The notes below the pieces were generated by a model. That model saw nothing but the letters and a program-made list of their open reading frames with translations. It did not search any database and had not been told where the DNA came from. Of a DNA stretch of 64,000 nt, positions 1 to 64,000 are shown piece after piece. A program made the translations under genes and the position numbers. The stretch spans positions 1,836 through 65,835 of the forward strand of contig CAVJMJ010000010.1 of NCBI GenBank assembly GCA_963650915.1, in the 5' to 3' direction. The stretch comes from Parasutterella excrementihominis (GTDB taxonomy: Bacteria; Bacillota; Clostridia; Christensenellales; Borkfalkiaceae). The number at the start of each line of letters is the position of its first letter. The stretch's first letter is position 1.

Positions 1-1252
1 CTTGTTCTACGGCGTCTTCGGGAGTGAATACGATTTTACCCGTTGCCGCGCCCGGGGAAGCCGCTATACCCTTGCCGACGATATTGTTTTCCGCTTCCTT
101 TAACGCTTTTGCGTCGAATTGAGGATGTAACAACATGTCGAGCGATTTGGCGTCGATTTGCATTAAGGCTTCCTGTTCGGTAATCATACCTTCGTCGATA
201 AGTTCGCAAGCGATTCTTATAGCGGCGGCTGCCGTACGTTTGCCGTTACGGGTTTGAAGCATGAAAAGTTTACCGCGTTCGATGGTAAACTCCATATCCT
301 GCATGTCTTTATAATGTTCCTCTAAGGTCTTGCAAATGCCGAGGAATTGTTGATAAACTTCGGGTAAAACTTCCGCCATTTGGGAAATCGGCATCGGTGT
401 TCTTACGCCCGCAACGACGTCTTCGCCTTGCGCGTTCATTAAGAATTCGCCCATCAAACCCTTTTCGCCTGTAGCGGGGTTACGGGTAAAGGCAACGCCG
501 GTACCGCAATCGTTACCCATGTTGCCGAATACCATTTCTTGTACGTTAACCGCGGTACCCCAGCTGTAAGGAATATCGTGATCCATTCTGTATACGTTGG
601 CACGGGGGTTGTCCCAACTTCTGAATACCGCTTTGATTGCTTCGAAAAGTTGTTCCTTAGGATCGGTCGGGAAATCTTTGCCGAGTGCCTGTTTATATTT
701 CGCTTTGAATTCTTCTGCAAGTTCGTGAAGATCTTCAGCCGTCAAATCGACGTCGAAAGTTACGCCCTTTTGTTCCTTCATCTTGTCGATTAAAGATTCG
801 AATTCCTTTTTGGAAACTTCCATAACGACGTCGGAGAACATTTGGATAAATCTTCTGTAACAGTCCCACGCCCATCTGGGGTTGCCCGATTTTTCGGCTA
901 AAACGCTTACTACTTCTTCGTTTAAACCGAGGTTTAAAATGGTGTCCATCATGCCCGGCATGGATGCCCTTGCACCCGAACGAACGGAAACGAGTAAAGG
1001 ATTTTCGGTATCGCCGAACTTTTTGCCGGTAATGGCTTCGAGTTTTTCGATGTTTGCCATGATTTCTTCACGGATGCCGTCGTTAATCATTCTGCCGTCT
1101 TCGTAGTACTTGGTACATGCTTCGGTAGAAATGGTAAAACCTTGCGGTACGGGTAAACCGATGTGTGTCATTTCGGCAAGGTTCGCGCCCTTACCGCCCA
1201 AAAGCTCACGCATGTTGGCGTTGCCTTCGCTAAATAAGTAAACGTATTTCAT
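1..1252 (-). CDS. ppdK: pyruvate, phosphate dikinase, N-terminal ~417 aa (C-terminus lies beyond the window edge)
   Basis: The reverse frame is open from the window edge to the ATG at 1250-1252. My translation starts MKYVYLFSEGNANMRELLGGKGANLAEMTHIGLPVPQGFTISTEAC and continues through MNAQGEDVVAGVRTP, the conserved PPDK N-terminus. It is absent from the ORF track because there is no stop inside the window. Confidence 0.85.
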   Translation of the reverse strand, partial: MKYVYLFSEGNANMRELLGGKGANLAEMTHIGLPVPQGFTISTEACTKYYEDGRMINDGIREEIMANIEKLEAITGKKFGDTENPLLVSVRSGARASMPGMMDTILNLGLNEEVVSVLAEKSGNPRWAWDCYRRFIQMFSDVVMEVSKKEFESLIDKMKEQKGVTFDVDLTAEDLHELAEEFKAKYKQALGKDFPTDPKEQLFEAIKAVFRSWDNPRANVYRMDHDIPYSWGTAVNVQEMVFGNMGNDCGTGVAFTRNPATGEKGLMGEFLMNAQGEDVVAGVRTPMPISQMAEVLPEVYQQFLGICKTLEEHYKDMQDMEFTIERGKLFMLQTRNGKRTAAAAIRIACELIDEGMITEQEALMQIDAKSLDMLLHPQFDAKALKEAENNIVGKGIAASPGAATGKIVFTPEDAVEQ

Positions 1253-1659
1253 AATTAACTCCTTGATAATTATATTTTTTATGATGTTTATATTGTTTTT
1301 TTATTTTTTTCTGTCGTTTTGTTTCGATTTATTGTATCGATTTATTGTATCGATTTGTTTGTTTCAATTTATTGTGTCGAGGTTGATGTCGTAAACGCCG
1401 TTTTTCGTTTTGATTCGTTTTGAGTTTTTGACACTTTGTCTTTTGAGTTTTCTGTCGTTTTTGCTTAAAAACCTTTCAATCGGTAAGTAAAAAACGTAAA
1501 AACGACCCTTAACCATAGTATTATAAACGAAAAATTGGTCTAAGTCAATGTTTTTAGCAAAAAATGCTTATTTACATGGTAAAAAATGCTAATTTACCCG
1601 GCAAAAACTTATCGTAAGGACGATAAAACCGCAAACGCATTGAAAAAACAGGTCTGTCT

Positions 1660-2784
1660 TTAAGGTTTTACAGGCTTGCCTAAGTTGGCGTAAAAGGTAC
1701 ATTCTATTCTTCCGTTATATAATTTGCGTTTTTTGTCGGCACGCTGACCGAAAAGCCTTTCAAAGTCTGAAACCGACGTTATCGTGTAAAAACACCAATC
1801 GGGGTTTGCTTTTCTCACCTTCCCGTAAGAACGGTAAAGTTTTTCTATCATCGGTCTTTCGTCGAGGCGTTCTCCGTAAGGCGGATTGGCAAAAGCGACC
1901 CCTCGCTTTTCGCTCGACAAAAAATTTTCCATAGACTGGTTTCTAAACTCTATAACGTCGTCGACGCCCGCTTGTTTTGCGTGAATTTTAGCAAGTTTAA
2001 GTTGCTTTTCGTCAATGTCGTAAGCAAGTATTTTACGAACGGAATCGTTAGATATCCGACCTATAGCCTCACTTTTTACGCTATCGTAAATTTTGCGGTC
2101 GTAATTTTTGAAGTTTAAAAAATCAAACTTTCTGTCAATCCCCGGGGCAATGTTTTTTTCCTTTCTTGCCGCTTCTATCGCAATGGTTCCGGTACCGGTA
2201 AATAAATCGCACATGGGTCTATCGGGGTTCCACACAGAAAGTTCCAACATCGCACTTGCCAAATTTTCCTTAATTTGGGCTTCTCCGTAAACGTTTCTGT
2301 AACCTCTGCGATGCAAACTTTCGCCCGATGCGTTGAGTAAAATCGAGCAAAAATCTCTCGTTATTGCGACTTCGACGTCGAACCTATCGCCGTTTTCGGG
2401 CAAAAATTCTCTTTTGTATCTTCTTTTAAGCCTTTCGCAAATTGCCTTTTTAACTATTGACTGCGTTGCCGAAAATGCACCGATTTTTGATTGCACGAGT
2501 TTGGGTTTTACGATAACGGCGCACGATTCGGGCAGGTAATTTTCCCATTCGATTGCGTAAACGTTATCGAAAAGGGTGTCAAAGTCGGTACATTTAAATT
2601 CGGATAACACCACGAACACTCTGCTTGCCGTCGACAAATAGACGTTGCACTTCGTTAAAAGTTCGTAGTCGCCTTCAAAAGTCATTCTGCCGTTTATGGC
2701 GGGGGCTTTTTCCACGCCTAAACTAAAAAGTTCTCTTTTTGTTGCCGCTTCTACGCCCGAAGCGCTCGACACCGATATTTTCAT
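1660..2784 (-). CDS. THUMP-domain class I SAM-dependent RNA methyltransferase (YpsC/RlmL-like)
   Basis: 374-aa ORF. It has an N-terminal THUMP-like region and a methyltransferase core (DLFTGTGTIAIEAA) with an NPPYG catalytic motif (FANPPYGERL). Confidence 0.75.
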   Translation of the reverse strand: MKISVSSASGVEAATKRELFSLGVEKAPAINGRMTFEGDYELLTKCNVYLSTASRVFVVLSEFKCTDFDTLFDNVYAIEWENYLPESCAVIVKPKLVQSKIGAFSATQSIVKKAICERLKRRYKREFLPENGDRFDVEVAITRDFCSILLNASGESLHRRGYRNVYGEAQIKENLASAMLELSVWNPDRPMCDLFTGTGTIAIEAARKEKNIAPGIDRKFDFLNFKNYDRKIYDSVKSEAIGRISNDSVRKILAYDIDEKQLKLAKIHAKQAGVDDVIEFRNQSMENFLSSEKRGVAFANPPYGERLDERPMIEKLYRSYGKVRKANPDWCFYTITSVSDFERLFGQRADKKRKLYNGRIECTFYANLGKPVKP

Positions 2785-3143
2785 TAAAATGCGTCCTCGA
2801 TATGGTTTATTTCGTCGGGATATACTTCTATAACGTCGAAACGTGGTTGATAATTTAAATCAAGGTGGGAGGTAAGATAAAGCCTTGCCGCCCGTCTATA
2901 CCGCTCCTGCTTATACAAATCTACTGCTTCCATAGCCTCGCCGTAGTGTTTGTTAGTTCTCGTTTTTACCTCGATAAAAACCAAAAAGTCCCCGTATAAG
3001 CCGATTAAATCGATTTCTCCGAAATTTGTAGAGTAGTTTTTATCGATGATTTTATATCCCTTTTTCTTTAAATAGCGAAGAGCCTTTTTTTCGCCTAAAC
3101 TTCCCAGAAGTTTTTTATAAAGGTTTTTCTGTGTATCGGGCAT
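2784..3143 (-). CDS. YraN family (UPF0102) endonuclease-like protein
   Basis: 119-aa ORF with a GEIDLIG...FIEVKTR motif typical of YraN. It sits directly downstream of rnhB, as in many Bacillota. Confidence 0.75.
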   Translation of the reverse strand: MPDTQKNLYKKLLGSLGEKKALRYLKKKGYKIIDKNYSTNFGEIDLIGLYGDFLVFIEVKTRTNKHYGEAMEAVDLYKQERYRRAARLYLTSHLDLNYQPRFDVIEVYPDEINHIEDAF

Positions 3144-3733
3144 GGTCCGACCGTCCTTATTGCGTTAATATGTTCTTTCGTGCCGTATCCCTTGTTCTTT
3201 TTAAATCCGTATTCGGGATACATTTCGTCGTATTCGTCCATAAGGGCGTCACGATAAACTTTTGCGATTATGGAAGCCGCCCCTATAACGTAACTTTTTG
3301 CGTCGCCTTTTATTATGGAACGGGTTTCGACTTCTACGTCCAAATTGACGGCGTCTACCAAAACGCAATCGGGTTTTATAGGCAAACCTTCGATGGCGTT
3401 TTTCATGCAAAGTTTGGTGGCGTTCAAAATATTTATTTCGTCTATCGTTTTTTCGTCAACCGAACAAATATTGTAGGCAATTGCCTTGTTTTTAATGGCT
3501 TCAGCCAATATTTTACGATTTTTTTCTGAAACTTTTTTACTGTCGTCGACGCCCAAAATCAAATCGTCGTCGTCAAGAGGCATAATTACGGCTGCGCAAA
3601 CGACGGGACCGCACAACGGACCTCTCCCGACTTCGTCTATGCCCGCAATATATTTTTTGCCTTCCGCCAAAAGTTGATATTCGTAAGTCAGTTTTTTCTT
3701 TTCAGATTCTATATCGGGGAATTTTCTAAACAT
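3095..3733 (-). CDS. rnhB: ribonuclease HII
   Basis: 212-aa ORF with IAGIDEVGRGPLCGPVV and DDSKK motifs. It follows ylqF in the canonical order. Confidence 0.9.
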   Translation of the reverse strand: MFRKFPDIESEKKKLTYEYQLLAEGKKYIAGIDEVGRGPLCGPVVCAAVIMPLDDDDLILGVDDSKKVSEKNRKILAEAIKNKAIAYNICSVDEKTIDEINILNATKLCMKNAIEGLPIKPDCVLVDAVNLDVEVETRSIIKGDAKSYVIGAASIIAKVYRDALMDEYDEMYPEYGFKKNKGYGTKEHINAIRTVGPCPIHRKTFIKNFWEV

Positions 3734-4560
3734 ATTTTACCGAGTCTTCCTTTTCTAAAATCGTCGAAAACGGCTTTGGAGCATCTTTCATAATCGTAAT
3801 CGCCTCCGCGTACCAAAAAACCGCGCGCCTTGCAAATGCCTTCGTAAATTTCAAGCGGGCCGAGCCCTTCGTCTACGCCGTATTTTAAGTTTAAAGCACC
3901 GCCGTGATTTTTAACGAGTTCTTTAATAAATTCAAGGCACAAGCCTTCTAAATCCAAAATATTGTCGTTAATGCTACCGACGTATGCAAGATGCCTTGCG
4001 TAAACTTGATTTTCCATAGACGGAGGCATCGTTCCCGGAGTATCGAGTAGTTCGATGTCGTAAAGTTTTACCCACTGTTTGCCTTTGGTGACGCCCGCCT
4101 TGTCGCCCGTTTGCGCCTGACGCTTTCCGCTAAGCGAATTTATTATGGTGGACTTCCCTGTATTTGGGATTCCGCATACCATAACCCGCACGACTTTGGT
4201 TATTCCTTTAAGTTTTTTAGCATCTATTTTTTCACGCAATAACTCGATAACGGTACTATAGACGGACTTTCCGTCTTTTAAATTGGTACCGACGGTAGAA
4301 ATAACGTTTTCGCCGTTTGACTTAAAGCATTTTATAATTTTGTCTAAATCGCTTCTTTCTATTAAATCGGCTTTGTTGATTACGTATAAAATCGGCTTGT
4401 TTTTGCAAAGATCGTTAAGTTTTTTGTTAATGCACGCAAAAGGTGCGCGCGCATCGAGAACGTATATGACGGCGTCGCATAACTTAACGTTTTCTTCCAT
4501 CATCCTAAGGGCTTTCGTCATATGCCCCGGGAACCAATTTATCTTATTCGTAGTTTCCAT
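3709..4560 (-). CDS. rbgA: ribosome biogenesis GTPase A (YlqF/RbgA), circularly permuted GTPase
   Basis: 283-aa ORF. It has WFPGHM at the N-terminus, NKADL (G4) preceding GIPNTGKST (G1), and DTPG. Confidence 0.9.
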   Translation of the reverse strand: METTNKINWFPGHMTKALRMMEENVKLCDAVIYVLDARAPFACINKKLNDLCKNKPILYVINKADLIERSDLDKIIKCFKSNGENVISTVGTNLKDGKSVYSTVIELLREKIDAKKLKGITKVVRVMVCGIPNTGKSTIINSLSGKRQAQTGDKAGVTKGKQWVKLYDIELLDTPGTMPPSMENQVYARHLAYVGSINDNILDLEGLCLEFIKELVKNHGGALNLKYGVDEGLGPLEIYEGICKARGFLVRGGDYDYERCSKAVFDDFRKGRLGKICLENSPI

Positions 4561-4646
4561 AGTGACTATTAAAATACAAAAAAGTGCGTCTATAAGCCCG
4601 TTAACGGCAATTTTTACTAATTTGGTCTTCCTTTTATTTTACTAAC

Positions 4647-5318
4647 TTAGTCTTTCTTTAAAAGGTCGGGGCGCATCTTTTTTGTAAGCTCCAACGATTT
4701 TTCATAACGCCATTTATCCACCTTTGCGTGGTCGCCCGAAACTATTACTTCCGGGACTTTCAACCCGCGATAAACTTGCGGGCGGGTGTACTGCGGATAC
4801 TCGACCAAATCGTCGGTAAAAGTTTCGTTTTTAAGCGATTCTTTTGAAATAACCCCATCGACGTATCTGCAAACGGCGTCGGTTATTACCATTGCGGGGA
4901 GTTCACCGCCCGTCAAAACGTAATCGCCTATCGACATTTCCTCGTCGATAAACAAATCGATTATTCGTTGATCGACGCCCTCGTAATGACCGCACAAAAA
5001 AAGCAATCTGTCGTAATTTAAAAGGTTTTTAACCTCTTTTTGGCAAAAGGTTTTACCTTTGGGGGACATGTAAATACGCCGTGCCTCGTGGTTCGGGTCG
5101 ACACCTTCTATGGCGTTACCGACGGGTTCGGGCATCAAAACCATACCCGCACCGCCTCCGAAAGTGTAATCGTCGCAACGTTTGTGCTTATCGACGGAAT
5201 ACTCTCGTATGTCGGTAATGACTATTTCTACTTTACCGCTTTTTATAGCCCTACCGATAATGCTTTCCTTAAGCGGAGCGAACATTTCAGGGAAAAGAGT
5301 TAAAATATCTATTCTCAT
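4647..5318 (-). CDS. trmD: tRNA (guanine37-N1)-methyltransferase
   Basis: The track ORF 4647-5423 has a basic, non-homologous N-terminal extension. The conserved start MRIDILTLFPEMF maps to the ATG at 5316-5318, which overlaps the rimM stop as TAATG. Confidence 0.9.
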   Translation of the reverse strand: MRIDILTLFPEMFAPLKESIIGRAIKSGKVEIVITDIREYSVDKHKRCDDYTFGGGAGMVLMPEPVGNAIEGVDPNHEARRIYMSPKGKTFCQKEVKNLLNYDRLLFLCGHYEGVDQRIIDLFIDEEMSIGDYVLTGGELPAMVITDAVCRYVDGVISKESLKNETFTDDLVEYPQYTRPQVYRGLKVPEVIVSGDHAKVDKWRYEKSLELTKKMRPDLLKKD

Positions 5319-5812
5319 TATTGGTACAGACAAACCTCCGTAAAGGATTTTGCGTCGACGGTAATCTTTTTTTCGTCGACGTCGATAACGGCGTTCAATT
5401 TTTTTAAAAAGGGAAAATAACAATCGCCCTCGACTGTTTCGACTTTAAAAATATCGACGTTAGAAGACGTTATGTCAACTATTTTACCGATAAGTTTTCC
5501 GCTTGACAAATAAAGCTCGCACCCTAAAATATCCTCGATAAAATAGCGACCTTCTTCGACTTCGAGTTCGTCTTTTTCGCAGTAAACGTTTTTACCGCGC
5601 AAACTCTCGGCGGCGTTTCTGTCGGCAATACCCCTAAGGTTGAGATAAATTGCCCCGCCCGCAGATTTTTTGGATAAAACGAGGTAGGTTTCGTCGCTTA
5701 TCGTAACCGTTTTTATCCTCTCGATGGCGTCGTAGCCGTCGGTTAAGTCGCTTATTTTAATTTGTCCAGTAATGCCTTGCGGTTTTAAAACACTGCCGAT
5801 TAGAATTTTCAT
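5318..5812 (-). CDS. rimM: 16S rRNA processing protein RimM
   Basis: 164-aa ORF located between the KH protein gene and trmD. Size and PRC-barrel-like C-terminus fit RimM. Confidence 0.8.
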   Translation of the reverse strand: MKILIGSVLKPQGITGQIKISDLTDGYDAIERIKTVTISDETYLVLSKKSAGGAIYLNLRGIADRNAAESLRGKNVYCEKDELEVEEGRYFIEDILGCELYLSSGKLIGKIVDITSSNVDIFKVETVEGDCYFPFLKKLNAVIDVDEKKITVDAKSFTEVCLYQ

Positions 5813-5860
5813 GCTATTTTCCTTACTGCAAATTACCGAAAAAAAGAAAAAGAGGGTAAA

Positions 5861-6103
5861 CTAAGCCCCTGCTTTTTCTGAAATTTCGATATTGTACTTC
5901 TTACCGGACTTAGCCGATGCAGATTTAACCAAAGTTCTTAATGCCTTTGCTATTTTACCCTGTCTGCCGATAACTTTGCCCATATCGTCCGGGAGGAGTA
6001 AGACGTTTACGTTTACGACATTGCCTTTTTCTTCAACGTTAAACTCGACTTCGTCCTTATGTTCGGCAAACTGCAATACTACGTACTTAATAAGGTCTAA
6101 CAT
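5861..6103 (-). CDS. KH domain RNA-binding protein (YlqC family)
   Basis: 80-aa ORF with a VIGRQGKIAKALRTL KH motif. It occupies the conserved position after rpsP. Confidence 0.8.
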   Translation of the reverse strand: MLDLIKYVVLQFAEHKDEVEFNVEEKGNVVNVNVLLLPDDMGKVIGRQGKIAKALRTLVKSASAKSGKKYNIEISEKAGA

Positions 6104-6113
6104 ACTTCACCTA

Positions 6114-6410
6114 TTAACCCTTTTTCTTCTTGGGATTCGTTTTTGCAGGTGACAATTTGTTGCTCTTTTCGATAACGCCCGCATTTACGAGTAAAGACTT
6201 AACCGTTTCGGTAGGTTGAACGCCCTTGGAAAGCCAATCTTTAGCCTTTTCTGCGTCGATAACTACTTCGGCGGGTTTAGAAACGGGATTGTAATGACCG
6301 ATTTTGTCGATGTACTTACCGTCTCTTGCAACTCTGCTGTCAACGACTACGATACGATAGAAAGGTGATTTCTTGTCGCCCATTCTCGTCAATCTCATTT
6401 TTACTGCCAT
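6114..6410 (-). CDS. rpsP: 30S ribosomal protein S16
   Basis: The conserved start [22 protein letters not shown] maps to the ATG at 6408-6410, with GGAGG 11-15 nt upstream. The longer track ORF start at 6470 is rejected. Confidence 0.9.
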
Positions 6411-6513
6411 AATATTTTTACCTCCGTATATAATACAAAAATTAGTTTTTAAATTAAGATTTTTAATCAAATTTGTCTCAAATGTCGGGCTATAAGCCCG
6501 TTATCGCACTTTT

Positions 6514-7839
6514 TTAGAACTTGAAGGGTAACTTTCCTTTTCCGTTCTTCATCTGCTTTATCATAAGTTTTACTTGTTCGTATTGCTTTAAAAGATTGTT
6601 TATTTGTTGTAGCGAAGTTCCGCTTCCTTTTGCGATGCGCATCTTCCTCGAATAGTTGAGGATTTGCGGATTGCGTCTTTCTTTTAAAGTCATCGACTGA
6701 ATTATCGCCTTGGTACGGTAAATTTCCTTCTCGTCGATATCGCCCTCGTTAACCTTTAACTTACCCATGCCGGGCATCATGGACATAACCGCACTTGCAC
6801 CGCCCATTTTTTTGAGCATATCAATTTGGTCGAGATAGTCGTTTAAGTCGAAATTGTTTTCTTTTAACTTCTTTTCGAGTTTTTTTGCATCCTCTTCCTT
6901 TATGGCTTCCTGCGCCTTCTCGATAAGGGTTAAAACGTCACCCATGCCGAGAATTCTGTTTGCCATACGGTCGGGATAGAAAGGTTCGATGTCGGTAAGT
7001 TTTTCGCCTACACCGCAAAACTTAATGGGTTTCCCGGTAACGGCTTTAACCGACAGACACGCACCGCCCCTCGTGTCGCCGTCGAGCTTCGTCAAGACGA
7101 CGCCTGTTATGGGGAGCCTTTCCGAAAAGCCTTTGGCAACGTTTACGGCAACCTGCCCCGTCATGGAATCGACTACGAGTAAAATTTCAGTCGGGCTTAT
7201 GGCGGTGTTGATGTCTTCGAGTTCCGTCATAAGTCTGTCGTCGATTTCCAATCTTCCCGCAGTATCGACGATTACGGTATCATAGCCGTACTGTTTGGCG
7301 TACTCGACTGCCTCTTTTGAAATTTTAACGGGGTCACCCTGTCCTTTTTCAAAAACGGGAACGCCTGCCTTTTCGCCGACAACCGAAAGTTGTTTGATTG
7401 CAGCCGGTCTGTAAACGTCGCAAGCGACTAAAAGTGGTTTTTTGCCCTGCTTTTTAAGTAAAAGCGCAAGCTTTCCGCAAAGAGTGGTTTTGCCGGCACC
7501 TTGAAGCCCGCACATCATTATAATCGTAGGGGGCTTGGGGGAAACCTCGAGTTTTTGGTTTTGCCCGCCCATTAAAGCGATAAGTTCGTCGTTTACGATT
7601 TTAATAACTTGCTGGGTGGGGTTAAGGCTTTTTAAAATATCCTGCCCTACCGCCTTTTCGGAAACGGAAGCGATAAAATCCTTTGCGACTTTTAAGTTGA
7701 CGTCTGCCTCTAAAAGCGCGACGCGGATTTCACGCATTGCCTGCTTTATTTCAAGCTCGGTAAGTTTTCCTCTTTTAGTAAGCTTTGAAAAAACGTGATT
7801 TAATTTTTCGCCAAGTGAAGAAAACGACGCCATTTTCAA
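6514..7839 (-). CDS. ffh: signal recognition particle protein Ffh
   Basis: 441-aa ORF with an NG domain (GLQGAGKTT, DTAGR, TKLDGD) and a methionine-rich M domain. Confidence 0.95.
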   Translation of the reverse strand: MKMASFSSLGEKLNHVFSKLTKRGKLTELEIKQAMREIRVALLEADVNLKVAKDFIASVSEKAVGQDILKSLNPTQQVIKIVNDELIALMGGQNQKLEVSPKPPTIIMMCGLQGAGKTTLCGKLALLLKKQGKKPLLVACDVYRPAAIKQLSVVGEKAGVPVFEKGQGDPVKISKEAVEYAKQYGYDTVIVDTAGRLEIDDRLMTELEDINTAISPTEILLVVDSMTGQVAVNVAKGFSERLPITGVVLTKLDGDTRGGACLSVKAVTGKPIKFCGVGEKLTDIEPFYPDRMANRILGMGDVLTLIEKAQEAIKEEDAKKLEKKLKENNFDLNDYLDQIDMLKKMGGASAVMSMMPGMGKLKVNEGDIDEKEIYRTKAIIQSMTLKERRNPQILNYSRKMRIAKGSGTSLQQINNLLKQYEQVKLMIKQMKNGKGKLPFKF

Positions 7840-7846
7840 AACTCCT

Positions 7847-8125
7847 TTATTCTTTGTTTTTGCCCTCTTTAAGCGACTCGATAATCTCTTCTGTTTTTAT
7901 GCGATACGCCATAAACCCGACTCTTTTTTCAAAATCGTCAAGTTCGGATTTTATAGTTTTTATAGCGTCGAGAACGCTTTGGCGGGTACAGTTTTTGATT
8001 TCCGCGATTTCGGATAAGGATAAATCGCAAGAAAAGTACATATCCGCGATTTCCGCCTTGTTAGAAGTCAACAGCCCCTTGTATAAATCGAGGAGGGAGC
8101 AATACTTCATTTCTTCAAACTTCAT
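7847..8125 (-). CDS. ylxM: YlxM/UPF0122 putative DNA-binding protein
   Basis: Small HTH-like ORF immediately upstream of ffh. The start is chosen at MKFEEMKY (ATG 8123-8125), and 8110 is also possible. Confidence 0.7.
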   Translation of the reverse strand: MKFEEMKYCSLLDLYKGLLTSNKAEIADMYFSCDLSLSEIAEIKNCTRQSVLDAIKTIKSELDDFEKRVGFMAYRIKTEEIIESLKEGKNKE

Positions 8126-8492
8126 AACCCACCGCCGAAAAAAAGGTGTAAGGCAATTTAACCTTACACCGATATTATACACTATTATTTGACTTTGTCA
8201 AGCATTTTTGCCTTACAAACGATTATTTAGATAAAAATTTATCCGATTAAATTTGTCGTAACGATTTTCAACTACTTTTTTGCTCGTGTTATAAACGGGT
8301 TCTTCGTCAAAAAAACGTTCGAGCGGTCGGCTGTTTTTTGAGCGTTTACCGTTTAAAAAACTGTTTTTAAGCGGTTTATAATCGCTTTTGCTTTTATAAT
8401 CGCTTTTGCTTTTATAATCGTTTGGGCGGTTGGGTGTTTTGTCGAGTATTTTGTCGAGCGTTTTTTATTTACGCTTTTACTCTTTTACGCTT

Positions 8493-9188
8493 TTACTCTT
8501 TTATAAAAATCAGTCTTCTGCAATTTTCGCATTCGATGATTTTTTCGTTTTTGAGCCGACTTAATTCCAGTTGCGAAAGTTCTGTTCCGCAAGCCGTGCA
8601 GTGCTTGTCTTTAAGTTCGTAAACTATCGGGAACTTCGGGTCCTTGCGCTTCTCCTTATATTTATCCATGTATTCCTTGGGAATATCCTTTTCGATTACC
8701 GCAAGTTTTTTCTTAATGGCAAGTTTCTCGGCTTCTTTTTCTTTGGCAAGTTCTTCGTACTTCTTCTTGTATTCGTCTTGCTGGTCGAGCATGAGTTTTG
8801 TTCCCGCCATAAGTTTTTTGTAAGAAGTAGCAAGTTCGGTCATTTCTTTGGAAAGTTTTTCTATTTTTTGTTCCAATGCCGTATACTTTGAAGCGAGTTC
8901 CTGCGATTTTTTCTTTAAAAACGCTATAGTCGATTCGTCTTCGACGTCGGAAATCGTCGAAAACTCGTTTTTGTCTTCGTCGAGTTTAGATATTTCCTCT
9001 TGTAAGGCGTTGAAGTTAGACAGTAGCGACGACGCTTTGGATTCGATTTGAGCCTTGCTTTCCGAAACGGTTTTTAAAAACTTAACCGCTTGAGCGTACT
9101 TTTTGAATTCTTCGCTCTTTTTAAGTTCGTTTTCGATGTTTTTGAGTTCTGCGTCGATTGTCTGATATTCCATTAATTTTTCTATCAT
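8493..9188 (-). CDS. coiled-coil protein with C-terminal C4 zinc ribbon (COG1579-like)
   Basis: 231-aa ORF, heptad-rich, ending in CTACGTE...CENCRRL. This family usually sits next to nif3, as it does here. Confidence 0.6.
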   Translation of the reverse strand: MIEKLMEYQTIDAELKNIENELKKSEEFKKYAQAVKFLKTVSESKAQIESKASSLLSNFNALQEEISKLDEDKNEFSTISDVEDESTIAFLKKKSQELASKYTALEQKIEKLSKEMTELATSYKKLMAGTKLMLDQQDEYKKKYEELAKEKEAEKLAIKKKLAVIEKDIPKEYMDKYKEKRKDPKFPIVYELKDKHCTACGTELSQLELSRLKNEKIIECENCRRLIFIKE

Positions 9189-9271
9189 AAATTCTCCTTT
9201 AGTCTTTTCGATGTCAATAAGATTTTTTATCGGGTGTAATGTGCCTGCGATATAGCAGATACGTCAAGCCG

Positions 9272-10042
9272 TTAAACAAATCTGTCGTCGTCGAAAAAGC
9301 TGAAATCAAGTTTATTTTTTAATCTGTATATGCTTGAGAAATGTTTGCAAATATTCCTCATTCCGTAATTTTCGCTTGCAAAATGCGTCATGGAAATTAC
9401 GCGTTTGCCGTTTTTGACGGCTTCAACCAAAACGTGATGGGGTATGTCTGCCGAAATGTATACGTCGGCGGGATAATTAAGGGTGTCTACGTCAAGCCCC
9501 GCACCGCAAAAACTTGCAGCCTCTTTTATGTATGCCGTCTTGTCGCCGTAAACGTTTACCCTCGTCGAAAACTCTCTTTCGATGTTTTCGGCAAGTTCTT
9601 CTAACGACCTGTTTACGGGATAACGACGACCGTAACCCGTACCCGTCAATAACGGGTCGAGAATTTCTATCTCTTTATCGTCCGCACCGCTTATGCCCTT
9701 TGCCAAGAAGTAATCGACGCCCTTTTCGGCTACGTCGAAGTTAAGGTGGCAGGAAATTACACCTATCCCCGCAGACGCCGCTTTTAGCAATACGCCGTCA
9801 ATCTTTTTTATGCCGTAAAATATCGCGGGATGGTGGGTAACGATTAGCCCCGCCTTCATCCATTGGGCGTATTCGATGGTCTTGTCGGTAAGGTCGAGCG
9901 AAAACACTACGTTGGTAATATCGGCTTCCGTATCGACGATTATACCGCTGTTATCGGTAAAATGACACTTTTTTTCGTACATCGGGGATAATTCGAAGGG
10001 GGCGAATCTATCTATAAGTTCATAAATTTCTTTTAATTTCAT
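9272..10042 (-). CDS. Nif3-like dinuclear metal centre protein (YqfO family)
   Basis: 256-aa ORF with a VTHHP motif. It occupies the canonical position after trmK in the dnaG-sigA operon. Confidence 0.8.
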   Translation of the reverse strand: MKLKEIYELIDRFAPFELSPMYEKKCHFTDNSGIIVDTEADITNVVFSLDLTDKTIEYAQWMKAGLIVTHHPAIFYGIKKIDGVLLKAASAGIGVISCHLNFDVAEKGVDYFLAKGISGADDKEIEILDPLLTGTGYGRRYPVNRSLEELAENIEREFSTRVNVYGDKTAYIKEAASFCGAGLDVDTLNYPADVYISADIPHHVLVEAVKNGKRVISMTHFASENYGMRNICKHFSSIYRLKNKLDFSFFDDDRFV

Positions 10043-10676
10043 CTTTCAAACCTCTATAACTTTGTAGTCTTTCGGATAAAGTTTTTCTTGAATTTTCCTG
10101 CATGTCGTTTTTTAAAAGTTTTTCGGTTTCGGCAATTTTTTTATCCAATAACTTTAAAAAATCGGGGGTTCCGTTTAAATTTTCCCGTCCGAAAATCTCT
10201 TCTTTTTCGGTATACGCGTCTAAGTAATTTAATTTGGCACGCATTAAATCGTAATACTTTTCATCTGCAAAAAAGGTAAAATCACGCTCTATGCCGTAAC
10301 CGCTTTCGTGTAAGTACTTTCTCACCTTGTCGGCGTTTTTCATGGGTTGTAATATCAAGATAACGGGCTTATAGGCGGACTTTTGTAAAATTTTAATAAT
10401 TTCTTCACCGCCCATTCCCGCTATTAAAACCTCGTTTGAAAAGGGAACGGAAGAAAGCCCGTCTGTTTTTATTGCTAAAAATTTGTCGGGATAATACTTA
10501 GATAAAAGTTCCACAGCCTTATTTAAACTCGGCATAGATATATCGGTTACGATGACTTTTTCGACTAATTTTTTATCGAGTGCTTTTTTTGCAATATAAC
10601 CGTGGTCGCAACCGACGTCGCACAAAACGTCGGAAGGAAGTATTAACGAGGCTATGACCTCAATTCTGCTATTCAT
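10020..10676 (-). CDS. trmK: tRNA (adenine22-N1)-methyltransferase TrmK (YqfN)
   Basis: 218-aa ORF with a DVGCDHGY SAM motif and an ILQP motif. It lies downstream of rpoD and overlaps the rpoD stop by 1 nt. Confidence 0.8.
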   Translation of the reverse strand: MNSRIEVIASLILPSDVLCDVGCDHGYIAKKALDKKLVEKVIVTDISMPSLNKAVELLSKYYPDKFLAIKTDGLSSVPFSNEVLIAGMGGEEIIKILQKSAYKPVILILQPMKNADKVRKYLHESGYGIERDFTFFADEKYYDLMRAKLNYLDAYTEKEEIFGRENLNGTPDFLKLLDKKIAETEKLLKNDMQENSRKTLSERLQSYRGLKDEIKRNL

Positions 10677-11728
10677 CAGTCTAAAAAGTCTTTAAGGCGT
10701 TTGGATCTCGACGGATGACGAAGTTTTCTTAAAGCCTTGGCTTCGATTTGACGAATACGTTCACGGGTAACGTTGAATTCCTTGCCGACTTCCTCTAAAG
10801 TTCTCGGTCTGCCGTCGTCGATGCCGTAACGAAGACGCAAAACTTTTTCTTCACGCGGGGTTAAGGTGTCGAGAACGCCTATAAGTTGTTCTTTAAGCAT
10901 GGAAGTTTCAACCATGTCGCTGGGGGCTTGAGCGTTTTCGTCAACGATAAAGTCGCCCAAATGGCTGTCTTCTTCCTCGCCGATAGGGGTTTCTAAAGAT
11001 ACGGGGTCTTGGGCGATTTTTTGAATTTCAATAACCCTCGATTCGGGGATGCCCATTTCTTTTGCGATTTCGGAAGGATAAGGATCGCGACCGAGTTCTT
11101 GCAAAAGTTGACGGGTAACCCTCGCCTGTTTATGAATGGTTTCAACCATGTGAACGGGGATTCTTATAGTTCTTGCCTGGTCGGCTATAGCCCTCGTAAT
11201 TGCCTGACGTATCCACCAAGTCGCATAGGTAGAAAGTTTATACCCTCTTTCGTAATCGAATTTTTCGACTGCCTTCATAAGCCCCATGTTGCCCTCTTGG
11301 ATAAGGTCCAAAAAGTGCATACCGCGACCGACGTGGCGTTTTGCTATGGAAACGACGAGCCTTAAATTTGCTTCCGCCAAAATGCGTTTTGCTTCCTGAT
11401 CGCCCGCCGCCATCTTTTTGGCAAGTTCGATTTCCTCGTCGCTTGAAAGTAAGGGAACCCTGCCGATGTCTTTAAGGTACATCTTTACGGGGTCGTCCAT
11501 ACTGATTTCCTTTACGAGTTGGTCGTAAAGTTCTTGTTCCTGACTGGTTTCGTCGATGACTTGAATGCCCGCGTCTTCAATGGCGTTGCACATATTTTCC
11601 ATCTGCTCGTCGCTCATTTCGACTTTTTCAAGCCTGTCGCACAAAGCGTTCATGGTAATGGTTCCGCGTTTTTTATAGTCGGTGATAATCTCGTTGGTAA
11701 TCTCGGCTAAAGCAGCATCTTCAATCAT
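10676..11728 (-). CDS. rpoD: primary RNA polymerase sigma factor (sigma-70 / SigA)
   Basis: 350-aa ORF. It carries the [27 protein letters not shown] region 2.4/3 signature and the region 4 sequence [28 protein letters not shown]. Confidence 0.95.
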
Positions 11729-13548
11729 AAATTTCTCTCCGTTTTAAGTTTATATAAAAGTTTAGTCTTTTGCTGAATTTTTTCTATCGTTTTTATCTGT
11801 TTTAAGACGTCCGTTTCCGATTTTGCGTACTCCTCAAGGTAACTTATATCGGTTTCGAGGTTGTTCATTTTTATATATCTTAAACAGTCGTCGTAATAAC
11901 CCTTTTCGTCGGTGCAATAAATTTCTTCCACTCGGCACAGTACGAGGTTCATTTCGCTTAAATAATCTTCGCCGAGCCTGTTCGTAAGCGTTGCGCCGTT
12001 AAAGGAAATTTTCTCGTCGTAAAGTTCGAGTATGAGGGTAGATATTTCGCTACGCAAGGTAGAAGAAAAATCCAAACCGTCCAAATCTTCGGCTTTGGCG
12101 TAACTTTTACCGTTGATTATTGCGGATAAAATATATCTTTCGGCTTTTACGAGGGCGGTTTCTTCCTCCGCCTCTGAGGGTAAAGCCTCGGTTTTTTGCT
12201 CGATAACGGGCTTATAGGCGGACTTTTGAGTGCTTGCATCTAAATCCCGCTTTAAAGATTCGTAGGTTATTTTGGAAATTTGACTTAACTTTTTCAAAAG
12301 TTCTTCCCTTTCGTATTCCTTGTCGCTTTCCGCAATGACTTTTATCGCTTTGTCCAAAAAACGACGTTTTTCCGAAGAATCGTTAATGTTAAAAGACTTT
12401 GCCAAGTAATGAAGTTTATAGTCGATGAGTGGTTCTGCCGAAAGCAAAAGTTCTTTATAACTTTCCACTCCCCTTGCCTTAACGTATTCGTCGGGGTCGA
12501 GGTTATCGGGAAGAGAAATTACTTTGACGTTAAGCCCGGCATCCTTTAAAATCTGCATTCCCCGAAAGGTTGCCTTTTGCCCTGCGGAGTCGCCGTCGTA
12601 ACTTACGATTACGGTATCCGAATACCTCATCATAAGCCTTGCCTGCTCCACGGTAAGCGAGGTGCCCATGCTTGCCACGGCGTTTTTTATACCGCTTGCG
12701 TGCAACGCTATTACGTCCATGTACCCCTCTACCAAAATAAGATATGGCAAAGTGCCTTGCTCTCGTTTAAGTTTTTTGATGTTGTTGACGTTAAAAACCG
12801 TTCTGTTTTTTATGAAAACGCTCGTTTCGCTCGTGTTTTTGTATTTTGCGAAATCGGGCTTTTTTTCAAGCACCCTTCCACCGAAAGCGATTACGTTTGA
12901 AAAACTGTCGATTATGGGAACGATAAGCCTTTTCGCTTCAAAGTCGGAATACTCGCCGGTATCTTTATTGTACGAACATACGCCTGCCGAAACCATGTCT
13001 TCGTAACGATACCCCTTTTCTTTGAGGTGTTTGGGCAAAGACTTGTAGTCAAGCGAGCAACCTATGCCGAAAGCCCGAATGGTGCTTTTGTCGAACCCCC
13101 TCGAAAATAGGTATTCGAGGTATGGTAAAGCCTCGGGTTTTGACAGGTTGTCCACGTAAAATTTTGCCGAATCTTTTAAAATAGCAAGCCTTGTTTGACG
13201 ATTTCTCGCATTTTCTTCTAACTCGGCGTCCTCTTTAAAGGAAGCTTCGGGAAGTTCCATATTGGCGCGGTTAGCCAAAAATTTAACCGCTTCAATATAA
13301 CTTAAACTTTCCACTTCCATAATGAATTTGATTACGTCACCGCCACGCTGACAACCGAAGCATTTAAAAAATTGCCCCGCTTGGTTGACGCAAAAAGAAG
13401 GCGTTTTTTCCATATGCCCCGGAAGCGGACAACGCGCCCAGTAGGCACCGCCCTTTCTTTCCAAACTGCAGTACGCGGAAACGACGTCGACGATTTCGTT
13501 GCGACTTTTTAATTCTTCTATGAATTTTTGGAATTTTTGATCAAACAT
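11725..13548 (-). CDS. dnaG: DNA primase
   Basis: Contains a zinc-binding region ([15 protein letters not shown]...[10 protein letters not shown]) and a Toprim domain ([11 protein letters not shown]). The start is set at MFDQKF (ATG 13546-13548) by homology, and the track ORF extends to 13629. Confidence 0.88.
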
Positions 13549-13993
13549 CGTCTTCCGTCTTTTGCCTTTGCTCTTTTTATGCTTTTGCTTAAACAGTGTA
13601 AAACGCTTGTGAATTTTTGCGTCTGCCAATTAAGAAATATCTGCGTCTGTCTATATAAGATATCGATGCGGTTTTTTCTGTTACATATTATTATACACAT
13701 TAACGGCGTGTTTTCCTTTTTTTACATTTAAGATTTATTTAAAAAACTTAAAAATATCTCGCTTTAAAGGAAATTCTTCGTTTAATAGCCGAATTTAGCC
13801 ATGTTTTTATATGAAAATACGGTTAAATGTAAGATTTTAACAACTAAATATTTTACAACGCAAGTTTTTTTTGATAGTATATGTTTGCTTTCGATTTCAA
13901 ACTATTTTCATTCCTTCGTTTGCGGTTTTAGCCGTTTACGTTCGTTTGCGGTTTGGACGGTATATAATAGTTTTAAAATTTTTGAGGTGCATT

Positions 13994-14548
13994 ATGGACG
14001 AAAACGCCAAACCTAAATTTTTATCCGCAAAAGACGTTGCTTACATCGGGCTTTTTACGGCGGTTATAGCTGTTTGCTCTTTTTTGACGATACCGACCAC
14101 CGTGCCGTTTACATTGCAAACCTTTGCCATTTTTTTAACCCTCGGCATACTCGGCGGTAAACGAGGAGTCATTGCCATTTTTTGTTACATTCTGTTAGGT
14201 ACTTTGGGCGTTCCTGTTTTTGCAGGGTTTAAAGGCGGAATCGGCGTAATTTTGGGCGCGACGGGCGGTTACATAATGGGCTTTTTATTGTGCGGACTGT
14301 TATATTGGCTACTTGAAAAATTGTGCGGAAAATCTCTTATCGTAATGATAATTTCCATGGTTTCGGGCGCAATATTGTATTTTGCTTTCGGAACCCTTTG
14401 GTTTATGATAATTTATACCAAAAACACGGGGGCTATTGCTCTTTCCGCAGTTTTGGGAATGTGCGTAGTGCCTTTTTTACTTCCCGACGCTATAAAAATT
14501 ACCGTCGCAGTTTTATTATCCTATAAATTGAGAGGCAAAATAAAGTAA
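13994..14548 (+). CDS. bioY: biotin transporter S component BioY
   Basis: Polytopic membrane protein with BioY-like PFTLQTF and GATGGYIMGF motifs. The ATG at 13994 is preceded by GAGGTG, and the track start at 13871 is rejected. Confidence 0.8.
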   Translation: MDENAKPKFLSAKDVAYIGLFTAVIAVCSFLTIPTTVPFTLQTFAIFLTLGILGGKRGVIAIFCYILLGTLGVPVFAGFKGGIGVILGATGGYIMGFLLCGLLYWLLEKLCGKSLIVMIISMVSGAILYFAFGTLWFMIIYTKNTGAIALSAVLGMCVVPFLLPDAIKITVAVLLSYKLRGKIK

Positions 14549-14774
14549 CGGATAGATCGTTTTTTAGCGATAACGGGCTTATAGGCGGACTTTTTGTAAT
14601 TTATATAATTTAAAAATTCGCTAATTTGCAATTTTAAAAATCGCCAATTTTAAAACTTTCTATTTGCAATTTAAAAATTTGCCGATTTATCGGTTAAAGA
14701 ATTTTTTGATTTACGATTTTTTCCTATCGGCATATTTACATATTTACATACTTACGCATTTAAAATTTTACTTA

Positions 14775-14808
14775 AAAAGCGGACGGCCGTATAGCCGTCC
14801 GCTTTTTA
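14775..14808. terminator. bidirectional intrinsic terminator between convergent bioY and the DUF4886 gene
   Basis: AAAAAGCGGACGGC-CGTATA-GCCGTCCGCTTTTT. The 9-bp GC-rich stem is flanked by an A-run and a T-run. Confidence 0.8.
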
Positions 14809-14946
14809 AGTAAGAACGTAAACTTATTTCTATTTACTTTTTATTTTTTGTGTTCTATATTTTTCGTCTTGTTTTTTTAACTTTATATTTTTATCTCCTT
14901 ACGATTTTTATAACTTTATATTTTGTTGCTTACGAATATTGTAAGT

Positions 14947-16074
14947 TTATTTTCTATAAGCCGACTCGGTTACTTCAAAAGGCTTTTCGATGGCGTTTTT
15001 TACGGCGTCAACGGCAATCAAACGAATTTTTTCATTAACGCCGACTGGCATATATTTAACGGTATCGGGCGAAACCCCTGTAAGCGTTGACGCAAGCATC
15101 AAACCCGCTATGTAGCGACCGACGTCGTAGGTAAGATGATATCCGTCACGGGTGAGATTATCCCCTATAAGCGAAGTCCTTGCGTTTTGTATAGCCGTTC
15201 CGCAAGCGATTATTTCTTGAATTTCGGGATTTTTAACTACTTTTTCCTTTACCGCAGAAACTATCGCATTATACATTTTTAACTGGTCGTTGTCGTAATT
15301 TACGAACTCTTCGTGACTACTCGTCCGTTGATACGCCCAAGTCATATTCCAAACTATCTTTGCCGACGGTGCGTAACTTTTTACGTAAGAAATCAAATAA
15401 GGAAGGTCGTCGTACCTTTCAATAAGCCCACTGCTTCCGCTTGCCTGTTGAAGGGTTATAACGTCCCAAGTTTGGCTTAAAAGAGCCTCTTTAACGGAAA
15501 CGCCCTTTCTGTTTCCCCATGCGCCGTCATCGTTGTTTCTATACTCGTAAGCCTTTAAATCGTTTTTGGCGTTATATGCGTGTGTCTTTAAGGTGCACCC
15601 GCCTATATATAAGTTGCCGAGAAAAATATTTTCGACCCCGAAATCGTCTAAAATCGAATATACGTATTGCATTGTGTCGTCGGAAAAACTGTTTCCTATC
15701 GCAAGAATTCTCATATTTTCTTTATATTCTCCGTTATAATTTTCGTTGTTATCGTTACCGCAAGCGGTAAAAAAGCAGGTGCAAACGGCAAGCGTTAGAC
15801 ACAAGCAAACTGCAAGCAAATTGCGAGTACAAACGGCAAATGAATTGCGGGCATAAGCGGAACGCCGATTACAAGTACAAACTGCAAAAAAATTACGAGT
15901 AGCAACGGCAAACGAATTGCGGGTACAAACGGCAAGCCTATTACAAGTATAAGCGGAACGCCTATTACGAGCCGTTTTATAGCGCAGCTCTTTCTTTTTT
16001 TGCTCATTGCTTCTCGTTTTTAATTCCACGTTGCTCGTTTTTAATTCCACGCTGCTCGTTTTTCGTTTTTGCAC
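14947..16074 (-). CDS. DUF4886-like (SGNH-fold) lipoprotein with a repeat-encoded N-terminal region; start uncertain
   Basis: The C-terminal ~270 aa (ILAIGNSFSDDT...) resemble DUF4886/SGNH hydrolase-like proteins. A lipobox-like FFTAC-G lies at about aa 105. The first ~100 aa are encoded by 24-nt and 21-nt tandem repeats, and the only ATG is at 16074. Confidence 0.55.
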   Translation of the reverse strand: MQKRKTSSVELKTSNVELKTRSNEQKKKELRYKTARNRRSAYTCNRLAVCTRNSFAVATRNFFAVCTCNRRSAYARNSFAVCTRNLLAVCLCLTLAVCTCFFTACGNDNNENYNGEYKENMRILAIGNSFSDDTMQYVYSILDDFGVENIFLGNLYIGGCTLKTHAYNAKNDLKAYEYRNNDDGAWGNRKGVSVKEALLSQTWDVITLQQASGSSGLIERYDDLPYLISYVKSYAPSAKIVWNMTWAYQRTSSHEEFVNYDNDQLKMYNAIVSAVKEKVVKNPEIQEIIACGTAIQNARTSLIGDNLTRDGYHLTYDVGRYIAGLMLASTLTGVSPDTVKYMPVGVNEKIRLIAVDAVKNAIEKPFEVTESAYRK

Positions 16075-16250
16075 TCTTTCGCTTATCTCTTTACCCTATT
16101 TATTATCGTCGCTTTATTTAATTATGTCGCACCGTTTAATCTTGCCTATTTGTTTAATTATATTAACACAAAGTCGAATTTTCGTCAACTTTTGCATGTC
16201 AAATTTTTTCGCTACGTAAATTACCGTATTAACTAAATTTCTGCGCTAAG

Positions 16251-16886
16251 CAAACAAGACGGGTAAAAACCCGTCTTGTTTGCTTGGTAGCCCCAAGGGG
16301 ACTCGCTCCGCAAGGCAACCGCCTTGCTATCACGCAGGTAAAGGCAAACGCAACACTGTTGCGTTTGGTCGGCTTGCTTCCGCGGTAACTTAATCTCCCT
16401 ATTGCAAGCCAACTACCCACCCGTTCTCGTCCCCTTTTTATCTTTACAAACAAACAAGACGGGTAAAAACCCGTCTTGTTTGCTTGGTAGCCCCAAGGGG
16501 ACTCGAACCGCAAGGCAACCGCCTTGCTATCACGCAAGTAAAGGCAAACGCAACACCGTTGCGTTTGGTCGGCTTGCTTCTGCGGTAACTTAATCTTCTC
16601 TGTTGCAAGCCGACTACCCACCCGTTCTCGTCCCCTTTTTATCTTTACAAACAAACAAGACGGGTAAAAACCCGTCTTGTTTGCTTGGTAGCCCCAAGGG
16701 GACTCGAACCGCAAGGCAACCGCCTTGCTATCACGCAAGTAAAGGCAAACGCAACACCGTTGCGTTTGGTCGGCTTGCTTCTGCGGTAACTTAATCTTCT
16801 CTGTTGCAAGCCGACTACCCACCCGTTCTCGTCCCCTTTTTATCTTTACAAACAAACAAGACGGGTAAAAACCCGTCTTGTTTGCT
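16251..16886 (-). repeat. three tandem ~200-bp units, each with a ~125-nt structured segment, an exact 25-nt copy of the tRNA-Glu 3' end and a terminator hairpin
   Basis: TGGTAGCCCCAAGGGGACTCGAACC recurs at 16285, 16485 and 16686 as well as in the real tRNA at 16887. The hairpin CAAACAAGACGGG-TAAAAA-CCCGTCTTGTTTG precedes each copy. The 208-aa and 63-aa track ORFs here are repeat artefacts. Confidence 0.85.
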
Positions 16887-16961
16887 TGGTAGCCCCAAGG
16901 GGACTCGAACCCCTGTTTTCGCCGTGAGAGGGCGACGTCTTAACCGCTTGACCATGAGGCC
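16887..16961 (-). tRNA. tRNA-Glu (anticodon CUC), CCA encoded
   Basis: The reverse complement reads GGCCTCATGGTCAAGCGGTTAAGACGTCGCCCTCTCACGGCGAAAACAGGGGTTCGAGTCCCCTTGGGGCTACCA. I folded it by hand. The 7-bp acceptor stem has two G-U pairs, the anticodon stem is TCGCC/GGCGA with loop CTCTCAC, and the T arm is AGGGG-TTCGAGT-CCCCT. Confidence 0.85.
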
Positions 16962-17342
16962 TTATTTCGTTTGCCCGATAATAATAACACATTAAACTGA
17001 ATTTAGCAACGCTTTTACTTGAAAATCCCAAAAAAATAATTAAAATTAAGGCTATTTTAGTTGCCGAGAAGGATTTTATATCATATCGGACGAGAACGGA
17101 ATAAAAAATATATAAAATTACTTAAAAAATTCGCCTTAAAAAGCACTAAGGCACATTCGACTTAAAAAACGCCAAGCCACCTTCGATTTAAATAACGCTA
17201 AGGCATCTTCAACTCAAAAACGCCAAAACATCTTAAACTTGAAAAACTAAACGGCATCGTTAAATTAAAAAACAAACGGCTCTTTACATTAAAATACGAT
17301 GTGAATACCGCTCGTCGTCGATAGGCTTACAAACGATATAAA

Positions 17343-17873
17343 TTACGCAAATAAAAGTCTTACTTTATTAAAATTACCCTTTTTAAGATCGTCTTCGGAA
17401 ATTATAAAATACAAACTCGTTTCGCCGTCCGACAAAAAATCGATGTCGAGGCTTGAGGGAAGGTATCTTAAAAGAGCGACTTCGCCGTCGTTTACGTTTT
17501 CGTCCTTACAAAGAAGAGCCGTGCCGTCGTTGCCGAGTTCGAAAGTCATCGGCCACTCGGTGTAAACGTCGTAATCGCCTTCCCAGTCCTCGTTAAACAT
17601 AGTATAAGCGTCGGCTTCGCCGTCGTAATATCTTACGACCGCTTTTGGCTTTTTCTCCGTGTAATCGATAAAAAAGTACAAAAGACCGCTTTCGGGCAAA
17701 AGCGTTTTGCCTACTGATTCGTAAACTTCTTGCAAATTTATCTGACACAAATAAAGTTCTTCGGGGGCGAAAACGTCTTTTTCGAGCCATTCTTCGGGAA
17801 GTAAAATTTCGCCGAAAAACTTACTGACTTCGATGTCGCAATCTTCGTCCCTAACCGTTATTTTTACGCTCAT
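17343..17873 (-). CDS. DUF1963 (YwqG-like) domain protein
   Basis: The start MSVKITV (ATG 17871-17873) has GGAGG ~10 nt upstream. LCQINLQEV...LPESGLLYFFIDY and a C-terminal SLYFIISEDDL resemble the DUF1963 signature. Confidence 0.55.
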   Translation of the reverse strand: MSVKITVRDEDCDIEVSKFFGEILLPEEWLEKDVFAPEELYLCQINLQEVYESVGKTLLPESGLLYFFIDYTEKKPKAVVRYYDGEADAYTMFNEDWEGDYDVYTEWPMTFELGNDGTALLCKDENVNDGEVALLRYLPSSLDIDFLSDGETSLYFIISEDDLKKGNFNKVRLLFA

Positions 17874-18675
17874 TTTTTTGTGCCTCCTTAATGGCAATGT
17901 AATCTTTGTCTTTTGAAAAATCACGGCTGAAATCGGCTTGTCCGCCGAGGGCTTCTATCGCAATTAAAATTTCTTTGGTCGAAACGTAATCGTTTGTTTT
18001 TTGCAACCCTTCATAAAGGGTATCCAAAACGCTTTCGTCGTCGTATTCAACAAGATACGAGCAATACTCCGGTGCCTTTTTAAGGTTTGAAGAAAATTCC
18101 CTTTCAAGGGTTTTCGTCATAATTTTGCTATGCTTTTTTTGCTTGGAAATAAGGTCGCAAAGTTGAGAGGTAACGACTGCGTTTTCGTCATTTAAATAGT
18201 CGTTTATTTTATCGAAAACTTCTTTGTCGGAAAGATAATCCACACAGGCGTCAAGCACGTCTTTTGAACGTTTGCCTTCAAAAAGTACCTCTATAAGCCC
18301 GTTATCGGCGTTTTTTGAGTTTTTGTGCGTCAAAACTTCGATAACGATTAAAAGTAAATCGTCCGAACTTTCTTTACTTATAAGTTTAATGAGTTCGTCC
18401 TCGCCCGCATAGTCTATAAGCGCGTCGATAAGGTATTCGGATACGGGTACGCCTAAAGCAAAATGTTCCTTTAAAATATCTACGACTTCGCAACTTTTAT
18501 CTTCGTAAAAATTTAACGGCGTTTTGCCGTCCAACTTATCGAAGGTCGTTTTGGAAAAGGCGTCGTAAACGGCTTCCTTTTGTTCGTCGACGTCCCCTTT
18601 GAGATTTTCTTTGTTTTTTAAAATATAATCTTTGGCAAAAGTTTTGAACAACTCGTCAATATCAACAATCTTCAT
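17851..18675 (-). CDS. hypothetical acidic helical protein
   Basis: 274-aa ORF with no motif I recognise. It overlaps both neighbours, which suggests one transcription unit with the TPR gene and the DUF1963 gene. Confidence 0.5.
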   Translation of the reverse strand: MKIVDIDELFKTFAKDYILKNKENLKGDVDEQKEAVYDAFSKTTFDKLDGKTPLNFYEDKSCEVVDILKEHFALGVPVSEYLIDALIDYAGEDELIKLISKESSDDLLLIVIEVLTHKNSKNADNGLIEVLFEGKRSKDVLDACVDYLSDKEVFDKINDYLNDENAVVTSQLCDLISKQKKHSKIMTKTLEREFSSNLKKAPEYCSYLVEYDDESVLDTLYEGLQKTNDYVSTKEILIAIEALGGQADFSRDFSKDKDYIAIKEAQKNERKNNG

Positions 18676-20344
18676 TTTTGCACCTAATCAATTTTAATGC
18701 CTGATTGATTTTCGTCTTTTTGGTTATAAAATAATTTGCCAAAAAGGTAGTATCTTTGGCGTAAATGCTCTTTGACATAACGAGCATTGCCGCGCCCAAA
18801 GAGTTTACGTCTTCGATTTTTTCGAGGTTTCCGTTGTCCTTTAAGGCATTTAAAACGTTTTTCGCGCTTTGCGCCAAAGCCTTAAAATCCGTTTTACAAA
18901 AGGAACTCATTCTTGCGGCGGCAAAAGCGTGTGCTCTTTTTATAACGGAATCTTTACCGTCGTCTTTTATTTCGGGAATGGGAACGAGTTCGAAATTAAA
19001 ATAAAGTCCGCTGTAAATTGCCGAAAGAGTACTTTTTCGGTCGTTCATCAAAAGAGAATAAACGATTGCGAATTTAACCTTTTCGTCTATCTCGTTTATC
19101 ATTAAAATTCCGATAAAATAGTCCTCGATTTTTTCGTTTTCGGTTTGCAAAAGCGACAATGCCAGTTCTTCTTGCAAATTGTTGTAAAAAGAATAAATAA
19201 AATCGCAAACTTTAAAGACGCCGTTCAGTTTTCTGTCGGTAATCTCCGGCTTTTCGTGTATATAGTCGATTGCTTTTTCGACGAGTTTTTTCATTACGCT
19301 TTCGGGATAACGCAATTCGCCGTCGATACGCCTTAACTTGGGCTTTTCGTCGCGACATCTGTCTATATAGTACTTTGCGACGTCGTAGTCGGTAATCTGG
19401 TAAACCTTTATAAAATATTTTTCCGCCTCTTTTTTGTTGCCGAGGTTATAATAGGCAGCCCCCGCAACGAATAACCCGTTAATGGAATAAGGATAGTCGT
19501 CAAGTGCCTTTAAAGCGTACTCTAAAGCCCAGTCGTCACGCTCGATATTCAAACAGGACGTTGCCACTTTATAGCATTCCTCAAAGGTAACGAGATTGAA
19601 ATTTTCAAGGGCGCGATACGCCTTTTCGGATTCCTTAAAGTTGCCGGTGTCCGCAAGTAAAACGAACATGTTGATAACGGGAAGATTATCGTCGGGAAAC
19701 TCCTCTATAAGCCCGTTAATGATGGTTTTTGCCTTTTTAACGCTTTCGTTTACGGCGTAATAAGCGGCTATTCTCAATTGCGCGCCGACGTAATTTTGAT
19801 CGGTTTTTGGAATGCTTTTTAATAACTTCAAAGCCTCCTTGTCACCCGTTAAATACAAGTTTTTTTCGGCAAGTTCGATCCTCTTGTCCGAAGGCATTTT
19901 TTTAGGTGGATAGGAAACGTAAAAATCAGGTTCTTCGGGGAATGCGACCATTTCGAAATAATCGAGTTTTTCGTCGAGATAATCGAATTCTTCATCGGGG
20001 GCGATAATCAGTTGCAAGTCGTAATAATACCCTGCCAAACGGTAATTGTCCAAAAGATAAAAACAAGCACCGAGGGCGTTATAAGCCTCGGCTTTTTCAT
20101 CTTCCGTGCAAGTATCGAGAAACTTAAACCAATAGCCTAATGCCATTCTTATTATATCGAGGTCCATATAGACCTTGGCGATTTCGCGATATATTTCGGC
20201 GGTAGGGCTTTTTTTCAATAAATGCAATATGTTAAGCGCACCTATATAATCGCCTTCTTCCCTCCGTTTAACGGCTAAATTCAGTTGTTTTTCGGCAAAT
20301 ACGCCGAGATTGTCCTTAATTTTCATTATCGAAAAGTCTGTCAA
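18662..20344 (-). CDS. TPR repeat-containing protein
   Basis: 560-aa ORF with recurrent A-x-x-Y-Y-x-x-A/G 34-residue-like repeats (EAYNALGACFYLLDNYRLAGYYY, GAAYYNLGNKKEAEKYF). Confidence 0.6.
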   Translation of the reverse strand: MTDFSIMKIKDNLGVFAEKQLNLAVKRREEGDYIGALNILHLLKKSPTAEIYREIAKVYMDLDIIRMALGYWFKFLDTCTEDEKAEAYNALGACFYLLDNYRLAGYYYDLQLIIAPDEEFDYLDEKLDYFEMVAFPEEPDFYVSYPPKKMPSDKRIELAEKNLYLTGDKEALKLLKSIPKTDQNYVGAQLRIAAYYAVNESVKKAKTIINGLIEEFPDDNLPVINMFVLLADTGNFKESEKAYRALENFNLVTFEECYKVATSCLNIERDDWALEYALKALDDYPYSINGLFVAGAAYYNLGNKKEAEKYFIKVYQITDYDVAKYYIDRCRDEKPKLRRIDGELRYPESVMKKLVEKAIDYIHEKPEITDRKLNGVFKVCDFIYSFYNNLQEELALSLLQTENEKIEDYFIGILMINEIDEKVKFAIVYSLLMNDRKSTLSAIYSGLYFNFELVPIPEIKDDGKDSVIKRAHAFAAARMSSFCKTDFKALAQSAKNVLNALKDNGNLEKIEDVNSLGAAMLVMSKSIYAKDTTFLANYFITKKTKINQALKLIRCKNEDC

Positions 20345-21179
20345 TATCCTCTTTTAAGTATGTGTATTTATTGGGGCAAAATTGGCAAACGACCTCTACT
20401 TTTCCTTCTTTTTCGATCGTGTCGTAAAGTTCTTTTTTACCGAGAGTGATTAAAATTTTGTCAACGTATTCTTTTGAACAAGTGCATTTATACTCCGGGT
20501 CGTACTCGAAAAAGAAAACGCCGTCAAAGTACCTGTCTATTATTCCGTCTATTCCGTATTCTTCTATCATGGAACTTATCGAAGTAAACTCGGACAAAAG
20601 TTTTTCGGCTTTGTCTATGGATTCGTCGCTTGCGCCGGGCATCGGTTGAATTACAAGCCCGCCCGCACCGACGCATTTTAAATCTTTGCCGATTTTTACC
20701 CCCAACGCAAGCCCGGTGGGTTGCTGTTCGGAATATGCGAAATAAGCGGCAAAATCTTCGGCAATCTCTCCGCTTACTAACCTCGAACTGCCCGTATAAG
20801 GTTCCTTTAACCCGAGGTTTTTAACTACGGAAATTCTTCCCTTTCCTACCGCACCGCCCACGTCGAGTTTGCCGTTCTTCTTAAGCGGTAGATTGACGGA
20901 AGGATTTTCTATATATCCTCTCATCTTTAAGTCGTGGTTACCGCAAACGACTATCTGCCCCGCAGGACCGTCACCGTTTATAGTTATACTTAAAGTGTCC
21001 TCTTTGTTTTTAAGGTTGGTTGCCATAAAAGTAGCAACGGTCATAGTTCTGCCGAGCACCGCCGCAGCAAGAGGGGTCAATTTATGTATTTCGATTGCAC
21101 GATTGACCATTTCCGTCGTATCGAGTATGGTAAGAGAAATTTCTCCGTTATATATAAGTGCTTTTACCGCTCTGTCCAT
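20316..21179 (-). CDS. hslO: Hsp33 redox-regulated chaperone
   Basis: 287-aa ORF with a C-terminal zinc centre (CTCSKEY...CQFCPNKY) characteristic of Hsp33. Confidence 0.88.
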   Translation of the reverse strand: MDRAVKALIYNGEISLTILDTTEMVNRAIEIHKLTPLAAAVLGRTMTVATFMATNLKNKEDTLSITINGDGPAGQIVVCGNHDLKMRGYIENPSVNLPLKKNGKLDVGGAVGKGRISVVKNLGLKEPYTGSSRLVSGEIAEDFAAYFAYSEQQPTGLALGVKIGKDLKCVGAGGLVIQPMPGASDESIDKAEKLLSEFTSISSMIEEYGIDGIIDRYFDGVFFFEYDPEYKCTCSKEYVDKILITLGKKELYDTIEKEGKVEVVCQFCPNKYTYLKEDIDRLFDNEN

Positions 21180-21320
21180 AATAAACCTTTTTATTAAAAT
21201 CGTTTTATAAAATAATTATTTAAAGTTTTATAGCAATGCCGAATGTTACATATTTATCCGCATCGTTTTCGTAAAACCGTTTCTGTAAAATTCTTTCTGT
21301 AAAATTCTTTCGTAAAATCG

Positions 21321-22049
21321 TTATTTTTTGGCTATGAATTGAGCCCTTAAAGAGTCTTTTTTAAGTTCTCCGCCCATATGTTCGGTTACGATAACCGTCT
21401 TATAGCCCGACTTTTCGAGTTTTTCGGTGATATCGTCCACGGTGTGAATGTATTCCGTTTGGCTTTCTTCTTTTTTAATGTATTTATCCCCCTCTTTTAT
21501 AAAGACGGACACGTCCATATCAACTTTGTTTTTGCAAAGTTTGTTGAACCAAACGTAAGTCATATCGTCGAAATCTTCCGAAAAAACGTTGTTTGCTATA
21601 ACCTTTTCGAGTTTATACTCGGTTGAAATATCGAAAAACAGTACGCCGTCTTTATCGAGTAAAGAATAAAAACGTTTGAAAGCCTTTTCGAGTTTTTCGT
21701 GCGGAAGATAATTTATTCCGTCGTTTACCACCGTAATAAAGTCAACCTTGGAAAAGTTTTTGACGGTAGTCATATCCCCTTCCCTAAAAAGAATGTTAAG
21801 CCCCTCTTTTCTTGCAAGATCTACGGCGACGTTGAGCATATCGGGCGAACAATCGATTCCTTCCATCATAAAGCCCGCTTTTTTAAGGGCACGGGTAAAA
21901 TAACCCGTTCCGCAAGCCATATCGAGCCCGCTTATTCCCTGTGCGTGGGTTTTTACGAGCGAACAAAGATAATCCGCCCATTTTAAATAATCTTCGTCGG
22001 AAAGCACTCTTTCGTAAATTTCCGCCAAAGCAGAATAGGGTTTGTTCAT
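21321..22049 (-). CDS. class I SAM-dependent methyltransferase
   Basis: 242-aa ORF with a glycine-rich SAM motif (LDMACGTGYFT). The substrate is unknown. Confidence 0.7.
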   Translation of the reverse strand: MNKPYSALAEIYERVLSDEDYLKWADYLCSLVKTHAQGISGLDMACGTGYFTRALKKAGFMMEGIDCSPDMLNVAVDLARKEGLNILFREGDMTTVKNFSKVDFITVVNDGINYLPHEKLEKAFKRFYSLLDKDGVLFFDISTEYKLEKVIANNVFSEDFDDMTYVWFNKLCKNKVDMDVSVFIKEGDKYIKKEESQTEYIHTVDDITEKLEKSGYKTVIVTEHMGGELKKDSLRAQFIAKK

Positions 22050-22133
22050 AATTCTTCCTTTTTTGAAAAATTGCCCCGCTTGCGAGGCAATTTTACTAAT
22101 TACGCCCGAGTTTTATAAAGCGGAAAAACGCAA

Positions 22134-23342
22134 TTAAAGATTGTTTTTCGATTGATTGAGTTTATCGATGTCTTCCCTCGTGAAGACTTCGCCTACGTCG
22201 GATATCGTAACGTCGTAATCGGTTACGGGCTTTATCTTGTCGAGAGTGGTTTTAGCCTTGCCGACTTCGGTGTAGCCTTCTTCTTCTTTTGCGGAAGTCT
22301 TTTGCTGTTCTCTTTGGTCGTGCTTTTTGATTTCGTCTTCGGTAGCCTCGTAAGACTTAACCCTTCCTTTAACGAACTTGTCGTAAATCCATTGGCTGTA
22401 AACCGTCCAAACGAGCATCGTAAACGACGCGCCGAGGAACATAATGAGTACCGCCGCAAGACTTATAGCCTGTGTTCCGAGTAACAATATCGCAAACGGC
22501 AATAAGGCAAATACCGCAAAAAACAGGTTGAGCGGTAATAATATTACCGTGAACGTTAAACTGTTTTTCATGAGTGCGAAATAATTGCCTTTATAGGTTA
22601 CTATCATCGACGCCATCGTCAAGAAGAAAATGGAGGAAAAACCTATAAGTACGTATAATAAAACCTTGAAGAGTACGTAATACCACTTAAAACCGCTTAC
22701 GGCAATTGTAAGGTCTATGTGCGAAATCACCATAAACGACAGCGAAAGTATAATCGAATATATCGCAGCGGTCGCAAGCATTGGTAAAACATTCTTCTTT
22801 ATCCCCTGCCAGAAAGTCTTTAAAACGTTTACGCTTTCTCCCCAGCAAAGGTTACGCATTACGTACATACCACCCGACAAGCCGACCGCTATAACGAGAG
22901 AGGCAAGAGGAAGCCACATAAAAAAGTTGTAGTTTGCGTAATAAATTATGCTTTCTTCAAGCCCCAAAACGGCGGCGTACGGAAGATAGCCTACGCCCAT
23001 GTTTGCCGAGAAGGGCGAAACCGACGCATTTGCGTAAATGGTGGAAATTCTTAAAAACAAAAGTAGGAACAATGGTGCCAAAAATAAAACCATCATGAAG
23101 TTCAAACCGATGATCTTCATAAAGTTGCCCATGAAAACTTCGTAACCGAGTTTAAAACGCCCTACCGCGACCTCGGGACGGAAATAACCGTCTACGCCCG
23201 AAGTATCTTGAAGAGCAATCGGCTTTTTAACGACGTCCTCTTTCTTTTTAACGGGTTTTTTATCGACTTTTTGTTTCGTCTTATTGTTAGCGGATACCGT
23301 ATAACTTTTTCCGCTGTAACTTTTATCGTTCTTTTTTGCCAT
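22134..23342 (-). CDS. polytopic membrane protein with a Lys-rich N-terminus and acidic C-terminal tail (possibly YesL/DUF624-like)
   Basis: 402-aa ORF with about 6 hydrophobic segments. The family assignment is tentative. Confidence 0.45.
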   Translation of the reverse strand: MAKKNDKSYSGKSYTVSANNKTKQKVDKKPVKKKEDVVKKPIALQDTSGVDGYFRPEVAVGRFKLGYEVFMGNFMKIIGLNFMMVLFLAPLFLLLFLRISTIYANASVSPFSANMGVGYLPYAAVLGLEESIIYYANYNFFMWLPLASLVIAVGLSGGMYVMRNLCWGESVNVLKTFWQGIKKNVLPMLATAAIYSIILSLSFMVISHIDLTIAVSGFKWYYVLFKVLLYVLIGFSSIFFLTMASMIVTYKGNYFALMKNSLTFTVILLPLNLFFAVFALLPFAILLLGTQAISLAAVLIMFLGASFTMLVWTVYSQWIYDKFVKGRVKSYEATEDEIKKHDQREQQKTSAKEEEGYTEVGKAKTTLDKIKPVTDYDVTISDVGEVFTREDIDKLNQSKNNL

Positions 23343-23519
23343 AACTCACCTTTTGCCGTAATTTCCCTTTTAACGCCTAAAAAATAAAGCGCATATAAAT
23401 AAACCAAGCGACTTTGCGTTTGTTAAATAAATATTTAGAAATTACGTTTACCCTAATATAATAACTTAAATATTAAACTTTTACAAACGTTTTAAGGCGT
23501 GTTGACGGAATTTTTTATT

Positions 23520-24644
23520 ATGAACATTGCTATTGCGGGCGCAACGGGCGTAGTCGGAAGAAAAATTATCGAAATTTTGGAAGAACGCCGATTCGTTGCC
23601 GATAATTTTTATTTTTTTGCAAGCAAAAATTCTTTCGGAAAGACTTTGAAAATTTACGGCAAAAATATTTCGGTGGAAGAACTTAACGATTTTAATGTTA
23701 AAAGTAAAAAAATCGACATCGCTTTTTTGGCTTGTCCTTCAACGGTGTCTATCTATTACGCCCCGTTATTTGCAAAAATCGGCGCAACGGTTATAGACAA
23801 TTCTTCGGCGTTTAGGCTGAATAAAAACGTTCCCCTCGTCGTACCGACGGTTAACGACGAGGAAATTTTCACGCTCGCTAAAAGGGTGCAAAACAGAACG
23901 GGGCGTAAAAAAACGGGGACGACGGGGCTTAACGAAGCCGTAAAGACGGGGTATGATGACCTCGGAAAAACGGGGTGTAACGACATCGGAAAAACCGAAC
24001 ATAACGACATCGGAAAAACGGGACGAGGGATAATTTCCAACCCGAATTGTTCTACGATTATGCTTATGCCGGTGCTAAACGCCCTTAAAAAATTCGGACT
24101 GAAGAAAATTAACGTTACGACATATCAAGCCGTTTCGGGTGCGGGAAGACAGGGCGTTTTAGACCTATCGGGCGGTGAAAAACAAAATTTGAAATTCGAT
24201 AAAAGAATATATTCCAACTGTCTTTCCAAAATAGGAAAGTTCGACGAGAACGGCTACTCGGAAGAGGAAAATAAAATTATAAACGAATCGAAAAAAATTT
24301 TGCGTTTGCCACGCTTGAAAGTATCGGCAACCGCCGTGAGAGTTCCCGTTTTCAATTGCCATTCCGAAGCCGTTTACGCAGAATTTTCTTCCGTTATCGA
24401 CTTAAAGTCCGTAATTTCGAAATTAAGTATAGCCCCGAGAGTTAAACTTTACCTCGACGATTACCCTACAGTGCTCGACGCCGACGGCAACGATTTTATA
24501 CACGTAGGCAGGGTGAGAAAAGACATATCTAATCCGCGTGGATTGCAACTTTGGATTACCTCGGACAATTTGAGAACGGGTGCCGCGCTAAACGCCGTTT
24601 TAATTGCCGAAATCTTACAAAAAACGCCGATAATCGACATATAG
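23520..24644 (+). CDS. asd: aspartate-semialdehyde dehydrogenase carrying a ~54-aa repeat-encoded insertion
   Basis: MNIAIAGATGVVGRK is an NAD(P)-binding start, and IISNPNCSTI is the active-site Cys motif. The insertion lies at nt ~23868-24029 between VPTVNDEEI and IISNPNCST. Confidence 0.85.
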   Translation: MNIAIAGATGVVGRKIIEILEERRFVADNFYFFASKNSFGKTLKIYGKNISVEELNDFNVKSKKIDIAFLACPSTVSIYYAPLFAKIGATVIDNSSAFRLNKNVPLVVPTVNDEEIFTLAKRVQNRTGRKKTGTTGLNEAVKTGYDDLGKTGCNDIGKTEHNDIGKTGRGIISNPNCSTIMLMPVLNALKKFGLKKINVTTYQAVSGAGRQGVLDLSGGEKQNLKFDKRIYSNCLSKIGKFDENGYSEEENKIINESKKILRLPRLKVSATAVRVPVFNCHSEAVYAEFSSVIDLKSVISKLSIAPRVKLYLDDYPTVLDADGNDFIHVGRVRKDISNPRGLQLWITSDNLRTGAALNAVLIAEILQKTPIIDI

Positions 24645-24701
24645 AGGCACTTTTCGCATTTATACAAAGTAATACCATATAGCAAAAAAGGGAGGCTTTT
24701 T

Positions 24702-25397
24702 ATGATAAACGTACTAATATCCGGCATAAGCGGAAATATGGGCAAAGCCGTGTATTTAAACAAAACGGATAACCTTAATATTACTTGCGGGGTGGATTTA
24801 AACCGCACGCAAGGTTTCGATTGTCCCGTTTATAAAAGTTTCGGCGAAGTAAAGGAAAACGTCGATTTGGTTATAGATTTTTCGTCAAGAGGAGTTTTTA
24901 AAGAACTTTGTAAATTCGTAAAAACTACCAAATGCGCGCTAATATCGGGAACAACGGGGCTTACGGAGAAAGATAGGTCGGCTATCGAAAAATTATCGGA
25001 AACGGTTCCTGTCTTCATTTCGGCAAACATGTCTTTCGGAATAAACTTTTTAACCTCTTTATTTAAAAGTTTAAGTCAAACGGTTGACGGGCTTGACATA
25101 GATATAATCGAAAAACATCGCAAAAATAAAAAGGACGCCCCTTCCGGCACCGCATTGATGCTACGCGACGCCCTGAAAAAACTAACCGAAAATAATATAA
25201 CGGTACACTCGCTTCGAGCCGGCGATATCGTCGGCGAGCACGAAATTATTTTTACAAAAGGTTCGGAAACAATCACCGTAAAGCACGTTGCTTATTCACG
25301 TAACGTATTTGCCGAAGGCGCGGTAAAAATAGCGGAAAAACTCCCCTTCATGAAAAAAGGTCTTTATACCGCCGAAGACTTTTCGAGTTTTTTATAA
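24702..25397 (+). CDS. dapB: 4-hydroxy-tetrahydrodipicolinate reductase
   Basis: 231-aa ORF with a GxSGxMG nucleotide motif (ISGISGNMG) and an EKHRKNKKDAPSGTA motif (E-x-H-H-x-x-K-x-DAPSGTA family signature). Confidence 0.85.
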   Translation: MINVLISGISGNMGKAVYLNKTDNLNITCGVDLNRTQGFDCPVYKSFGEVKENVDLVIDFSSRGVFKELCKFVKTTKCALISGTTGLTEKDRSAIEKLSETVPVFISANMSFGINFLTSLFKSLSQTVDGLDIDIIEKHRKNKKDAPSGTALMLRDALKKLTENNITVHSLRAGDIVGEHEIIFTKGSETITVKHVAYSRNVFAEGAVKIAEKLPFMKKGLYTAEDFSSFL

Positions 25398-25523
25398 GCG
25401 TATTTTTTGTAAGAATAAAATAAATTAAATGTTTTATAAGCGCAAAATAAATTGCAGGTTGTTATAAGCATAAACAAACTACACGTTTTTATAAGCATAA
25501 AAAATTTATAAGCAAAAAACAAA

Positions 25524-26543
25524 TTACACGTATTTTTTAAGAGCAATATAGACTAATTTTATCGCAACGGTTTTTTCTATTTCCGTTGCGATTTCCGTTT
25601 TATAATATGAACTTTTTAAAATACAGCCCAAATTATGTAATGCCGAACTAAGTGCGACTTTTATTATATTATCGTTGAGTTTTCTTCCTATAATTATTAT
25701 TTTATCGCCTTTTTGTCCGATGCCGAAAACTTTGGGCGTTTTGGTTTTATATCTATTCTTAACGACGGTACTTTGCGATAAATCGTCAAAGGTATTTTTG
25801 ACTATAATTTGCGTTTTTGTGCCGATAACGGGCTTATAGGTCGATTTATGTAAAACTTGGAAGTTCAATACGGATAGCCTTTTCAAATCTTTATATGCCA
25901 TTACGTTTACCGTGCGACTACCCTCCGATATGTTAGGATTTACGCATTTTATACCGCAAACGTCGGTATAGTTTTCGTAAAAATCGGCTTTTAAAAGTTT
26001 ACATAGGTATGCTCCGCTCAGGTCGCTTCCGCCACGCTCCAAAAGTTTTATTTTGCCGTTATCGTTAACGTAAAATCCGGGGATTACCACACCGCCGTTT
26101 AAGTCCGTTTTAAAAATCGCCCTTCTTGATTTTAATACGTCGAATTTTCCCCTTTTAAAATACAGAATTTTGCTTGCGTCGACGAATCGGTAATTTAGAT
26201 AGGACGCGACTATTTTTGCCGTTAAATATTCTCCCCGAGAAACTATATAATCTTTGTCATAGGGTAAATTACGAAATTCGCCTTCGATATCTATATTTAC
26301 GCCCGACTTTTCTTTTAAATACTCGTAGCGGGATATAATTTCCTTTCTTAGTGCGGTATCGGTAAAATTTTCATATAAACGTATCAATAAATCGGTGACC
26401 TTTATGTCATTTGAAAACCTTTTACCCAACGCCGAAACAACTATTACTTTTCTTAACGGCGAAGAATAAACTATTTCCCTTATTCTTTCAAGTCCCTCTT
26501 TGGTAGATAGTGAACTCCCGCCGAATTTGCAAACGCAAAGCAT
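25524..26543 (-). CDS. aspartate kinase (short form)
   Basis: 339-aa ORF with a KFGGSS amino-acid-kinase N-terminus. It is divergent from asd-dapB. The regulatory C-terminal region is shorter than in typical LysC. Confidence 0.7.
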   Translation of the reverse strand: MLCVCKFGGSSLSTKEGLERIREIVYSSPLRKVIVVSALGKRFSNDIKVTDLLIRLYENFTDTALRKEIISRYEYLKEKSGVNIDIEGEFRNLPYDKDYIVSRGEYLTAKIVASYLNYRFVDASKILYFKRGKFDVLKSRRAIFKTDLNGGVVIPGFYVNDNGKIKLLERGGSDLSGAYLCKLLKADFYENYTDVCGIKCVNPNISEGSRTVNVMAYKDLKRLSVLNFQVLHKSTYKPVIGTKTQIIVKNTFDDLSQSTVVKNRYKTKTPKVFGIGQKGDKIIIIGRKLNDNIIKVALSSALHNLGCILKSSYYKTEIATEIEKTVAIKLVYIALKKYV

Positions 26544-26631
26544 AAAAAAACACCCCTTAAGTTTATAATATGATACAAACCCAAAGGATGTTTATTTTTT
26601 AAAAAAGTGAGCCTATAAGCCGATTAACGAC

Positions 26632-27063
26632 CTATTCGACGGCAACGACGTTTGCACTTTTTACGTGGTTTATCTTCTTTAATTCTTTAACCATCGACTG
26701 CGTATCGATGCTTAAATTGCTTACGTCGATAACTATCGTAATAAACGACACACTGCTTATCGGAAGCGTGGAGTTTATGGTTATGATGTTACCGCCGTAA
26801 GAATAGATATCCTGCATCACGTTGCTTAATACCCCTGCGGCGTCCGCCAACTTTAAAGTAACAACCGCTTTTTTGCCGTACGACTTAGAAGCGGTAAAAA
26901 TTTTATCTTTATACTTATAGAAAGTGGAACGGCTTATTCCCGTTTCCTTACAAGATAAACTGACGCTCTTTTTTTCGTCTTCGACAAGGCTTTTTGCCTT
27001 TAAGACAAGTTCGTAATAATTTGGTAATATCGACTTATCGACAATTAAATATTCCGACCCCAT
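26632..27063 (-). CDS. ACT domain protein of the UPF0735/PheB-like family with an N-terminal HTH-like segment
   Basis: 143-aa ORF. The GISRSTFYKYKD helix-turn-helix-like segment is followed by an ACT-like fold. Size and layout match UPF0735. Confidence 0.65.
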   Translation of the reverse strand: MGSEYLIVDKSILPNYYELVLKAKSLVEDEKKSVSLSCKETGISRSTFYKYKDKIFTASKSYGKKAVVTLKLADAAGVLSNVMQDIYSYGGNIITINSTLPISSVSFITIVIDVSNLSIDTQSMVKELKKINHVKSANVVAVE

Positions 27064-27344
27064 TTTTTAACCCTCGTATAACATATTTATTGTTTGCGAA
27101 AACAGCGAAAAAGCATTTTCCCTGTTCTCGTATGATATTATACACTGTTTAAGACAAAAAGACAACTGTTTTTTAGGGTAGGATTAATTTTTTTATAAAA
27201 ATTTTTTATTGTTTTTGTGTTACAAACAGTTAAAAACCGCTTGCAAACTGATAGATCGGTCAAAAAAGTATTATACTCTGCCAAAATACCTAAAAACTAC
27301 CCCTTCGAACTTTTTTAATGGTCTCGAAAAAATGCTTACGACCG

Positions 27345-28688
27345 TTAAATTACCGTTTTAAAGCAACTTTCTGTCGCCGTAACCTCGATTTCCAAAATTT
27401 GGTCTCCGCGCTTGACGGTGAAAATCGCCTTTTCGTCTTCAAGCATATTAAGCACTATGTCCACGAGGTAATAATTTCTGTCTATTTTTGTTTTTACGCC
27501 GTTTAATTCCAAATATAAGACCACGTCGCCGACATTTAAAATTCCTTGCATCTTAGAATTACTTTCGATATTCGTTATCGTAACGTCTGAAATTATATTC
27601 GTGCGCTTGGTTGTGCCGTCGTAAACCCCTCTTACGTTATCGTCTGTAACCGTTATGCCGAAAAAGGCTTTGTCTATCGTGGTGTTGCTTTTTCCTATAC
27701 ATTCCGACGCGAAATGGCGCATGCAACCCGAAATTATACTCGTCGGTATGGCGTAGTTTACACCGTCGACGTTGGTCAATACGCTTTTTGCGTTTACGAT
27801 GCCTATAAGTTCGCCTTTATCGTTAAAAAGACCGCCGCCGGAATTACCCGGACTTACGGCTGCATCGAAACGCAAAACCCTCATTGAAGTCTGATCGCCG
27901 TAAGCGTTTTTTAGGGTGATTTTTTCGGATATAACGCTTAACACACCGCGTGTTGCCGAAATTCCGTTACCGGAAGGATTGCCTATCGCAAAAACCGTTT
28001 CGCCCAAAGTTAAATCGTAAATATCGGCAAACTTTACCGCCGTCACGCAAGAATTTTTAATGGCATCGCTTGCTTTTACCGACAAAACGGCAAGGTCGTA
28101 AGTTGTGCTTCCGCCCTCGAATTTTGCTTCGAAGGAATAAGGGCTTCCGCTTACTTGACTTCCGTAAACGTAAACGTTTATCGTTTGAGGAAAATTATCG
28201 TTCTCCCCTGCGTTTTCGTTATAGACGACGTGAAAATTGGTAATTATTATTGCGTCGCCGTTAGACTTGTCTACCGAATAAAAGACGCCTGCCCCCGCAC
28301 TTTTGGTCGTAGTACCGTTATACGAGCATACGATACTGCAAACCGAAGTAACCGCTTTGTTTACCGTTTCCTCGTCGTTTTTGTTTTCGGGCGAAAAGTA
28401 GGCTTTGATAAAATCGTCCAAAGTGCCCGAAAAATTACCCGATTGGGTCATTTCGTTGTATAAATCGACAACGGTGTACCCGTCGTTGAAGTTTACGCCG
28501 TCACGCCCAGCCGTTCCGTTCGTTCCGCTTTCGCCCTTTAAACTCAAAAGCCATTCCTTTTCGGTGCCCGTAAAGCCGTTGTCAACGGCAATTTCGTAAG
28601 CGGATTTTCCGCGTATAAGAGGTGAACACGAAGTTAAAAAAACAACTAAACATATCGACGTTATAATCAAAAATATTTTCTTTTTCAT
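27345..28688 (-). CDS. secreted trypsin-like (S1C) serine protease lipoprotein
   Basis: Has a signal peptide with a lipobox (LVVFLTSC) and the GNSGGGLF catalytic serine motif, plus His/Asp regions. I recognised no clear PDZ domain. Confidence 0.75.
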   Translation of the reverse strand: MKKKIFLIITSICLVVFLTSCSPLIRGKSAYEIAVDNGFTGTEKEWLLSLKGESGTNGTAGRDGVNFNDGYTVVDLYNEMTQSGNFSGTLDDFIKAYFSPENKNDEETVNKAVTSVCSIVCSYNGTTTKSAGAGVFYSVDKSNGDAIIITNFHVVYNENAGENDNFPQTINVYVYGSQVSGSPYSFEAKFEGGSTTYDLAVLSVKASDAIKNSCVTAVKFADIYDLTLGETVFAIGNPSGNGISATRGVLSVISEKITLKNAYGDQTSMRVLRFDAAVSPGNSGGGLFNDKGELIGIVNAKSVLTNVDGVNYAIPTSIISGCMRHFASECIGKSNTTIDKAFFGITVTDDNVRGVYDGTTKRTNIISDVTITNIESNSKMQGILNVGDVVLYLELNGVKTKIDRNYYLVDIVLNMLEDEKAIFTVKRGDQILEIEVTATESCFKTVI

Positions 28689-29105
28689 CTTACTCCTGAA
28701 ATTCGGTTTAAATTCGGCATTGCCGACCGAATTGAATTTTACAACTTTTATTTTTTTGTATACGATTATTTTTTATTCGGTATACGTTTTTATAGGGTTT
28801 TCGTTTAATGTTTTATTTTGGTATACGGTAATGTTTTCTATGGTATACGGTTATTTTAGCCGTTACCGAAAACTAAAACAACCGAGTTTTTTTGCTTAAA
28901 AACCAAACAAGCGAGTTTTTTACTCAAAAATCGAAACAAGCGAGTTTTTAGTAAAAGGGCTTTTAATAATTTACCGATTATAAAAAACTAATAAAAACTA
29001 ACCCGACGGGTATCGTCAAAATCGTTTACAAACGAGATAATTGTGTGCTATACTTATTTAGAAGATTAACTATTGCGTCGCCATAAAGGCGACGAGGAGG
29101 ATATT

Positions 29106-29456
29106 ATGGGTTTATTCGATTTCTTTGTAAAGGAAACCCCGATAGAGGAAAAAAAGTCGACCAAAAAAACCAACCGACAAATGAACTTCGGCGGTAAAAC
29201 GGGAACCGAAAACAGACGGTCGGACGAGAACGTTTCGGTAAGAGTCTTTAAACCGACTTCTTTTGACGACGTATGTGAAATTATTGACTTTTTATTGCTA
29301 AACAAACCCGCCGTCGTAAATATGGAAGCGGTAAAAGACGATACCACCCAACGCGTTATGGATATTTTAAGCGGGGCGTGTTACGCTTTGCACGGCGATA
29401 TTTCGGAAATATCCCAAAATATCTACTTAATCTCGCCGGACGGACAAGCAATTTAG
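29106..29456 (+). CDS. sepF: cell division protein SepF
   Basis: MGLFDFF start with AGGAGG upstream. The C-terminal domain (VFKPTSFDDVCEIIDFLLLNKPAVVNM...) is typical of SepF. Confidence 0.85.
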   Translation: MGLFDFFVKETPIEEKKSTKKTNRQMNFGGKTGTENRRSDENVSVRVFKPTSFDDVCEIIDFLLLNKPAVVNMEAVKDDTTQRVMDILSGACYALHGDISEISQNIYLISPDGQAI

Positions 29457-29738
29457 CCAATAATTTTTAGCGTAATTTTTAAACGAATTTTAAAAACCGA
29501 TTTTGCCGTTAGCCGGTAGCAGTTTGCAGTTTGCCGTTAGGTCGACAATAATTTACCGTGCACGACCGATAACGTCAAAATAAATTTATAACGTCAAAAT
29601 AAATTTATAACGTCAAAATAAATCTACAAGTTAAATTATACTCTATTACGTTAAATTCTATAATTTAAAATGCACAACATATAACTTAAAACATCGACTA
29701 TAATCTTAAAATGCACTTCGACGCGAAGTGCATTTTTT

Positions 29739-30218
29739 TTATTCGTCTATAAGACCTAAGACTATCAACCTCGAATTGATTCCGCCGATGGTTCTGTTGT
29801 GAGCCTGAGCCATTTTTGCAAGACTTTTACCGCTTAAAAACTCTTTTTCGAGTTTGTCTTCTTCCTCTTTCGTCCAACGCTTTTTGGAAGCGTTTTCATC
29901 CTGCAATAAACCGAATGATACCAACCTCGAAATTATTCCGCTGTTCTTTCTGTGATGAATTTTTGCAAGCCTTTCGACGGAATATCCCTTTTCGAATTCG
30001 GCTTTGAGTTTTTCTTCCTCTTCCTCAGTCCACTTGCGATTGTCGTTCATAAGCCTTTCCGATTCGGTTTTGTTCTCAAAATAGCGTGCGTATCTTCTCA
30101 AATAATAAACGGCGGTGACGGCGTACCCCCTTGCTTCTTCGGATGCCGTTTCGTCATCGATAAGATTAACGTAGTAATCTATCGCCGCATTAAGTTTGGT
30201 AGTTTTTTCTTTTGCCAT
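29739..30218 (-). CDS. hypothetical protein with two SANT/Myb-like repeats
   Basis: The start is MAKEK (ATG 30216-30218). There are two ~50-aa repeats with the pattern W-T-x-E-E-E-x-K-L...E-F...G-x-S...A...H-x-R...G-I-x-S-R-L...G-L. Confidence 0.5.
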   Translation of the reverse strand: MAKEKTTKLNAAIDYYVNLIDDETASEEARGYAVTAVYYLRRYARYFENKTESERLMNDNRKWTEEEEEKLKAEFEKGYSVERLAKIHHRKNSGIISRLVSFGLLQDENASKKRWTKEEEDKLEKEFLSGKSLAKMAQAHNRTIGGINSRLIVLGLIDE

Positions 30219-30370
30219 AAAATTTGACCGCCTTATCAGTATTTGTTTTATTATAATATATTTATCGATAAAAGTCAACGCCTTTTAAAACTATAAAAAT
30301 GCCGACGTTTTTTTGAAAAACAAGCCGTAAATTTTGTCGAAATATCGAAATAAGTGCCTCTATAGGTCGA

Positions 30371-32065
30371 TTATTCGTCGTTTTTATCATTACAAGATAT
30401 TGCAGTGACTTCGCTTTCCGTTTTATTTGAAAGTAAATTTTCTATAGTTTCGGTACTTTTGAAAACGTTGGTTAAATTTATAACCTTAATCGTGTTTACG
30501 AGTTTACGGTAATTGTCTTTTCCGACTAACCTGAAAATCAAAAACACTAACGCAAACAATACGACGGCTACGCCTATACCTATAAGCGAACCGCAAAAGT
30601 CGATGGCGACGTCCGTTATAAGGCACATTCTTCCGGGAGTAAAATATTGCAAAAATTCGGTAAAAAGTGCAAGCGAAAGGGTGCATATCGGCGATAAAAA
30701 GGTAAAATATTTACGCTTGCACATAAATAGCAAGGTAGCAAAAATGCCCAGTCCCCACAATGCGTTAAGACCGAAATGCCCCATAAGTTTTCTTACGAAA
30801 TAGTATGCGCTCGAAAACATTTTTACCTCGACGGTTTTTTCGACGACTAAGTTTTCGTCAATAGTGCTTTGACCTCTTAATACGACTTTTCCGTACCATT
30901 TAGCGACGAGTACTCCGTCTTCCGATATAGTGGCGTTGCCTTGTACAACCGACCACTTAACGCAGTCGGAATATTTTTTCGGCGAATGGTAAAATGTAAA
31001 TTTTGTCGATTGGTTGGGCATTATTACGGTATTTCCGACTATTTTTGCCGACGTAGGCGTAACGTGTTTTACCATAACCGTTTTTTCGACGAAAACCGAC
31101 GGGTTATATATCGACGTGAACTTGATTTTTACGGTGCCGGGATTGTTAAAATACATTGCGTTGCCCGAAAAAAAGATAATCGTACTGTCAAAACTTTGAC
31201 CGATACAATCGTAGTCGGATTTTTCAAAACCATCTTTTATAACGAATAAGTCACGCATGTCCGTAAGTTTTTCGCCGTTGATAAACTCCGTATCTTTGAT
31301 TTCGAGGGAGTTTATAGGTGTTTTTCCGCTCGGCTTTACCGTAACGGAAAAAGTACCGAAAACTTGACTTTCGCCGTTAGTTTTATTTACGAAAACTTTG
31401 GTCGTCCCCTCTTTTACGCCGTACGCTCGACCTTCGTATACGGTAAGAACTTCGGGGTTTTCGACTTCGTAATCGATGACGTTTGAGGCGGTTTTATCTT
31501 CGTTTACGATTATCTTTGCCGATTCGCCGACGTTTACTATATTTTCTTTACTGCAATCGACGTTAAAACCGAATTTTAATCTTTCGGGGTGGGCGGAATC
31601 GAAAACGTCTTCACCCGCACAAAAAATCGATACTTCGTCGTATACGGCGTTATCCGAACTAAGGTATACTTTTAACTTTACGTTGCCCTTTTTTTTGAAA
31701 ACTATACCGTTTCCGTCTATCGTGGCGATACTTTCGTCGTCTAAGGCGAGGGCAACCGAGGTATCGTCGGTACCCGACGGCAAAAACTCGACCTCGGGCG
31801 TAAACTTTTCGCCGACGTAATAACAAAAGGCTATTTTGTCACGATTAACGTTAACGGCTTCCGTCTTATTCAAATTATCGTATTTTGAAGATATTTGAAT
31901 GGTTTCGTCAAATTTTTCGACGACGCCTTGGGTGTGAGTTCCGCTCGTGCTTGCCGGTATAAGCGAGGAACAAATCAAACCTAAACCGAGTATAATCGTA
32001 CAAACGGTTGCCGTTATCGAAAGTATCTTTATAAAGCGTATGTAGTTTTTATATCCGCTTTTCAT
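30371..32065 (-). CDS. membrane protein with an extracellular Ig-like (Big_2-type) region and a C-terminal VanZ-like domain
   Basis: The start is MKSGYKNY (ATG 32063-32065). An N-terminal TM segment is followed by beta-rich repeats. The C-terminal FTEFLQYFTPGR...DVAIDFCGSLIG matches the VanZ signature. Confidence 0.65.
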   Translation of the reverse strand: MKSGYKNYIRFIKILSITATVCTIILGLGLICSSLIPASTSGTHTQGVVEKFDETIQISSKYDNLNKTEAVNVNRDKIAFCYYVGEKFTPEVEFLPSGTDDTSVALALDDESIATIDGNGIVFKKKGNVKLKVYLSSDNAVYDEVSIFCAGEDVFDSAHPERLKFGFNVDCSKENIVNVGESAKIIVNEDKTASNVIDYEVENPEVLTVYEGRAYGVKEGTTKVFVNKTNGESQVFGTFSVTVKPSGKTPINSLEIKDTEFINGEKLTDMRDLFVIKDGFEKSDYDCIGQSFDSTIIFFSGNAMYFNNPGTVKIKFTSIYNPSVFVEKTVMVKHVTPTSAKIVGNTVIMPNQSTKFTFYHSPKKYSDCVKWSVVQGNATISEDGVLVAKWYGKVVLRGQSTIDENLVVEKTVEVKMFSSAYYFVRKLMGHFGLNALWGLGIFATLLFMCKRKYFTFLSPICTLSLALFTEFLQYFTPGRMCLITDVAIDFCGSLIGIGVAVVLFALVFLIFRLVGKDNYRKLVNTIKVINLTNVFKSTETIENLLSNKTESEVTAISCNDKNDE

Positions 32066-32347
32066 GTTGCTTGATTGCTTTATCCTGTTTTTTCTTATTA
32101 TAGCATAACGGCTAAAAATATACAAACCCTTTGTACGGATAGTTTATTAAAAATTGAAAAGGCTTTTTGATTTTTAGGTTAAAAAAGTCGTAAATACTCA
32201 AATAATCGACCTATAGGCGGGTTTTTAGATTATTTTAATATTCAAAAAAAGACGGCACCGATAAATTTATTTGCTAAATTCATCGGCGTCGCCTTAAATT
32301 CTTTTTAAGAATAAATTCGTATGAATAAATTCGCTATATCCGTACGA

Positions 32348-35300
32348 TTATTTTTTTACCCAATTATATGCGGTGATTTCTTCTTCTATGCTTTGAATTT
32401 GATTTTCGACTGACAATTTTGACTCGCTGTCGTAAAGCATAAACCTGAACGGCTTTTTACCCGCCGTGTAATAAAGATACTGAGTGTTGCTTTCGGCAAG
32501 ATAACTTATATCGACCGAATAAGAATTTAACGGGGTAAAGTTTTCGTTTACGAAAGTAGTATCCACCATGGAATAGTTTTTACCGCCCCCGAAATAAGCG
32601 ATGGCACCGTTTACGTACTTTTTGCCGTCGTAACTCGAAACCATTTTACTACCCGTTTTTTCGGTGTAACTGTCGATAAGGCTACCTATATCGAGGTTAA
32701 AGTTCAAAATTTTGCCGACCTGACTGTCTTTGCCTTCAAGCAACGTATCGCTGTTTACAGAGGTTATATCCTTCCAATCGTAAAATCTTACGTCGCCTTT
32801 AAGACGCAAAATTGCGGGATAGGAAGTACCGCCGACACCGCTCCAATCCTGGAACTTGTAGTTTTCACTGTAATCCCAACCGTTCAAAACGAGTCCGCCG
32901 AACATCGTGTCAAGCCCTATCGAGAAAAGCCCTGCGGCATGGAAGACGCTGTTTTCTATCGTTACGTCGGTCGCTACGAATTCATTGTAAAAGGCTTGAT
33001 TATTTAAATTATCGTCCTCGACGTGATAAGTAGTGCCGTCCGATCCGACTAAATCGGGCGATGCGTTACTCCAATAGCTTTCGGCAATAGTAGCGTAATT
33101 TTGCTTGTTAAGGTAATTCCCTCCGCTGACGGGCGTCATTTTTTTGATGACGTTAGAACCTATTTTCATAATAAATTCTCGTGCGTAAGACAAAATGCAG
33201 TTGTTGACCGTGACGTGTGTTCTACCCGTCGAAGAATTCCAATTTTCGCTTTTAACGTTGGATCTACCGAAGATTCTTACTGCCGTTCTGCCGTTATTCA
33301 CCCTCGAATAGGACAAATTGACGTTATCGCCGGCGATTTCGAGCACGGTACCGCAATAATCGAGTTTGGTTATGTCTGCGTTGTCGTTGTCGTTCTTTAA
33401 AGAGGAATCCGAACAACCTTTGAGTTCTACGTTGGTAACGGTTATTCCGTCTTTTTCAATATAGAAAATAATGCTGTCTTGGGATTTTACCGCCAAGTTG
33501 CTGTCGCTTGCCGATACTTTATATCTGACGAGGTCTATAGGTCCGCGGTAAATTCTGTCGTTGAATTTTACGTAATAAAGGGTGGTAAGGCAATCCGCGT
33601 CCACGATATACCCGTTGCCGTAAAGGTCGTTTTTAAGATTTAAAGCGCAACGAATTTTACTGTTGTCTACGCTACCTATATTTTTATAATAAGTGTTGTC
33701 CGCCGTGCAGTTTATAAGGGTAGTGTATCTTTCTTGATACGCCTTGTAGTCAAAAGTATCGTAATTAGTAACCGTTTTCAATTCGTCGCCGAGGCTTATA
33801 GAATTTTGCAACACGATTTTGTAATTTTCGTTTTTAGCGACGGCATATAATTGGTCGTCGTCGTAAACGTTTACGCCGTCTTTAATAACGTTGATTACCG
33901 TAGTCGCGCAAATGCCGTCGTACTGCAAACCGATTTTAGATAACTTTTCAATCGTCTCTTTGTCGTTCTTGACGGTAAGGGTAACCTTTCCGCCCTCGCC
34001 TGTTAAACATAATTTGCCATCTTTAACGGTGGCAATAGAATTATTGCTCGTCGTCCATTCGAGGTTTTGTTGAGAAGTCGTTTTATCGCCGTTATATAAA
34101 AGCCCGTTTATTTGAATGGCGGTATCCCCTCGCTTTTCAATGGAGCCGTTTACGTAATCGTAATAACCCAAGGCAAATTCGCTGTCGAGGGCGTTTTTAT
34201 CCACCGAAAGTTTACTGCCTTCCTTGTCTATGGGAAGTTCTTTTACTGGATTCAAAACTTCGACGGTAAGAGGTTCTATACCTGACGATGCGTCGTCGGA
34301 TGACAAAACGAGTTCGTCGGTCAAAGCGTCGTATACGACGGTTTTAATGTGTGCGGTGCCTGCTTTCTTTGCTTCTATAGATAAAACGGTATCGTCCGTC
34401 GCTTCAGAATAAGCGCGTAAAACGCTTTCGTCATCGGACTTATATACGACGTAGTAAGTGCCTTTTTCAAGCCCTTTAATTTGAAGTTTTGCGTACTTAG
34501 TAGCTTGCTTTTTGAGTAATACCGCACCTGCGATATCGTCGTCGAATTTGGCTTTTATACTTCCGTCGTCTTCGGTTAAAGTAATCGTGCCGAGGGTAAC
34601 CTCGTTACCGCTTTCTTTCATGACGACGTTTATTTTTAAGCCATCTTCCGGAACGAAGACTCCGCTTTTTATCTGTGCCGTAAAATCGATTCTTCCGCTT
34701 TCGATTTTAACGTCGGAAAGGGAAATTTTATCGACTTCGTAAGATAAATAAATCTCGTTTTCTCCTGCCGTTTCCTTGGTTTTTGTAAGATCGACGGTAA
34801 CTTTATTACTTGCAAGTTTTTCGGCGTTTACGTCAAAGGAAAGTTCGGCTTTGCCGTTATATAAACTTTCTTCTTTTTCCTTTAACCCCTCGCCGAAACT
34901 CATTATATCGTCGCCTTTCATCTTAACCTTTAAGGCGTAATCGAAAGAAAATTCTTTTTCGGTTATAGTTCCGTCTTGGGATACTTCCAAGCCGTCGAAA
35001 GTGGCTTTGATTTTGCATTCGCCCTGTCTTAGCGCGGTAATTTTACCGTTAAGGGAAACTTGCGCAATTGTTTCGTCACTGCAAGAATAATCGAATTCTG
35101 CGTGGGTGGACGGCGAAAGATTTTCTATTTGGTCGGAGAAATTTATCGACTGACCTTCTTGTAAAGTCGTGCCGTCTCCTTTTAAAGATAAATCGGTTAT
35201 AATCGGCTTATCGCTCGTGAAAACGAAGGTTACGGCGTCGCTTTTGCCTCCGTCTGCGTTAGCGGTGATTTTGACGTAACCGGTGGAAAGAGGTTTTACG

Positions 35301-35593
35301 GTGCCGAGTTTTGCATCGAGTAAAACAGATGCTTCCTTTTGCCCGTCAACGCCGTCTTTCGAAAAAGTAACGCTTTTGTTTTTTGCGTTATCGGGGTAAA
35401 CGGTTGCGTTCAGTTTAATTTCGCCCGCCGACGAAATATCGACGAAGCGGATTTTTTCGCCTTCGATTTCCACCGAAGACACGGGAATATTCACGATGGT
35501 TTCTGCCGTTTTTACCACCGTAGACGTAGTAAATATCAATAATAGCGGAATAACGAGTATAAGCGCTATGACTTTTGTTTTCATATCTTTCAT
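32348..35593 (-). CDS. 1081-aa secreted or anchored protein with N-terminal Ig-like domains and a C-terminal right-handed beta-helix-like region
   Basis: It has an N-terminal signal/anchor (VIALILVIPLLLIF) and Big_2-like repeats (VTFSKDGVDG...GYVKITANADGG). Its start overlaps the permease stop (ATGA). The beta-helix call is by pattern only. Confidence 0.55.
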   Translation of the reverse strand: MKDMKTKVIALILVIPLLLIFTTSTVVKTAETIVNIPVSSVEIEGEKIRFVDISSAGEIKLNATVYPDNAKNKSVTFSKDGVDGQKEASVLLDAKLGTVKPLSTGYVKITANADGGKSDAVTFVFTSDKPIITDLSLKGDGTTLQEGQSINFSDQIENLSPSTHAEFDYSCSDETIAQVSLNGKITALRQGECKIKATFDGLEVSQDGTITEKEFSFDYALKVKMKGDDIMSFGEGLKEKEESLYNGKAELSFDVNAEKLASNKVTVDLTKTKETAGENEIYLSYEVDKISLSDVKIESGRIDFTAQIKSGVFVPEDGLKINVVMKESGNEVTLGTITLTEDDGSIKAKFDDDIAGAVLLKKQATKYAKLQIKGLEKGTYYVVYKSDDESVLRAYSEATDDTVLSIEAKKAGTAHIKTVVYDALTDELVLSSDDASSGIEPLTVEVLNPVKELPIDKEGSKLSVDKNALDSEFALGYYDYVNGSIEKRGDTAIQINGLLYNGDKTTSQQNLEWTTSNNSIATVKDGKLCLTGEGGKVTLTVKNDKETIEKLSKIGLQYDGICATTVINVIKDGVNVYDDDQLYAVAKNENYKIVLQNSISLGDELKTVTNYDTFDYKAYQERYTTLINCTADNTYYKNIGSVDNSKIRCALNLKNDLYGNGYIVDADCLTTLYYVKFNDRIYRGPIDLVRYKVSASDSNLAVKSQDSIIFYIEKDGITVTNVELKGCSDSSLKNDNDNADITKLDYCGTVLEIAGDNVNLSYSRVNNGRTAVRIFGRSNVKSENWNSSTGRTHVTVNNCILSYAREFIMKIGSNVIKKMTPVSGGNYLNKQNYATIAESYWSNASPDLVGSDGTTYHVEDDNLNNQAFYNEFVATDVTIENSVFHAAGLFSIGLDTMFGGLVLNGWDYSENYKFQDWSGVGGTSYPAILRLKGDVRFYDWKDITSVNSDTLLEGKDSQVGKILNFNLDIGSLIDSYTEKTGSKMVSSYDGKKYVNGAIAYFGGGKNYSMVDTTFVNENFTPLNSYSVDISYLAESNTQYLYYTAGKKPFRFMLYDSESKLSVENQIQSIEEEITAYNWVKK

Positions 35594-37254
35594 AACTTAC
35601 AACCCGAGGAATAATAGGCTTCCTTCAATCCTTTTTTAAGATAGCAATAGGATGCGAAAAACAGTACGAGCGAAACGAGTAAGCAAAAGGACGACGAAAG
35701 AAGCGTCGAAACCGTTTTGGATAGGTAAAGTCCGCTTACCGCCGATATCAAAAGTGCGCCGACGCCCATAATAAGTGCGGCTATAATACCGATAACGGCT
35801 AATTCGCTGACGTTTTTGCCCTGAACGACGTTTTCCGTCGAAGATAAATCGTCGGGGGATTTCAAGTCTTTTTTGGTTGCGAAAGCAACTTCCGCAAAGG
35901 ACAACAGTCCTGCGGATAAAAAGACGAATAAGCCCTCCAAAAGGGTGATATCTCCCGTGCAAAGTAGAACGATTACGCTTGCCAAAACGGATATAAGCGA
36001 AACCGCCATACAGAAAATTATTTTTGCGTAAATTATGGTTTCGGCTTTTACGGGCAAAGTTTTAAAGATACCCGTCATATTGCCGTCACGCGAAATATTG
36101 GTGGTACAAAAAGTGTTCGTAAGCACCATAAAGGTTGCTATTACGAAAACGGAAAGACCGAAATTGCAATCGATGACGGTTAGTTTTTCGGTCATTTTTT
36201 TCATTAAGTCGACGCAAACGTAGACCATTAACGGTAGCGTAAAGGTAGTTGCGAAATATGAAAATGCATAAGAAGGCGTGCGCAAAATTACCAAAAATTC
36301 CTTTAAAATAAGGGAATTTATAGGCGAATGCATTTTTGCCGTTTTGCGTTTTTTGCCGAAAGCCTTCATATCGCCTTCCATTTTGCGTTGCAAAACACCG
36401 TTAAAGACGGCGCGGATGACGAAAAACGTAATGGCACCCGACACTAAGCAGGTACCCGTTAAGCCTAAAAGCGACAAAAGAACGTTTTTGCCGAAGCAAA
36501 CCGAGGACAAAAAATTTATTGGGTATGATTTTTCGGCAAAAGCCGTAATCATATTGACGTTTTTGCGCTCGAACACGTAATTTATATCGCCGGTGTTCAA
36601 TAAATCGCTTAAAACCCTCAAAAACAAGCCGTAAATCCAAAAGCCGACGGCTATTACGACGACGTATAATAATAGGTGAAGGATGAATTTTCTTTCAACG
36701 AAGCGCATCACCTTTAAAAAGGGTACGGAAATAAGCGAGGCTATCGCGCACGACAAAAGGGGCGCGGTAAAGAGATTGATTATGCCGAAAAGCCAATAAT
36801 TAAAACCGCCTGCAAACTCCGAATAAACGTCGATTATAATTTGTGCGGGAAGCAAAATAAGAATACACGAAACCACTTGCGAGCCGTAAATTTTTATAAG
36901 TTTATAGGCAAAAATTTCGCCCGAGGAAATTGGCTGACACATTAAGACTTCTACGTCCTTTGTGTCCACGGTGGTCGAGTAGATTTTTCTTGCGCCCAAG
37001 ATAACGTTAAGCAAAATTACGGCGGCGTAAACGACGGTTAAAAGTTCGTAAGCGCGTTTAGACCCCTCAATTTCACTTTCGCCGAAAACGGCATTAAGAT
37101 AGCCCTTGGTAAAGCGACAAAAAACGAAGGCAAAAGCCCCGTAAACTATGGCTATAAGCAAGACACCGCAAATAGCCGAAAAGACTTTACCGCTATCCTT
37201 ACCAATGCCCCTAATGCGGAAGTCTTTTTTAAGTAACAACAGAACGTTTTTCAT
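35590..37254 (-). CDS. ABC transporter permease (multi-TM, ABC-2-like exporter component)
   Basis: 554-aa ORF with about 12 hydrophobic segments. It lies immediately downstream of the ATPase gene. Confidence 0.6.
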   Translation of the reverse strand: MKNVLLLLKKDFRIRGIGKDSGKVFSAICGVLLIAIVYGAFAFVFCRFTKGYLNAVFGESEIEGSKRAYELLTVVYAAVILLNVILGARKIYSTTVDTKDVEVLMCQPISSGEIFAYKLIKIYGSQVVSCILILLPAQIIIDVYSEFAGGFNYWLFGIINLFTAPLLSCAIASLISVPFLKVMRFVERKFILHLLLYVVVIAVGFWIYGLFLRVLSDLLNTGDINYVFERKNVNMITAFAEKSYPINFLSSVCFGKNVLLSLLGLTGTCLVSGAITFFVIRAVFNGVLQRKMEGDMKAFGKKRKTAKMHSPINSLILKEFLVILRTPSYAFSYFATTFTLPLMVYVCVDLMKKMTEKLTVIDCNFGLSVFVIATFMVLTNTFCTTNISRDGNMTGIFKTLPVKAETIIYAKIIFCMAVSLISVLASVIVLLCTGDITLLEGLFVFLSAGLLSFAEVAFATKKDLKSPDDLSSTENVVQGKNVSELAVIGIIAALIMGVGALLISAVSGLYLSKTVSTLLSSSFCLLVSLVLFFASYCYLKKGLKEAYYSSGCKL

Positions 37255-37266
37255 TTCAGACCTCGT

Positions 37267-38019
37267 TTAGTCCTCGATGAATCTGTCGATAAAGACTTCT
37301 TCAAGACTCTTTTGGGGATTATTTTTCTTAAACTCGGCGATGTCGATGTTTTCGATGATGGTACCGTTATTGATGATGTAAGCGCGGTCGCAGGTTTTTT
37401 CGACGGCGTCGAGGTTATGCGAAGAGTACAAAACGGTATTGCCGAGTGACTTGTAATATTTCATGTAATCGCGCAACGCCTTACTCGTTTGCGGGTCGAG
37501 CCCGGTTAAAGGCTCGTCCAAAATCCAAAGTTTGGGGCGGTGAATAAGCGATGCCATAATGCAGATTTTTTGACGCATGCCGTGGGAATAAGAAGCGATC
37601 ATATCGTCGATTTTTTCGCCGAGTTTGAAAATCTTCTGCATTTCGTCGATGCGTTGTTGTCTTAAATCAATAGGTGTTTGGTGCAAATCGGCTATAAAAT
37701 TTATATATTCGTAACCCGTCATTTTATCGAACATAGCGCGATTGTCTGGCACGTAACCGATATTTTTTTTAGCAGAAACGGGGTCTTTCAAAATATCGTA
37801 ACCGCAAACGGTGATAGTCCCCTCGTCGTACGGAAAAAAGCCCGTAAGGCATTTGATTGTAGTTGATTTACCTGCACCGTTTTTCCCCAATAGCCCTACG
37901 GTTTCGCCCGCAAAGCATTCGATATCGATGTTTTTAATAGCGTAATCGGCGGCTTTTTTATAGCGTTTGCAAAGCCCCTTGATTTCCACTATTTTTTCCT
38001 TGTCGTTTAAATTTTCCAT
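37267..38019 (-). CDS. ABC transporter ATP-binding protein
   Basis: Walker A (GKNGAGKST), an LSGG-like signature (YSHGMRQK) and Walker B (LWILDEP). Confidence 0.88.
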   Translation of the reverse strand: MENLNDKEKIVEIKGLCKRYKKAADYAIKNIDIECFAGETVGLLGKNGAGKSTTIKCLTGFFPYDEGTITVCGYDILKDPVSAKKNIGYVPDNRAMFDKMTGYEYINFIADLHQTPIDLRQQRIDEMQKIFKLGEKIDDMIASYSHGMRQKICIMASLIHRPKLWILDEPLTGLDPQTSKALRDYMKYYKSLGNTVLYSSHNLDAVEKTCDRAYIINNGTIIENIDIAEFKKNNPQKSLEEVFIDRFIED

Positions 38020-38173
38020 TCTGAATTCCTTTTCATGTACGCCCGATTTAATAAATTGAACCCCGCTTAGACAAATTACGTAACGATTTATGATAAAGTA
38101 CGTAAGAATTTAAGCGGTTTTAAATCAATAAATTAATAGCGATTAAATTTTGCGCGCCACAAATATAGAAAAA

Positions 38174-38500
38174 GCGCGACTTTTTTGCACCCGTTTTGGT
38201 AAACGAGCGACTTTTTTTATGCGCCCGTTTTGGTTATTTGGGCGTAAAATTTTTTTGCGCCCGAATTATTAGACAAGCGTAAAATTTTTTTATGCTCGAA
38301 TTATTAGACGAGCGTAAAATTTTTTTGCGCTCGAATTATTAGACGAGCGTAAAATTTTTTTGCGCTCGAATTATTAGACGAGCGTAAAATTTTTTTGCGC
38401 TCGAATTATTAGACGAGCGTAAAATTTTTTTGCGCTCGAATTATTAGACGAGCGTAAAATTTTTTTGCGCTCGAATTATTAGACGAGCGGTTTTTTTATG
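38174..38500. repeat. tandem 35-bp hairpin repeat array (7 regular units from 38257, with degenerate units before them)
   Basis: The unit GCGCTCGAATTATTAGACGAGCGTAAAATTTTTTT starts at 38257, 38292, 38327, 38362, 38397, 38432 and 38467. Each has a CGCTCG/CGAGCG stem. Confidence 0.85.
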
Positions 38501-38553
38501 CGCCGTTTTGCCGAAAAACGGCTAAAAAAAGCGCGGTTTAAAATAAGACATTC

Positions 38554-38576
38554 GGGGGCGAAATAAATTTCGTCCC
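38554..38576 (-). terminator. probable intrinsic terminator of the giant-gene/lipoprotein transcript
   Basis: On the minus strand GGGGACGAAAT-TTA-TTTCGCCCCC lies 45 nt after the lipoprotein stop. The T-tract is weak. Confidence 0.5.
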
Positions 38577-38621
38577 CTTTTCGTCTTATTTGACTATGTT
38601 TTTATTGCCTACGCTATCGGC

Positions 38622-39203
38622 TTAATAGCCGATAGTGAGGGAGATTTTGGCGTTGAAGCCGTCGATGGTGTAAGTAAGTTCAAAACCGATGGGCTTACCG
38701 TCGTTAAAGGTGGCGTAAGCCTGAGGGTTAACGACTCTTTCAGCCTCGGCTTCGGTTAGCGAGAACATATTTACAAGCCCCGTTTTGTTGGGTTTAAAGG
38801 ATGCAACGGTATTAATATCCTGCGTAAGTTCGCAGTCGCCGTCGATGTTATCCTGTTTGATTTCCTTCATTTTGGGGAAGTAAACGTCGGTATTTGACGT
38901 ATAAGTTTTGGTTTCCTTATTGGTAACGTACAAATCGCCGGTGCTGTCCTCGTTAAGTTTTTGGGCAGAGATTTCCACCGTCAAAGTGCCGTTATTCAAG
39001 GTATACGTCGTTTCGGTTTTGGAAACCGAGGTCGAGCCGTCAAAAAGTTCGACGGTATATTTTGCGTTATTATAGCCGGAAGCGTTATTTATCCAATCGT
39101 TAACGTCCTTGAGGTAAACGTTGTTGTCGTTAAAACAACCGGTCATAAAAAACGATGACAAGATTACGAGCGATAAAATCGCCGAAAGTAATGATTTTTT
39201 CAT
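38622..39203 (-). CDS. small lipoprotein, function unknown
   Basis: 193-aa ORF with a signal peptide and lipobox (SSFFMTGC). GGAGG lies upstream. It starts 10 nt downstream of the giant gene. Confidence 0.7.
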   Translation of the reverse strand: MKKSLLSAILSLVILSSFFMTGCFNDNNVYLKDVNDWINNASGYNNAKYTVELFDGSTSVSKTETTYTLNNGTLTVEISAQKLNEDSTGDLYVTNKETKTYTSNTDVYFPKMKEIKQDNIDGDCELTQDINTVASFKPNKTGLVNMFSLTEAEAERVVNPQAYATFNDGKPIGFELTYTIDGFNAKISLTIGY

Positions 39204-39213
39204 AATTTACCTC

Positions 39214-42200
39214 CTATTTAACTAAAATCATTTTGAGTGCGGACAAAATCGAAATAAGCAAACCGCCGATAACCGCACTTAACATGCTGTTATAAGTCTT
39301 TTGAACGACCGTGTCGGCAGTGTTGACCTTTTGGGTGTAAGCCGTCCACAAGCCTTTGTAACTCGTGACTGCGTCGGAGCATTTTTCGAGCGTGCTTTCG
39401 ACCTTTACGGAGTTGAGGTTTTCCCTGATACCGATGAGTAAGCCGAGTTTTTGCGAATCTTCTGCCGTTTCGTAAGAAGCGAGCGACGCATAAACCTTTT
39501 CCATGTAAGATACGGTTGCGTATTTAGCGTCTAAATCTTCCAAAGCAGAAGTCCAGGCTTCGTTGTCTGCTATCTGCCATTTATCCGATTCGGAAAGGTT
39601 ATCCGAAAGCGTCTTAGCCTCTTTGATTTTGTTGAGGTAATTTTTACCGGTCAATTCGTTTGCGGAGTCTACGGTGTCGGTAATTGCTTTAACGTTAGCC
39701 AAAGCGTTTTTGACGAGGTAGAATTCCACAGACGTTTCGCCCTTGTAGTTTTCATCGTCAACGGTGGCGGTAACTTTGTATTTACCCAAAGTGCTTAATT
39801 CGGTAACTGCTTTTCCGTCTACCAAGTAAGACAATACGGTAGCGACGTCATAGCCTTCGACCGATGCGCTTACGGCAATGTCTGCACGGTAAACCAAATA
39901 GTTCTTATCGCCTTTGTTGATAGTAACGTTATCGGAAATGTCTTTCTTTTCGACGGTTACGGTGTACTCGGTTTGAACGCCCGATTTAAACTCGTAAGCA
40001 GATTTGTTGACGATTTCGATGACCATCTTGTATGCGCCTGCGTTGACGACGGAAGTTACTTCTTGACCGTCGGCGTCGTAATATTTGGCGCGGAAGGTGT
40101 TTTCGGTCGCACTTTCCAATGCGCCGACGACGTTCTTAAGCGAGAAGGCTTTAACTTCTTCACCGCTGTAAACGTAATTCAAAACTAAATCCTTGAAGGA
40201 AATTTGCGGAAGGGTTACCGTCAAAGTACCGTTTTCAACGGTTACGTCGTAGTTGTCGTTACTATAGGTTGCCGAAACTACGTGTCTGCCACCGCAGAAT
40301 ACCTTAAAGAAGTTTTCGCTGTTAAGTGTGTCGTTGTTTATCGTAACGAAAGTTTGAACGTTCAAGCTGTCGCCCGAAACTACGTTTTCGGTAATATAAC
40401 CGTCTTTAATCAAAGCGTAAATATCAGACCACTTAGCGGTGTTGTCGGTAGACTTATCGGAAACGACGATTTTAGCCGTGCGCTTACCGATAGTGTAAAC
40501 CGAGTTATTTGTTTTGGTGTATTGAACTTTAACGTTGTAGTTATCGTTGCTTAAAACTTCCGCCGTAATCTTATAAGTGCCTACGTTTTCGCCTTCCTCT
40601 CTCGAAACTTTAACGATGCTTGCAAAGTTATCGGTAAAGGCAAAGGAGCCTGCTATAACCGACAATTTGATTTCGCCGTCCTTATCGCCGTAAGTCTTGG
40701 AGCCGTCGGCAACGGACACGGTGATATCCTTAGCGGTAATCGTATAAGTGGCTTGAGTAAAGGTTATGGTGTAGTTAGCGTCTTTATCTTCACCGCTGAT
40801 TGCGTAAGTACCGACGTTTTCGCTCTGCGCTCTTGTAAGAAGGTATTTCAAATCTTCCAAACTATCGCCGTTAGCCAAAACACCGCCGACGACTTCGGTT
40901 ACAACGAGTGTTTCGTCTTTATCGCCGTAAACTTTGGTAAGAGATTTAACGTTAACGGTAATAGGTCTTTCGGTTACGGTGTAAGCACCTTCGTAACCCG
41001 TAAAGGTTATGCTGTAATTGTTGTTTAAGCCCTTGCAAGAAACGTCGTAAGCACCGACGTTTTTAGCGGTAACGGCAAGTTCGTACAAACTGTTCAAATT
41101 GTCGCCCGCGCCCAAAGTACCGCCTGTCAAAACAGCCGTGAGGTTAGCGAGTTCGTCGCCGTAAACGCTGGTAGCCTTTTGAACTTCGAGAGTGATTTCG
41201 TTTGCTACTATTTCGTAAATTACATAAGCGTCGTTTGCGAGTTTGTAGTTATTCGCACTTGCACCGCTTATAGCGTCTGCATAAAGTTTGTAACTGCCTA
41301 CGTTCTTGTTTTCCGAAGATTTATTGGAAACCGTAACTTCGTCCTGACCGATGAGGTTAGTCGCTATAATTTCGGGAGCGATATAACTTCCGTTGTAAAC
41401 GAGTTTACCATCTTTTGCTTCCAAGGTTAATTCTTTTTTGGAAACCTCGAAGTATTCGGAATAACTTTCTTCTTCTACCTGAACTTTTACTTCGTAAGTA
41501 CCTGCGTTCTTAATGGTAGGTTGCGATACGAAGGTAAATGCGTTAACTTTATCGCCTGTTTGAGTTATGGTTACCGAAACTTCGTAAGTTACGACCGTAC
41601 CGTCGTAAATATGACTGTCTACGGTTTCGCCCTTGTTGTTCTTAAAGGTAACGGTTACCGTGTAGTAATCGTTATCGCCGACTACTTTGATATTGCCGTA
41701 TTTATTGCAATACGAAGAATAGTTGTCGTTGTTTGCGATTGCTTCTATAACGTAACTTGCAACGTCGAGTTGTTTGTTCAATTTGCCGGTAGCGTCGATA
41801 GTAGCAATTACATTACCGTCTGCGTCCAAAACGTTATAAGTAAGATTTGCATTGTCACTGCCGACTAAGCCGACGACTTTTGCGTCTATATCCGTAACGT
41901 ATTCGGAAGACTGTTTAATGTTTGCGTGGTCGGAAACGCTTATCGTAATCGATTTTTTGGTGATTTCGTAAGCATTTTCGCCGTTTACGAGTTCAATAAT
42001 GTAGTAAGCGGTGAATTCCGTATTAACGGTTGCGGATACGTTGTAGTTACCGACCGTTGAACCCGCTACTCTTGAAAGAGTGTAAACGTCGGCTTCACTG
42101 TCGCCGTAAACAAGACCTTCGGTTGTTGCGGTTAACGCCTTTTCGTCTTCGCCGTAAACTACGGATTTTTTATCTACCGTAACGGTTATGGTACGAACGG

Positions 42201-45200
42201 TAACGTTTTGTTCTGCAACTTCAGCCGTCAAACCGTATTCAGCGCCGTTATAAGTTTTTGTTAAAGCGTATTGAAGTTTAGTTTCCGTCTTACTTGCGGT
42301 TGCTTCTGTCTTATTGCCGTTTATAGCGGTTAAAGTAACGGAAGCGGTATCGGCACCGTATTCTACGTTGCCGTTTATAGCCATAGATGCGAAAATTTCT
42401 TCGGCATAAGAATTAGTATTGCCTATACGTTTTTCAACGAATTCTTTAACATCAGAAGTCGCACCTTCTATAAGTCCGTTATACTCATTCCAAAGCGTTT
42501 GTGCGCTTGTGATAATGGTGTCGCCTTTTAATTGAGCGTTGAAAGCTTCAACGTCTGCGATGTATTGCGCCAAAGACTGGGTGTGAACGTAAAGGGTGGT
42601 TTTGCCCGTGAAACTATAATCGTCGTTTTGAACAACAACATTTTCGGTTACGTAAGCAGTTGTAGGAGCGTCAACAATAGTAAGTTTTACGTACAAACCT
42701 TCGGCATCGCCGTAGTAGGTAACGAGGGCGAAAAGCGCGAAGTCTTGGATGATTTTGCCGTCCTTGTCGTAAATACGCATCGTTTGGGTGCCGTCTTTTT
42801 CTAAATCGAGTTCAACCGATTTAATTACTTTGTCGAGTGCGGTTTCACCGTTGATAACGACGTTTGCTGTGTATTTAACTTTTTGGTAGCCTTCGGTGTA
42901 ATAAGTGATAACGCCGTCTTTGGAAATTACCGCTTGTGCGCTGAATTTGCCGTCAACTATCGTGGCGTTTTCGGAACCGCCGACGTTTACATTAACGCCG
43001 TTTGCGCCGTTTACCGTGAAGTTAACCGTTGCAACGTAGTTTGTGCCGTTCCATTCAAGGAAGCGACCTTTCATTGCTTGGTTAAGGATAACGGAAAGTT
43101 TTTCCGAATCGATTCTCGATGCTTCGGTTGCCGTGAAGCTTTCGAGCGTGAAGGCGTCATTGCTAAAGCCTTTATAGGTTTTACCTGTTTCGAGTTGTAC
43201 AAAGTTGTAAAGCCCGTAAATGCGACCGCTCATACTGAATTTTGCGGTATTGTCTACATAACCGCCGGAGCAACCTTCGGTTATCTCCTGCGTGCCGACG
43301 GTAGCGTCTGTATCGACGTTAACCATAGCCGTTTTGCCCGTCGTTTGCAAGATGCCCGCAAACGCACCGTCTATGTTAAGGGTGCCGTTTACTATAAGCA
43401 TACCGCTTTGGCTAAATTTATATTCAGCTAAAACTTTGTTAGAGGGGTATACCTTACCGCTCTTGTCGGCTTGAATAAGTCCGTCGTAAACGTAGATTGC
43501 GCCGTTTGCGCCGATATTGACGGTTGCGCCCTCTTCGATAGTGACGACCGCGCCCGGCATGATTTTGTATTTTTGATCTACCGTAACCGTCGAACCCGAC
43601 TTAAAGTTAAAGTTATAGGTGTAAGGTATGGCAAGAACCATTTTACCGCTACCGTAACCTTGTAAGTAGAATTCACCTGCGGTGATAGCACCGTACACGT
43701 CGATAGTGCTGAGTCCGCTGTCGCCCAAATGGATATTGCCGACTTGCTCGTTTACCTTTTTATTGTCGTCGTAAGTGATTTCAAGACGACTGCCTTCTTG
43801 CATCCAGATAAGCGCACCTTGTGCACTCGTCCCGGTAGACTTATTTGCTATACTGTCGATTAAAATTACGTCTTGCGTATGTATTGAAGACCAGAAGTAA
43901 AGGGAAGTAGAACCAAGCACTGTTGCGCCGTAGTTAATAATTTGTTTGCATTGTACGTTTACCGTTGCAAACTGAGTAAAGGGGAACTGATCTGCATAAT
44001 ACAACGCATCGGTATTTGTACCGCCCGAATAGTTATTGACCATAAAGGGTTGGCGTAAAGTAGCACCGTTATTTACGGTTATGCTTCCTTCGCCCGTTAC
44101 AAGCCCTATAACGTCCATATAGCCGTTTATTACTATGCTTCCGTTATTTACAAGTTGAGCATAGTCGCCCGAAGTACGACCGGTTGCTTGTTGGTCGGTA
44201 CCGTGTTGTACACCGCCGACGATAAGTTTGCCGTTTACCGTTAACGTTGCTCCGCTATTTACGGTCAAGGTTAAATAAGGCTTAATATTGTTATTCCAAC
44301 TGGCCCTTGAAGTTGAAGTGTTGTTTTGTTTATAACCCGTTTCGTCCGTCGATGAATACGCCAGAACGAGGGTTACGTTTGCGGGGATTTCGAGGTTATT
44401 TTCAATAACACAGTCGTTTATAACGACTATCTTACTGTCCTCGGTATAAGCGATTGCTTCGGCTAAAGATTTATAAAACCTTTTGCTATCCCTTGCAACG
44501 TATTTTGCCGATGACGCACTTGTAACTATTGCTTTGTATGCAGTGGTTTCACTCGTGGTATAGAAAGTATACTTAGCGTCGAAACTTTCTATTTTATCCG
44601 TCAATACGTTAAACCAGCCGTAAAATTTGCTACCCGTACCACCGCTTACGTATTCCAAAGTAATTTGTGAACCTATAGATACTTTTCCGCCGTTTTTGAT
44701 TTCGGTTTCTCCGCACTTAGCGGTTATACAATTATTTAAGGCAGTTTCACTTGCGGAGTATCTTACCGTAGAATCACCCGTTGCATACCCTACGTTTGCT
44801 ATTTCAAATATATCGTCATATCTATCGACACTACCGTCTTTTACAAAAGCGAAATGTATAGTTATGGAAGTCTCCCCATCAGGAATCTCTATAGGTAAAG
44901 TCAAAGTTTTCCAACCTAAATCACCGCTTGATAATGCTGAACTACCTTGTTTATAATCGTCAGTAATATCACCGCAAATATACGGGAACTCGGTTCTATT
45001 TAAGTATGTTATCGGCGGTATATCATTTTCGCCATACCCACTTGATACGATTCTTTTTCTCCAGTTGCTATAAACAATATCGCAGTTAGACTCTGTTGAA
45101 ATGTAATAATCAAATGTCAAAGTACCGGTTTCATAAACAGTAAAGGCAATGCCCGAAGACGAGGATCCTACACTTTGGTTAGTACTTGCAAAAATGTAAG

Positions 45201-47805
45201 TACCTTTTTCTTGAGAAAGTTTTGCGTTAAATTTAAAGGGATAAAGATTATTAGCAATGTCGTTATAAGCGTCAACGCTGACGTCAACCTTGCCGTATTT
45301 TACAAGATAATCGGCAATTTCGCCTTTAAGATCTACTTCCAACGTAATGCCGAAACGCTCGGTTATATAGCCTGCTTTAGAGTATTCGAATTCCACAAGG
45401 GTGGTTTGCTTTAAACCGTCTATTTGATAACAGTAATAACCTTCTTGCTCATCTTTGAACAGAGTTGCTGTACTTAATACACCGTCGATATAAAGGTTAC
45501 AAGTTTCTCCTTCTCCGAGGTAAGGTGCATATATTCTAACTATGTTTGTTGCGTTATAGTCGTATTTAACAACGGCTCCGTTTTCAACTGTTTCTTCTTC
45601 AGAAACGCCGTTTATAGTAGAGTCAATTTTGCAGGTATCTAATTTACTTTTATTTTCAAAGGATTTTACCGCAAAATTTCTAATAAAGGCAGTATCAAGT
45701 CCGCTGCTGCTTGAACCGTCTTTACGGTAAGTAAACGTAACAACGTTTGAAGTAGGATCGGTAAATTCAATTTTTTCTGTGTACCAACTAGTTGTTGTTA
45801 GATCTATTGTATCTGTGGCACCTTTGCCTTTATAGTTAGTTTTTTCCGCACCATTGAGATCAACCTTTAAGTAATCATAACTTTTTTCTGATGATTGTAC
45901 CCATTCGTAGGCTAAAGCGTCTTGACCAAATACGTATATGTTAAAAATACTTTGTGAACTATTCACTGCTTGGTTAGTTGATTTATAGTAATCGTACTTG
46001 ACTTTATCATCTGCGGAAACTTTAACCCAAGGGTAGTCACCTACTTCCGCATAATATAAGCCGTCGATACCCAAAGACTTCAAGCAAACTATTTTTGCGT
46101 AAGTAGTTGTGGAAACCAATATGCCCATGTAATAGTATTCAACCACGCATTCGTTTGTACCGGTCAATTTACCTAAATTTGCTTTTTCGGTACCGGTAAC
46201 CGCAACCTCGGTTCCGTTATATTTGAAAACGGCTTTAGCGTTTGCGTCAAGTGCGGTTTCAAAACCGACAGTTAAAATATTTCCTTCGCCTTCGACGTCT
46301 TTAAAATAAAGACATCCGTCTTTTTCCGCTATAAAACTATCGGCTTGGGTAAGTGATTTTCCGTCAACAGTTGCCACAATATCGGTTGGCATTTCGGTAA
46401 GTCCGGTTACTATACGGAAGTTAAGAGTGGATTCACCGACTGTTGCCGTAAAAACAATATCGTTTGCTTTATTTTCAAGAGCCGATATGGTAAGGGTAGT
46501 GTTATCATCGTTAAGAGCATAATTTTTTGCATCGTTTCCGTTTACTGTAAAACTTGGAACTTCAGCCTTATTTAAAAAACTAACGACGATTATCGGGTTA
46601 TTACCTTCTACGACATATTGTATTACGCCCGCTTCGCTTGTCACGTATTTAGCGACAATACTCTTACCATCTACCGTTAAATCGGATAAACCGACAAGAT
46701 AATTATTGTTTGTTAAGTAACTAACGCAATCGTCGGAAGTAACCGCTTCGGCTGAATCGCTTAAACAGTCATTTAAAATAACCTTGTTAGAACCATACCC
46801 ATATAAACCACCCCATAAGCCGTATTTGGTGCAAGTTGTAGGCGTAACAAGTACTGAGCCGATTACTTTACAACGCGTCAAAGTTGTACCACTTGCACAA
46901 TAACCAAAAAAACCACCGACATACGTCGCCGTGTCGCTTGCGTTTGCATAAACGGTGTTGTTTATGACTGAACAATTGGTTAATTTGCAATATGTAAGAG
47001 AATCTAATGCGCCTGCAAATGCGCCGATGTATTTATCGCCACGAACCACACTGTTTTTTACGGTTACATTTTCTATCGTGCTATTTCCGTTAGTTTGACC
47101 GAAAACTACGCCCATTCTATCGTCACCGCTATACGTAGACATAACAAAGCAATCGGCAAAAACAATATTTTTGATTGTATAAGTTGAGGAACCACCGCTG
47201 AAAGCACCAATAAACCCGACATACTGTCCGTCTGATACCAAACACATATTGCGTATGGTATGGTTACCTCCGTCAAATGTACCGTTAAAGGCAAATGTCG
47301 GATAATTGTTCTGAGGCTTACCAATAGGCGTCCAAAGTTGATTACTGTTTACGGTTACAGTGCCGTTTTCATCCGTGGTGAACCATTCGGTTGCGCCTTC
47401 TTTTCTGCCGTTAAGGTCGATGTCGGCACCTAATTTTATAGTTTTATCTGCAAAAGTTTTCCCGTCTGCTGCGGTACCAGTGTCTCCGCCGTTTACTAAA
47501 AAAGCGAAACCCGCAAGTTGTTCCGCAGTGGTAAGTGTAAATTCTGTATCTGTATCGTTATACCAATTTGTATCAGCCGTGCCGTCCCAAGGCGTAACCG
47601 TGGTAGTAGTCGTGTCTTCACTATTAGTAGCGCTTTCGGAACCCGTCCCCTCGGTATTATTAACGCTTGATTCGGCATTCGTGGTTGTATCCGTATTCGC
47701 CCAAGCGTTATACTTCGGCATTCCGCTTAACGCAAAAAAGGTTGCAAGCGATAACACCATTACCGCTACCAAACTAAGTATGGTAGCCCTGCGCTTTAAT
47801 TTCAT
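39214..47805 (-). CDS. giant (2863-aa) cell-surface protein with a signal peptide, GLUG-like repeats, beta-rich central region, ~8-10 MBG (YGX-type) domains and a C-terminal TM anchor
   Basis: The ATG at 47803-47805 (MKLKRRATIL) has AGGAG 11 nt upstream, and the track ORF starts at 47847. GLUG-like motifs (YVGFIGAFSGG, YIGAFAGAL, YVGGFFGY) lie at nt ~46830-47250. MBG repeats such as ITVNVKSLTKVYGDKDETL...ENVGTYAISGEDKDANYTITF lie at nt ~40450-42200. The last 23 aa are hydrophobic. Confidence 0.8.
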   Translation of the reverse strand: MKLKRRATILSLVAVMVLSLATFFALSGMPKYNAWANTDTTTNAESSVNNTEGTGSESATNSEDTTTTTVTPWDGTADTNWYNDTDTEFTLTTAEQLAGFAFLVNGGDTGTAADGKTFADKTIKLGADIDLNGRKEGATEWFTTDENGTVTVNSNQLWTPIGKPQNNYPTFAFNGTFDGGNHTIRNMCLVSDGQYVGFIGAFSGGSSTYTIKNIVFADCFVMSTYSGDDRMGVVFGQTNGNSTIENVTVKNSVVRGDKYIGAFAGALDSLTYCKLTNCSVINNTVYANASDTATYVGGFFGYCASGTTLTRCKVIGSVLVTPTTCTKYGLWGGLYGYGSNKVILNDCLSDSAEAVTSDDCVSYLTNNNYLVGLSDLTVDGKSIVAKYVTSEAGVIQYVVEGNNPIIVVSFLNKAEVPSFTVNGNDAKNYALNDDNTTLTISALENKANDIVFTATVGESTLNFRIVTGLTEMPTDIVATVDGKSLTQADSFIAEKDGCLYFKDVEGEGNILTVGFETALDANAKAVFKYNGTEVAVTGTEKANLGKLTGTNECVVEYYYMGILVSTTTYAKIVCLKSLGIDGLYYAEVGDYPWVKVSADDKVKYDYYKSTNQAVNSSQSIFNIYVFGQDALAYEWVQSSEKSYDYLKVDLNGAEKTNYKGKGATDTIDLTTTSWYTEKIEFTDPTSNVVTFTYRKDGSSSSGLDTAFIRNFAVKSFENKSKLDTCKIDSTINGVSEEETVENGAVVKYDYNATNIVRIYAPYLGEGETCNLYIDGVLSTATLFKDEQEGYYCYQIDGLKQTTLVEFEYSKAGYITERFGITLEVDLKGEIADYLVKYGKVDVSVDAYNDIANNLYPFKFNAKLSQEKGTYIFASTNQSVGSSSSGIAFTVYETGTLTFDYYISTESNCDIVYSNWRKRIVSSGYGENDIPPITYLNRTEFPYICGDITDDYKQGSSALSSGDLGWKTLTLPIEIPDGETSITIHFAFVKDGSVDRYDDIFEIANVGYATGDSTVRYSASETALNNCITAKCGETEIKNGGKVSIGSQITLEYVSGGTGSKFYGWFNVLTDKIESFDAKYTFYTTSETTAYKAIVTSASSAKYVARDSKRFYKSLAEAIAYTEDSKIVVINDCVIENNLEIPANVTLVLAYSSTDETGYKQNNTSTSRASWNNNIKPYLTLTVNSGATLTVNGKLIVGGVQHGTDQQATGRTSGDYAQLVNNGSIVINGYMDVIGLVTGEGSITVNNGATLRQPFMVNNYSGGTNTDALYYADQFPFTQFATVNVQCKQIINYGATVLGSTSLYFWSSIHTQDVILIDSIANKSTGTSAQGALIWMQEGSRLEITYDDNKKVNEQVGNIHLGDSGLSTIDVYGAITAGEFYLQGYGSGKMVLAIPYTYNFNFKSGSTVTVDQKYKIMPGAVVTIEEGATVNIGANGAIYVYDGLIQADKSGKVYPSNKVLAEYKFSQSGMLIVNGTLNIDGAFAGILQTTGKTAMVNVDTDATVGTQEITEGCSGGYVDNTAKFSMSGRIYGLYNFVQLETGKTYKGFSNDAFTLESFTATEASRIDSEKLSVILNQAMKGRFLEWNGTNYVATVNFTVNGANGVNVNVGGSENATIVDGKFSAQAVISKDGVITYYTEGYQKVKYTANVVINGETALDKVIKSVELDLEKDGTQTMRIYDKDGKIIQDFALFALVTYYGDAEGLYVKLTIVDAPTTAYVTENVVVQNDDYSFTGKTTLYVHTQSLAQYIADVEAFNAQLKGDTIITSAQTLWNEYNGLIEGATSDVKEFVEKRIGNTNSYAEEIFASMAINGNVEYGADTASVTLTAINGNKTEATASKTETKLQYALTKTYNGAEYGLTAEVAEQNVTVRTITVTVDKKSVVYGEDEKALTATTEGLVYGDSEADVYTLSRVAGSTVGNYNVSATVNTEFTAYYIIELVNGENAYEITKKSITISVSDHANIKQSSEYVTDIDAKVVGLVGSDNANLTYNVLDADGNVIATIDATGKLNKQLDVASYVIEAIANNDNYSSYCNKYGNIKVVGDNDYYTVTVTFKNNKGETVDSHIYDGTVVTYEVSVTITQTGDKVNAFTFVSQPTIKNAGTYEVKVQVEEESYSEYFEVSKKELTLEAKDGKLVYNGSYIAPEIIATNLIGQDEVTVSNKSSENKNVGSYKLYADAISGASANNYKLANDAYVIYEIVANEITLEVQKATSVYGDELANLTAVLTGGTLGAGDNLNSLYELAVTAKNVGAYDVSCKGLNNNYSITFTGYEGAYTVTERPITVNVKSLTKVYGDKDETLVVTEVVGGVLANGDSLEDLKYLLTRAQSENVGTYAISGEDKDANYTITFTQATYTITAKDITVSVADGSKTYGDKDGEIKLSVIAGSFAFTDNFASIVKVSREEGENVGTYKITAEVLSNDNYNVKVQYTKTNNSVYTIGKRTAKIVVSDKSTDNTAKWSDIYALIKDGYITENVVSGDSLNVQTFVTINNDTLNSENFFKVFCGGRHVVSATYSNDNYDVTVENGTLTVTLPQISFKDLVLNYVYSGEEVKAFSLKNVVGALESATENTFRAKYYDADGQEVTSVVNAGAYKMVIEIVNKSAYEFKSGVQTEYTVTVEKKDISDNVTINKGDKNYLVYRADIAVSASVEGYDVATVLSYLVDGKAVTELSTLGKYKVTATVDDENYKGETSVEFYLVKNALANVKAITDTVDSANELTGKNYLNKIKEAKTLSDNLSESDKWQIADNEAWTSALEDLDAKYATVSYMEKVYASLASYETAEDSQKLGLLIGIRENLNSVKVESTLEKCSDAVTSYKGLWTAYTQKVNTADTVVQKTYNSMLSAVIGGLLISILSALKMILVK

Positions 47806-48094
47806 AAAAATTAAATCTCCTTTCATGTTATTTTTTTCGTTTTTCATGATATGTTTAAACGATATACCCCTCCCCTTTCTTCAAAAGGCAAGTTTGAGTT
47901 TTTTGTTTTGTGGACGTGCGAGCCTTTTTAATGTGCTCGCCGTTTTTTGTTCGGTGCATTCCTCTTTTGTTCGGTCTTTTCAAGGCGCACCTTTTTTGCC
48001 TTTTTCATCAAGGGGCAATATATCGGAATTTTTTTGTTGTTGGTTTGTTTGTTTGGGGGTTGGCTTGGGTTGTGGGTTGTTTGGCTCCCTTGTA

Positions 48095-48415
48095 TTAGCC
48101 TTCACCCGGTAGGGGTGCGTAGGCGTTAAGCGGATAACACAGTGTGTTGTCCGTAGCCGTAGCCCGAGGCTTTAATAGCCGAGGCGGACTGGGGAACCGC
48201 CTTGCGGTGGATGAGGTTGGACGGTTTAGATAACCATAACGTTAATATTAACTTTCCAACCTCCTCAGTCGCTACGCGACAGCTCCCCCTACCAGGTGAA
48301 GCCTTGCTGACGCGTGCCACCGTCCACCTCGGTCTTACGACCTTCGGGCTACGGCTACAAACAGTGCACTATGCTGTTTGCTTAACACCTGCGCACCCTT
48401 TGCACAAGGGAGGTT
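48095..48415. repeat. copy 1 of a palindromic structured repeat family carrying the GGTGAAGGCTTGCTGACGC box
   Basis: GCCTTCACCCGGTAGGGG (48098-48115) is complementary to CCCCTACCAGGTGAAGCC (48286-48303). The internal ~90 nt are near-identical to 49703-49798. An extra ~80-nt arm (48116-48195) is the inverted complement of 48314-48397. Confidence 0.8.
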
Positions 48416-48844
48416 CAATCTTCTCCACAACTATTCCTATCTATATACCTTTTACGCTACCGCTTTGTTTGAAGTTTTTTTAAATTTTTTTAAATTTTTT
48501 TAAAAATTTATAAAAAGCGTAAAAAGTTATGAAAAGCGGTCGGGCGGTTAGCCCGAATATGTACAGAAAAATCAGATACGGTCTGAATTTACGTGTGAAT
48601 TCGTAGTGATTTTTCTTCGTCTATTAAGGCATTAGATGAATATTTCGTGAAGTATTATACAACTTTTAGTATGAAAGGTCAAACGTTTTTAGCGAATTTT
48701 GGCGAATATTCACAAAATATATTTATATAATCGAAAAATCGGCTTATTTTAACCGATTTTTAATGTGCATTTGTCGTGTTTTTTTCATTACGTATGCCTT
48801 TTTTCTTCGCCTAATGCCTTATTAGACGAACTTTTTTATTACTC

Positions 48845-49489
48845 CGTATGCGTTTTGTTATAACGCATACGAATTTTTGTCTTTTTCTCGTATGCGTTTT
48901 GCTATAACGCATACGACTTTTCTTTTTTTACTCGTATGCGTTTTGTTATAACGCATACGACTTTTCTTTTTTTACTCGTATGCGTTTTGTTATAACGCAT
49001 ACGACTTTTCTTTTTTTACTCGTATGCGTTTTGTTATAACGCATACGACTTTTCTTTTTTTACTCGTATGCGTTTTGTTATAACGCATACGACTTTTCTT
49101 TTTTTACTCGTATGCGTTTTGTTATAACGCATACGACTTTTTGTCTTTTTACCCGTATGCGTTTTGTTATAACGCATACGATTTTTTGTCTTTTTCTCGT
49201 ATGCGTTTTGCTATAACGCATACGACTTTTCTTTTTTTACTCGTATGCGTTTTGTTATAACGCATACGACTTTTCTTTTTTTACTCGTATGCGTTTTGTT
49301 ATAACGCATACGACTTTTCTTTTTTTACTCGTATGCGTTTTGTTATAACGCATACGACTTTTTGTCTTTTTACCCGTATGCGTTTTGTTATAACGCATAC
49401 GATTTTTTGTCTTTTTCTCGTATGCGTTTTGCTATAACGCATACGAATTTTTGTCTTTTTCTCGTATGCGTTTTGTTATAACGCATACG
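48845..49489 (+). repeat. array of 15 tandem 44-bp hairpin units, terminator-like on the + strand
   Basis: Each unit is CGTATGCGTT-TTGTTAT-AACGCATACG (a perfect 10-bp stem) followed by ACTTTTCTTTTTTT. Hairpins start at 48845, 48889, 48933, 48977, 49021, 49065, 49109, 49154, 49198, 49242, 49286, 49330, 49375, 49419 and 49463. Confidence 0.9.
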
Positions 49490-49590
49490 ATTATATATAT
49501 TGTCAAGCGATTTTTTTAATTGTATATAAACTTTCTGACGAATGCAATTTTTTGTTGCTAAAAATTTGCAAATAATTAGCAAAAAATCGC

Positions 49591-49642
49591 TTGACAATAT
49601 ACCCCTCGGGGGTATACAATAAAAATACCCCGTGGGGGTATT
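49591..49642 (+). promoter_or_regulatory. sigma-70-type promoter overlapped by two CsoR-operator-like GC-rich palindromes
   Basis: TTGACA (49591-49596), an 18-nt spacer, then TACAAT (49615-49620). ATATACCCCTCGGGGGTATA (49597-49616) lies between the -35 and -10. AATACCCCGTGGGGGTATT (49624-49642) lies just downstream. Both fit the ATACCC-N4-GGGTAT type of CsoR box as I recall it. Confidence 0.6.
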
Positions 49643-49680
49643 CTGATATGTTAAGGTCGAGCAAAGATAGACTTTACATC

Positions 49681-50242
49681 GTTAGCCTTCACCTGGTAGG
49701 GGAAGGGGGACCGCCTTGCGGTGGATGAGGTTGGACGGTTTAAATAGCCGCAACGCTAATATTAACTTTCCAACCTCCTCAGTCGCTACGCGACAGCTCC
49801 CCCTACCAGGTGAAGGCTTGCTGACGCACGCCACCTGTCCACCTCGGCTAAAATAGCCTCGGGCTACGGCTACAAACAGCGCACTGTACTGTTTGCTTAA
49901 CACTTACGCACCTCATCCGAGGTGAAGGTTTGCTGACGCTCAGTAAGTCTTTTCTGAGATGTGACGCCTGCGCACCTCATCCGAGGTGAAGGCTAACAAG
50001 GTTGGACGGCTTATATAACTGTAAAGTTTATAAATACTTCGATAACAAAAAAAACATTCTATATGTCCATTATTGCTGTTTTTTTATAAGGTTGAGCGAT
50101 TATATTAACTTTCCAACCTCATCCGTCGCTACGCGCCACCTTCCCCTACCAGGTGAAGGCTTGCTGACGCTTAACATATGCCTTTCAAGGTGAAGGCTTG
50201 CTGACGCATTTACGCACCTTACAAGGTGAAGGCTTGCTGACG
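49681..50242. repeat. cluster of structured palindromic repeats (copies 2 and 3 plus three short box units) in the csoR-copA leader
   Basis: There is an 18-bp perfect stem between 49685-49702 and 49800-49817. GGTGAAGGCTTGCTGACG(C) boxes lie at 49809, 49921, 50152, 50189 and 50225, with a variant at 49985. Confidence 0.8.
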
Positions 50243-50404
50243 AAATTACAAATACGGAATGGCAATTTTTATAATATGCGCGGCTTTGCCGCTAGATCCT
50301 TCGTCACCTCAGGATGACCCTGACGGAAGACTTTGTCTACGTGGTGAAACCTTTCATGTGAAGGCAGAAAAGTTAACAAAAAAATTACTAAAAAGGTAGA
50401 AAAA

Positions 50405-50707
50405 ATGGAAAAATGTCCGTGTTGCGCGAGGAAAACTACCGAGCGCGAAGAAAGTCAAAAAAAGAGCCTTATTAACAGGCTTAACCGCATTGAAGGTCAG
50501 ATAAGAGGCATTAAAAAAATGCTCGAGGACGACGCTTACTGCCCCGATATTTTAACACAGTCGGCTGCCGTGAACGCCGCCGTTAACGCCTTCAATAAGG
50601 AGCTTTTGTCCAACCACATCAAAGGTTGCGTCAAACGCGACATCTTGGACGGCAACGAGGAAGTCATCGACGAACTCGTTTCCCTTTTGCAAAAACTCAT
50701 GAGGTAA
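50405..50707 (+). CDS. csoR: CsoR family copper-sensing transcriptional repressor
   Basis: 100-aa ORF. It has the RIEGQIRGIKKM helix and the C...H...C ligand pattern (YCPDIL ... NHIKGC). Confidence 0.88.
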   Translation: MEKCPCCARKTTEREESQKKSLINRLNRIEGQIRGIKKMLEDDAYCPDILTQSAAVNAAVNAFNKELLSNHIKGCVKRDILDGNEEVIDELVSLLQKLMR

Positions 50708-50713
50708 TATGAT

Positions 50714-53518
50714 ATGCAAAAATACGATGTTACGGGCATGAGTTGTGCGGCGTGCTCGAGTAGAATCGAAAAGGTCGTTTCTAAACTCGACGGCGTTAAA
50801 AATTGCTCGGTAAATTTACTTTTGAATTCCATGATTGTCGAGGGCGATATCGACCCCGATACGGTAATTATGGCGGTCGAGCGTGCAGGTTACGGCGCAA
50901 AACTTAGAGATTCAGGCGCAAGCCAAAATTCCACAGTATTCCAAAATTCAGGCGCAAATGCGAGCGCAAATGTCGGCGTGAGCCAAGGCATGGACGCATT
51001 TCAAAATTCCGCCACATATCAAAATGCGGGTGTAAGCCAAGATTCCTGTACGTTGCAAAATTCGGATAGCGTGTCCCAAAATTCTTGCACTTTGCAAAAT
51101 TCGGGCGCATTTCAAAATTCTTCCACGGTACAAAATTCGGGCGGGGGTAAAGCAGAAAAGGGCGGTAGTAAAAGGGCGAAAAAACGGATAAAGACTTACG
51201 ACGAAGAAATTTCAAAAATGAAAAAAAGGTTGTTTTCTTCGCTCGCGTTTTTGATTGTGCTTATGTACGTTTCGATGGGGCATATGATGTTCGGTTTCCC
51301 CTTGCCCGCATTTTTTAACGGCAACCACGTGGCGATGGGGCTTTTGGAAATGCTCCTTACCATTATTATAATGGTCATCAATCAAAAGTTCTTTATAAGC
51401 GGGTTCAAAAGCCTGATACGGCGGGCGCCGAATATGGACGCACTCGTCGCAATCGGCTCCATGACGGCGTTTATTTACAGTACCGTATCACTTTTTTTGA
51501 TGACGGACGCCGTTACGCGCGGAGATAACGCTTTGGCGGGAAAATACATGGACGAGTTTTATTTCGAGTCCGCCGCAATGATTCTTACGCTTATCACCCT
51601 CGGCAAACTGTTGGAAGCGTATTCCAAGGGCAAAACGACCAATGCATTAAAAAGCCTTGCTTTACTGAAACCGCAGTCGGCAACCGTACTCGTCGACGGT
51701 AAGGAAGTTACGGTTCCCATTGCAAAAATCAAAATCGGCGACACTTTTATAGTTCACCCCGGGGAAGCCGTCCCGGTGGACGGAATTGTTTTAAGCGGTA
51801 ACAGTGCAATCGACGAATCCATGCTTACGGGCGAGTCGGTACCGTCCGATAAAAGCGAAAACAGCCTCGTGTTTTCGGGGACTTTGAACAGTTACGGCTT
51901 TTTAACGTGCAGGGCGACCAAGGTCGGTGAGGACACTACGCTGTCTAAAATCATTAAAACCGTCGAAGAGGTTTCGATGACCAAAGCACCCATTGCAAAA
52001 ATCGCAGATAAAGTTTCAGGCGTTTTCGTGCCGACCGTCATCGGCATTGCACTCGTTACGGTAATAGTTTGGCTTGCAGTCGGCAAGTCCGTCGGGTTTG
52101 CACTCGCAAGAGGAATTTCCGTACTCGTTATAAGTTGCCCCTGCGCTTTGGGGCTTGCCACCCCCGTCGCAATTATGGTGGGTAGCGGTGTTGGTGCGAA
52201 AAACGGCATTTTGTTTAAAACGGCAGAATCCCTCGAAAAAACCGGCGAGGCAAAAATCGTCGTTCTCGATAAAACGGGGACGATTACCGAGGGTAAACCG
52301 TCGGTTACCGACGTCGTCCCATGCGTGGGGGTAACTTCAAGCGAACTTTTAACCTACGCTTTTGCCTTGGAAGCAAAAAGCGAACACCCCTTGTCCCTTG
52401 CCGTAAAGGACGAGGCGGAAAGGAAAAATATCGAACGGTTGGAGGTCGAAAACTTTCAAAATATGTCCGGTAACGGGCTTATAGCCCGACTTTTTGGCAA
52501 AACCTTAGTCGGCGGAAACTATAACTTTATTAAAAATTACGCTAAGATATCGGATGAAATTCGCGATGCTTCGGACAGACTGTCTAACGAGGGCAAAACT
52601 CCCCTTTACTTTTCTTACGACGGGAAACTTTTGGGCGTTATAGCCGTTGCGGATACCATAAAACCAGATAGCGTTGACGCTATTAAAAAATTGCAAAAGT
52701 CGGGGCTAAAAGTTGTGATGCTTACCGGCGATAACCAAAAAACGGCTAACGCCATCGGAAAAATAGTCGGCGTCGACGAGGTTATTTCGGGCGTGCTTCC
52801 CGACGGCAAACAACGGGTTATCGACGACCTTAAAAAACAAGGTTCGGTCATTATGGTCGGCGACGGCATCAACGACGCTTTGGCTCTTACGACCGCCGAC
52901 GTCGGCATTGCTATCGGCAAAGGCTCGGACGTCGCAATAGATTCCGCCGACGTGGTTTTGATGAAAAACAGCCTCGAAGGCGTCTTTACCGCCGTAAATT
53001 TGAGCAAGTCGACGCTAAGAAATATCAAGGAAAACCTGTTTTGGGCGTTCTTTTATAATTCTTTGGGCATTCCCCTCGCCGCGGGCGCGTTTATAAATTT
53101 GTTCGGTTGGCAGTTGAACCCCATGTTCGGCGCGGCGGCTATGAGTTTGTCAAGTTTCTTCGTCGTCATGAACGCTTTACGCCTTAACCTTTTTAAACCG
53201 AATAAAAACAGTAAAAATAAAAACGTTAACCGCAGTGGCGACACGAATAAAAATTGCGAAGTTAACTGCAGTGGCGGAACGAATAACAATTGCGACAAGG
53301 AGGTCGTTATGAATAAAACTTTAAAAATAAACGGTATGATGTGCGGACACTGCGAAGCCCACGTCAAAAAAGCCCTCGAAGCAATCGACGGCGTAAAATC
53401 TGCGGAGGCAAACCACGTAAACGGCACGGCTAAAGTCGTGCTTGATAAAGAGGTTTCCGACAACGCACTGAAATCCGCCGTCGAAGCCGAAGGTTATACC
53501 GTTACCGAAATCATTTAA
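50714..53518 (+). CDS. copA: copper-translocating P1B-type ATPase with an N-terminal HMA domain, a QNS-rich repeat linker and an extra C-terminal HMA (CopZ-like) domain
   Basis: GMSCAACS (N-terminal HMA), CPC (SCPCALGLATP), DKTGT, GDGINDA, and a second GMMCGHCE HMA domain at nt 53309-53515. Confidence 0.92.
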   Translation: MQKYDVTGMSCAACSSRIEKVVSKLDGVKNCSVNLLLNSMIVEGDIDPDTVIMAVERAGYGAKLRDSGASQNSTVFQNSGANASANVGVSQGMDAFQNSATYQNAGVSQDSCTLQNSDSVSQNSCTLQNSGAFQNSSTVQNSGGGKAEKGGSKRAKKRIKTYDEEISKMKKRLFSSLAFLIVLMYVSMGHMMFGFPLPAFFNGNHVAMGLLEMLLTIIIMVINQKFFISGFKSLIRRAPNMDALVAIGSMTAFIYSTVSLFLMTDAVTRGDNALAGKYMDEFYFESAAMILTLITLGKLLEAYSKGKTTNALKSLALLKPQSATVLVDGKEVTVPIAKIKIGDTFIVHPGEAVPVDGIVLSGNSAIDESMLTGESVPSDKSENSLVFSGTLNSYGFLTCRATKVGEDTTLSKIIKTVEEVSMTKAPIAKIADKVSGVFVPTVIGIALVTVIVWLAVGKSVGFALARGISVLVISCPCALGLATPVAIMVGSGVGAKNGILFKTAESLEKTGEAKIVVLDKTGTITEGKPSVTDVVPCVGVTSSELLTYAFALEAKSEHPLSLAVKDEAERKNIERLEVENFQNMSGNGLIARLFGKTLVGGNYNFIKNYAKISDEIRDASDRLSNEGKTPLYFSYDGKLLGVIAVADTIKPDSVDAIKKLQKSGLKVVMLTGDNQKTANAIGKIVGVDEVISGVLPDGKQRVIDDLKKQGSVIMVGDGINDALALTTADVGIAIGKGSDVAIDSADVVLMKNSLEGVFTAVNLSKSTLRNIKENLFWAFFYNSLGIPLAAGAFINLFGWQLNPMFGAAAMSLSSFFVVMNALRLNLFKPNKNSKNKNVNRSGDTNKNCEVNCSGGTNNNCDKEVVMNKTLKINGMMCGHCEAHVKKALEAIDGVKSAEANHVNGTAKVVLDKEVSDNALKSAVEAEGYTVTEII

Positions 53519-53671
53519 CTTAGCGTTACCGAAAACTTTAATTTACAACAAGTTAAATGTAACAAAAAGTGCAAAAACTTACGTCTTAATGTAGTAAAAA
53601 ATGCAAAACGCTTTTAAGTAAAATTACAACGCAAAACGCTACAAAAGTAAAGTGCTAAAAACACAAAAAAC

Positions 53672-53712
53672 CCGCCTATAAGCCCGTTTCCGAGCCTATA
53701 GGCGGTTTTTTT
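53672..53712 (+). terminator. intrinsic terminator after copA, built from two copies of the dispersed motif arm
   Basis: CCGCCTATA (53672-53680) and TATAGGCGG (53697-53705) form the stem, followed by TTTTTTT. An A-run precedes it, so it could act in both directions. Confidence 0.7.
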
Positions 53713-53757
53713 AAAATAAGACAAGGGGGATGATCTTATTAAAATAACTATAAAAAA

Positions 53758-54198
53758 TTACAAAATCGTAACGGTGCCGTCTTCTTTTACTTCAATCGTA
53801 TCGCCCGTTTTTACGGTTGATAAAAACTCGTCGCCGAGTTGGTCGACTGCGATAAGTTTACTGTTTTCCCATACGACGGAAAGTATTACGCCTGCGCCCG
53901 CAAGCGAGTCGATGTGTTCGGAAAACAGCATGCAAGCGGGGTTGATACCCATCGAGCAGATAACCTGAATTACCATACCGCCCGTCGTCGAACCGATGGT
54001 TTGCGGAAGGCAAAGCGCCTTACCCGTAATGTTTTTGCCGTAAATATCGGGGTTGTTTTGGTCGGCGACTATTACTTGTTTTGCATTGGATAGTGCGGAT
54101 TTTTGGAAGGTTGCAAGCGTGTTGACACCTTGATGCGAAACCACCGCTTCGCCTTTAAAATAACCGCCGTTTATAACGCGTCCTTTAAATTGCTTCAT
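53758..54198 (-). CDS. aconitase X swivel-domain protein (DUF126, AcnX small subunit)
   Basis: 146-aa ORF. Size, the GEAVVS...GVNTL pattern and its position directly after a DUF521-like gene fit AcnX type II. Confidence 0.7.
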   Translation of the reverse strand: MKQFKGRVINGGYFKGEAVVSHQGVNTLATFQKSALSNAKQVIVADQNNPDIYGKNITGKALCLPQTIGSTTGGMVIQVICSMGINPACMLFSEHIDSLAGAGVILSVVWENSKLIAVDQLGDEFLSTVKTGDTIEVKEDGTVTIL

Positions 54199-54200
54199 TT

Positions 54201-55496
54201 TTAGCCCTCCTTGTTTCCCGTTATAATGTCTAAAAGTTCGTCGTCTTTATAGTACCTTGCTACCGAATAAGTCCTCAATTTGTTTGAACAGGTCATCATT
54301 CTTCTCGACTTAGTAAGCGGATTCGACGTGTACATGAGCGGGCAGATGCAAGTGACCCTTGCCCCCGTTTTTATAAGTTTTTGATACTTTTCGGTCTTTA
54401 CGAACTCTTCTCTTACCGGCGGTGCCGTGCAAAGGACGGTTTGGCAGGTTACCTTGTCGTTACCGCTTCTTTGCAAGCCGTCAATGATTTTGTCCGCCCA
54501 GTCTTCGAGTTGTACCCTCGATAAATGGGGACAACCGATAAAGGCAAGCGTTCCCGATTTTTCGGGGTGCTTCCACATAACGGGGTAAGACTTATAAACT
54601 CTTTCGAGTTCCTTGTCGTCGATGACGTACTCTTTGTAATTCTCTTCAAGCAAACTTTCGCCGAGTTCGACAGCCTCGGGCGTAAGGTTTTCGATGTGGT
54701 AAAGCCCTACCGCGCCGTTTGACGCCGTCGCCGCTCCGAAATCTTTTAAATATGCCTTGCATTCGTCGGTAAGTTCGGTGCCTATCCATTTGTCAAGCCC
54801 TACTACGTAAGGTACGTCTTCCATAACCTTAATGCCGATTGCCGAGCCGAGAATTTGCGGAATGGGTTTTTTGGTCGTTTTTACTATTACCTTCCACTTC
54901 GCCTTTCTGCCTTCGTCGGTTAAAAGCCCGAATTTGGGAACGTAACCTATTATCGAGCCGAAAATGTCTATCATGCCCGAGTTACGATTGCATCTTGCGC
55001 CCAACACCGAGTTTGCGTAGTTTACCGCACTCGATTCCGCCCAAGAGAGTATGTCGCCTTTTTTGGGAACGTTGCCCATTTCGTCAAAGTAGCAGGCGCA
55101 ACTAAACGCATCCTTTGATTTTAACCCGAGTTTGGTAAGTTGGGCTTCGTAATCATTTTGCTTTCCGTATAATATCGTTGAGAACAAAAGTTTGTCGAGT
55201 AAATTGCATTTTACGTTTTTAAAATCGACGGGACGGGGGTCCATCGTGAACCCTTCTTCCACCTTTAACCCCGCCGAAATTAGTTCGTCCATAGTGCGGT
55301 AAACGGGTTTTAAAAGGGATAGCCCGAACGAGGTAACGAGGTGACCTTCGCCGTGGGTTACCTTGACGAGTTCGTCGGCTTCGAACATATCGCCGTAACG
55401 GACGATTGTTTCCATGACCTTTGCTTTGACTTCGCCTTCCGAGCCGTTTAAAACGGCAAGTTGCTCGTCGGTTAATTTCATTTTATATTCGTACAT
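54201..55496 (-). CDS. aconitase X catalytic-domain protein (DUF521, AcnX large subunit)
   Basis: 431-aa ORF with conserved Cys-containing segments (FIGCPHLS, CICPLM). It is paired with DUF126. Confidence 0.7.
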   Translation of the reverse strand: MYEYKMKLTDEQLAVLNGSEGEVKAKVMETIVRYGDMFEADELVKVTHGEGHLVTSFGLSLLKPVYRTMDELISAGLKVEEGFTMDPRPVDFKNVKCNLLDKLLFSTILYGKQNDYEAQLTKLGLKSKDAFSCACYFDEMGNVPKKGDILSWAESSAVNYANSVLGARCNRNSGMIDIFGSIIGYVPKFGLLTDEGRKAKWKVIVKTTKKPIPQILGSAIGIKVMEDVPYVVGLDKWIGTELTDECKAYLKDFGAATASNGAVGLYHIENLTPEAVELGESLLEENYKEYVIDDKELERVYKSYPVMWKHPEKSGTLAFIGCPHLSRVQLEDWADKIIDGLQRSGNDKVTCQTVLCTAPPVREEFVKTEKYQKLIKTGARVTCICPLMYTSNPLTKSRRMMTCSNKLRTYSVARYYKDDELLDIITGNKEG

Positions 55497-55699
55497 GTCG
55501 TATCTCCTTATCGTATTTAATATAAAAACCGTAAATTTCAGTCGTTTTTTGCCGTTAACGGGCTTATAGCCCGACTTTTTTAGTCAAACCGATACAGTTT
55601 CCGTGTTGCGGTTTACTTTTTTATTTAACCGCAATTTTAATCGTTTTTTGCAGTTAACGGGCTTATAGACGGACTTTTACGGTTTTACGAGCTAATTTT

Positions 55700-57754
55700 T
55701 TAAATCTTCATTGCGACGTCCCAAGCGCCCCAGATAACCGTTCTTAAGTTACCGACTTTTTTGCAATCGCCTACGAGATAGGTGTTTGAAGATTTTTCAA
55801 AAGCGGGTGTGGGATGATAGCCCATCGAGCGAATTACGCTGTCTGCTTTTATGTCGAACTTTTTACCCTCTTTATCCATAACGGTTACGAAGCCGTCGGA
55901 TACCGAAACGAGTTTGGTTTCGAGATGGGTTTCCACTTTGTTGAGTTCAAAGAAGTCACGTAGGTATGAACTGTTGGCAAGGCATACGCCCGTGACCGCG
56001 ATAAGGTCGTTTTTCATTTCGACGATTACGGGTTCGTGTCCTTTTTTGAATAAATCGTATGCGATTTCGCAACCGGTAAGCCCGCCGCCGATTACGACGA
56101 CTCTGTGTCCGACTTCTTTGCCGTACAAATATTCGCAGGCTTCCATTGCTTTATCGATGCCTTCGATGCGTGGTTTGTTTGCAGTACCGCCCGTTGCGAC
56201 GACTATTTCGTCGAAGCCGTTAAGTTGTGCTTTGTCGGTTATCGTTTGATTGAATTTTACTTCGATGCCGAGGTCTTTAATTTGTTTGGCGTACCATGCA
56301 AGAAGTTCGCGATCCTTTTCTTTAAAGGAAGGCGCGCTTGCAGCGTTGAACACACCGCCGAGTTTATCGGACTTTTCAAAAATTATCGGTTCGTGTCCGC
56401 GAAGTTTTAAAACTCTCGCTACTTCCATACCGCCTATACCGGCACCGATGACGGCAACTTTTTTAGGCTTTTTAGTCGGAACGATTTTGTATTTTTCAGA
56501 CTGCATGGTTTCGGGGTTTATCGCACAACGCGCCATACCCATGTTGTCTTTTAGCGATTGGTCGTTTGCGACGCCCTTATAGTGGCACATGTTAAAGCAT
56601 GCGTTATGGCAACAAATGCAGGGGCGAATTTCATCTTCCTTTCCCGCCATCGTTTTGGTAATCCATTCGGGGTCGGCAAGGAATTGACGAGCAACGCCCA
56701 TTGCGTCGATTTCACCATTTGAAACGGCTTTAGCCGCAACGTCCATAGTCATACGACCGGCGCATACCACGGGGATGTCGACGAATTTTTTGATGTGCGC
56801 AACGTAACTTAAATTGCAGTTCATATCCATGTACATAGGCGGATGAGCCCAGTACCAAGCGTCGTAAGTGCCGTTGTCGCAGTTCAACATGTCGTAGCCT
56901 GCGTCCTGCAAATATTTTGCGGCTTTTTCGCTTTCTTCCATATCGCGCCCGACTTCGACGTAATCTTCGCCGGGAAGTGCGCCTTTGCCGAAACCTTTGG
57001 TTTTGGATACGACGGAGTAACGCAACGAAACGGGGTAATCCTTTCCGCAAACGGCTTTAATCGCCTTTACTATTTCGACGGGGAAACGATATCTGTTTTC
57101 AAAGGAACCGCCGTATTCGTCGGTACGGAGGTTGGTGTATTTCATTGTAAATTGGTCGAGAAGATAACCTTCGTGTACGGCGTGAATTTCCACCCCGTCG
57201 ACGCCCGCTTCTTTCAGTAAAGCGGCTGTTTTGGCAAACCCGTCTATCATTTCCTTTATTTCTTTTACGGTAAGCGGACGGGAAGTGCAAGTATCGTCCC
57301 ACCTGTTCGGCGTGGCACTCGCGCTTGCGGTAAGATAATCGACGTTTAAAACAGGCTTCATTAGCGTGCCTAAAAATTTGTTTTTAAGGGCTTTTACCAT
57401 GATGTCGTTTATCGCTAAACTTCTGCCGAAACCGGCGGTAAGTTGAACGAACATCTTTGCACCCGTTTTATGGAATTCTTCCATAAACTCTTTTAACTGC
57501 TTAAATTTGCCTTTGCCCTGCCACAGCCATTTTCCCATAAGAGTGTCTTTGATGGGAGCAATGCCCGGAAGTATCAAACCGACGTTGTTTTTTGCTCTTT
57601 CGAGTAAAAAGTTAGCGGCTTCCTTGTCAAAATGGTTAGGCTCTAACCAACCGAAAATGGAAGTTCCGCCCATACTCGTCATAACGATTCTGTTTTTGAT
57701 TTCAACATTCCCGATCTTCCACGGGGTAAACAGCGATTCGTAATTTTGATTCAT
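55700..57754 (-). CDS. NADH:flavin oxidoreductase of the enoate reductase / 2,4-dienoyl-CoA reductase family (OYE domain, 4Fe-4S motif and FAD/NAD domain)
   Basis: The start MNQNYESLFTPWKIGNVEIKNRIVMTSMGG (ATG 57752-57754) is typical of OYE proteins. There is a Cys cluster (CICCHNAC...C) and two GxGxxG folds (VIGAGIGG, VIGGGLTG). The track N-terminal extension is rejected. Confidence 0.8.
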   Translation of the reverse strand: MNQNYESLFTPWKIGNVEIKNRIVMTSMGGTSIFGWLEPNHFDKEAANFLLERAKNNVGLILPGIAPIKDTLMGKWLWQGKGKFKQLKEFMEEFHKTGAKMFVQLTAGFGRSLAINDIMVKALKNKFLGTLMKPVLNVDYLTASASATPNRWDDTCTSRPLTVKEIKEMIDGFAKTAALLKEAGVDGVEIHAVHEGYLLDQFTMKYTNLRTDEYGGSFENRYRFPVEIVKAIKAVCGKDYPVSLRYSVVSKTKGFGKGALPGEDYVEVGRDMEESEKAAKYLQDAGYDMLNCDNGTYDAWYWAHPPMYMDMNCNLSYVAHIKKFVDIPVVCAGRMTMDVAAKAVSNGEIDAMGVARQFLADPEWITKTMAGKEDEIRPCICCHNACFNMCHYKGVANDQSLKDNMGMARCAINPETMQSEKYKIVPTKKPKKVAVIGAGIGGMEVARVLKLRGHEPIIFEKSDKLGGVFNAASAPSFKEKDRELLAWYAKQIKDLGIEVKFNQTITDKAQLNGFDEIVVATGGTANKPRIEGIDKAMEACEYLYGKEVGHRVVVIGGGLTGCEIAYDLFKKGHEPVIVEMKNDLIAVTGVCLANSSYLRDFFELNKVETHLETKLVSVSDGFVTVMDKEGKKFDIKADSVIRSMGYHPTPAFEKSSNTYLVGDCKKVGNLRTVIWGAWDVAMKI

Positions 57755-58210
57755 TGCGTTCCGTCCTTTAAATATAGATTTTCTTATTCGATACGGGTAA
57801 TATCGTTTGTAAAACGTGGACGGCTTTTGCCGTGCCCGCAACTGCGTTTGCCGTGCCTTCAAACGCTTTTTTAGTATAGAAACGTTTGAGTTTCGCCGTG
57901 CCCTCGACCGCTTTTTTGCCGTATGGGGTCTGCTTTTTTGCCGTAACACCGCTTTTTAAGCGACTTTTACCCTATCTTTATATTTATTATACAGGACTAT
58001 ATTACCAATGTCAATGCTTATCTTGTAAATTTACCGCCCTTTTCACCGTTTTTTTACTAACTGCGTTATTTTGAAAACTTTAACGAAATGTCGGGCATTT
58101 TATTCGATATTATGCGTAGCGAAAGGTACTTGCAAGCCTTTTTACATAACAAAAAAACGCATTTATATTGCCATGACGCATTAAAATATTATTTTATTTA
58201 TCGACTTAAA

Positions 58211-58235
58211 CAAAAAAAGCCGAACGGCGTTCGGC
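58211..58235 (-). terminator. intrinsic terminator of the HMA gene
   Basis: On the minus strand GCCGAACG-CCG-TTCGGC is followed by TTTTTTT. It lies at the end of four 20-bp tandem repeats (58225-58300). Confidence 0.65.
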
Positions 58236-58306
58236 AAGTTTGCTCGGCGTTCGGCAAGTTTGCTCGGCGTTCGGCAATTTTACTCGGCATTCGGCATATT
58301 CGACTT

Positions 58307-58561
58307 TTATTTAAAAAAGCCGAAAAGCCCCTTTTTTTCAAAACTTTCTTCGCTTTCGAAAGTTATGCCGTAGCCGTCGTTAGATACGGCGTTTATCACG
58401 GCGTCTTTATCGATAGGTTCTTTGGAAGTAATTACCGTTTCGCCTTTTATGTGCGACGATTTAACCGTTTTTGCGTTAACAGCCCGCCTTATTAAATCGT
58501 TTACGTGGCTTTCGCACATCCCGCAACGCATCCCTTCAACTTTAAAAACGTATTTATACAT
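58307..58561 (-). CDS. heavy-metal-associated (HMA) domain protein, CopZ-like
   Basis: The start MYKYVFKVEGMRCGMCESHV (ATG 58559-58561) has AGGAGA upstream. It carries the GMxCxxC metal-binding motif. The track N-terminal extension is rejected. Confidence 0.8.
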   Translation of the reverse strand: MYKYVFKVEGMRCGMCESHVNDLIRRAVNAKTVKSSHIKGETVITSKEPIDKDAVINAVSNDGYGITFESEESFEKKGLFGFFK

Positions 58562-58930
58562 AAATTTCTCCTTTTCGGTAGTATTTTCTTTTTTGCCTTT
58601 ATAAACCGACACTTTTGTTTTAGCCGTTTTTCTTTTATAAAAACGACGTTTTATTTGTCGTTTTTTTTGATGAAACAACTGTATACAGTTGCCGTTTGTC
58701 TTTTTGGATAAAACGGCGTTTTATTTGCCGTTTTTTTTGATGAAGCGGTATTTTTTGTCGTTAGTGCAAAAAAGAATAAACCGAAACCGTTTTTTACGGC
58801 TAAATAATATCACCGTAAAATAAGTATGTCAAGCAAATTTTAATCAATATGAAACTTTTTTCATATTATAATTACTGCTTAAATTTTTTTACCGTTGAAA
58901 AGGAAAATATATAAGCCTTTTTACATACGA

Positions 58931-58960
58931 AAAAGTCGGGCGATTTAACGCCCGACTTTT
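58931..58960. terminator. bidirectional hairpin downstream of the 665-aa lipoprotein gene
   Basis: AAAAGTCGGGCG-ATTTAA-CGCCCGACTTTT. It sits next to a dispersed-motif copy at 58962-58988. Confidence 0.7.
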
Positions 58961-58996
58961 AAAAATCTCCGCCTATAAGCCCGTTATCTGCGGTTT

Positions 58997-60994
58997 TTAT
59001 GTTTTACTGAACACTATTTTATTGCCTATAAAGTCGATTATCGCCGTTTCTGTAATACTGTCTTTATTCTTTATAAAGATATCTATTAATTTATCGTAAT
59101 CGGATTTTAATTTATCGAAATCGGTACCGTTCATCGTAACGGTAACGTTTACACCGCTATTTGCACTGCTTACGTCTTTTGTTAAATCCTCAAAATTTTC
59201 GGCTTGGACGAATAGCATCGGAATCGAAACCGCATATTCGGTATAAACGTTTTCTTGGGCATTATATGAATAAAAGTATTGCGTTCTGAATTCTATATCG
59301 AATCTTCTCGACAACATTTTCACACTAAAACCGCCGACTGTTTTATATTTCCACTCTTGAGTTCTGCCGTTAACAAAGAAGGCTGCCGTTTCGTCGTCGG
59401 TAGCTTGACGGTATTTAATACTTTCGATGCCGTTAACGTCGGATAACTTAAACCAATAAGTATTATAAGTTATTCCCTTCAGTACTTCTCTAACTTCGTA
59501 GCCGAGCATTTTACCGTTCTTTACGTTATACAATTCGGTTATGTACCCCGTAAAGCCGACTATTCCGCTTGCCTTGTTTCCGACAGCCGATACGTACTTA
59601 TCCGTAATATAAAAATCGGCGGAACTGTTTACGCCTACGCCGTCAACAGTCAAATACTCATAAATGTGTCCGTTTACGTTACCGTCGGTATCCTTTTCGA
59701 CCGTAAACATGGCACGCCTTACGCCAAGATATTTAATCGCAAATTTATATGAGTTTTCTTTTGCTTCGTAATATAATGCGTTTGCGTCGCCTATTTGTAT
59801 TCTTACGTTTCTATCACCGCTATTTACATTCATCGACAATGCAATTTGTATCGACTGTTCACTGCCGAACACATTAGCCGTATAGTCTAATACGTAATAT
59901 ATTACGGTGCCGTCAAAATTTATCGTAACCGAATACGTACCTTGCATGAAATTGTAATTTGCCGTATCGGACGGGTTTTTGTCTATATAATTATTAAAGG
60001 TGGCAATCGAAGTACTCGTTATATTTTCCAATCCTGTAAGAAGATTGAAAAATCGTTGAGATTGATTGAGATTATCGGTAATCATGTGCCACTGTTCACC
60101 GAAACCGCCGTCCGGAATATCTTTTTTTGACACGAAATCGGAATAATCTTTATTCAAGTTGCTTTCGGTTTTTAAATTTTCTACATATCCGGGACGCATC
60201 GTCGTCGGTATATAACTATACGGATCCGCCGTTGCGTTGTTTAATAACCGCTTTAAATATGCCGATATATCAACGGTTACGTTCCAACTTGCATATAATG
60301 TCGTATTTTTCGTTATTTTCATAGGGAAAGTCGCTTTTTGGGTGTATTTCTCGTCAAGATACCAACCCATGAACTTTTTACCCGAGGTACTGAGCGTTTT
60401 AGGTTCGTTAATCGTCTTACCTTCTTCGACTTGCACGGGTGCAATCGTTTCATTAGTGCCAGTTACGTAACTTACGGTGTATTTTTTTGTAATTGCTTTC
60501 CAACCTGCGTACAAAGTCGTGTTTTTAGTTATCGTCATCGGGAATGTCGCTTTTACGGTGCAACCCTCGTCGGTAAACCAACCTAAAAATTCTTTTCCGT
60601 CCGCACTGAGCGTTTTAGGTTCGTTAATCGTCTTACCTTCTTCGACTTGCACGGGTGCAATCGTTTCATTAGTGCCAGTTACGTAACTTACGGTGTATTT
60701 TTTTGTAATTGCTTTCCAACCTGCGTACAAAGTCGTGTTTTTAGTTATCGTCATCGGGAATGTCGCTTTTACGGTGCAACCTTCGTCGGTAAACCAACCT
60801 AAAAATTCTTTTCCGTCCGCACTGAGCGACTTTGGCTCGTTAATCGTATTTCCCTCTTCGACTTGCACGGGCGCAATCGTTTCATCGATGCCCGTTACGT
60901 ACGATACCGTAAACATAGTCGGTTCTTTTGTGCATGCTGCGAAAAGGCTCAACGAGCATAATACCGCAAGCAAAATGATAATGATTTTTTTCAT
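58997..60994 (-). CDS. lipoprotein with three tandem Listeria-Bacteroides-type (InlB B-repeat-like) domains and a ~420-aa uncharacterised C-terminal domain
   Basis: Has a signal peptide and lipobox (LSLFAAC). There are three 72-aa repeats (YTVSYVTGTNETIAPVQVEEGKTINEPKTLSADGKEFLGWFTDEGCTVKATFPMTITKNTTLYAGWK). Confidence 0.75.
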   Translation of the reverse strand: MKKIIIILLAVLCSLSLFAACTKEPTMFTVSYVTGIDETIAPVQVEEGNTINEPKSLSADGKEFLGWFTDEGCTVKATFPMTITKNTTLYAGWKAITKKYTVSYVTGTNETIAPVQVEEGKTINEPKTLSADGKEFLGWFTDEGCTVKATFPMTITKNTTLYAGWKAITKKYTVSYVTGTNETIAPVQVEEGKTINEPKTLSTSGKKFMGWYLDEKYTQKATFPMKITKNTTLYASWNVTVDISAYLKRLLNNATADPYSYIPTTMRPGYVENLKTESNLNKDYSDFVSKKDIPDGGFGEQWHMITDNLNQSQRFFNLLTGLENITSTSIATFNNYIDKNPSDTANYNFMQGTYSVTINFDGTVIYYVLDYTANVFGSEQSIQIALSMNVNSGDRNVRIQIGDANALYYEAKENSYKFAIKYLGVRRAMFTVEKDTDGNVNGHIYEYLTVDGVGVNSSADFYITDKYVSAVGNKASGIVGFTGYITELYNVKNGKMLGYEVREVLKGITYNTYWFKLSDVNGIESIKYRQATDDETAAFFVNGRTQEWKYKTVGGFSVKMLSRRFDIEFRTQYFYSYNAQENVYTEYAVSIPMLFVQAENFEDLTKDVSSANSGVNVTVTMNGTDFDKLKSDYDKLIDIFIKNKDSITETAIIDFIGNKIVFSKT

Positions 60995-61325
60995 AATTTA
61001 CCTCTATTTTATATTTTTTCTTTTTTTGTTTTTTTGGGTTTGTTTTTTGGGTTTTCTTTTGTTTTGTTTTTTTGGTTTGTTCGTTTTTTCTTTCGTTTGG
61101 TTAATTTTTCGGTGGTTATCGCCTTGACGATTAAGTACTTTCTGTAGTAAAAGCAAATAATACATTCCCAAGTAAAAAATTTATTTACACGACAAATTTA
61201 ATACTTTCGGTAGCCAAAGCAAATAATAAATCTCCAAGCGGAAAATTTATCGCCCCGACAAATTTAATATTTTTGCGACACGCTAATAAAGATAGAAATT
61301 ACTCGACAAGCGTGGCTTAATATAG

Positions 61326-62123
61326 TTAATCGGCGAGCGGATACTTAATGTTTTTGTATAATGCAAACGGGTAAACGAATAACGAAATTATCCCGCCCAA
61401 GACGATGGCAAACACCGTGCATAAAGCAACGAGGGCAAAGCCTAAAATAAACAGTAATAACTTAACGGTAATAAGCCAAACAATGCCGTCGAAATCCAAC
61501 GTAAATATTATTCCGGGCATTTTTACGAAGCCCCAGCTAATAATATCCATAGCCATTTCGCCTACGAAATTATTGTCGAGAATCCAGCACGATACGAGAG
61601 TAAAAGCACATACCGACGCTATTATCCCCGGAATGAGATAATTGCCTCTTAATATAATTGACACTATAAGTAAAACTCCCGTTGCCACTCCTCCCCAGAT
61701 AAAGGATAACTTTCTCCTTTTTTCGGCGTCTGCCGTCTTACACTTTATTTTGTTTTCTTGGTATTTATCTTCGCAACTGCGACAATATACTTTAGTTTGC
61801 CCGTTCTCGGTTTTTCTGACTATCTGTTTGCCGTCGTAAATGGGTTTGTTGCACTTTTCGCAAACGGCTAACACGGGCTTACTTTCTTTATATACGTACT
61901 CCTTTTCGTGGATGACTATGGGTTCGGGTTTTTCCTTGCCCATAATTTCGTCTATAGAAACGTTGAAGATTTCCGAAATTATCTTCACCGTCGTAAGCGA
62001 CGGTTCCACGTCACCCTTTTCCCATCTCGAAACGGCTTGGGTGGTAACGAATAACTTTTCGGCTAAATCAGACTGTGTCATTCCGTTTTTCGTACGTAAC
62101 TCGCGTATTTTTTCGCCAATCAT
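61326..62123 (-). CDS. XRE-family HTH protein fused to a Cys4 zinc-ribbon-like segment and C-terminal TM helices
   Basis: The start MIGEKIRELRTKNGMTQSDLAEKLFVTTQAVSRWEKG (ATG 62121-62123) has GGAG upstream. It also has CEKCNKP...CRSCED and about 4 hydrophobic segments. Confidence 0.75.
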   Translation of the reverse strand: MIGEKIRELRTKNGMTQSDLAEKLFVTTQAVSRWEKGDVEPSLTTVKIISEIFNVSIDEIMGKEKPEPIVIHEKEYVYKESKPVLAVCEKCNKPIYDGKQIVRKTENGQTKVYCRSCEDKYQENKIKCKTADAEKRRKLSFIWGGVATGVLLIVSIILRGNYLIPGIIASVCAFTLVSCWILDNNFVGEMAMDIISWGFVKMPGIIFTLDFDGIVWLITVKLLLFILGFALVALCTVFAIVLGGIISLFVYPFALYKNIKYPLAD

Positions 62124-62435
62124 ATAAAAAACTCCTTTTTCGTCAAATGCGACATAAAAAATATAAACCGCAAGGTGCAAATTGTAAAGCCAAAAAAACC
62201 GAAAATCGCTCAACAATTTGTTGATTTTGCTCAACAAATTGTTTAATAGCCGTGTTTTTGGCAAATAATATTTCAACCCCGAGATTTTTCTCGATTCAAC
62301 GGCTTGTTGATTTTTATCCCCGTCAATATGATAAAATTTGACTGCGCTGTGACGCTTAAGTGATTTTAATAATATTATATCAAGACTTTTGACCTATGTC
62401 AAGACTTTTGACCTTAGCTAAAATATAATTTGACT

Positions 62436-62648
62436 ATGAATAAGCTTAATAGTAACAATTATATAGACGTAATTAAAGGCATAATGATCGAGAAAAACCT
62501 TACTCAACAAAAATTTGCTTCGGTTATAGGTGTCAATCAAACGACGGTAAGTCAATGGTTACTCGGCAAAAAGAAGCCGACTTACGACAGTATTTTATCC
62601 ATTTGCACTAATTTCGACGTTTCCCCCAATGAGTTTTTCGGTTTTTAA
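62436..62648 (+). CDS. small XRE-family HTH transcriptional regulator
   Basis: LTQQKFASVIGVNQTTVSQWLLGKKKP is an HTH_3-type motif. It is divergent from the larger XRE gene. The ATG at 62436 is preferred over the TTG at 62430. Confidence 0.7.
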   Translation: MNKLNSNNYIDVIKGIMIEKNLTQQKFASVIGVNQTTVSQWLLGKKKPTYDSILSICTNFDVSPNEFFGF

Positions 62649-63379
62649 CGAAACCTATTTTTTTATTAAATAACGGTGCGTTTTTTATGCCGTTTTTTTA
62701 AAATATCCGCCTATAAGCCCGTTAACGGGCTTTTTTGTGCCAAAATTACCTTTAAGCGTACGTTAAATTACCTTTTAGTATACTAAAAATCACCTTTAAA
62801 CGTATGTAAAAACATCTTTAAGCGTACAAAAAATCTCCTTAAAAATCGATTCAAAACGCCTTTAATAGTTTGGTTTTCAAAATCTTTATTATAAACCTAC
62901 CGATAAATCGATTTTTTAGTAATTTTGCTATTACGATTTAAAGACTTTTTAATTTTTTATTTGATTTTAAATTGTTGACTAAACCCAACGTTTATCAAAA
63001 AAACTCCGCCACGTGCGGAGTTTTTTATTTATAAATTTTGCGTCCCGATAAGCCCCTTTACGTAAATGGAAAAAGTAAGAGTTATCGTCACTTTGCATAA
63101 AGAAAAAACACAGTATATATTGTTCCGCTAATAAGCACACAATTCACGACCGCAGGTCAATTCATGCGTCGAAAGACGCAATTCATACATTACTTTTTGA
63201 CTAAAAGTCCTTCTATAGGTCGATTAACGGCGATTTTTGTAAAATGAAAAAGTGCCGATATGCGCACTTTTTCATTATTACGTATTTACATATGTTTAGA
63301 AATACTTTGGTTTAATTTTAATAGGCTTCACGTTAAAAGTTTCAAGCGTCTTTTAACGGTTTCGTCGGACAAAACAAAA

Positions 63380-63407
63380 AAGGGTGCTATAAACACCCTT
63401 TTTTTTC
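63380..63407. terminator. bidirectional intrinsic terminator downstream of aspA
   Basis: AAGGGTG-CTATAAA-CACCCTT flanked by an A-run and a T-run. Confidence 0.65.
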
Positions 63408-63563
63408 TTAAAATCATAACTCGCCTACTTCAAGCCTTTCGGTTCGGTCGTTATTACTCAAACCTTTCGGTTCGGTCGTTATTACTCAAACCTTTCGGTT
63501 CGGTCGTTAATACTTAAACCTTTCGGTGCGGTTATTATTACTTCAAGCCTTTCGACTTGATTA

Positions 63564-64000
63564 TTATTGTTTATTTAAATGTTTAGGTTCGGTCATGGCG
63601 TTTACGTCAAGCACTTTGTTTAACGTTTCCCCGTCCATTAGCCCGTCACGCAACACTATTTGTTTTACCGTCACGCCCGTATCGAGTGATTCGTGGGCAA
63701 TTGCCGCCGCCTTTTTGTAGCCGATATAGGGTGACAAAGCGGTTACGACTGCGATGCTTCCGTTTAAAAGTTCGGAACAACGTTTAATGTTTGCGACGAT
63801 GCCCGATATGCAGTTATCTATAAGCGTCGTAATAGCGCCCGTCAACATGGAGATGCTTTCGAGCATGGAATAAAAGATAACGGGCTCGAAAGCGTTAAGT
63901 TCGAGTTGTCCCGCCTCGGCTGCCATAGTAACGGTAAAGTCGTTACCGATTACTTTAAAAGCGACCTGACTTACTACTTCGGGAATAACGGGGTTGACTT
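63564..64000 (-). CDS. aspA: aspartate ammonia-lyase, C-terminal ~145 aa (N-terminus beyond the window end)
   Basis: The reverse frame is open to the window edge. My translation reads [42 protein letters not shown]. This matches the AspA signature region (E. coli [42 protein letters not shown]) better than fumarase. Confidence 0.8.
   Translation of the reverse strand, partial: [144 protein letters not shown]

Follow-up and report, generated by a model that had tools for sequence, protein, structure and literature searches.

What kind of element recurs every 3-5 kb, both within genes and directly after them, through a stretch of Clostridial DNA? The question is raised by the window examined here (the whole stretch of DNA analysed, 64 kb long), in which an initial annotation had listed 18 copies of a ~25-nt oligo and had likened it to the DNA uptake sequences of Neisseria (DUS) and Pasteurellaceae (USS). 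All 18 copies were recovered where that annotation had placed them, and the motif is real, but ~25 nt was too short: the unit spans ~36 bp, its 3' side adding a T/A run and a conserved TCG.

The element and its copies

The element is pseudo-palindromic, AAAAGT-N4-CTATAAGCCCGTTA-TCG-N4-TTTTT, and the pseudo-palindromy covers both core and flanks; a fuller consensus reads AAAAGT-N4-CTATAA-GCCCG-TTATCG-N3/4-(A/C)TTTTT. Its invariant portion amounts to 14 bp, with a near-invariant core, and the N4 spacers vary between fixed blocks. A minor (B) dialect has the core CTATAGGTCGATTA, and a single copy in the window (26613) carries the intermediate core CTATAAGCCGATTA. Some copies are self-complementary variants of CGGGC-TATAA-GCCCG, as had been noted earlier.

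The exact core CTATAAGCCCGTTA occurs 13 times (4590, 6490, 10361, 12204, 14571, 18291, 19705, 25826, 52471, 55556, 55655, 58973 and 62711), as against 7e-4 to 1.7e-2 occurrences predicted by Markov models of order 1-5. There is one core with a single mismatch (53676) and there are three CTATAGGTCGATTA cores (30360, 32203, 63213); allowing up to two mismatches, 17 cores were observed where 100 dinucleotide shuffles give 0.58. Beyond the 18 copies lie more degenerate ones at 2053, 2994, 4248, 21392 and 24631, and a dialect-agnostic scan over the 22 constant positions returns 23 copies with at least 17 matches. The principal copies are as follows (L101, L116, L117 and L122 are sequences used for comparison).

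2041..2076, minus: degenerate copy of B type, CTATAGGTCGGATA, matching 20 of the 22 constant positions; in an rlmL-like gene, sense
4580..4615, plus: exact core; intergenic, 30 nt past the stop of a ylqF-like GTPase gene; orthologous copy in L122
6480..6515, plus: exact core, CGGG hairpin variant; intergenic, 11 nt past the ffh stop; orthologous copies in L122 and, in a different dialect, in L116
10349..10384, minus: in trmK, sense; encodes QKSAYKPVI; gap-free codon alignment to outgroup TrmK
12192..12227, minus: in the hypervariable linker of dnaG, sense; encodes QKSAYKPVI
14559..14594, minus: exact core; intergenic, with convergent genes on either side
18281..18316, plus: in a hypothetical gene (17851-18675), antisense; encodes DNGLIEVLF; gap-free against orthologues, that of L122 having dialect CTATAAGTCGATTA at the same site
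19695..19730, plus: exact core in a TPR-protein gene (18662-20344), antisense; encodes INGLIEEF; left flank degenerate
21380..21415, minus: degenerate copy, core CTATAAGACGGTTA, flanks intact; in a methyltransferase gene, sense
24619..24654, minus: B-dialect copy with one mismatch (CTATATGTCGATTA); runs into the end of the aspartate-semialdehyde dehydrogenase gene, whose TAG stop codon it provides
25814..25849, minus: exact core in the aspartate kinase gene, sense; encodes HKSTYKPVI; orthologous copy in L122 at 568
26603..26638, plus: intermediate-dialect copy CTATAAGCCGATTA; intergenic
30350..30385, plus: B-dialect copy CTATAGGTCGATTA; abuts the stop of gene 30371-32125
32191..32226, minus: B-dialect copy CTATAGGTCGATTA; intergenic
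42468..42481, plus: one-mismatch core CTATAAGTCCGTTA without flanks, in a 2877-aa gene; perhaps a decayed copy or a coincidental match
52459..52494, minus: in copA, antisense; encodes GNGLIARLF; no gaps in the alignment to the CopA structures 3RFU and 3J09; copy conserved in L101
53666..53705, plus: one-mismatch copy after copA; its left half and a downstream complement form a 15-bp terminator hairpin
55544..55579, minus: exact core; intergenic; second unit of a tandem duplication (~99 nt) that L101 lacks
55643..55678, minus: exact core; intergenic, 32 nt past the stop of an FMN oxidoreductase gene; conserved in L101
58963..58998, plus: exact core; 11 nt past the stop of gene 58997-60994, with a separate terminator further downstream
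62701..62736, plus: exact core; hairpin GCCCG-TTAA-CGGGC in the right part, then a T run
63203..63238, plus: B-dialect copy CTATAGGTCGATTA; intergenic

The peptides that had been reported for trmK, dnaG, aspartate kinase and copA are encoded as described, and the terminator hairpin after copA is likewise confirmed. The giant gene, in which no copy had been seen, does contain the one-mismatch core at 42468, although that core has no flanks; apart from it, the 20 kb from 32.2 to 52.4 kb hold just two weak or degenerate matches (35781, 50059).

Formation of copies in place

One explanation is that the element is a miniature mobile unit, a tiny MITE or a REP-like sequence that a transposase or RAYT has spread, its terminal inverted repeats being AAAAGT/ACTTTT. 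Its short ends do mirror one another, the ffh-rpsP and trmD-ylqF spacers are longer by ~40-50 nt or more with the element than without it, and one copy is carried by the local 99-nt tandem duplication. Against this, five coding copies (in trmK, dnaG, copA, the TPR gene and the hypothetical gene) align without gaps to orthologues lacking the motif, and therefore arose by substitution and not by insertion, which excludes a MITE as their source; in trmK, dnaG and copA, where insertion or replacement had been the question, the 27 nt are a replacement. The dnaG linker is instructive: the motif is identical to that of L122 at 27 of 27 nt while neighbouring codons are unrelated, and the DnaG of L117 has no motif and the same length. 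The varying N4 spacers between fixed blocks, the absence of both target-site duplications and a long palindrome, and viral contigs devoid of the element also argue against mobility. Orthologous copies are kept across genera, their dialect switching in place between species, and among intergenic copies the cores are invariant and the flanks have diverged. We consider a mobile origin very improbable, and the REP/MITE-like micro-element once offered as an alternative is not supported. Copies do not spread by transposition. Base substitutions create and maintain them at sites where the motif is tolerated, which are the first tens of nucleotides past stop codons and variable protein segments.

Distribution and dialects

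The motif is not confined to the window. It is present in at least 23 species-level Christensenellales-like MAGs (at least 112 blocks), and its hosts form a family-level clade of Christensenellales-like Clostridia, uncultured and from gut and rumen. Loci syntenic with dnaG, which provide an unbiased sample of density, hold 5.0, 4.1, 2.8, 2.3 and 0.9 copies per 10 kb in the clade, where about 2-5 is typical, and none in three of three outgroup loci. No genuine copies were found among 2.9 million viral contigs. In other metagenome lineages the B dialect dominates (128 B copies to 6 A copies), with identical flanks.

Placement and relation to transcripts

Approximately 64% of copies are intergenic, in ~15% of the DNA, a roughly 10-fold enrichment, and they lie at a median of 28 nt past the stop codon; the enrichment near gene 3' ends that the initial annotation had suggested checking is strong. 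This position, together with a G+C-rich middle between an A run and a T run, would suit a signal in RNA, for instance one that terminates, processes or stabilises transcripts immediately past the coding region. A few copies do lie within real terminator hairpins (53676, 62711 and some xGGG variants), and folding is slightly more stable than that of shuffles (-8.8 vs -6.3 kcal/mol). Both orientations relative to the upstream gene are nevertheless present (78:56, p=0.07), the hairpin-forming variant is independent of orientation (p=0.59), and 36% of copies lie in genes, more commonly antisense than sense. The left and right spacers do not covary, no conserved RNA fold and no Rfam match were found for the element, and in the sense orientation the T run stands 10 nt away from the only recurrent hairpin. 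Identity with canonical terminators was rejected, these being as common where the motif is present (16%) as where it is absent (13%), and a consensus scan does not call the motif copies as terminators. An RNA-level role accordingly seems improbable to us, and recognition by an RNase, an earlier suggestion, finds no support.

A proposed bendable recognition site

A/T tracts are helically phased around the element over ~110 bp, from about -40 to +66 of the core, at a mean spacing of ~10.6 bp. The phasing is seen on either side of the core, whether a copy is coding or intergenic and whichever dialect it has, and none of 500 permutations reaches the observed signal. Tracts in phase with the DNA helix imply intrinsically curved or easily bent DNA. 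Our preferred reading, held tentatively at a probability of about 0.36, is that the element is a protein-recognition and bending site in double-stranded DNA, maintained in the manner of DUS and USS. Recognition by a protein and a role in DNA uptake are both inferences. A sequence-specific protein would read the element as double-stranded DNA, and a DNA receptor of competent cells would prefer motif-bearing fragments, by the mechanism established for DUS and USS, so that better-matching alleles would be taken up and recombined more often (molecular drive). The motif would tag 'self' DNA, and the phased tracts would ease the sharp bend required for taking in duplex DNA from an internal stretch. 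Copies, once formed by substitution, are kept almost invariant.

A regex search of 1.35-1.55 Mb of clade DNA for a type IV pilin, a PilB/ComGA-type ATPase, ComEA and DprA found none of them, though the search is a weak one; universal single-copy genes appear 0-2 times each in the same sample. With no competence genes seen, membership of the uptake family is a candidate assignment. Candidate ComEC-sized membrane ORFs proved to be other proteins.

Alternatively, the element might be an architectural site for a sequence-specific intracellular DNA-bending or wrapping protein, such as an IHF/HU-like DNABII protein, or for gyrase recruitment. Curved DNA placed where genes end would then serve to control supercoiling or nucleoid domains, and the element would be a Clostridial analogue, evolved in place, of the REP/BIME (RIP) or IHF sites of E. 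coli. We regard this as possible and as nearly as likely as the uptake-type reading; A/T periodicity and a layout like that of an IHF site fit it about as well. The phased tracts of coding and intergenic copies in both dialects and the pseudo-palindromic core and flanks are in its favour, as is the lack of observed competence genes in the clade sample. TATAAGCCCGTTA fits WATCARnnnnTTR, the IHF consensus, at 8 of its 9 specified positions, and the other half-site has an A-tract at a distance of one helical turn. Three of the four dialect-variable positions (7, 9 and 10) fall inside 'nnnn', position 5 falling outside. This match was, however, noticed after the fact and lacks the conserved C. Two features also count against uptake: the gene 3'-end bias, which applies to either orientation and does not disappear where intergenic regions are long, and periodic flanks that are longer than in USS and look like wrapped DNA. 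Yet known nucleoid-protein sites are degenerate, as compared to a 14-bp near-invariant core at hundreds of sites; spacing is irregular, with the stretch from 32.2 to 52.4 kb nearly empty; selection on each coding copy, at an amino-acid cost, is hard to justify; and the clade sample shows one HU-like gene only, of ordinary length. To our knowledge, IHF is not known in Bacillota.

Comparison with known systems

The DUS of Neisseriaceae is a 12-mer with the receptor ComP, and the USS of Pasteurellaceae combines a 9-bp core with phased AT tracts. For DUS and USS, published work reports placement rules, dialects and an association with terminators that match those of our element. The likeness first proposed held for every sequence-level property tested: over-representation by hundreds of fold; occurrence on either strand, both within and between genes, with a concentration at permissive sites directly past genes; limitation to certain reading frames, as stop codons inside the motif close the others; family-wide conservation with dialects and conserved orthologous sites; origin by substitution without insertion; and absence from phage DNA. 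Helically phased A/T tracts are shared with USS. On the other side, no competence genes were found in the clade sample, the close inverted pairs typical of DUS and USS are absent (0 of 120 neighbouring pairs within 150 nt), and few copies form terminator stems. The element is moreover longer (14 invariant bp, ~36 bp in all), 3-4 times sparser and pseudo-palindromic, with phased tracts on both sides over ~110 bp, and its host is a Gram-positive-type Clostridial lineage. We know of no sequence-specific DNA uptake in Gram-positive bacteria; if the element is an uptake signal, it would be of a type not known in that group.

With E. coli REP/BIME elements, the IHF-binding RIP type included, the element shares hundreds of copies, gene 3' ends, either orientation and a tie to DNA bending, the last also a property of IHF sites. 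REPs, though, are extragenic hairpin palindromes copied by RAYT transposases, whereas our element occurs within genes too, forms no stable hairpin and evolves in place; IHF sites differ in their degeneracy. Cyanobacterial HIP1 (GCGATCGC), Chi, KOPS and the Noc (NBS), SlmA (SBS) and matS sites are similarly substitution-evolved, found in and between genes, clade-specific and highly over-represented. They measure 8-16 bp, however, Chi and KOPS are strand-skewed with respect to replication, NBS, SBS and matS number only tens of copies, and none shows a composite layout of 36 bp flanked by phased A/T tracts. Rickettsia palindromic elements and other in-gene MITEs are also short repeats lying in frame in conserved genes, but the Rickettsia elements insert and add residues to the host protein, whereas the alignments of our element are gap-free.

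Abundance and anatomy of the element

The core CTATAAGCCCGTTA is far too frequent in the window to be accidental. Searched with at most two mismatches, the window yields 17 sites, where dinucleotide shuffles average 0.58 and never exceed 4, and 13 copies are exact in 64 kb, where window-trained Markov models of orders 1-5 predict 7e-4 to 1.7e-2; chance or base composition as the source of the motif is ruled out by both controls, and the excess over k-mer expectation on which the initial annotation had staked its proposal is real within the window. When the extended element was scored on its 22 constant positions, 23 copies reached at least 17 matches, with 0-1 in shuffles. The two strands are used about equally, and over-representation on both strands is a feature of the DNA uptake sequences of Neisseriaceae (DUS) and Pasteurellaceae (USS). 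All 18 copies that the initial annotation had listed were recovered where it had placed them, and their encoded peptides, the self-complementary variants and the hairpin of the copA terminator are as it described.

Aligning 178 exact copies, of which 13 belong to the window and 165 to related loci, defines the unit as aAAAAGT-N4-CTATAAGCCCGTTA-(T/A)CG-N3/4-(T, less often A)x5, with CCGC, CGGG or GGGG as the N4 spacer in most copies. Core and flanks together are pseudo-palindromic, with CTATAA-GCCCG-TTATCG set inside AAAAGT...ACTTTT. A second core, CTATAGGTCGATTA (the B dialect, the main core being A), carries the same flanks, and CTATAAGCCGATTA and CTATAAGTCGATTA are among the intermediates; mutual information detects coupling among core positions 5, 7, 9 and 10 only, the positions that define the dialects, and none between the left and right spacers.

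Around the core, A/T content is periodic, with peaks at about -40, -29, -17, -8, +3, +12.5, +23, +33, +43 and +56, a feature that the initial annotation missed. None of 500 permutations reached the observed power. Because the periodicity is present on both sides, in intergenic and coding copies alike, and recurs with the same flanks in 115 B-dialect copies collected independently from metagenomes, the element lies amid A/T tracts that keep in phase with the helix over about 110 bp, the signature of curved or easily wrapped DNA.

One part of the window is poor in copies. Positions 32200-52400 (20 kb) encode very large, probably surface proteins (one of 1081 aa; one of 2877 aa at 39214-47847) and hold two weak or degenerate matches (35781, 50059) and one flankless core with a single mismatch (42468), as against about one copy per 3 kb outside. 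The core at 42468 is a minor correction to the claim that the giant gene holds no copy. The scarcity would be consistent with accessory or recently acquired DNA.

The window also carries four tandem arrays that are unrelated to the motif:

16251-16911: 201-nt unit, 3.3 repeats, 98% identity; each unit has a tRNA-3'-half-like segment and a 10-bp hairpin, CAAACGCAAC-GGT-GTTGCGTTTG; adjoins the only intact tRNA (16890-16961, minus strand); ORF 16229-16855 is probably spurious
38242-38489: intergenic, 35-nt unit, 7.1 repeats, 97% identity
48834-49490: 44-nt unit TTTTTTTACTCGTATGCGTTTTGTTATAACGCATACGACTTTTC with an internal palindrome, about 15 repeats, 92% identity, no unique spacers; in a long non-coding stretch upstream of the 2877-aa gene
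63430-63554: intergenic, 28-nt unit, 4.4 repeats, 89% identity

Placement relative to genes

With a crude ORF caller that assigned 85% of the DNA as coding, 149 of 233 copies (at most one mismatch) are intergenic, that is 64% in about 15% of the DNA, an enrichment of about 10-fold; the other 36% lie inside genes. Between co-directional genes, 74 of 93 copies are closer to the upstream stop codon, which they follow at a median distance of 28 nt; this bears out the enrichment near 3' gene ends that the initial annotation had suggested, and the bias holds in long spacers too. Copies per intergenic kb number 1.3 between co-directional, 1.55 between convergent and 0.44 between divergent genes; absolute densities from most loci are biased because these were chosen for holding a copy, a bias from which the window and loci L116-L123 are free. 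The two orientations relative to the upstream gene number 78 and 56 (p=0.07), and the hairpin-forming xGGG variant is independent of orientation. Promoter-side copies had no recurring neighbour when checked for an adjacent regulator, and none of 120 neighbouring pairs is inverted within 150 nt. Inside genes, antisense copies use the sole open antisense frame (NGLI) and sense copies mainly the KSAYKPVI frame, and the encoded residues sit in variable loops and linkers. In the window, a B-dialect copy at 24631-24644 provides ORF 23499-24644 (aspartate-semialdehyde dehydrogenase) with its TAG stop, which reads CTA on the opposite strand, that of the motif.

A position just after stop codons might suggest a signal acting at the RNA level, a reading we consider very unlikely. 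The 54-nt element does fold somewhat better than its shuffles (mean MFE -8.8 vs -6.3 kcal/mol), but a conserved RNA or single-stranded DNA hairpin was rejected on this weak folding, on dialect coupling confined to the core and on the missing left-right spacer covariation; an Rfam 15 search of the window at gathering score returned a tRNA as its only match and did not match the element. Nor are the copies canonical terminators: a consensus scan does not call them, they occur in both orientations, and genes with the motif are followed by a terminator as often (16%) as those that lack it (13%). A strict hairpin followed by a T-run overlaps only 4 of 134 intergenic copies. A perfect bidirectional terminator with a 20-bp stem at 14768-14813 of the window, AAAAAGCGGACGGC-TATAC-...GCCGTCCGCTTTTT, has arms that resemble the left block of the motif (AAAAGTCCGC...CTATA); the two may be related, or the likeness may be coincidental.

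Origin and maintenance of the copies

Comparison with orthologues indicates how the copies arise. In TrmK the nine motif codons align without gaps to SKRADLPAR, NNKEVLPKT, SSAKSRPEC and LSAPFLPEK of motif-less orthologues, and the segment is also gap-free against solved TrmK structures. GNGLIARLFGK of CopA matches TGKGVVGQVDGH of 3RFU residue for residue. In the hypervariable linker of DnaG, the window and related locus L122 agree at all 27 motif nucleotides, and 26 of 27 are kept in L062, amid adjacent codons that are unrelated; the linker of L117 is equal in length and lacks the motif. Two antisense coding copies are likewise gap-free, and the orthologous site in L122 holds another dialect. 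Against L101, which is 85% identical, four of five window sites are kept, with invariant cores amid diverged intergenic DNA. The fifth (55544-55678) is a tandem duplication of about 99 nt that includes a motif copy and is absent from L101; no other gain of a copy through local duplication was seen.

Since five coding sites are gap-free against motif-less sequences and the cores are invariant where flanks have diverged, it is substitution, under a strong constraint at the DNA level, that creates and preserves the copies, and not insertion; for trmK, dnaG and copA the choice between insertion and replacement thus falls to replacement. A miniature mobile element, the REP/MITE-like alternative of the initial annotation, would supply the dispersal by transposition, and intergenic length comparisons are ambiguous; for coding copies, however, insertion is ruled out by the gap-free alignments, and no target-site duplications, as in insertions of the MITE or Rickettsia in-frame (RPE) type, are visible in aligned flanks. 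Nor did any RAYT or IS200-like transposase gene with copies at its sides come to notice in the window or the related loci. We regard this as the least probable of the explanations considered.

Distribution among genomes

The motif is not confined to the window, being found in related MAGs and in metagenome contigs. Scanning one genome per species for AAAGT-N4-core gave at least 112 blocks of 8 kb from at least 23 assemblies or MAG species with G+C of 36-48%. The matches listed are uncultured gut and rumen MAGs labelled Christensenellaceae, Christensenella or Clostridia, besides a few "uncultured Acidiphilium sp." (L038, L046, L049, L088, L089, L104, L105); the nearest to the window among them is 85% identical, and the window's own genome is absent from these matches. 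The Acidiphilium name looks like a taxonomic mislabel, because the other motif-carrying assemblies among the matches listed are labelled Clostridia or Christensenellaceae. Sporulation genes are retained in the clade, since locus L014 has a SpoIIE homologue (4313-6583), itself with a motif copy.

Motif density in unbiased 22-kb loci obtained through DnaG homologues (locus; DnaG identity to the window; copies per 10 kb)
L122; 72%; 5.0
L117; 65%; 2.3, mostly degenerate
L116; 63%; 4.1, mostly CTATAAGCCGATTA
L118; 58%; 0.9
L119; 56%; 2.8
Outgroups L120, L121 and L123 (one labelled Borkfalkiaceae); 49-52%; 0

L117 (GCA_965332725.1, CBDPQN010000038.1) is nested within the motif-bearing clade and has lost the dnaG and ffh-rpsP sites with length unchanged; this natural "loss" lineage could be used to seek the cognate protein by comparing gene content. 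A metagenome scan for the B dialect gave 100 contigs with 128 B and 6 A copies, and because 95 of the 100 are without any A copy, the main dialect differs in some lineages. The strict pattern had no match in 2.9 million viral contigs, and a phage origin was rejected, three 17-mer matches without flanks being due to chance.

Candidate functions and comparison with known systems

Taken together, the sequence comparisons point to a double-stranded DNA site that would be read by a predicted sequence-specific, DNA-bending protein. Two functional readings are left, an uptake signal and an architectural site, and we rate the former a little above the latter.

As an architectural site the element would play a role like that of REP/BIME or IHF sites, which we think possible though doubtful. 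The phased A/T tracts, pseudo-palindrome and gene-end bias fit. An IHF site spans about 35 bp, one half carrying the consensus WATCARnnnnTTR and the other, optionally, an A-tract. The core agrees with this consensus at 8 of 9 specified positions (a likeness spotted post hoc), and its dialect-variable positions fall inside "nnnn" in three cases out of four; 7 nt upstream, in the other half-site, there is an A-tract. However, the conserved C of the consensus is replaced by A, and nucleoid proteins do not usually have hundreds of sites that are near-invariant over 14 bp, irregularly spaced and, inside genes, costly. The only DNABII gene seen in the sample is an HU-family ORF (L016 6173-6478; L050 3656-3970) whose arm motif is atypical, reading AREGVNPKT where RxGRNPxT is usual.

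By analogy, the element may instead be a DNA uptake signal of the DUS/USS type, to which we assign a probability of about 0.36; whatever probability these explanations leave belongs to something not yet imagined. The likeness proposed by the initial annotation stands for over-representation, strand use, placement rules, frame restrictions, dialects, in-place origin by substitution and absence from phages, and fails for close inverted pairs. Dialects and sharing within a family are seen in the MAG species, the B-dominated contigs, the CTATAAGCCGATTA-rich L116 and the motif-free outgroups. We know of no other class of long motif (more than 12 bp, hundreds of copies) that evolves in place inside genes. 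The clade DNA sampled came to 1.35-1.55 Mb, about 0.6-0.9 genome equivalents, with universal genes, as controls, appearing 0-2 times each; insensitive regular expressions detected no pilin, PilB-type ATPase, ComEA or DprA in it. The negative is a weak one: were the genes present, the chance of detecting none would be roughly 10%. Pfam searches on membrane ORFs of the fetched DNA likewise gave no competence genes, the candidates being other proteins. ORF 55700-57949 of the window, considered as a ComEC candidate, encodes an FMN/FAD oxidoreductase, and a supposed LepA anchor in the fetched DNA is EF-G.

To our knowledge, only two families, both Gram-negative, are known to tag "self" DNA by sequence. 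We speculate, more hesitantly than for the uptake reading itself, that this might be the first sequence-specific uptake signal in a Gram-positive (Bacillota) lineage and a third independent origin, one that has dialects of its own and a 36-bp layout prone to bending. If so, uncultured Christensenellales of gut and rumen would have a DNA receptor that reads sequence and would transform frequently within the clade. Such kin-preferring natural transformation would concern abundant gut anaerobes, and the motif and its dialects would offer a handle for finding the receptor, tracing gene flow and building transformation tools for organisms currently beyond genetic manipulation. If architectural, it would be the first family of high-copy, sequence-specific DNA-bending sites in Bacillota and a clean example of bending sites evolving in place inside genes. 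On either reading the motif constrains the protein sequence of conserved genes and is a strong taxonomic marker for binning these MAGs.

The motif is real and clade-wide, and undescribed in the literature searched: the core occurs in no paper found, nor is any such repeat described there in Christensenellaceae. REP/BIME are extragenic palindromes with stable hairpins, whereas this element is 36% genic, folds at only -8.8 vs -6.3 kcal/mol and has no spacer covariation. As compared to DUS/USS it is longer and sparser, has unusually extended periodic flanks and lacks inverted pairs. It behaves like an uptake sequence but is not filed as one, because close inverted pairs are lacking and its competence and uptake features are putative. 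We know of no dispersed, in-place-evolving recognition motif in the host phylum, Bacillota, and it is as a variant of such motifs that the element would best be called.

Follow-up and report, generated by a model that had tools for sequence, protein, structure and literature searches.

Folded non-coding elements on the 3' side of tRNA genes in uncultured Christensenellales of the gut

The three tandem units behind a tRNA-Glu gene in the 64-kb stretch of DNA analysed here (the window) are best read as members of a previously undescribed family of folded non-coding elements found immediately downstream of tRNA genes in uncultured Christensenellales of the gut. The element is predicted to be a folded non-coding sequence of ~140 bases with a body of 125-150 nt. 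This body recurs behind other tRNAs in related bacteria, which argues for a conserved family and not an integration scar. The unit ends track whichever tRNA precedes them, the fold is kept by compensatory changes and copy number differs among relatives. At the tRNA-Glu locus the unit is old.

The tandem array behind tRNA-Glu

ARAGORN and Rfam both called a tRNA-Glu(CUC) gene on the minus strand (16887..16961; all features below are on this strand), as in the original prediction. The gene encodes its CCA, and its T arm reads AGGGG-TTCGAGT-CCCCT. A promoter-like site (TTGCTA, 17 nt, TATTAT with TG) precedes it at 16981..17009, and a terminator-like hairpin with a 13-bp stem and a U-rich run past the GC core follows at 16853..16884. 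This 32-nt hairpin is repeated at 16652-16683, 16451-16482 and 16251-16282. An A-rich spacer, TTTGTAAAGATAAAA (16838..16852), leads from the terminator to anti-T, the first segment of unit 1. The spacer is found again at ~16637-16651 and ~16436-16450, and a spacer of 12-16 nt occupies the same position in all relatives. Unit 1 (16686..16837) runs from anti-T through CCA, unit 2 (16485..16636) has the same sequence with its features shifted by -201, and unit 3 (16285..16435) is the distal copy. A 12-nt exact complement of the units' anti-T (GGACGAGAACGG), namely CCGTTCTCGTCC, lies 127 nt upstream of the tRNA (17088..17099) and was seen in this genome only. The gene downstream of the array encodes a DUF4886 lipoprotein-like protein; downstream genes vary by species.

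Tandem Repeats Finder reported a period of 201 nt over 16251-16911 (3.3 copies, 98% matches, score 1259). Splitting the array at the CCA ends gave segments of 201 nt (16886-16686), 201 nt (16685-16485) and 200 nt (16484-16285), bearing out the three unit lengths first described. Intergenic tandem repeats are abundant throughout this genome. The units end in GG(TT/AG)CGAGTCCCCTTGGGGCTACCA, after which comes the hairpin CAAACAAGACGGG-TTTTTA-CCCGTCTTGTTTG, in agreement with the earlier claim that every unit closes with the tRNA 3' end and the same hairpin. The block common to the units and the tRNA locus is 58 nt long: 25 nt come from the end of the tRNA, 2 nt follow and the 32-nt hairpin completes it, with an overlap at the first base subtracted. 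Against units 1 and 2, unit 3 shows one deletion and eight substitutions, not the "about ten" differences originally counted; seven of the substitutions are unpaired and one, in a helix, turns a C-G pair into a U-G wobble. Unit 3 also keeps GGAG before CGAGTCCCC (16296-16309), as do the units of every other species examined.

The units were predicted not to be tRNAs, and this holds: ARAGORN made no call, Rfam made none even with E values of 10 allowed, and no T stem can form between TGCGG and CCCCT. That they are decayed tandem tRNA-Glu copies or an assembly artefact is hardly credible. The 3' 25 nt are identical to the tRNA end, the window comes from a metagenome-assembled contig, and several related contigs end exactly at the array position. 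However, the body is unlike a tRNA, and the same architecture is repeated in independent assemblies from ENA, NCBI, JGI and Logan. The occurrence of the same body with tRNA-Pro ends, described below, means that it does not derive from tRNA-Glu. The idea is thus already contradicted for the body, and assembly error is possible for the exact copy number only. Since an identical 201-nt pair is hard to count with short reads, the number three may be a minimum or a mis-count.

Fold, compensatory changes and strand

The fold has four helices: P1, which closes it, and the hairpins P2a, P3 and P4, which surround a junction. The first 13 nt of the unit, the anti-T segment AGGGGACGAGAAC, are complementary to tRNA positions 53-65, which cover the T loop and the 3' T stem. 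The last part of the unit copies tRNA positions 56-65 with AG for UU and often extends to CCA. P1 forms when anti-T pairs with this T copy of the unit itself. In unit 1, the 5' strand of P1 lies at 16825-16837, P2a at 16769-16815, P3 at 16746-16768, P4 at 16711-16728, the P1 3' strand GGTTCGAGTCCCCT at 16697-16710 and the tail TGGGGCTACCA at 16686-16696. The segment GCGTGATAG (16728-16736) is a conserved, unpaired junction, and the near-invariant junction segments read GAAC, GGG, UUUGCC, GCGUGA(U/A)AG and GGAG. Two of the hairpins proposed earlier, GTCGGCTTGC...GCAAGCCGAC and CAAACGCAAC-GGT-GTTGCGTTTG, are both conserved helices. The third, CTTGC-GTGATA-GCAAG, is not conserved, and the conserved helix at that place is P4, GCAAGGC-GGTT-GCCTTGC. 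The pairing of anti-T with the T copy was absent from the earlier account. Anti-T fits the intact tRNA (13-14 nt, including GTTC) better than it fits the unit's own GAGC copy. The acceptor/CCA portion of the tag is dispensable, as the unit at locus L003 ends at GAGTCCCCTC, and the invariable portion is the T-loop/T-stem copy that forms P1 and nothing more.

Covariation in related genomes, the check originally proposed, was examined on a small sample of six distinct sequences, of which one had been reconstructed from difference tables. Of 36 pairs, 12-13 were changed on both sides, and 94.5-94.7% of cells were paired. None of 500 shuffles matched the observed covariation, a statistic that kinship among the sequences can inflate, and slid controls gave at most four pairs. 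RNAalifold by itself found P1, P2a, P3 and P4. In one variant from sheep-gut runs P3 takes the form CAAACACAAC/GTTGTGTTTG, and in another variant CAAACAGTCC/GGACTGTTTG. The helices are therefore kept by compensatory pair changes of the kind that marks a structured non-coding RNA, and a fold of single-stranded DNA would give identical covariation.

The strand was judged from several features. G-U or U-G pairs are present in W3, L083, L003 and X7var. In P1 (window and L086) and in P4 (L083), the non-Watson-Crick cells are tandem 5'-GA/3'-AG mismatches; these are tolerated on the sense strand and become pyrimidine clashes on the antisense strand, which favours the sense strand. Hairpins resembling intrinsic terminators stand on either side of the unit on the sense strand in all lineages, with differing sequences. 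In P3 of L003, however, three mismatches that are C-A or A-C in sense would be wobble pairs in antisense, which favours the antisense strand. The strand call is accordingly not unanimous: the original G-U argument for the tRNA-sense strand stands in most cases, and one L003 helix points the opposite way.

No promoter-like site was found before any unit, and the tRNA's own site alone points into the array, so that any RNA would derive from read-through of the tRNA terminator. With a good terminator between tRNA and unit and no promoter of its own, such an RNA would be of low abundance unless read-through is substantial. No RNA runs were listed that contain the L083 unit stretch, and the one metatranscriptome examined had depth over the tRNA sequence only.

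Occurrence behind other tRNA genes and copy number

Orthologous loci were reached through the upstream DUF1963 gene; DUF4886 homologues were also tried as a route and proved to be paralogues in other contexts. The unit lies behind tRNA-Glu at the orthologous site in three related Christensenellales species, with neighbour proteins 78% (L086/L087), 73% (L003/L090) and 60% (L103) identical, and L096 holds a 5' stub at this site. In ruminant gut metagenomes, a unit follows tRNA-Pro (L083), where anti-T, ACGGGACTTGAAC, is complementary at 13 of 13 positions and the tag is GGAGCAAGTCCCGTCACCTCGACCA. Two further tRNAs there are apparently also followed by units. For a third tRNA (ending in ...CCCCTCGTCTCTACCA) the anti-T match is 14/14 and the tag is TCGTCTCTACCAA; a fourth tag resembles the end of a tRNA-Ser. 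The search for the body at other tRNA genes that had been called for was thus positive. Among 23 tRNAs in 1.4 Mb of related loci, anti-T was found downstream of the unit-bearing tRNAs only, and nhmmer and covariance-model scans detected no additional unit copies in the 64-kb window or in the 1.4 Mb. L083 has, in addition, mirror-image units on the 5' side. Each of them combines a promoter with tRNA positions 1-23 and an anti-D segment, and small genes of a kind common in mobile elements lie nearby.

In the proposed comparison of copy number in relatives, L094 and L099 had no unit and L096 had a stub; L003, L103 and L083 carried one unit each, L086 and L002 one unit plus a stub, and the window three. 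This series suggests that the window array is a lineage-specific expansion through recombination between the 58-bp repeats. The direct repeat of the tRNA end measures 58 nt in the window, 62 nt in L103, 22 nt in L083 and 10 nt in L003. Run X27 contains a tandem or circular joint ("goes back 265") together with a deletion variant that has lost P3 and is itself amplified. The unit is dispensable, given its absence or reduction to a stub in L094, L096 and L099 and the amplification of the P3-less variant. The terminator after the unit equals the terminator after the tRNA in the window, L086 and L103 and differs from it in L083 and L003. The terminator that follows tRNA-Glu in L003 has its homologue in the X7 variant, where it follows another tRNA, and the "TC" of that other tRNA is retained in the L003 tag.

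These data bear on the original suggestion of a relic att duplication amplified by unequal crossing-over. In its strict form, an element in tRNA-Glu would have lost its interior and its joined att arms would have been amplified around a functionless body. The identity block does begin in the T loop, copy number varies with stubs in relatives, some relatives have lost the unit, and the genome is rich in intergenic tandem repeats. Decay would then be expected, whereas four helices are kept by the 12-13 compensatory changes, with junctions fixed, across species and tRNAs; moreover, the 5' end changes together with the tRNA before it, and the body is on no known element in phage, plasmid or viral collections. 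The account is already strained by the covariation, and we consider it very improbable. The suggestion accounts for copy number, for which 58-bp direct repeats, variable counts and stubs speak, and does not account for the body.

Comparison with known families and the nature of the element

An Rfam 15 scan of the units, as proposed at the outset, gave no described family beyond tRNA in the window, L083, L087 or L003, either at the gathering threshold or at E values up to 10. Sub-threshold matches were hairpin look-alikes of microRNA models across the terminator. Several candidates were rejected because their defining features or partner genes are absent and Rfam gives them no support: tmRNA (none called by ARAGORN) and tRNA-like RNAs, hammerhead and other small ribozymes, T-box, type III antitoxin repeats, retron RNA, CRISPR, omega RNA and bridge RNA. 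Type III toxin-antitoxin loci combine tandem repeats of ~36-45 nt, a terminator and a following endoribonuclease toxin gene; here the period is 201 nt and the downstream gene encodes the DUF4886 protein. Like tmRNA, YrlA and other Y-like RNAs and viral tRNA-like 3' ends, the units carry tRNA-derived 3' sequence including CCA. Unlike them, a unit cannot form a T stem-loop or acceptor helix, and its tRNA-derived strand serves P1 instead; no such Rfam family reached threshold. The leuZ 3' external transcribed spacer of E. coli is a functional RNA released from a tRNA trailer. An RNA from the unit would resemble it as a non-coding RNA between a tRNA gene and a terminator that depends on the tRNA promoter. 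The units differ from it in that a terminator separates them from the tRNA, in being far larger and highly structured, in carrying both a T-arm complement and a T-arm copy, and in occurring in arrays.

The preferred reading, to which we give about an even chance, is that the units represent a new family of structured RNAs, transcribed by read-through from the tRNA promoter and tied to tRNA genes through T-arm recombination. One copy is ordered as intrinsic terminator of the tRNA, A-rich spacer of 12-16 nt, 13-nt anti-T, P2a/P3/P4, T copy and terminator. As judged from the fold, the unit would act as an RNA of the tRNA-sense strand, produced by polymerase that passes the tRNA terminator and ending at the next terminator. 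With the T copy as a direct repeat of the tRNA end (58 bp with tail and terminator here), unequal recombination could expand, trim and delete units. The three units of the window would be such an expansion, units 1 and 2 being a very recent duplicate in which the native AG was probably changed to TT by conversion from the tRNA. Given the near-universal T-arm sequence, recombination may also have moved units to other tRNA genes, with anti-T later coming to match the new tRNA. Our working guess is that anti-T may switch between two partners, forming 10-11 pairs with the unit's own T copy and 13-14 pairs with the T-arm strand of cognate tRNA that is unfolded or cleaved. The earlier idea of small RNAs with tRNA-like 3' tags comes closer than the att relic, with the reservations that the acceptor/CCA tag is dispensable, the units have no promoter and the RNA is deduced from the fold.

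A serious rival, though a somewhat unlikely one, is a gene-less integrative mobile element that would move as a small circle of ~200-270 nt holding tRNA tail, terminator, spacer, anti-T, body and GGAG. In single-stranded form, the duplex of anti-T and T copy would mimic the T-arm region of a tRNA gene, and a recombinase encoded elsewhere would exchange strands there, by analogy with integron attC sites or the attP hairpin of CTX phage. Integration would restore the tRNA 3' end and bring a new terminator, and arrays would arise by repeated integration or unequal crossing-over. The T loop is where the direct repeats begin, a feature shared with islands that target tRNA genes. The homology of the L003 terminator to that of the X7 variant and the "TC" of the L003 tag indicate that terminator and spacer travel with the unit. 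The differing post-unit terminators in L083 and L003 fit the displaced host terminator that integration would leave. Units accompany at least three or four different tRNAs, with patchy presence, stubs and the "goes back 265" joint, and the better fit of anti-T to intact tRNA is what a target-recognition element would show. The mirror-image units and small mobile-type genes at L083 fit as well.

Against the mobile element stands first the absence of mobility genes. Pfam scans of 40 window ORFs found no integrase, transposase or mobile-element gene and only housekeeping or uncharacterised products, in line with the original statement that the array has no integrase or cargo; outside these scans lay the ORFs 7785-8192, 16229-16855 (spurious, spanning the units), 39214-47847, 61326-62276 and 63564-63926. 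The 64-kb window is core chromosome. No recombinase family was found among the genes called beside units in L003, L086 and L103, and a six-frame pseudo-protein query for the spurious ORFs across homologous arrays gave no match. Exact patterns and blastn yielded no true match to the body in IMG/VR, INPHARED phages or PLSDB plasmids, so the search for it at the end of a known integrative element was negative. Exact body patterns of 20-21 nt found nothing in the genome collection, and in viral contigs nothing or chance matches inside coding regions of GC-rich phages (L001, L082); blastn of the unit against phage and plasmid collections gave 36-nt chance matches only. Orthologous copies also compensate their helices across species, and such compensation at one chromosomal site argues for selection in place and not for decay after insertion. 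Simple integration does not predict the identical post-unit and post-tRNA terminators of the window, L086 and L103. The AG for TT destroys the GTT that an integron-type site requires, and the free circle is hypothetical so far.

Known mobile systems offer partial parallels. To our knowledge, att arms do not need an inverted T-arm complement, and such a complement is what forms the far end of the unit. Integron attC sites and the CTX phage attP(+) hairpin are recombination sites folded from single-stranded DNA. The attC sites have R''/R' boxes (RYYYAAC ... GTTRRRY), L boxes with extrahelical bases and a length of 57-141 nt, with IntI encoded in the genome. The units share with these sites a structure conserved above sequence, an imperfect inverted repeat closing a centre that is variable in the sites, tandem arrays, a 5' arm whose inner end reads ...AAC and faces G.. 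of the 3' arm, and an unpaired bubble beside the presumed exchange point. They differ in that the 5' arm ends in GAAC and the 3' arm reads GAGCGAG or GAGCAAG with no GTT (GAGC, not GTTRRRY), no IntI was found in the window nor an IntI/Xer context, and cassette ORFs are lacking. Furthermore, the unit arms copy the tRNA T arm and vary with the neighbouring tRNA, and the centre is a conserved three-hairpin junction and not a free-form loop. MITE or REP-like repeats are marked by terminal inverted repeats and many dispersed copies per genome. In the units, anti-T and the T copy serve as inverted ends, and several tRNAs are followed by copies; the ends change with the tRNA and, in these contig-level data, the 64-kb window and the 1.4 Mb hold no other copy. 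The Islander catalogue describes the att repeats of tRNA-integrating islands and integrase-less, cis-mobilisable remnants (PMC4383910, PMC9897764). As there, a partial tRNA 3' end stands as a direct repeat downstream of an intact gene with identity from the T loop, tRNA-adjacent sequence supplies a replacement 3' end, and tandem accretion is possible. In contrast to islands, the units measure 140-215 nt and have no integrase or cargo adjoining the repeats, and their body gave no match at the ends of intact elements in the phage, plasmid and viral collections. They also carry a conserved multi-helix fold that shows compensatory changes, and different species keep them at an orthologous site. 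An RNA from the unit would resemble the guide-bearing RNAs of mobile elements, the IS110 bridge RNA and the omega RNA of IS200/IS605 (PMC13565253), in being a structured non-coding RNA of 100-200 nt with short segments that match the element's own target site. The units, in contrast, have no attached recombinase or nuclease gene, show no Rfam match to these families and have repeats of 10-62 nt, not a 2-nt core.

A broader and unlikely proposal is that these are gene-less elements or riboregulators that would recognise tRNA by base pairing, one genome holding a set of tRNA-matched units. In the mobile version, anti-T would direct a miniature element to the T arm of a tRNA gene, which would receive a new 3' end and terminator with it, and 5'-side mirror-image units as in L083 would supply promoter and 5' end. 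In the switch version, anti-T would give up its pairing with the built-in T-arm decoy and bind cognate tRNA that is unfolded or cleaved.

In genome bins of Christensenellales, the units interrupt assemblies at tRNA loci, and they can be mistaken for tRNA fragments or att scars. If they are mobile, they would be among the smallest integrative elements known, with a target seemingly recognised by complementarity, and would bear on the origin of tRNA genes as integration hot spots. If the fold acts as RNA, it would represent a new class of bacterial non-coding RNA whose closing helix is made of a copy of the neighbouring tRNA's T arm and its complement, and a design re-tailored for each tRNA would suggest a direct link to tRNA folding, processing or damage.

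The tRNA-Glu array and its chromosomal setting

The single tRNA called in the 64-kb window by ARAGORN and Rfam is a tRNA-Glu(CUC) with an encoded CCA (16961-16887, minus strand), with a good promoter-like site ahead of it (17009-16981). Tandem Repeats Finder reported a tandem array at 16251-16911 (period 201 nt, 3.3 copies, 98% matches, score 1259) which, cut at its four CCA ends, gave units of 201, 201 and 200 nt, a copy number that rests on a metagenome assembly. Each unit ends with GG(TT/AG)CGAGTCCCCTTGGGGCTACCA and then the hairpin CAAACAAGACGGG-TTTTTA-CCCGTCTTGTTTG, and a 58-nt block is common to the units and the tRNA locus. No promoter-like site was found ahead of the units in the array. 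The original prediction had described this arrangement correctly, and its claim that the units are not tRNAs was borne out by ARAGORN and Rfam. Units 1 and 2 are identical, and unit 3 differs from them by 8 substitutions and 1 deletion rather than at about ten positions as estimated before. The description of hairpins and ends held overall, but it had overlooked that the first 13 nt of the unit (AGGGGACGAGAAC, here called anti-T) are the complement of the tRNA T loop and 3' T stem. A 12-nt exact complement of anti-T, CCGTTCTCGTCC, including the lineage-specific GA, lies at 17088-17099 (minus strand), upstream of the tRNA promoter and 127 nt from the tRNA; this site and anti-T bracket the entire promoter-tRNA-terminator cassette. 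The site is absent from two related loci, L087 and L003.

The window (41% G+C) is part of the core chromosome of an uncultured bacterium of the Christensenellales/Clostridia; the closest matches to its DnaG come from metagenome bins labelled uncultured Clostridia or Christensenella. One flank of the array holds rpoD, dnaG, bioY and a gene with DUF4886, and the other holds DUF1963, a TPR protein and hsp33, with trmD, rimM, rpsP, ffh, rnhB, asd, dapB and others farther away. Among 40 window ORFs compared with Pfam, none was recognised as an integrase (as predicted), a transposase or a phage gene. The DUF1963-like ORF and an upstream 274-aa ORF (17343-17924, 17851-18675) overlap by ~70 nt in different frames, an overlap called in all relatives as well, and a single 2877-aa ORF occupies 39214-47847 (minus strand). 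Intergenic tandem repeats are plentiful in the genome, with 21 separate arrays (26 rows) at a score of >= 80. Short repeats of 21-26 nt lie on both sides of the tRNA/unit locus (15806-15973, 16009-16063, 17129-17294), the one at 16009-16063 running partly into the DUF4886 ORF at its mechanically called start, and a 35-nt intergenic repeat is present in seven nearly perfect copies (38242-38489). A 44-nt unit is repeated fifteen times head to tail (48834-49490, inside the ORF-poor stretch 47850-50400; G+C ~31%), and every copy contains the hairpin CGTATGCGTT-TTGTTAT-AACGCATACG; this array was rejected as a CRISPR because it has no spacers.

Relatives of the unit and its conserved fold

The syntenic locus was traced by DnaG in species-representative genomes and by the upstream DUF1963 protein. 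With the window, which has three units behind tRNA-Glu, as the DUF1963 reference, we found one full unit and a truncated second copy at 78% identity (L086/L087; the L002 locus, reached via DnaG, has the same arrangement) and, at 73%, a single shorter unit that stops at GAGTCCCCTC, lacks the acceptor/CCA tail and has a different terminator (L003/L090/L091). At 60% there is one divergent unit with the tRNA tail and terminator repeated behind it (62 nt; L103), at 58% no more than the initial 32 nt of a unit (L096), and at 66% (L094) and 57% (L099) no unit. One metagenome scan yielded L083, in which the same body (the folded part of the unit) stands behind tRNA-Pro(CGG) and which shares the identical 28-nt block GACCAAACGCAACGGTGTTGCGTTTGCC and GCGTGATAG. 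Two further relatives were found in sheep-gut run contigs compared with L003; one sits behind a tRNA ending ...CCCCTCGTCTCTACCA, and the other has the tag GAGTCCCGCCTTCTCCGCCA, which looks like a tRNA-Ser end. Since their contig depths track the L003 locus across three samples, these two and L003 may share one genome. Finds from the deep collection scans are lower bounds, so that family spread and copies per genome are at least those found. Many independent assemblies break or are N-scaffolded at the tRNA-Glu/unit position (L087, L088, L092, L002 and L096-L100 contig ends; L086 3738-3747), and the units repeatedly cause these genome bins to be fragmented. That the unit is a tRNA pseudogene or an artefact is contradicted by independent assemblies and is extremely improbable.

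The fold was tested on six distinct sequences, one rebuilt from difference tables of contigs, with four helices: the closing helix P1 (9 pairs), in which anti-T pairs with the T copy of the tRNA, and P2a (up to 10 pairs), P3 (10 pairs) and P4 (7 pairs). In a MAFFT alignment of these sequences 94.5% of cells were standard pairs and 12 of the 36 pairs had changed on both sides, values reached by none of 500 shuffles; sliding the partners by 1-3 columns lowered pairing to 31-42%, with at most 4 both-sided pairs. Adding L103 in a covariance-model alignment, which leans towards the model, gave 94.7% and 13 pairs, and RNAalifold independently predicted the same four helices. Compensation was seen in P2a (GTCGGCTTGC/GCAAGCCGAC, GTCGCCTTGC/GCAAGGCGAC, GTCGCCGACT/AGTCGGTGAC, GCGACGACT/AGTCGTCGC), in P3 (CAAACGCAAC/GTTGCGTTTG, CAAACGCAAT/ATTGCGTTTG, CCAAGGCAAC/GTTGCCTTGG, CAAACACAAC/GTTGTGTTTG, CAAACAGTCC/GGACTGTTTG) and in P4 (GCAAGGC/GCCTTGC, GTAAAC/GTTTAC), which replaces the third hairpin of the original prediction as the conserved helix at that place. 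The sequence between helices is near-constant (GAAC, GGG, TTTGCC, GCGTGA(T/A)AG, GGAG). Variable helices around a fixed junction are the pattern of folded functional nucleic acids and should not be seen in an abandoned att scar; an inert scar is contradicted by the covariation, and we regard it as improbable.

Three observations speak for the tRNA-sense strand as the one that folds. On it, one-sided changes produce G-U/U-G pairs in L083, L003, the X7 variant and the distal unit of the window. In P1 of the window and L086, and in P4 of L083, the cells that are not standard pairs are tandem 5'-GA/3'-AG, a mismatch that is well tolerated; on the opposite strand they would be pyrimidine-pyrimidine mismatches. 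In every lineage the unit also lies between terminator-like, U-run hairpins of the tRNA-sense strand, whose sequences are unrelated. Against this strand, P3 of L003 has three C-A/A-C mismatches that would be wobble pairs on the opposite strand; as P3 is perfect in its close paralogue, we take the L003 helix to be in decay. The covariation fits RNA or single-stranded DNA of the same strand alike.

Matching to the upstream tRNA and origin of the array

The unit starts 46-50 nt past the CCA in all lineages, behind the terminator and an A-rich spacer, and its first 13-14 nt are the complement of tRNA positions 53-65/66. Anti-T matches its upstream tRNA at 13/13 positions in L083 (tRNA-Pro), L096, L103 and a variant in run X4, at 13/13 with wobbles in L003, at 14/14 in the X7 variant (a third tRNA), and at 11/13 with the tandem GA in the window and L086. 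The 3' strand of the unit copies tRNA positions 56-65, and at 54-55 the T copy has AG for UU in every lineage, with TT only in window units 1 and 2. Given this AG, anti-T is a better fit to the strand of the tRNA itself than to the copy within the unit. The acceptor/CCA tail occurs in most lineages and, being missing in L003, is not essential to the family.

The T copy, here with tail and terminator, is a direct repeat of the tRNA end ~200 nt upstream. Unequal recombination between these repeats would expand, trim or lose units and would explain why units 1 and 2 of the window are identical, why stubs stand at the distal edge in L002, L086 and L096, why L094 and L099 have lost the unit, and how a deletion variant in run X27 came by its tandem or circular joint (265 nt, 22 shared letters); TT replacing AG in units 1 and 2 would reflect conversion from the tRNA. 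The terminator, spacer and unit of L003 share homology with their counterparts behind the third tRNA, whose 'TC' is retained in the L003 tag; this indicates transfer of units between tRNA genes.

At least two tandem mirror-image units of ~170 nt each lie on the 5' side of the L083 tRNA-Pro (1808-2186, minus strand). Each has the first 23 nt of the tRNA (positions 1-23), then GC-rich hairpins (folded body z = -3.9), next the 16-nt GCGCGCCACCAAACTG, which is complementary to tRNA positions 13-28 except for one mismatch, and also a promoter-like A/T stretch. Elsewhere in L083 (1135-1290, minus strand), inverted tRNA 3'-end fragments TGCGGTGGGGGGATTTGAACC ... GGGGGTTCAAATCCCGTCTCCGCACCA surround ~110 nt of A/T-rich sequence, followed by small genes, one encoding a 54-aa protein, which judged by eye look typical of a mobile element.

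Possible nature of the units

The att repeats of tRNA-integrating islands, the general principle of which is given in PMC4383910 and PMC9897764, are among the nearest known systems. The others are sites of recombination that single-stranded DNA forms by folding (integron attC, CTX attP), RNAs derived from tRNA trailers (3'ETS-leuZ, for example), tRNA-like modules and guide-bearing RNAs of mobile elements. The units have one or two features of every one of these systems, but in each case a defining feature is missing. Literature searches found no described equivalent. The main alternative, which we consider rather unlikely, is an integrative element that carries no genes and that, as a single strand, folds into a mimic of the T arm, which serves as attachment site for a recombinase encoded elsewhere. 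Such an element would explain why the terminator travels with the unit, why several tRNAs are targets, why presence is patchy and why L083 has mirror-image units on the 5' side. No recombinase or free form was found, nor any copy on a known element in viral, phage and plasmid collections, and this reading fails to predict compensatory evolution at an orthologous site.

The conservation, fold, tRNA matching and copy-number dynamics of the units, and their absence from known families, are established; we infer their transcription, processing and any activity. With about even confidence, we favour a new structured RNA family. Read-through from strong tRNA promoters would make the unit RNA, the anti-T/T-copy helix would close it, and recombination in the T arm would tie the units to tRNA genes, the three window copies probably being a recent local expansion. 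As a working guess, anti-T would pair either with the T copy inside the unit or with the T-arm strand of an unfolded or cleaved cognate tRNA, the two being in competition.
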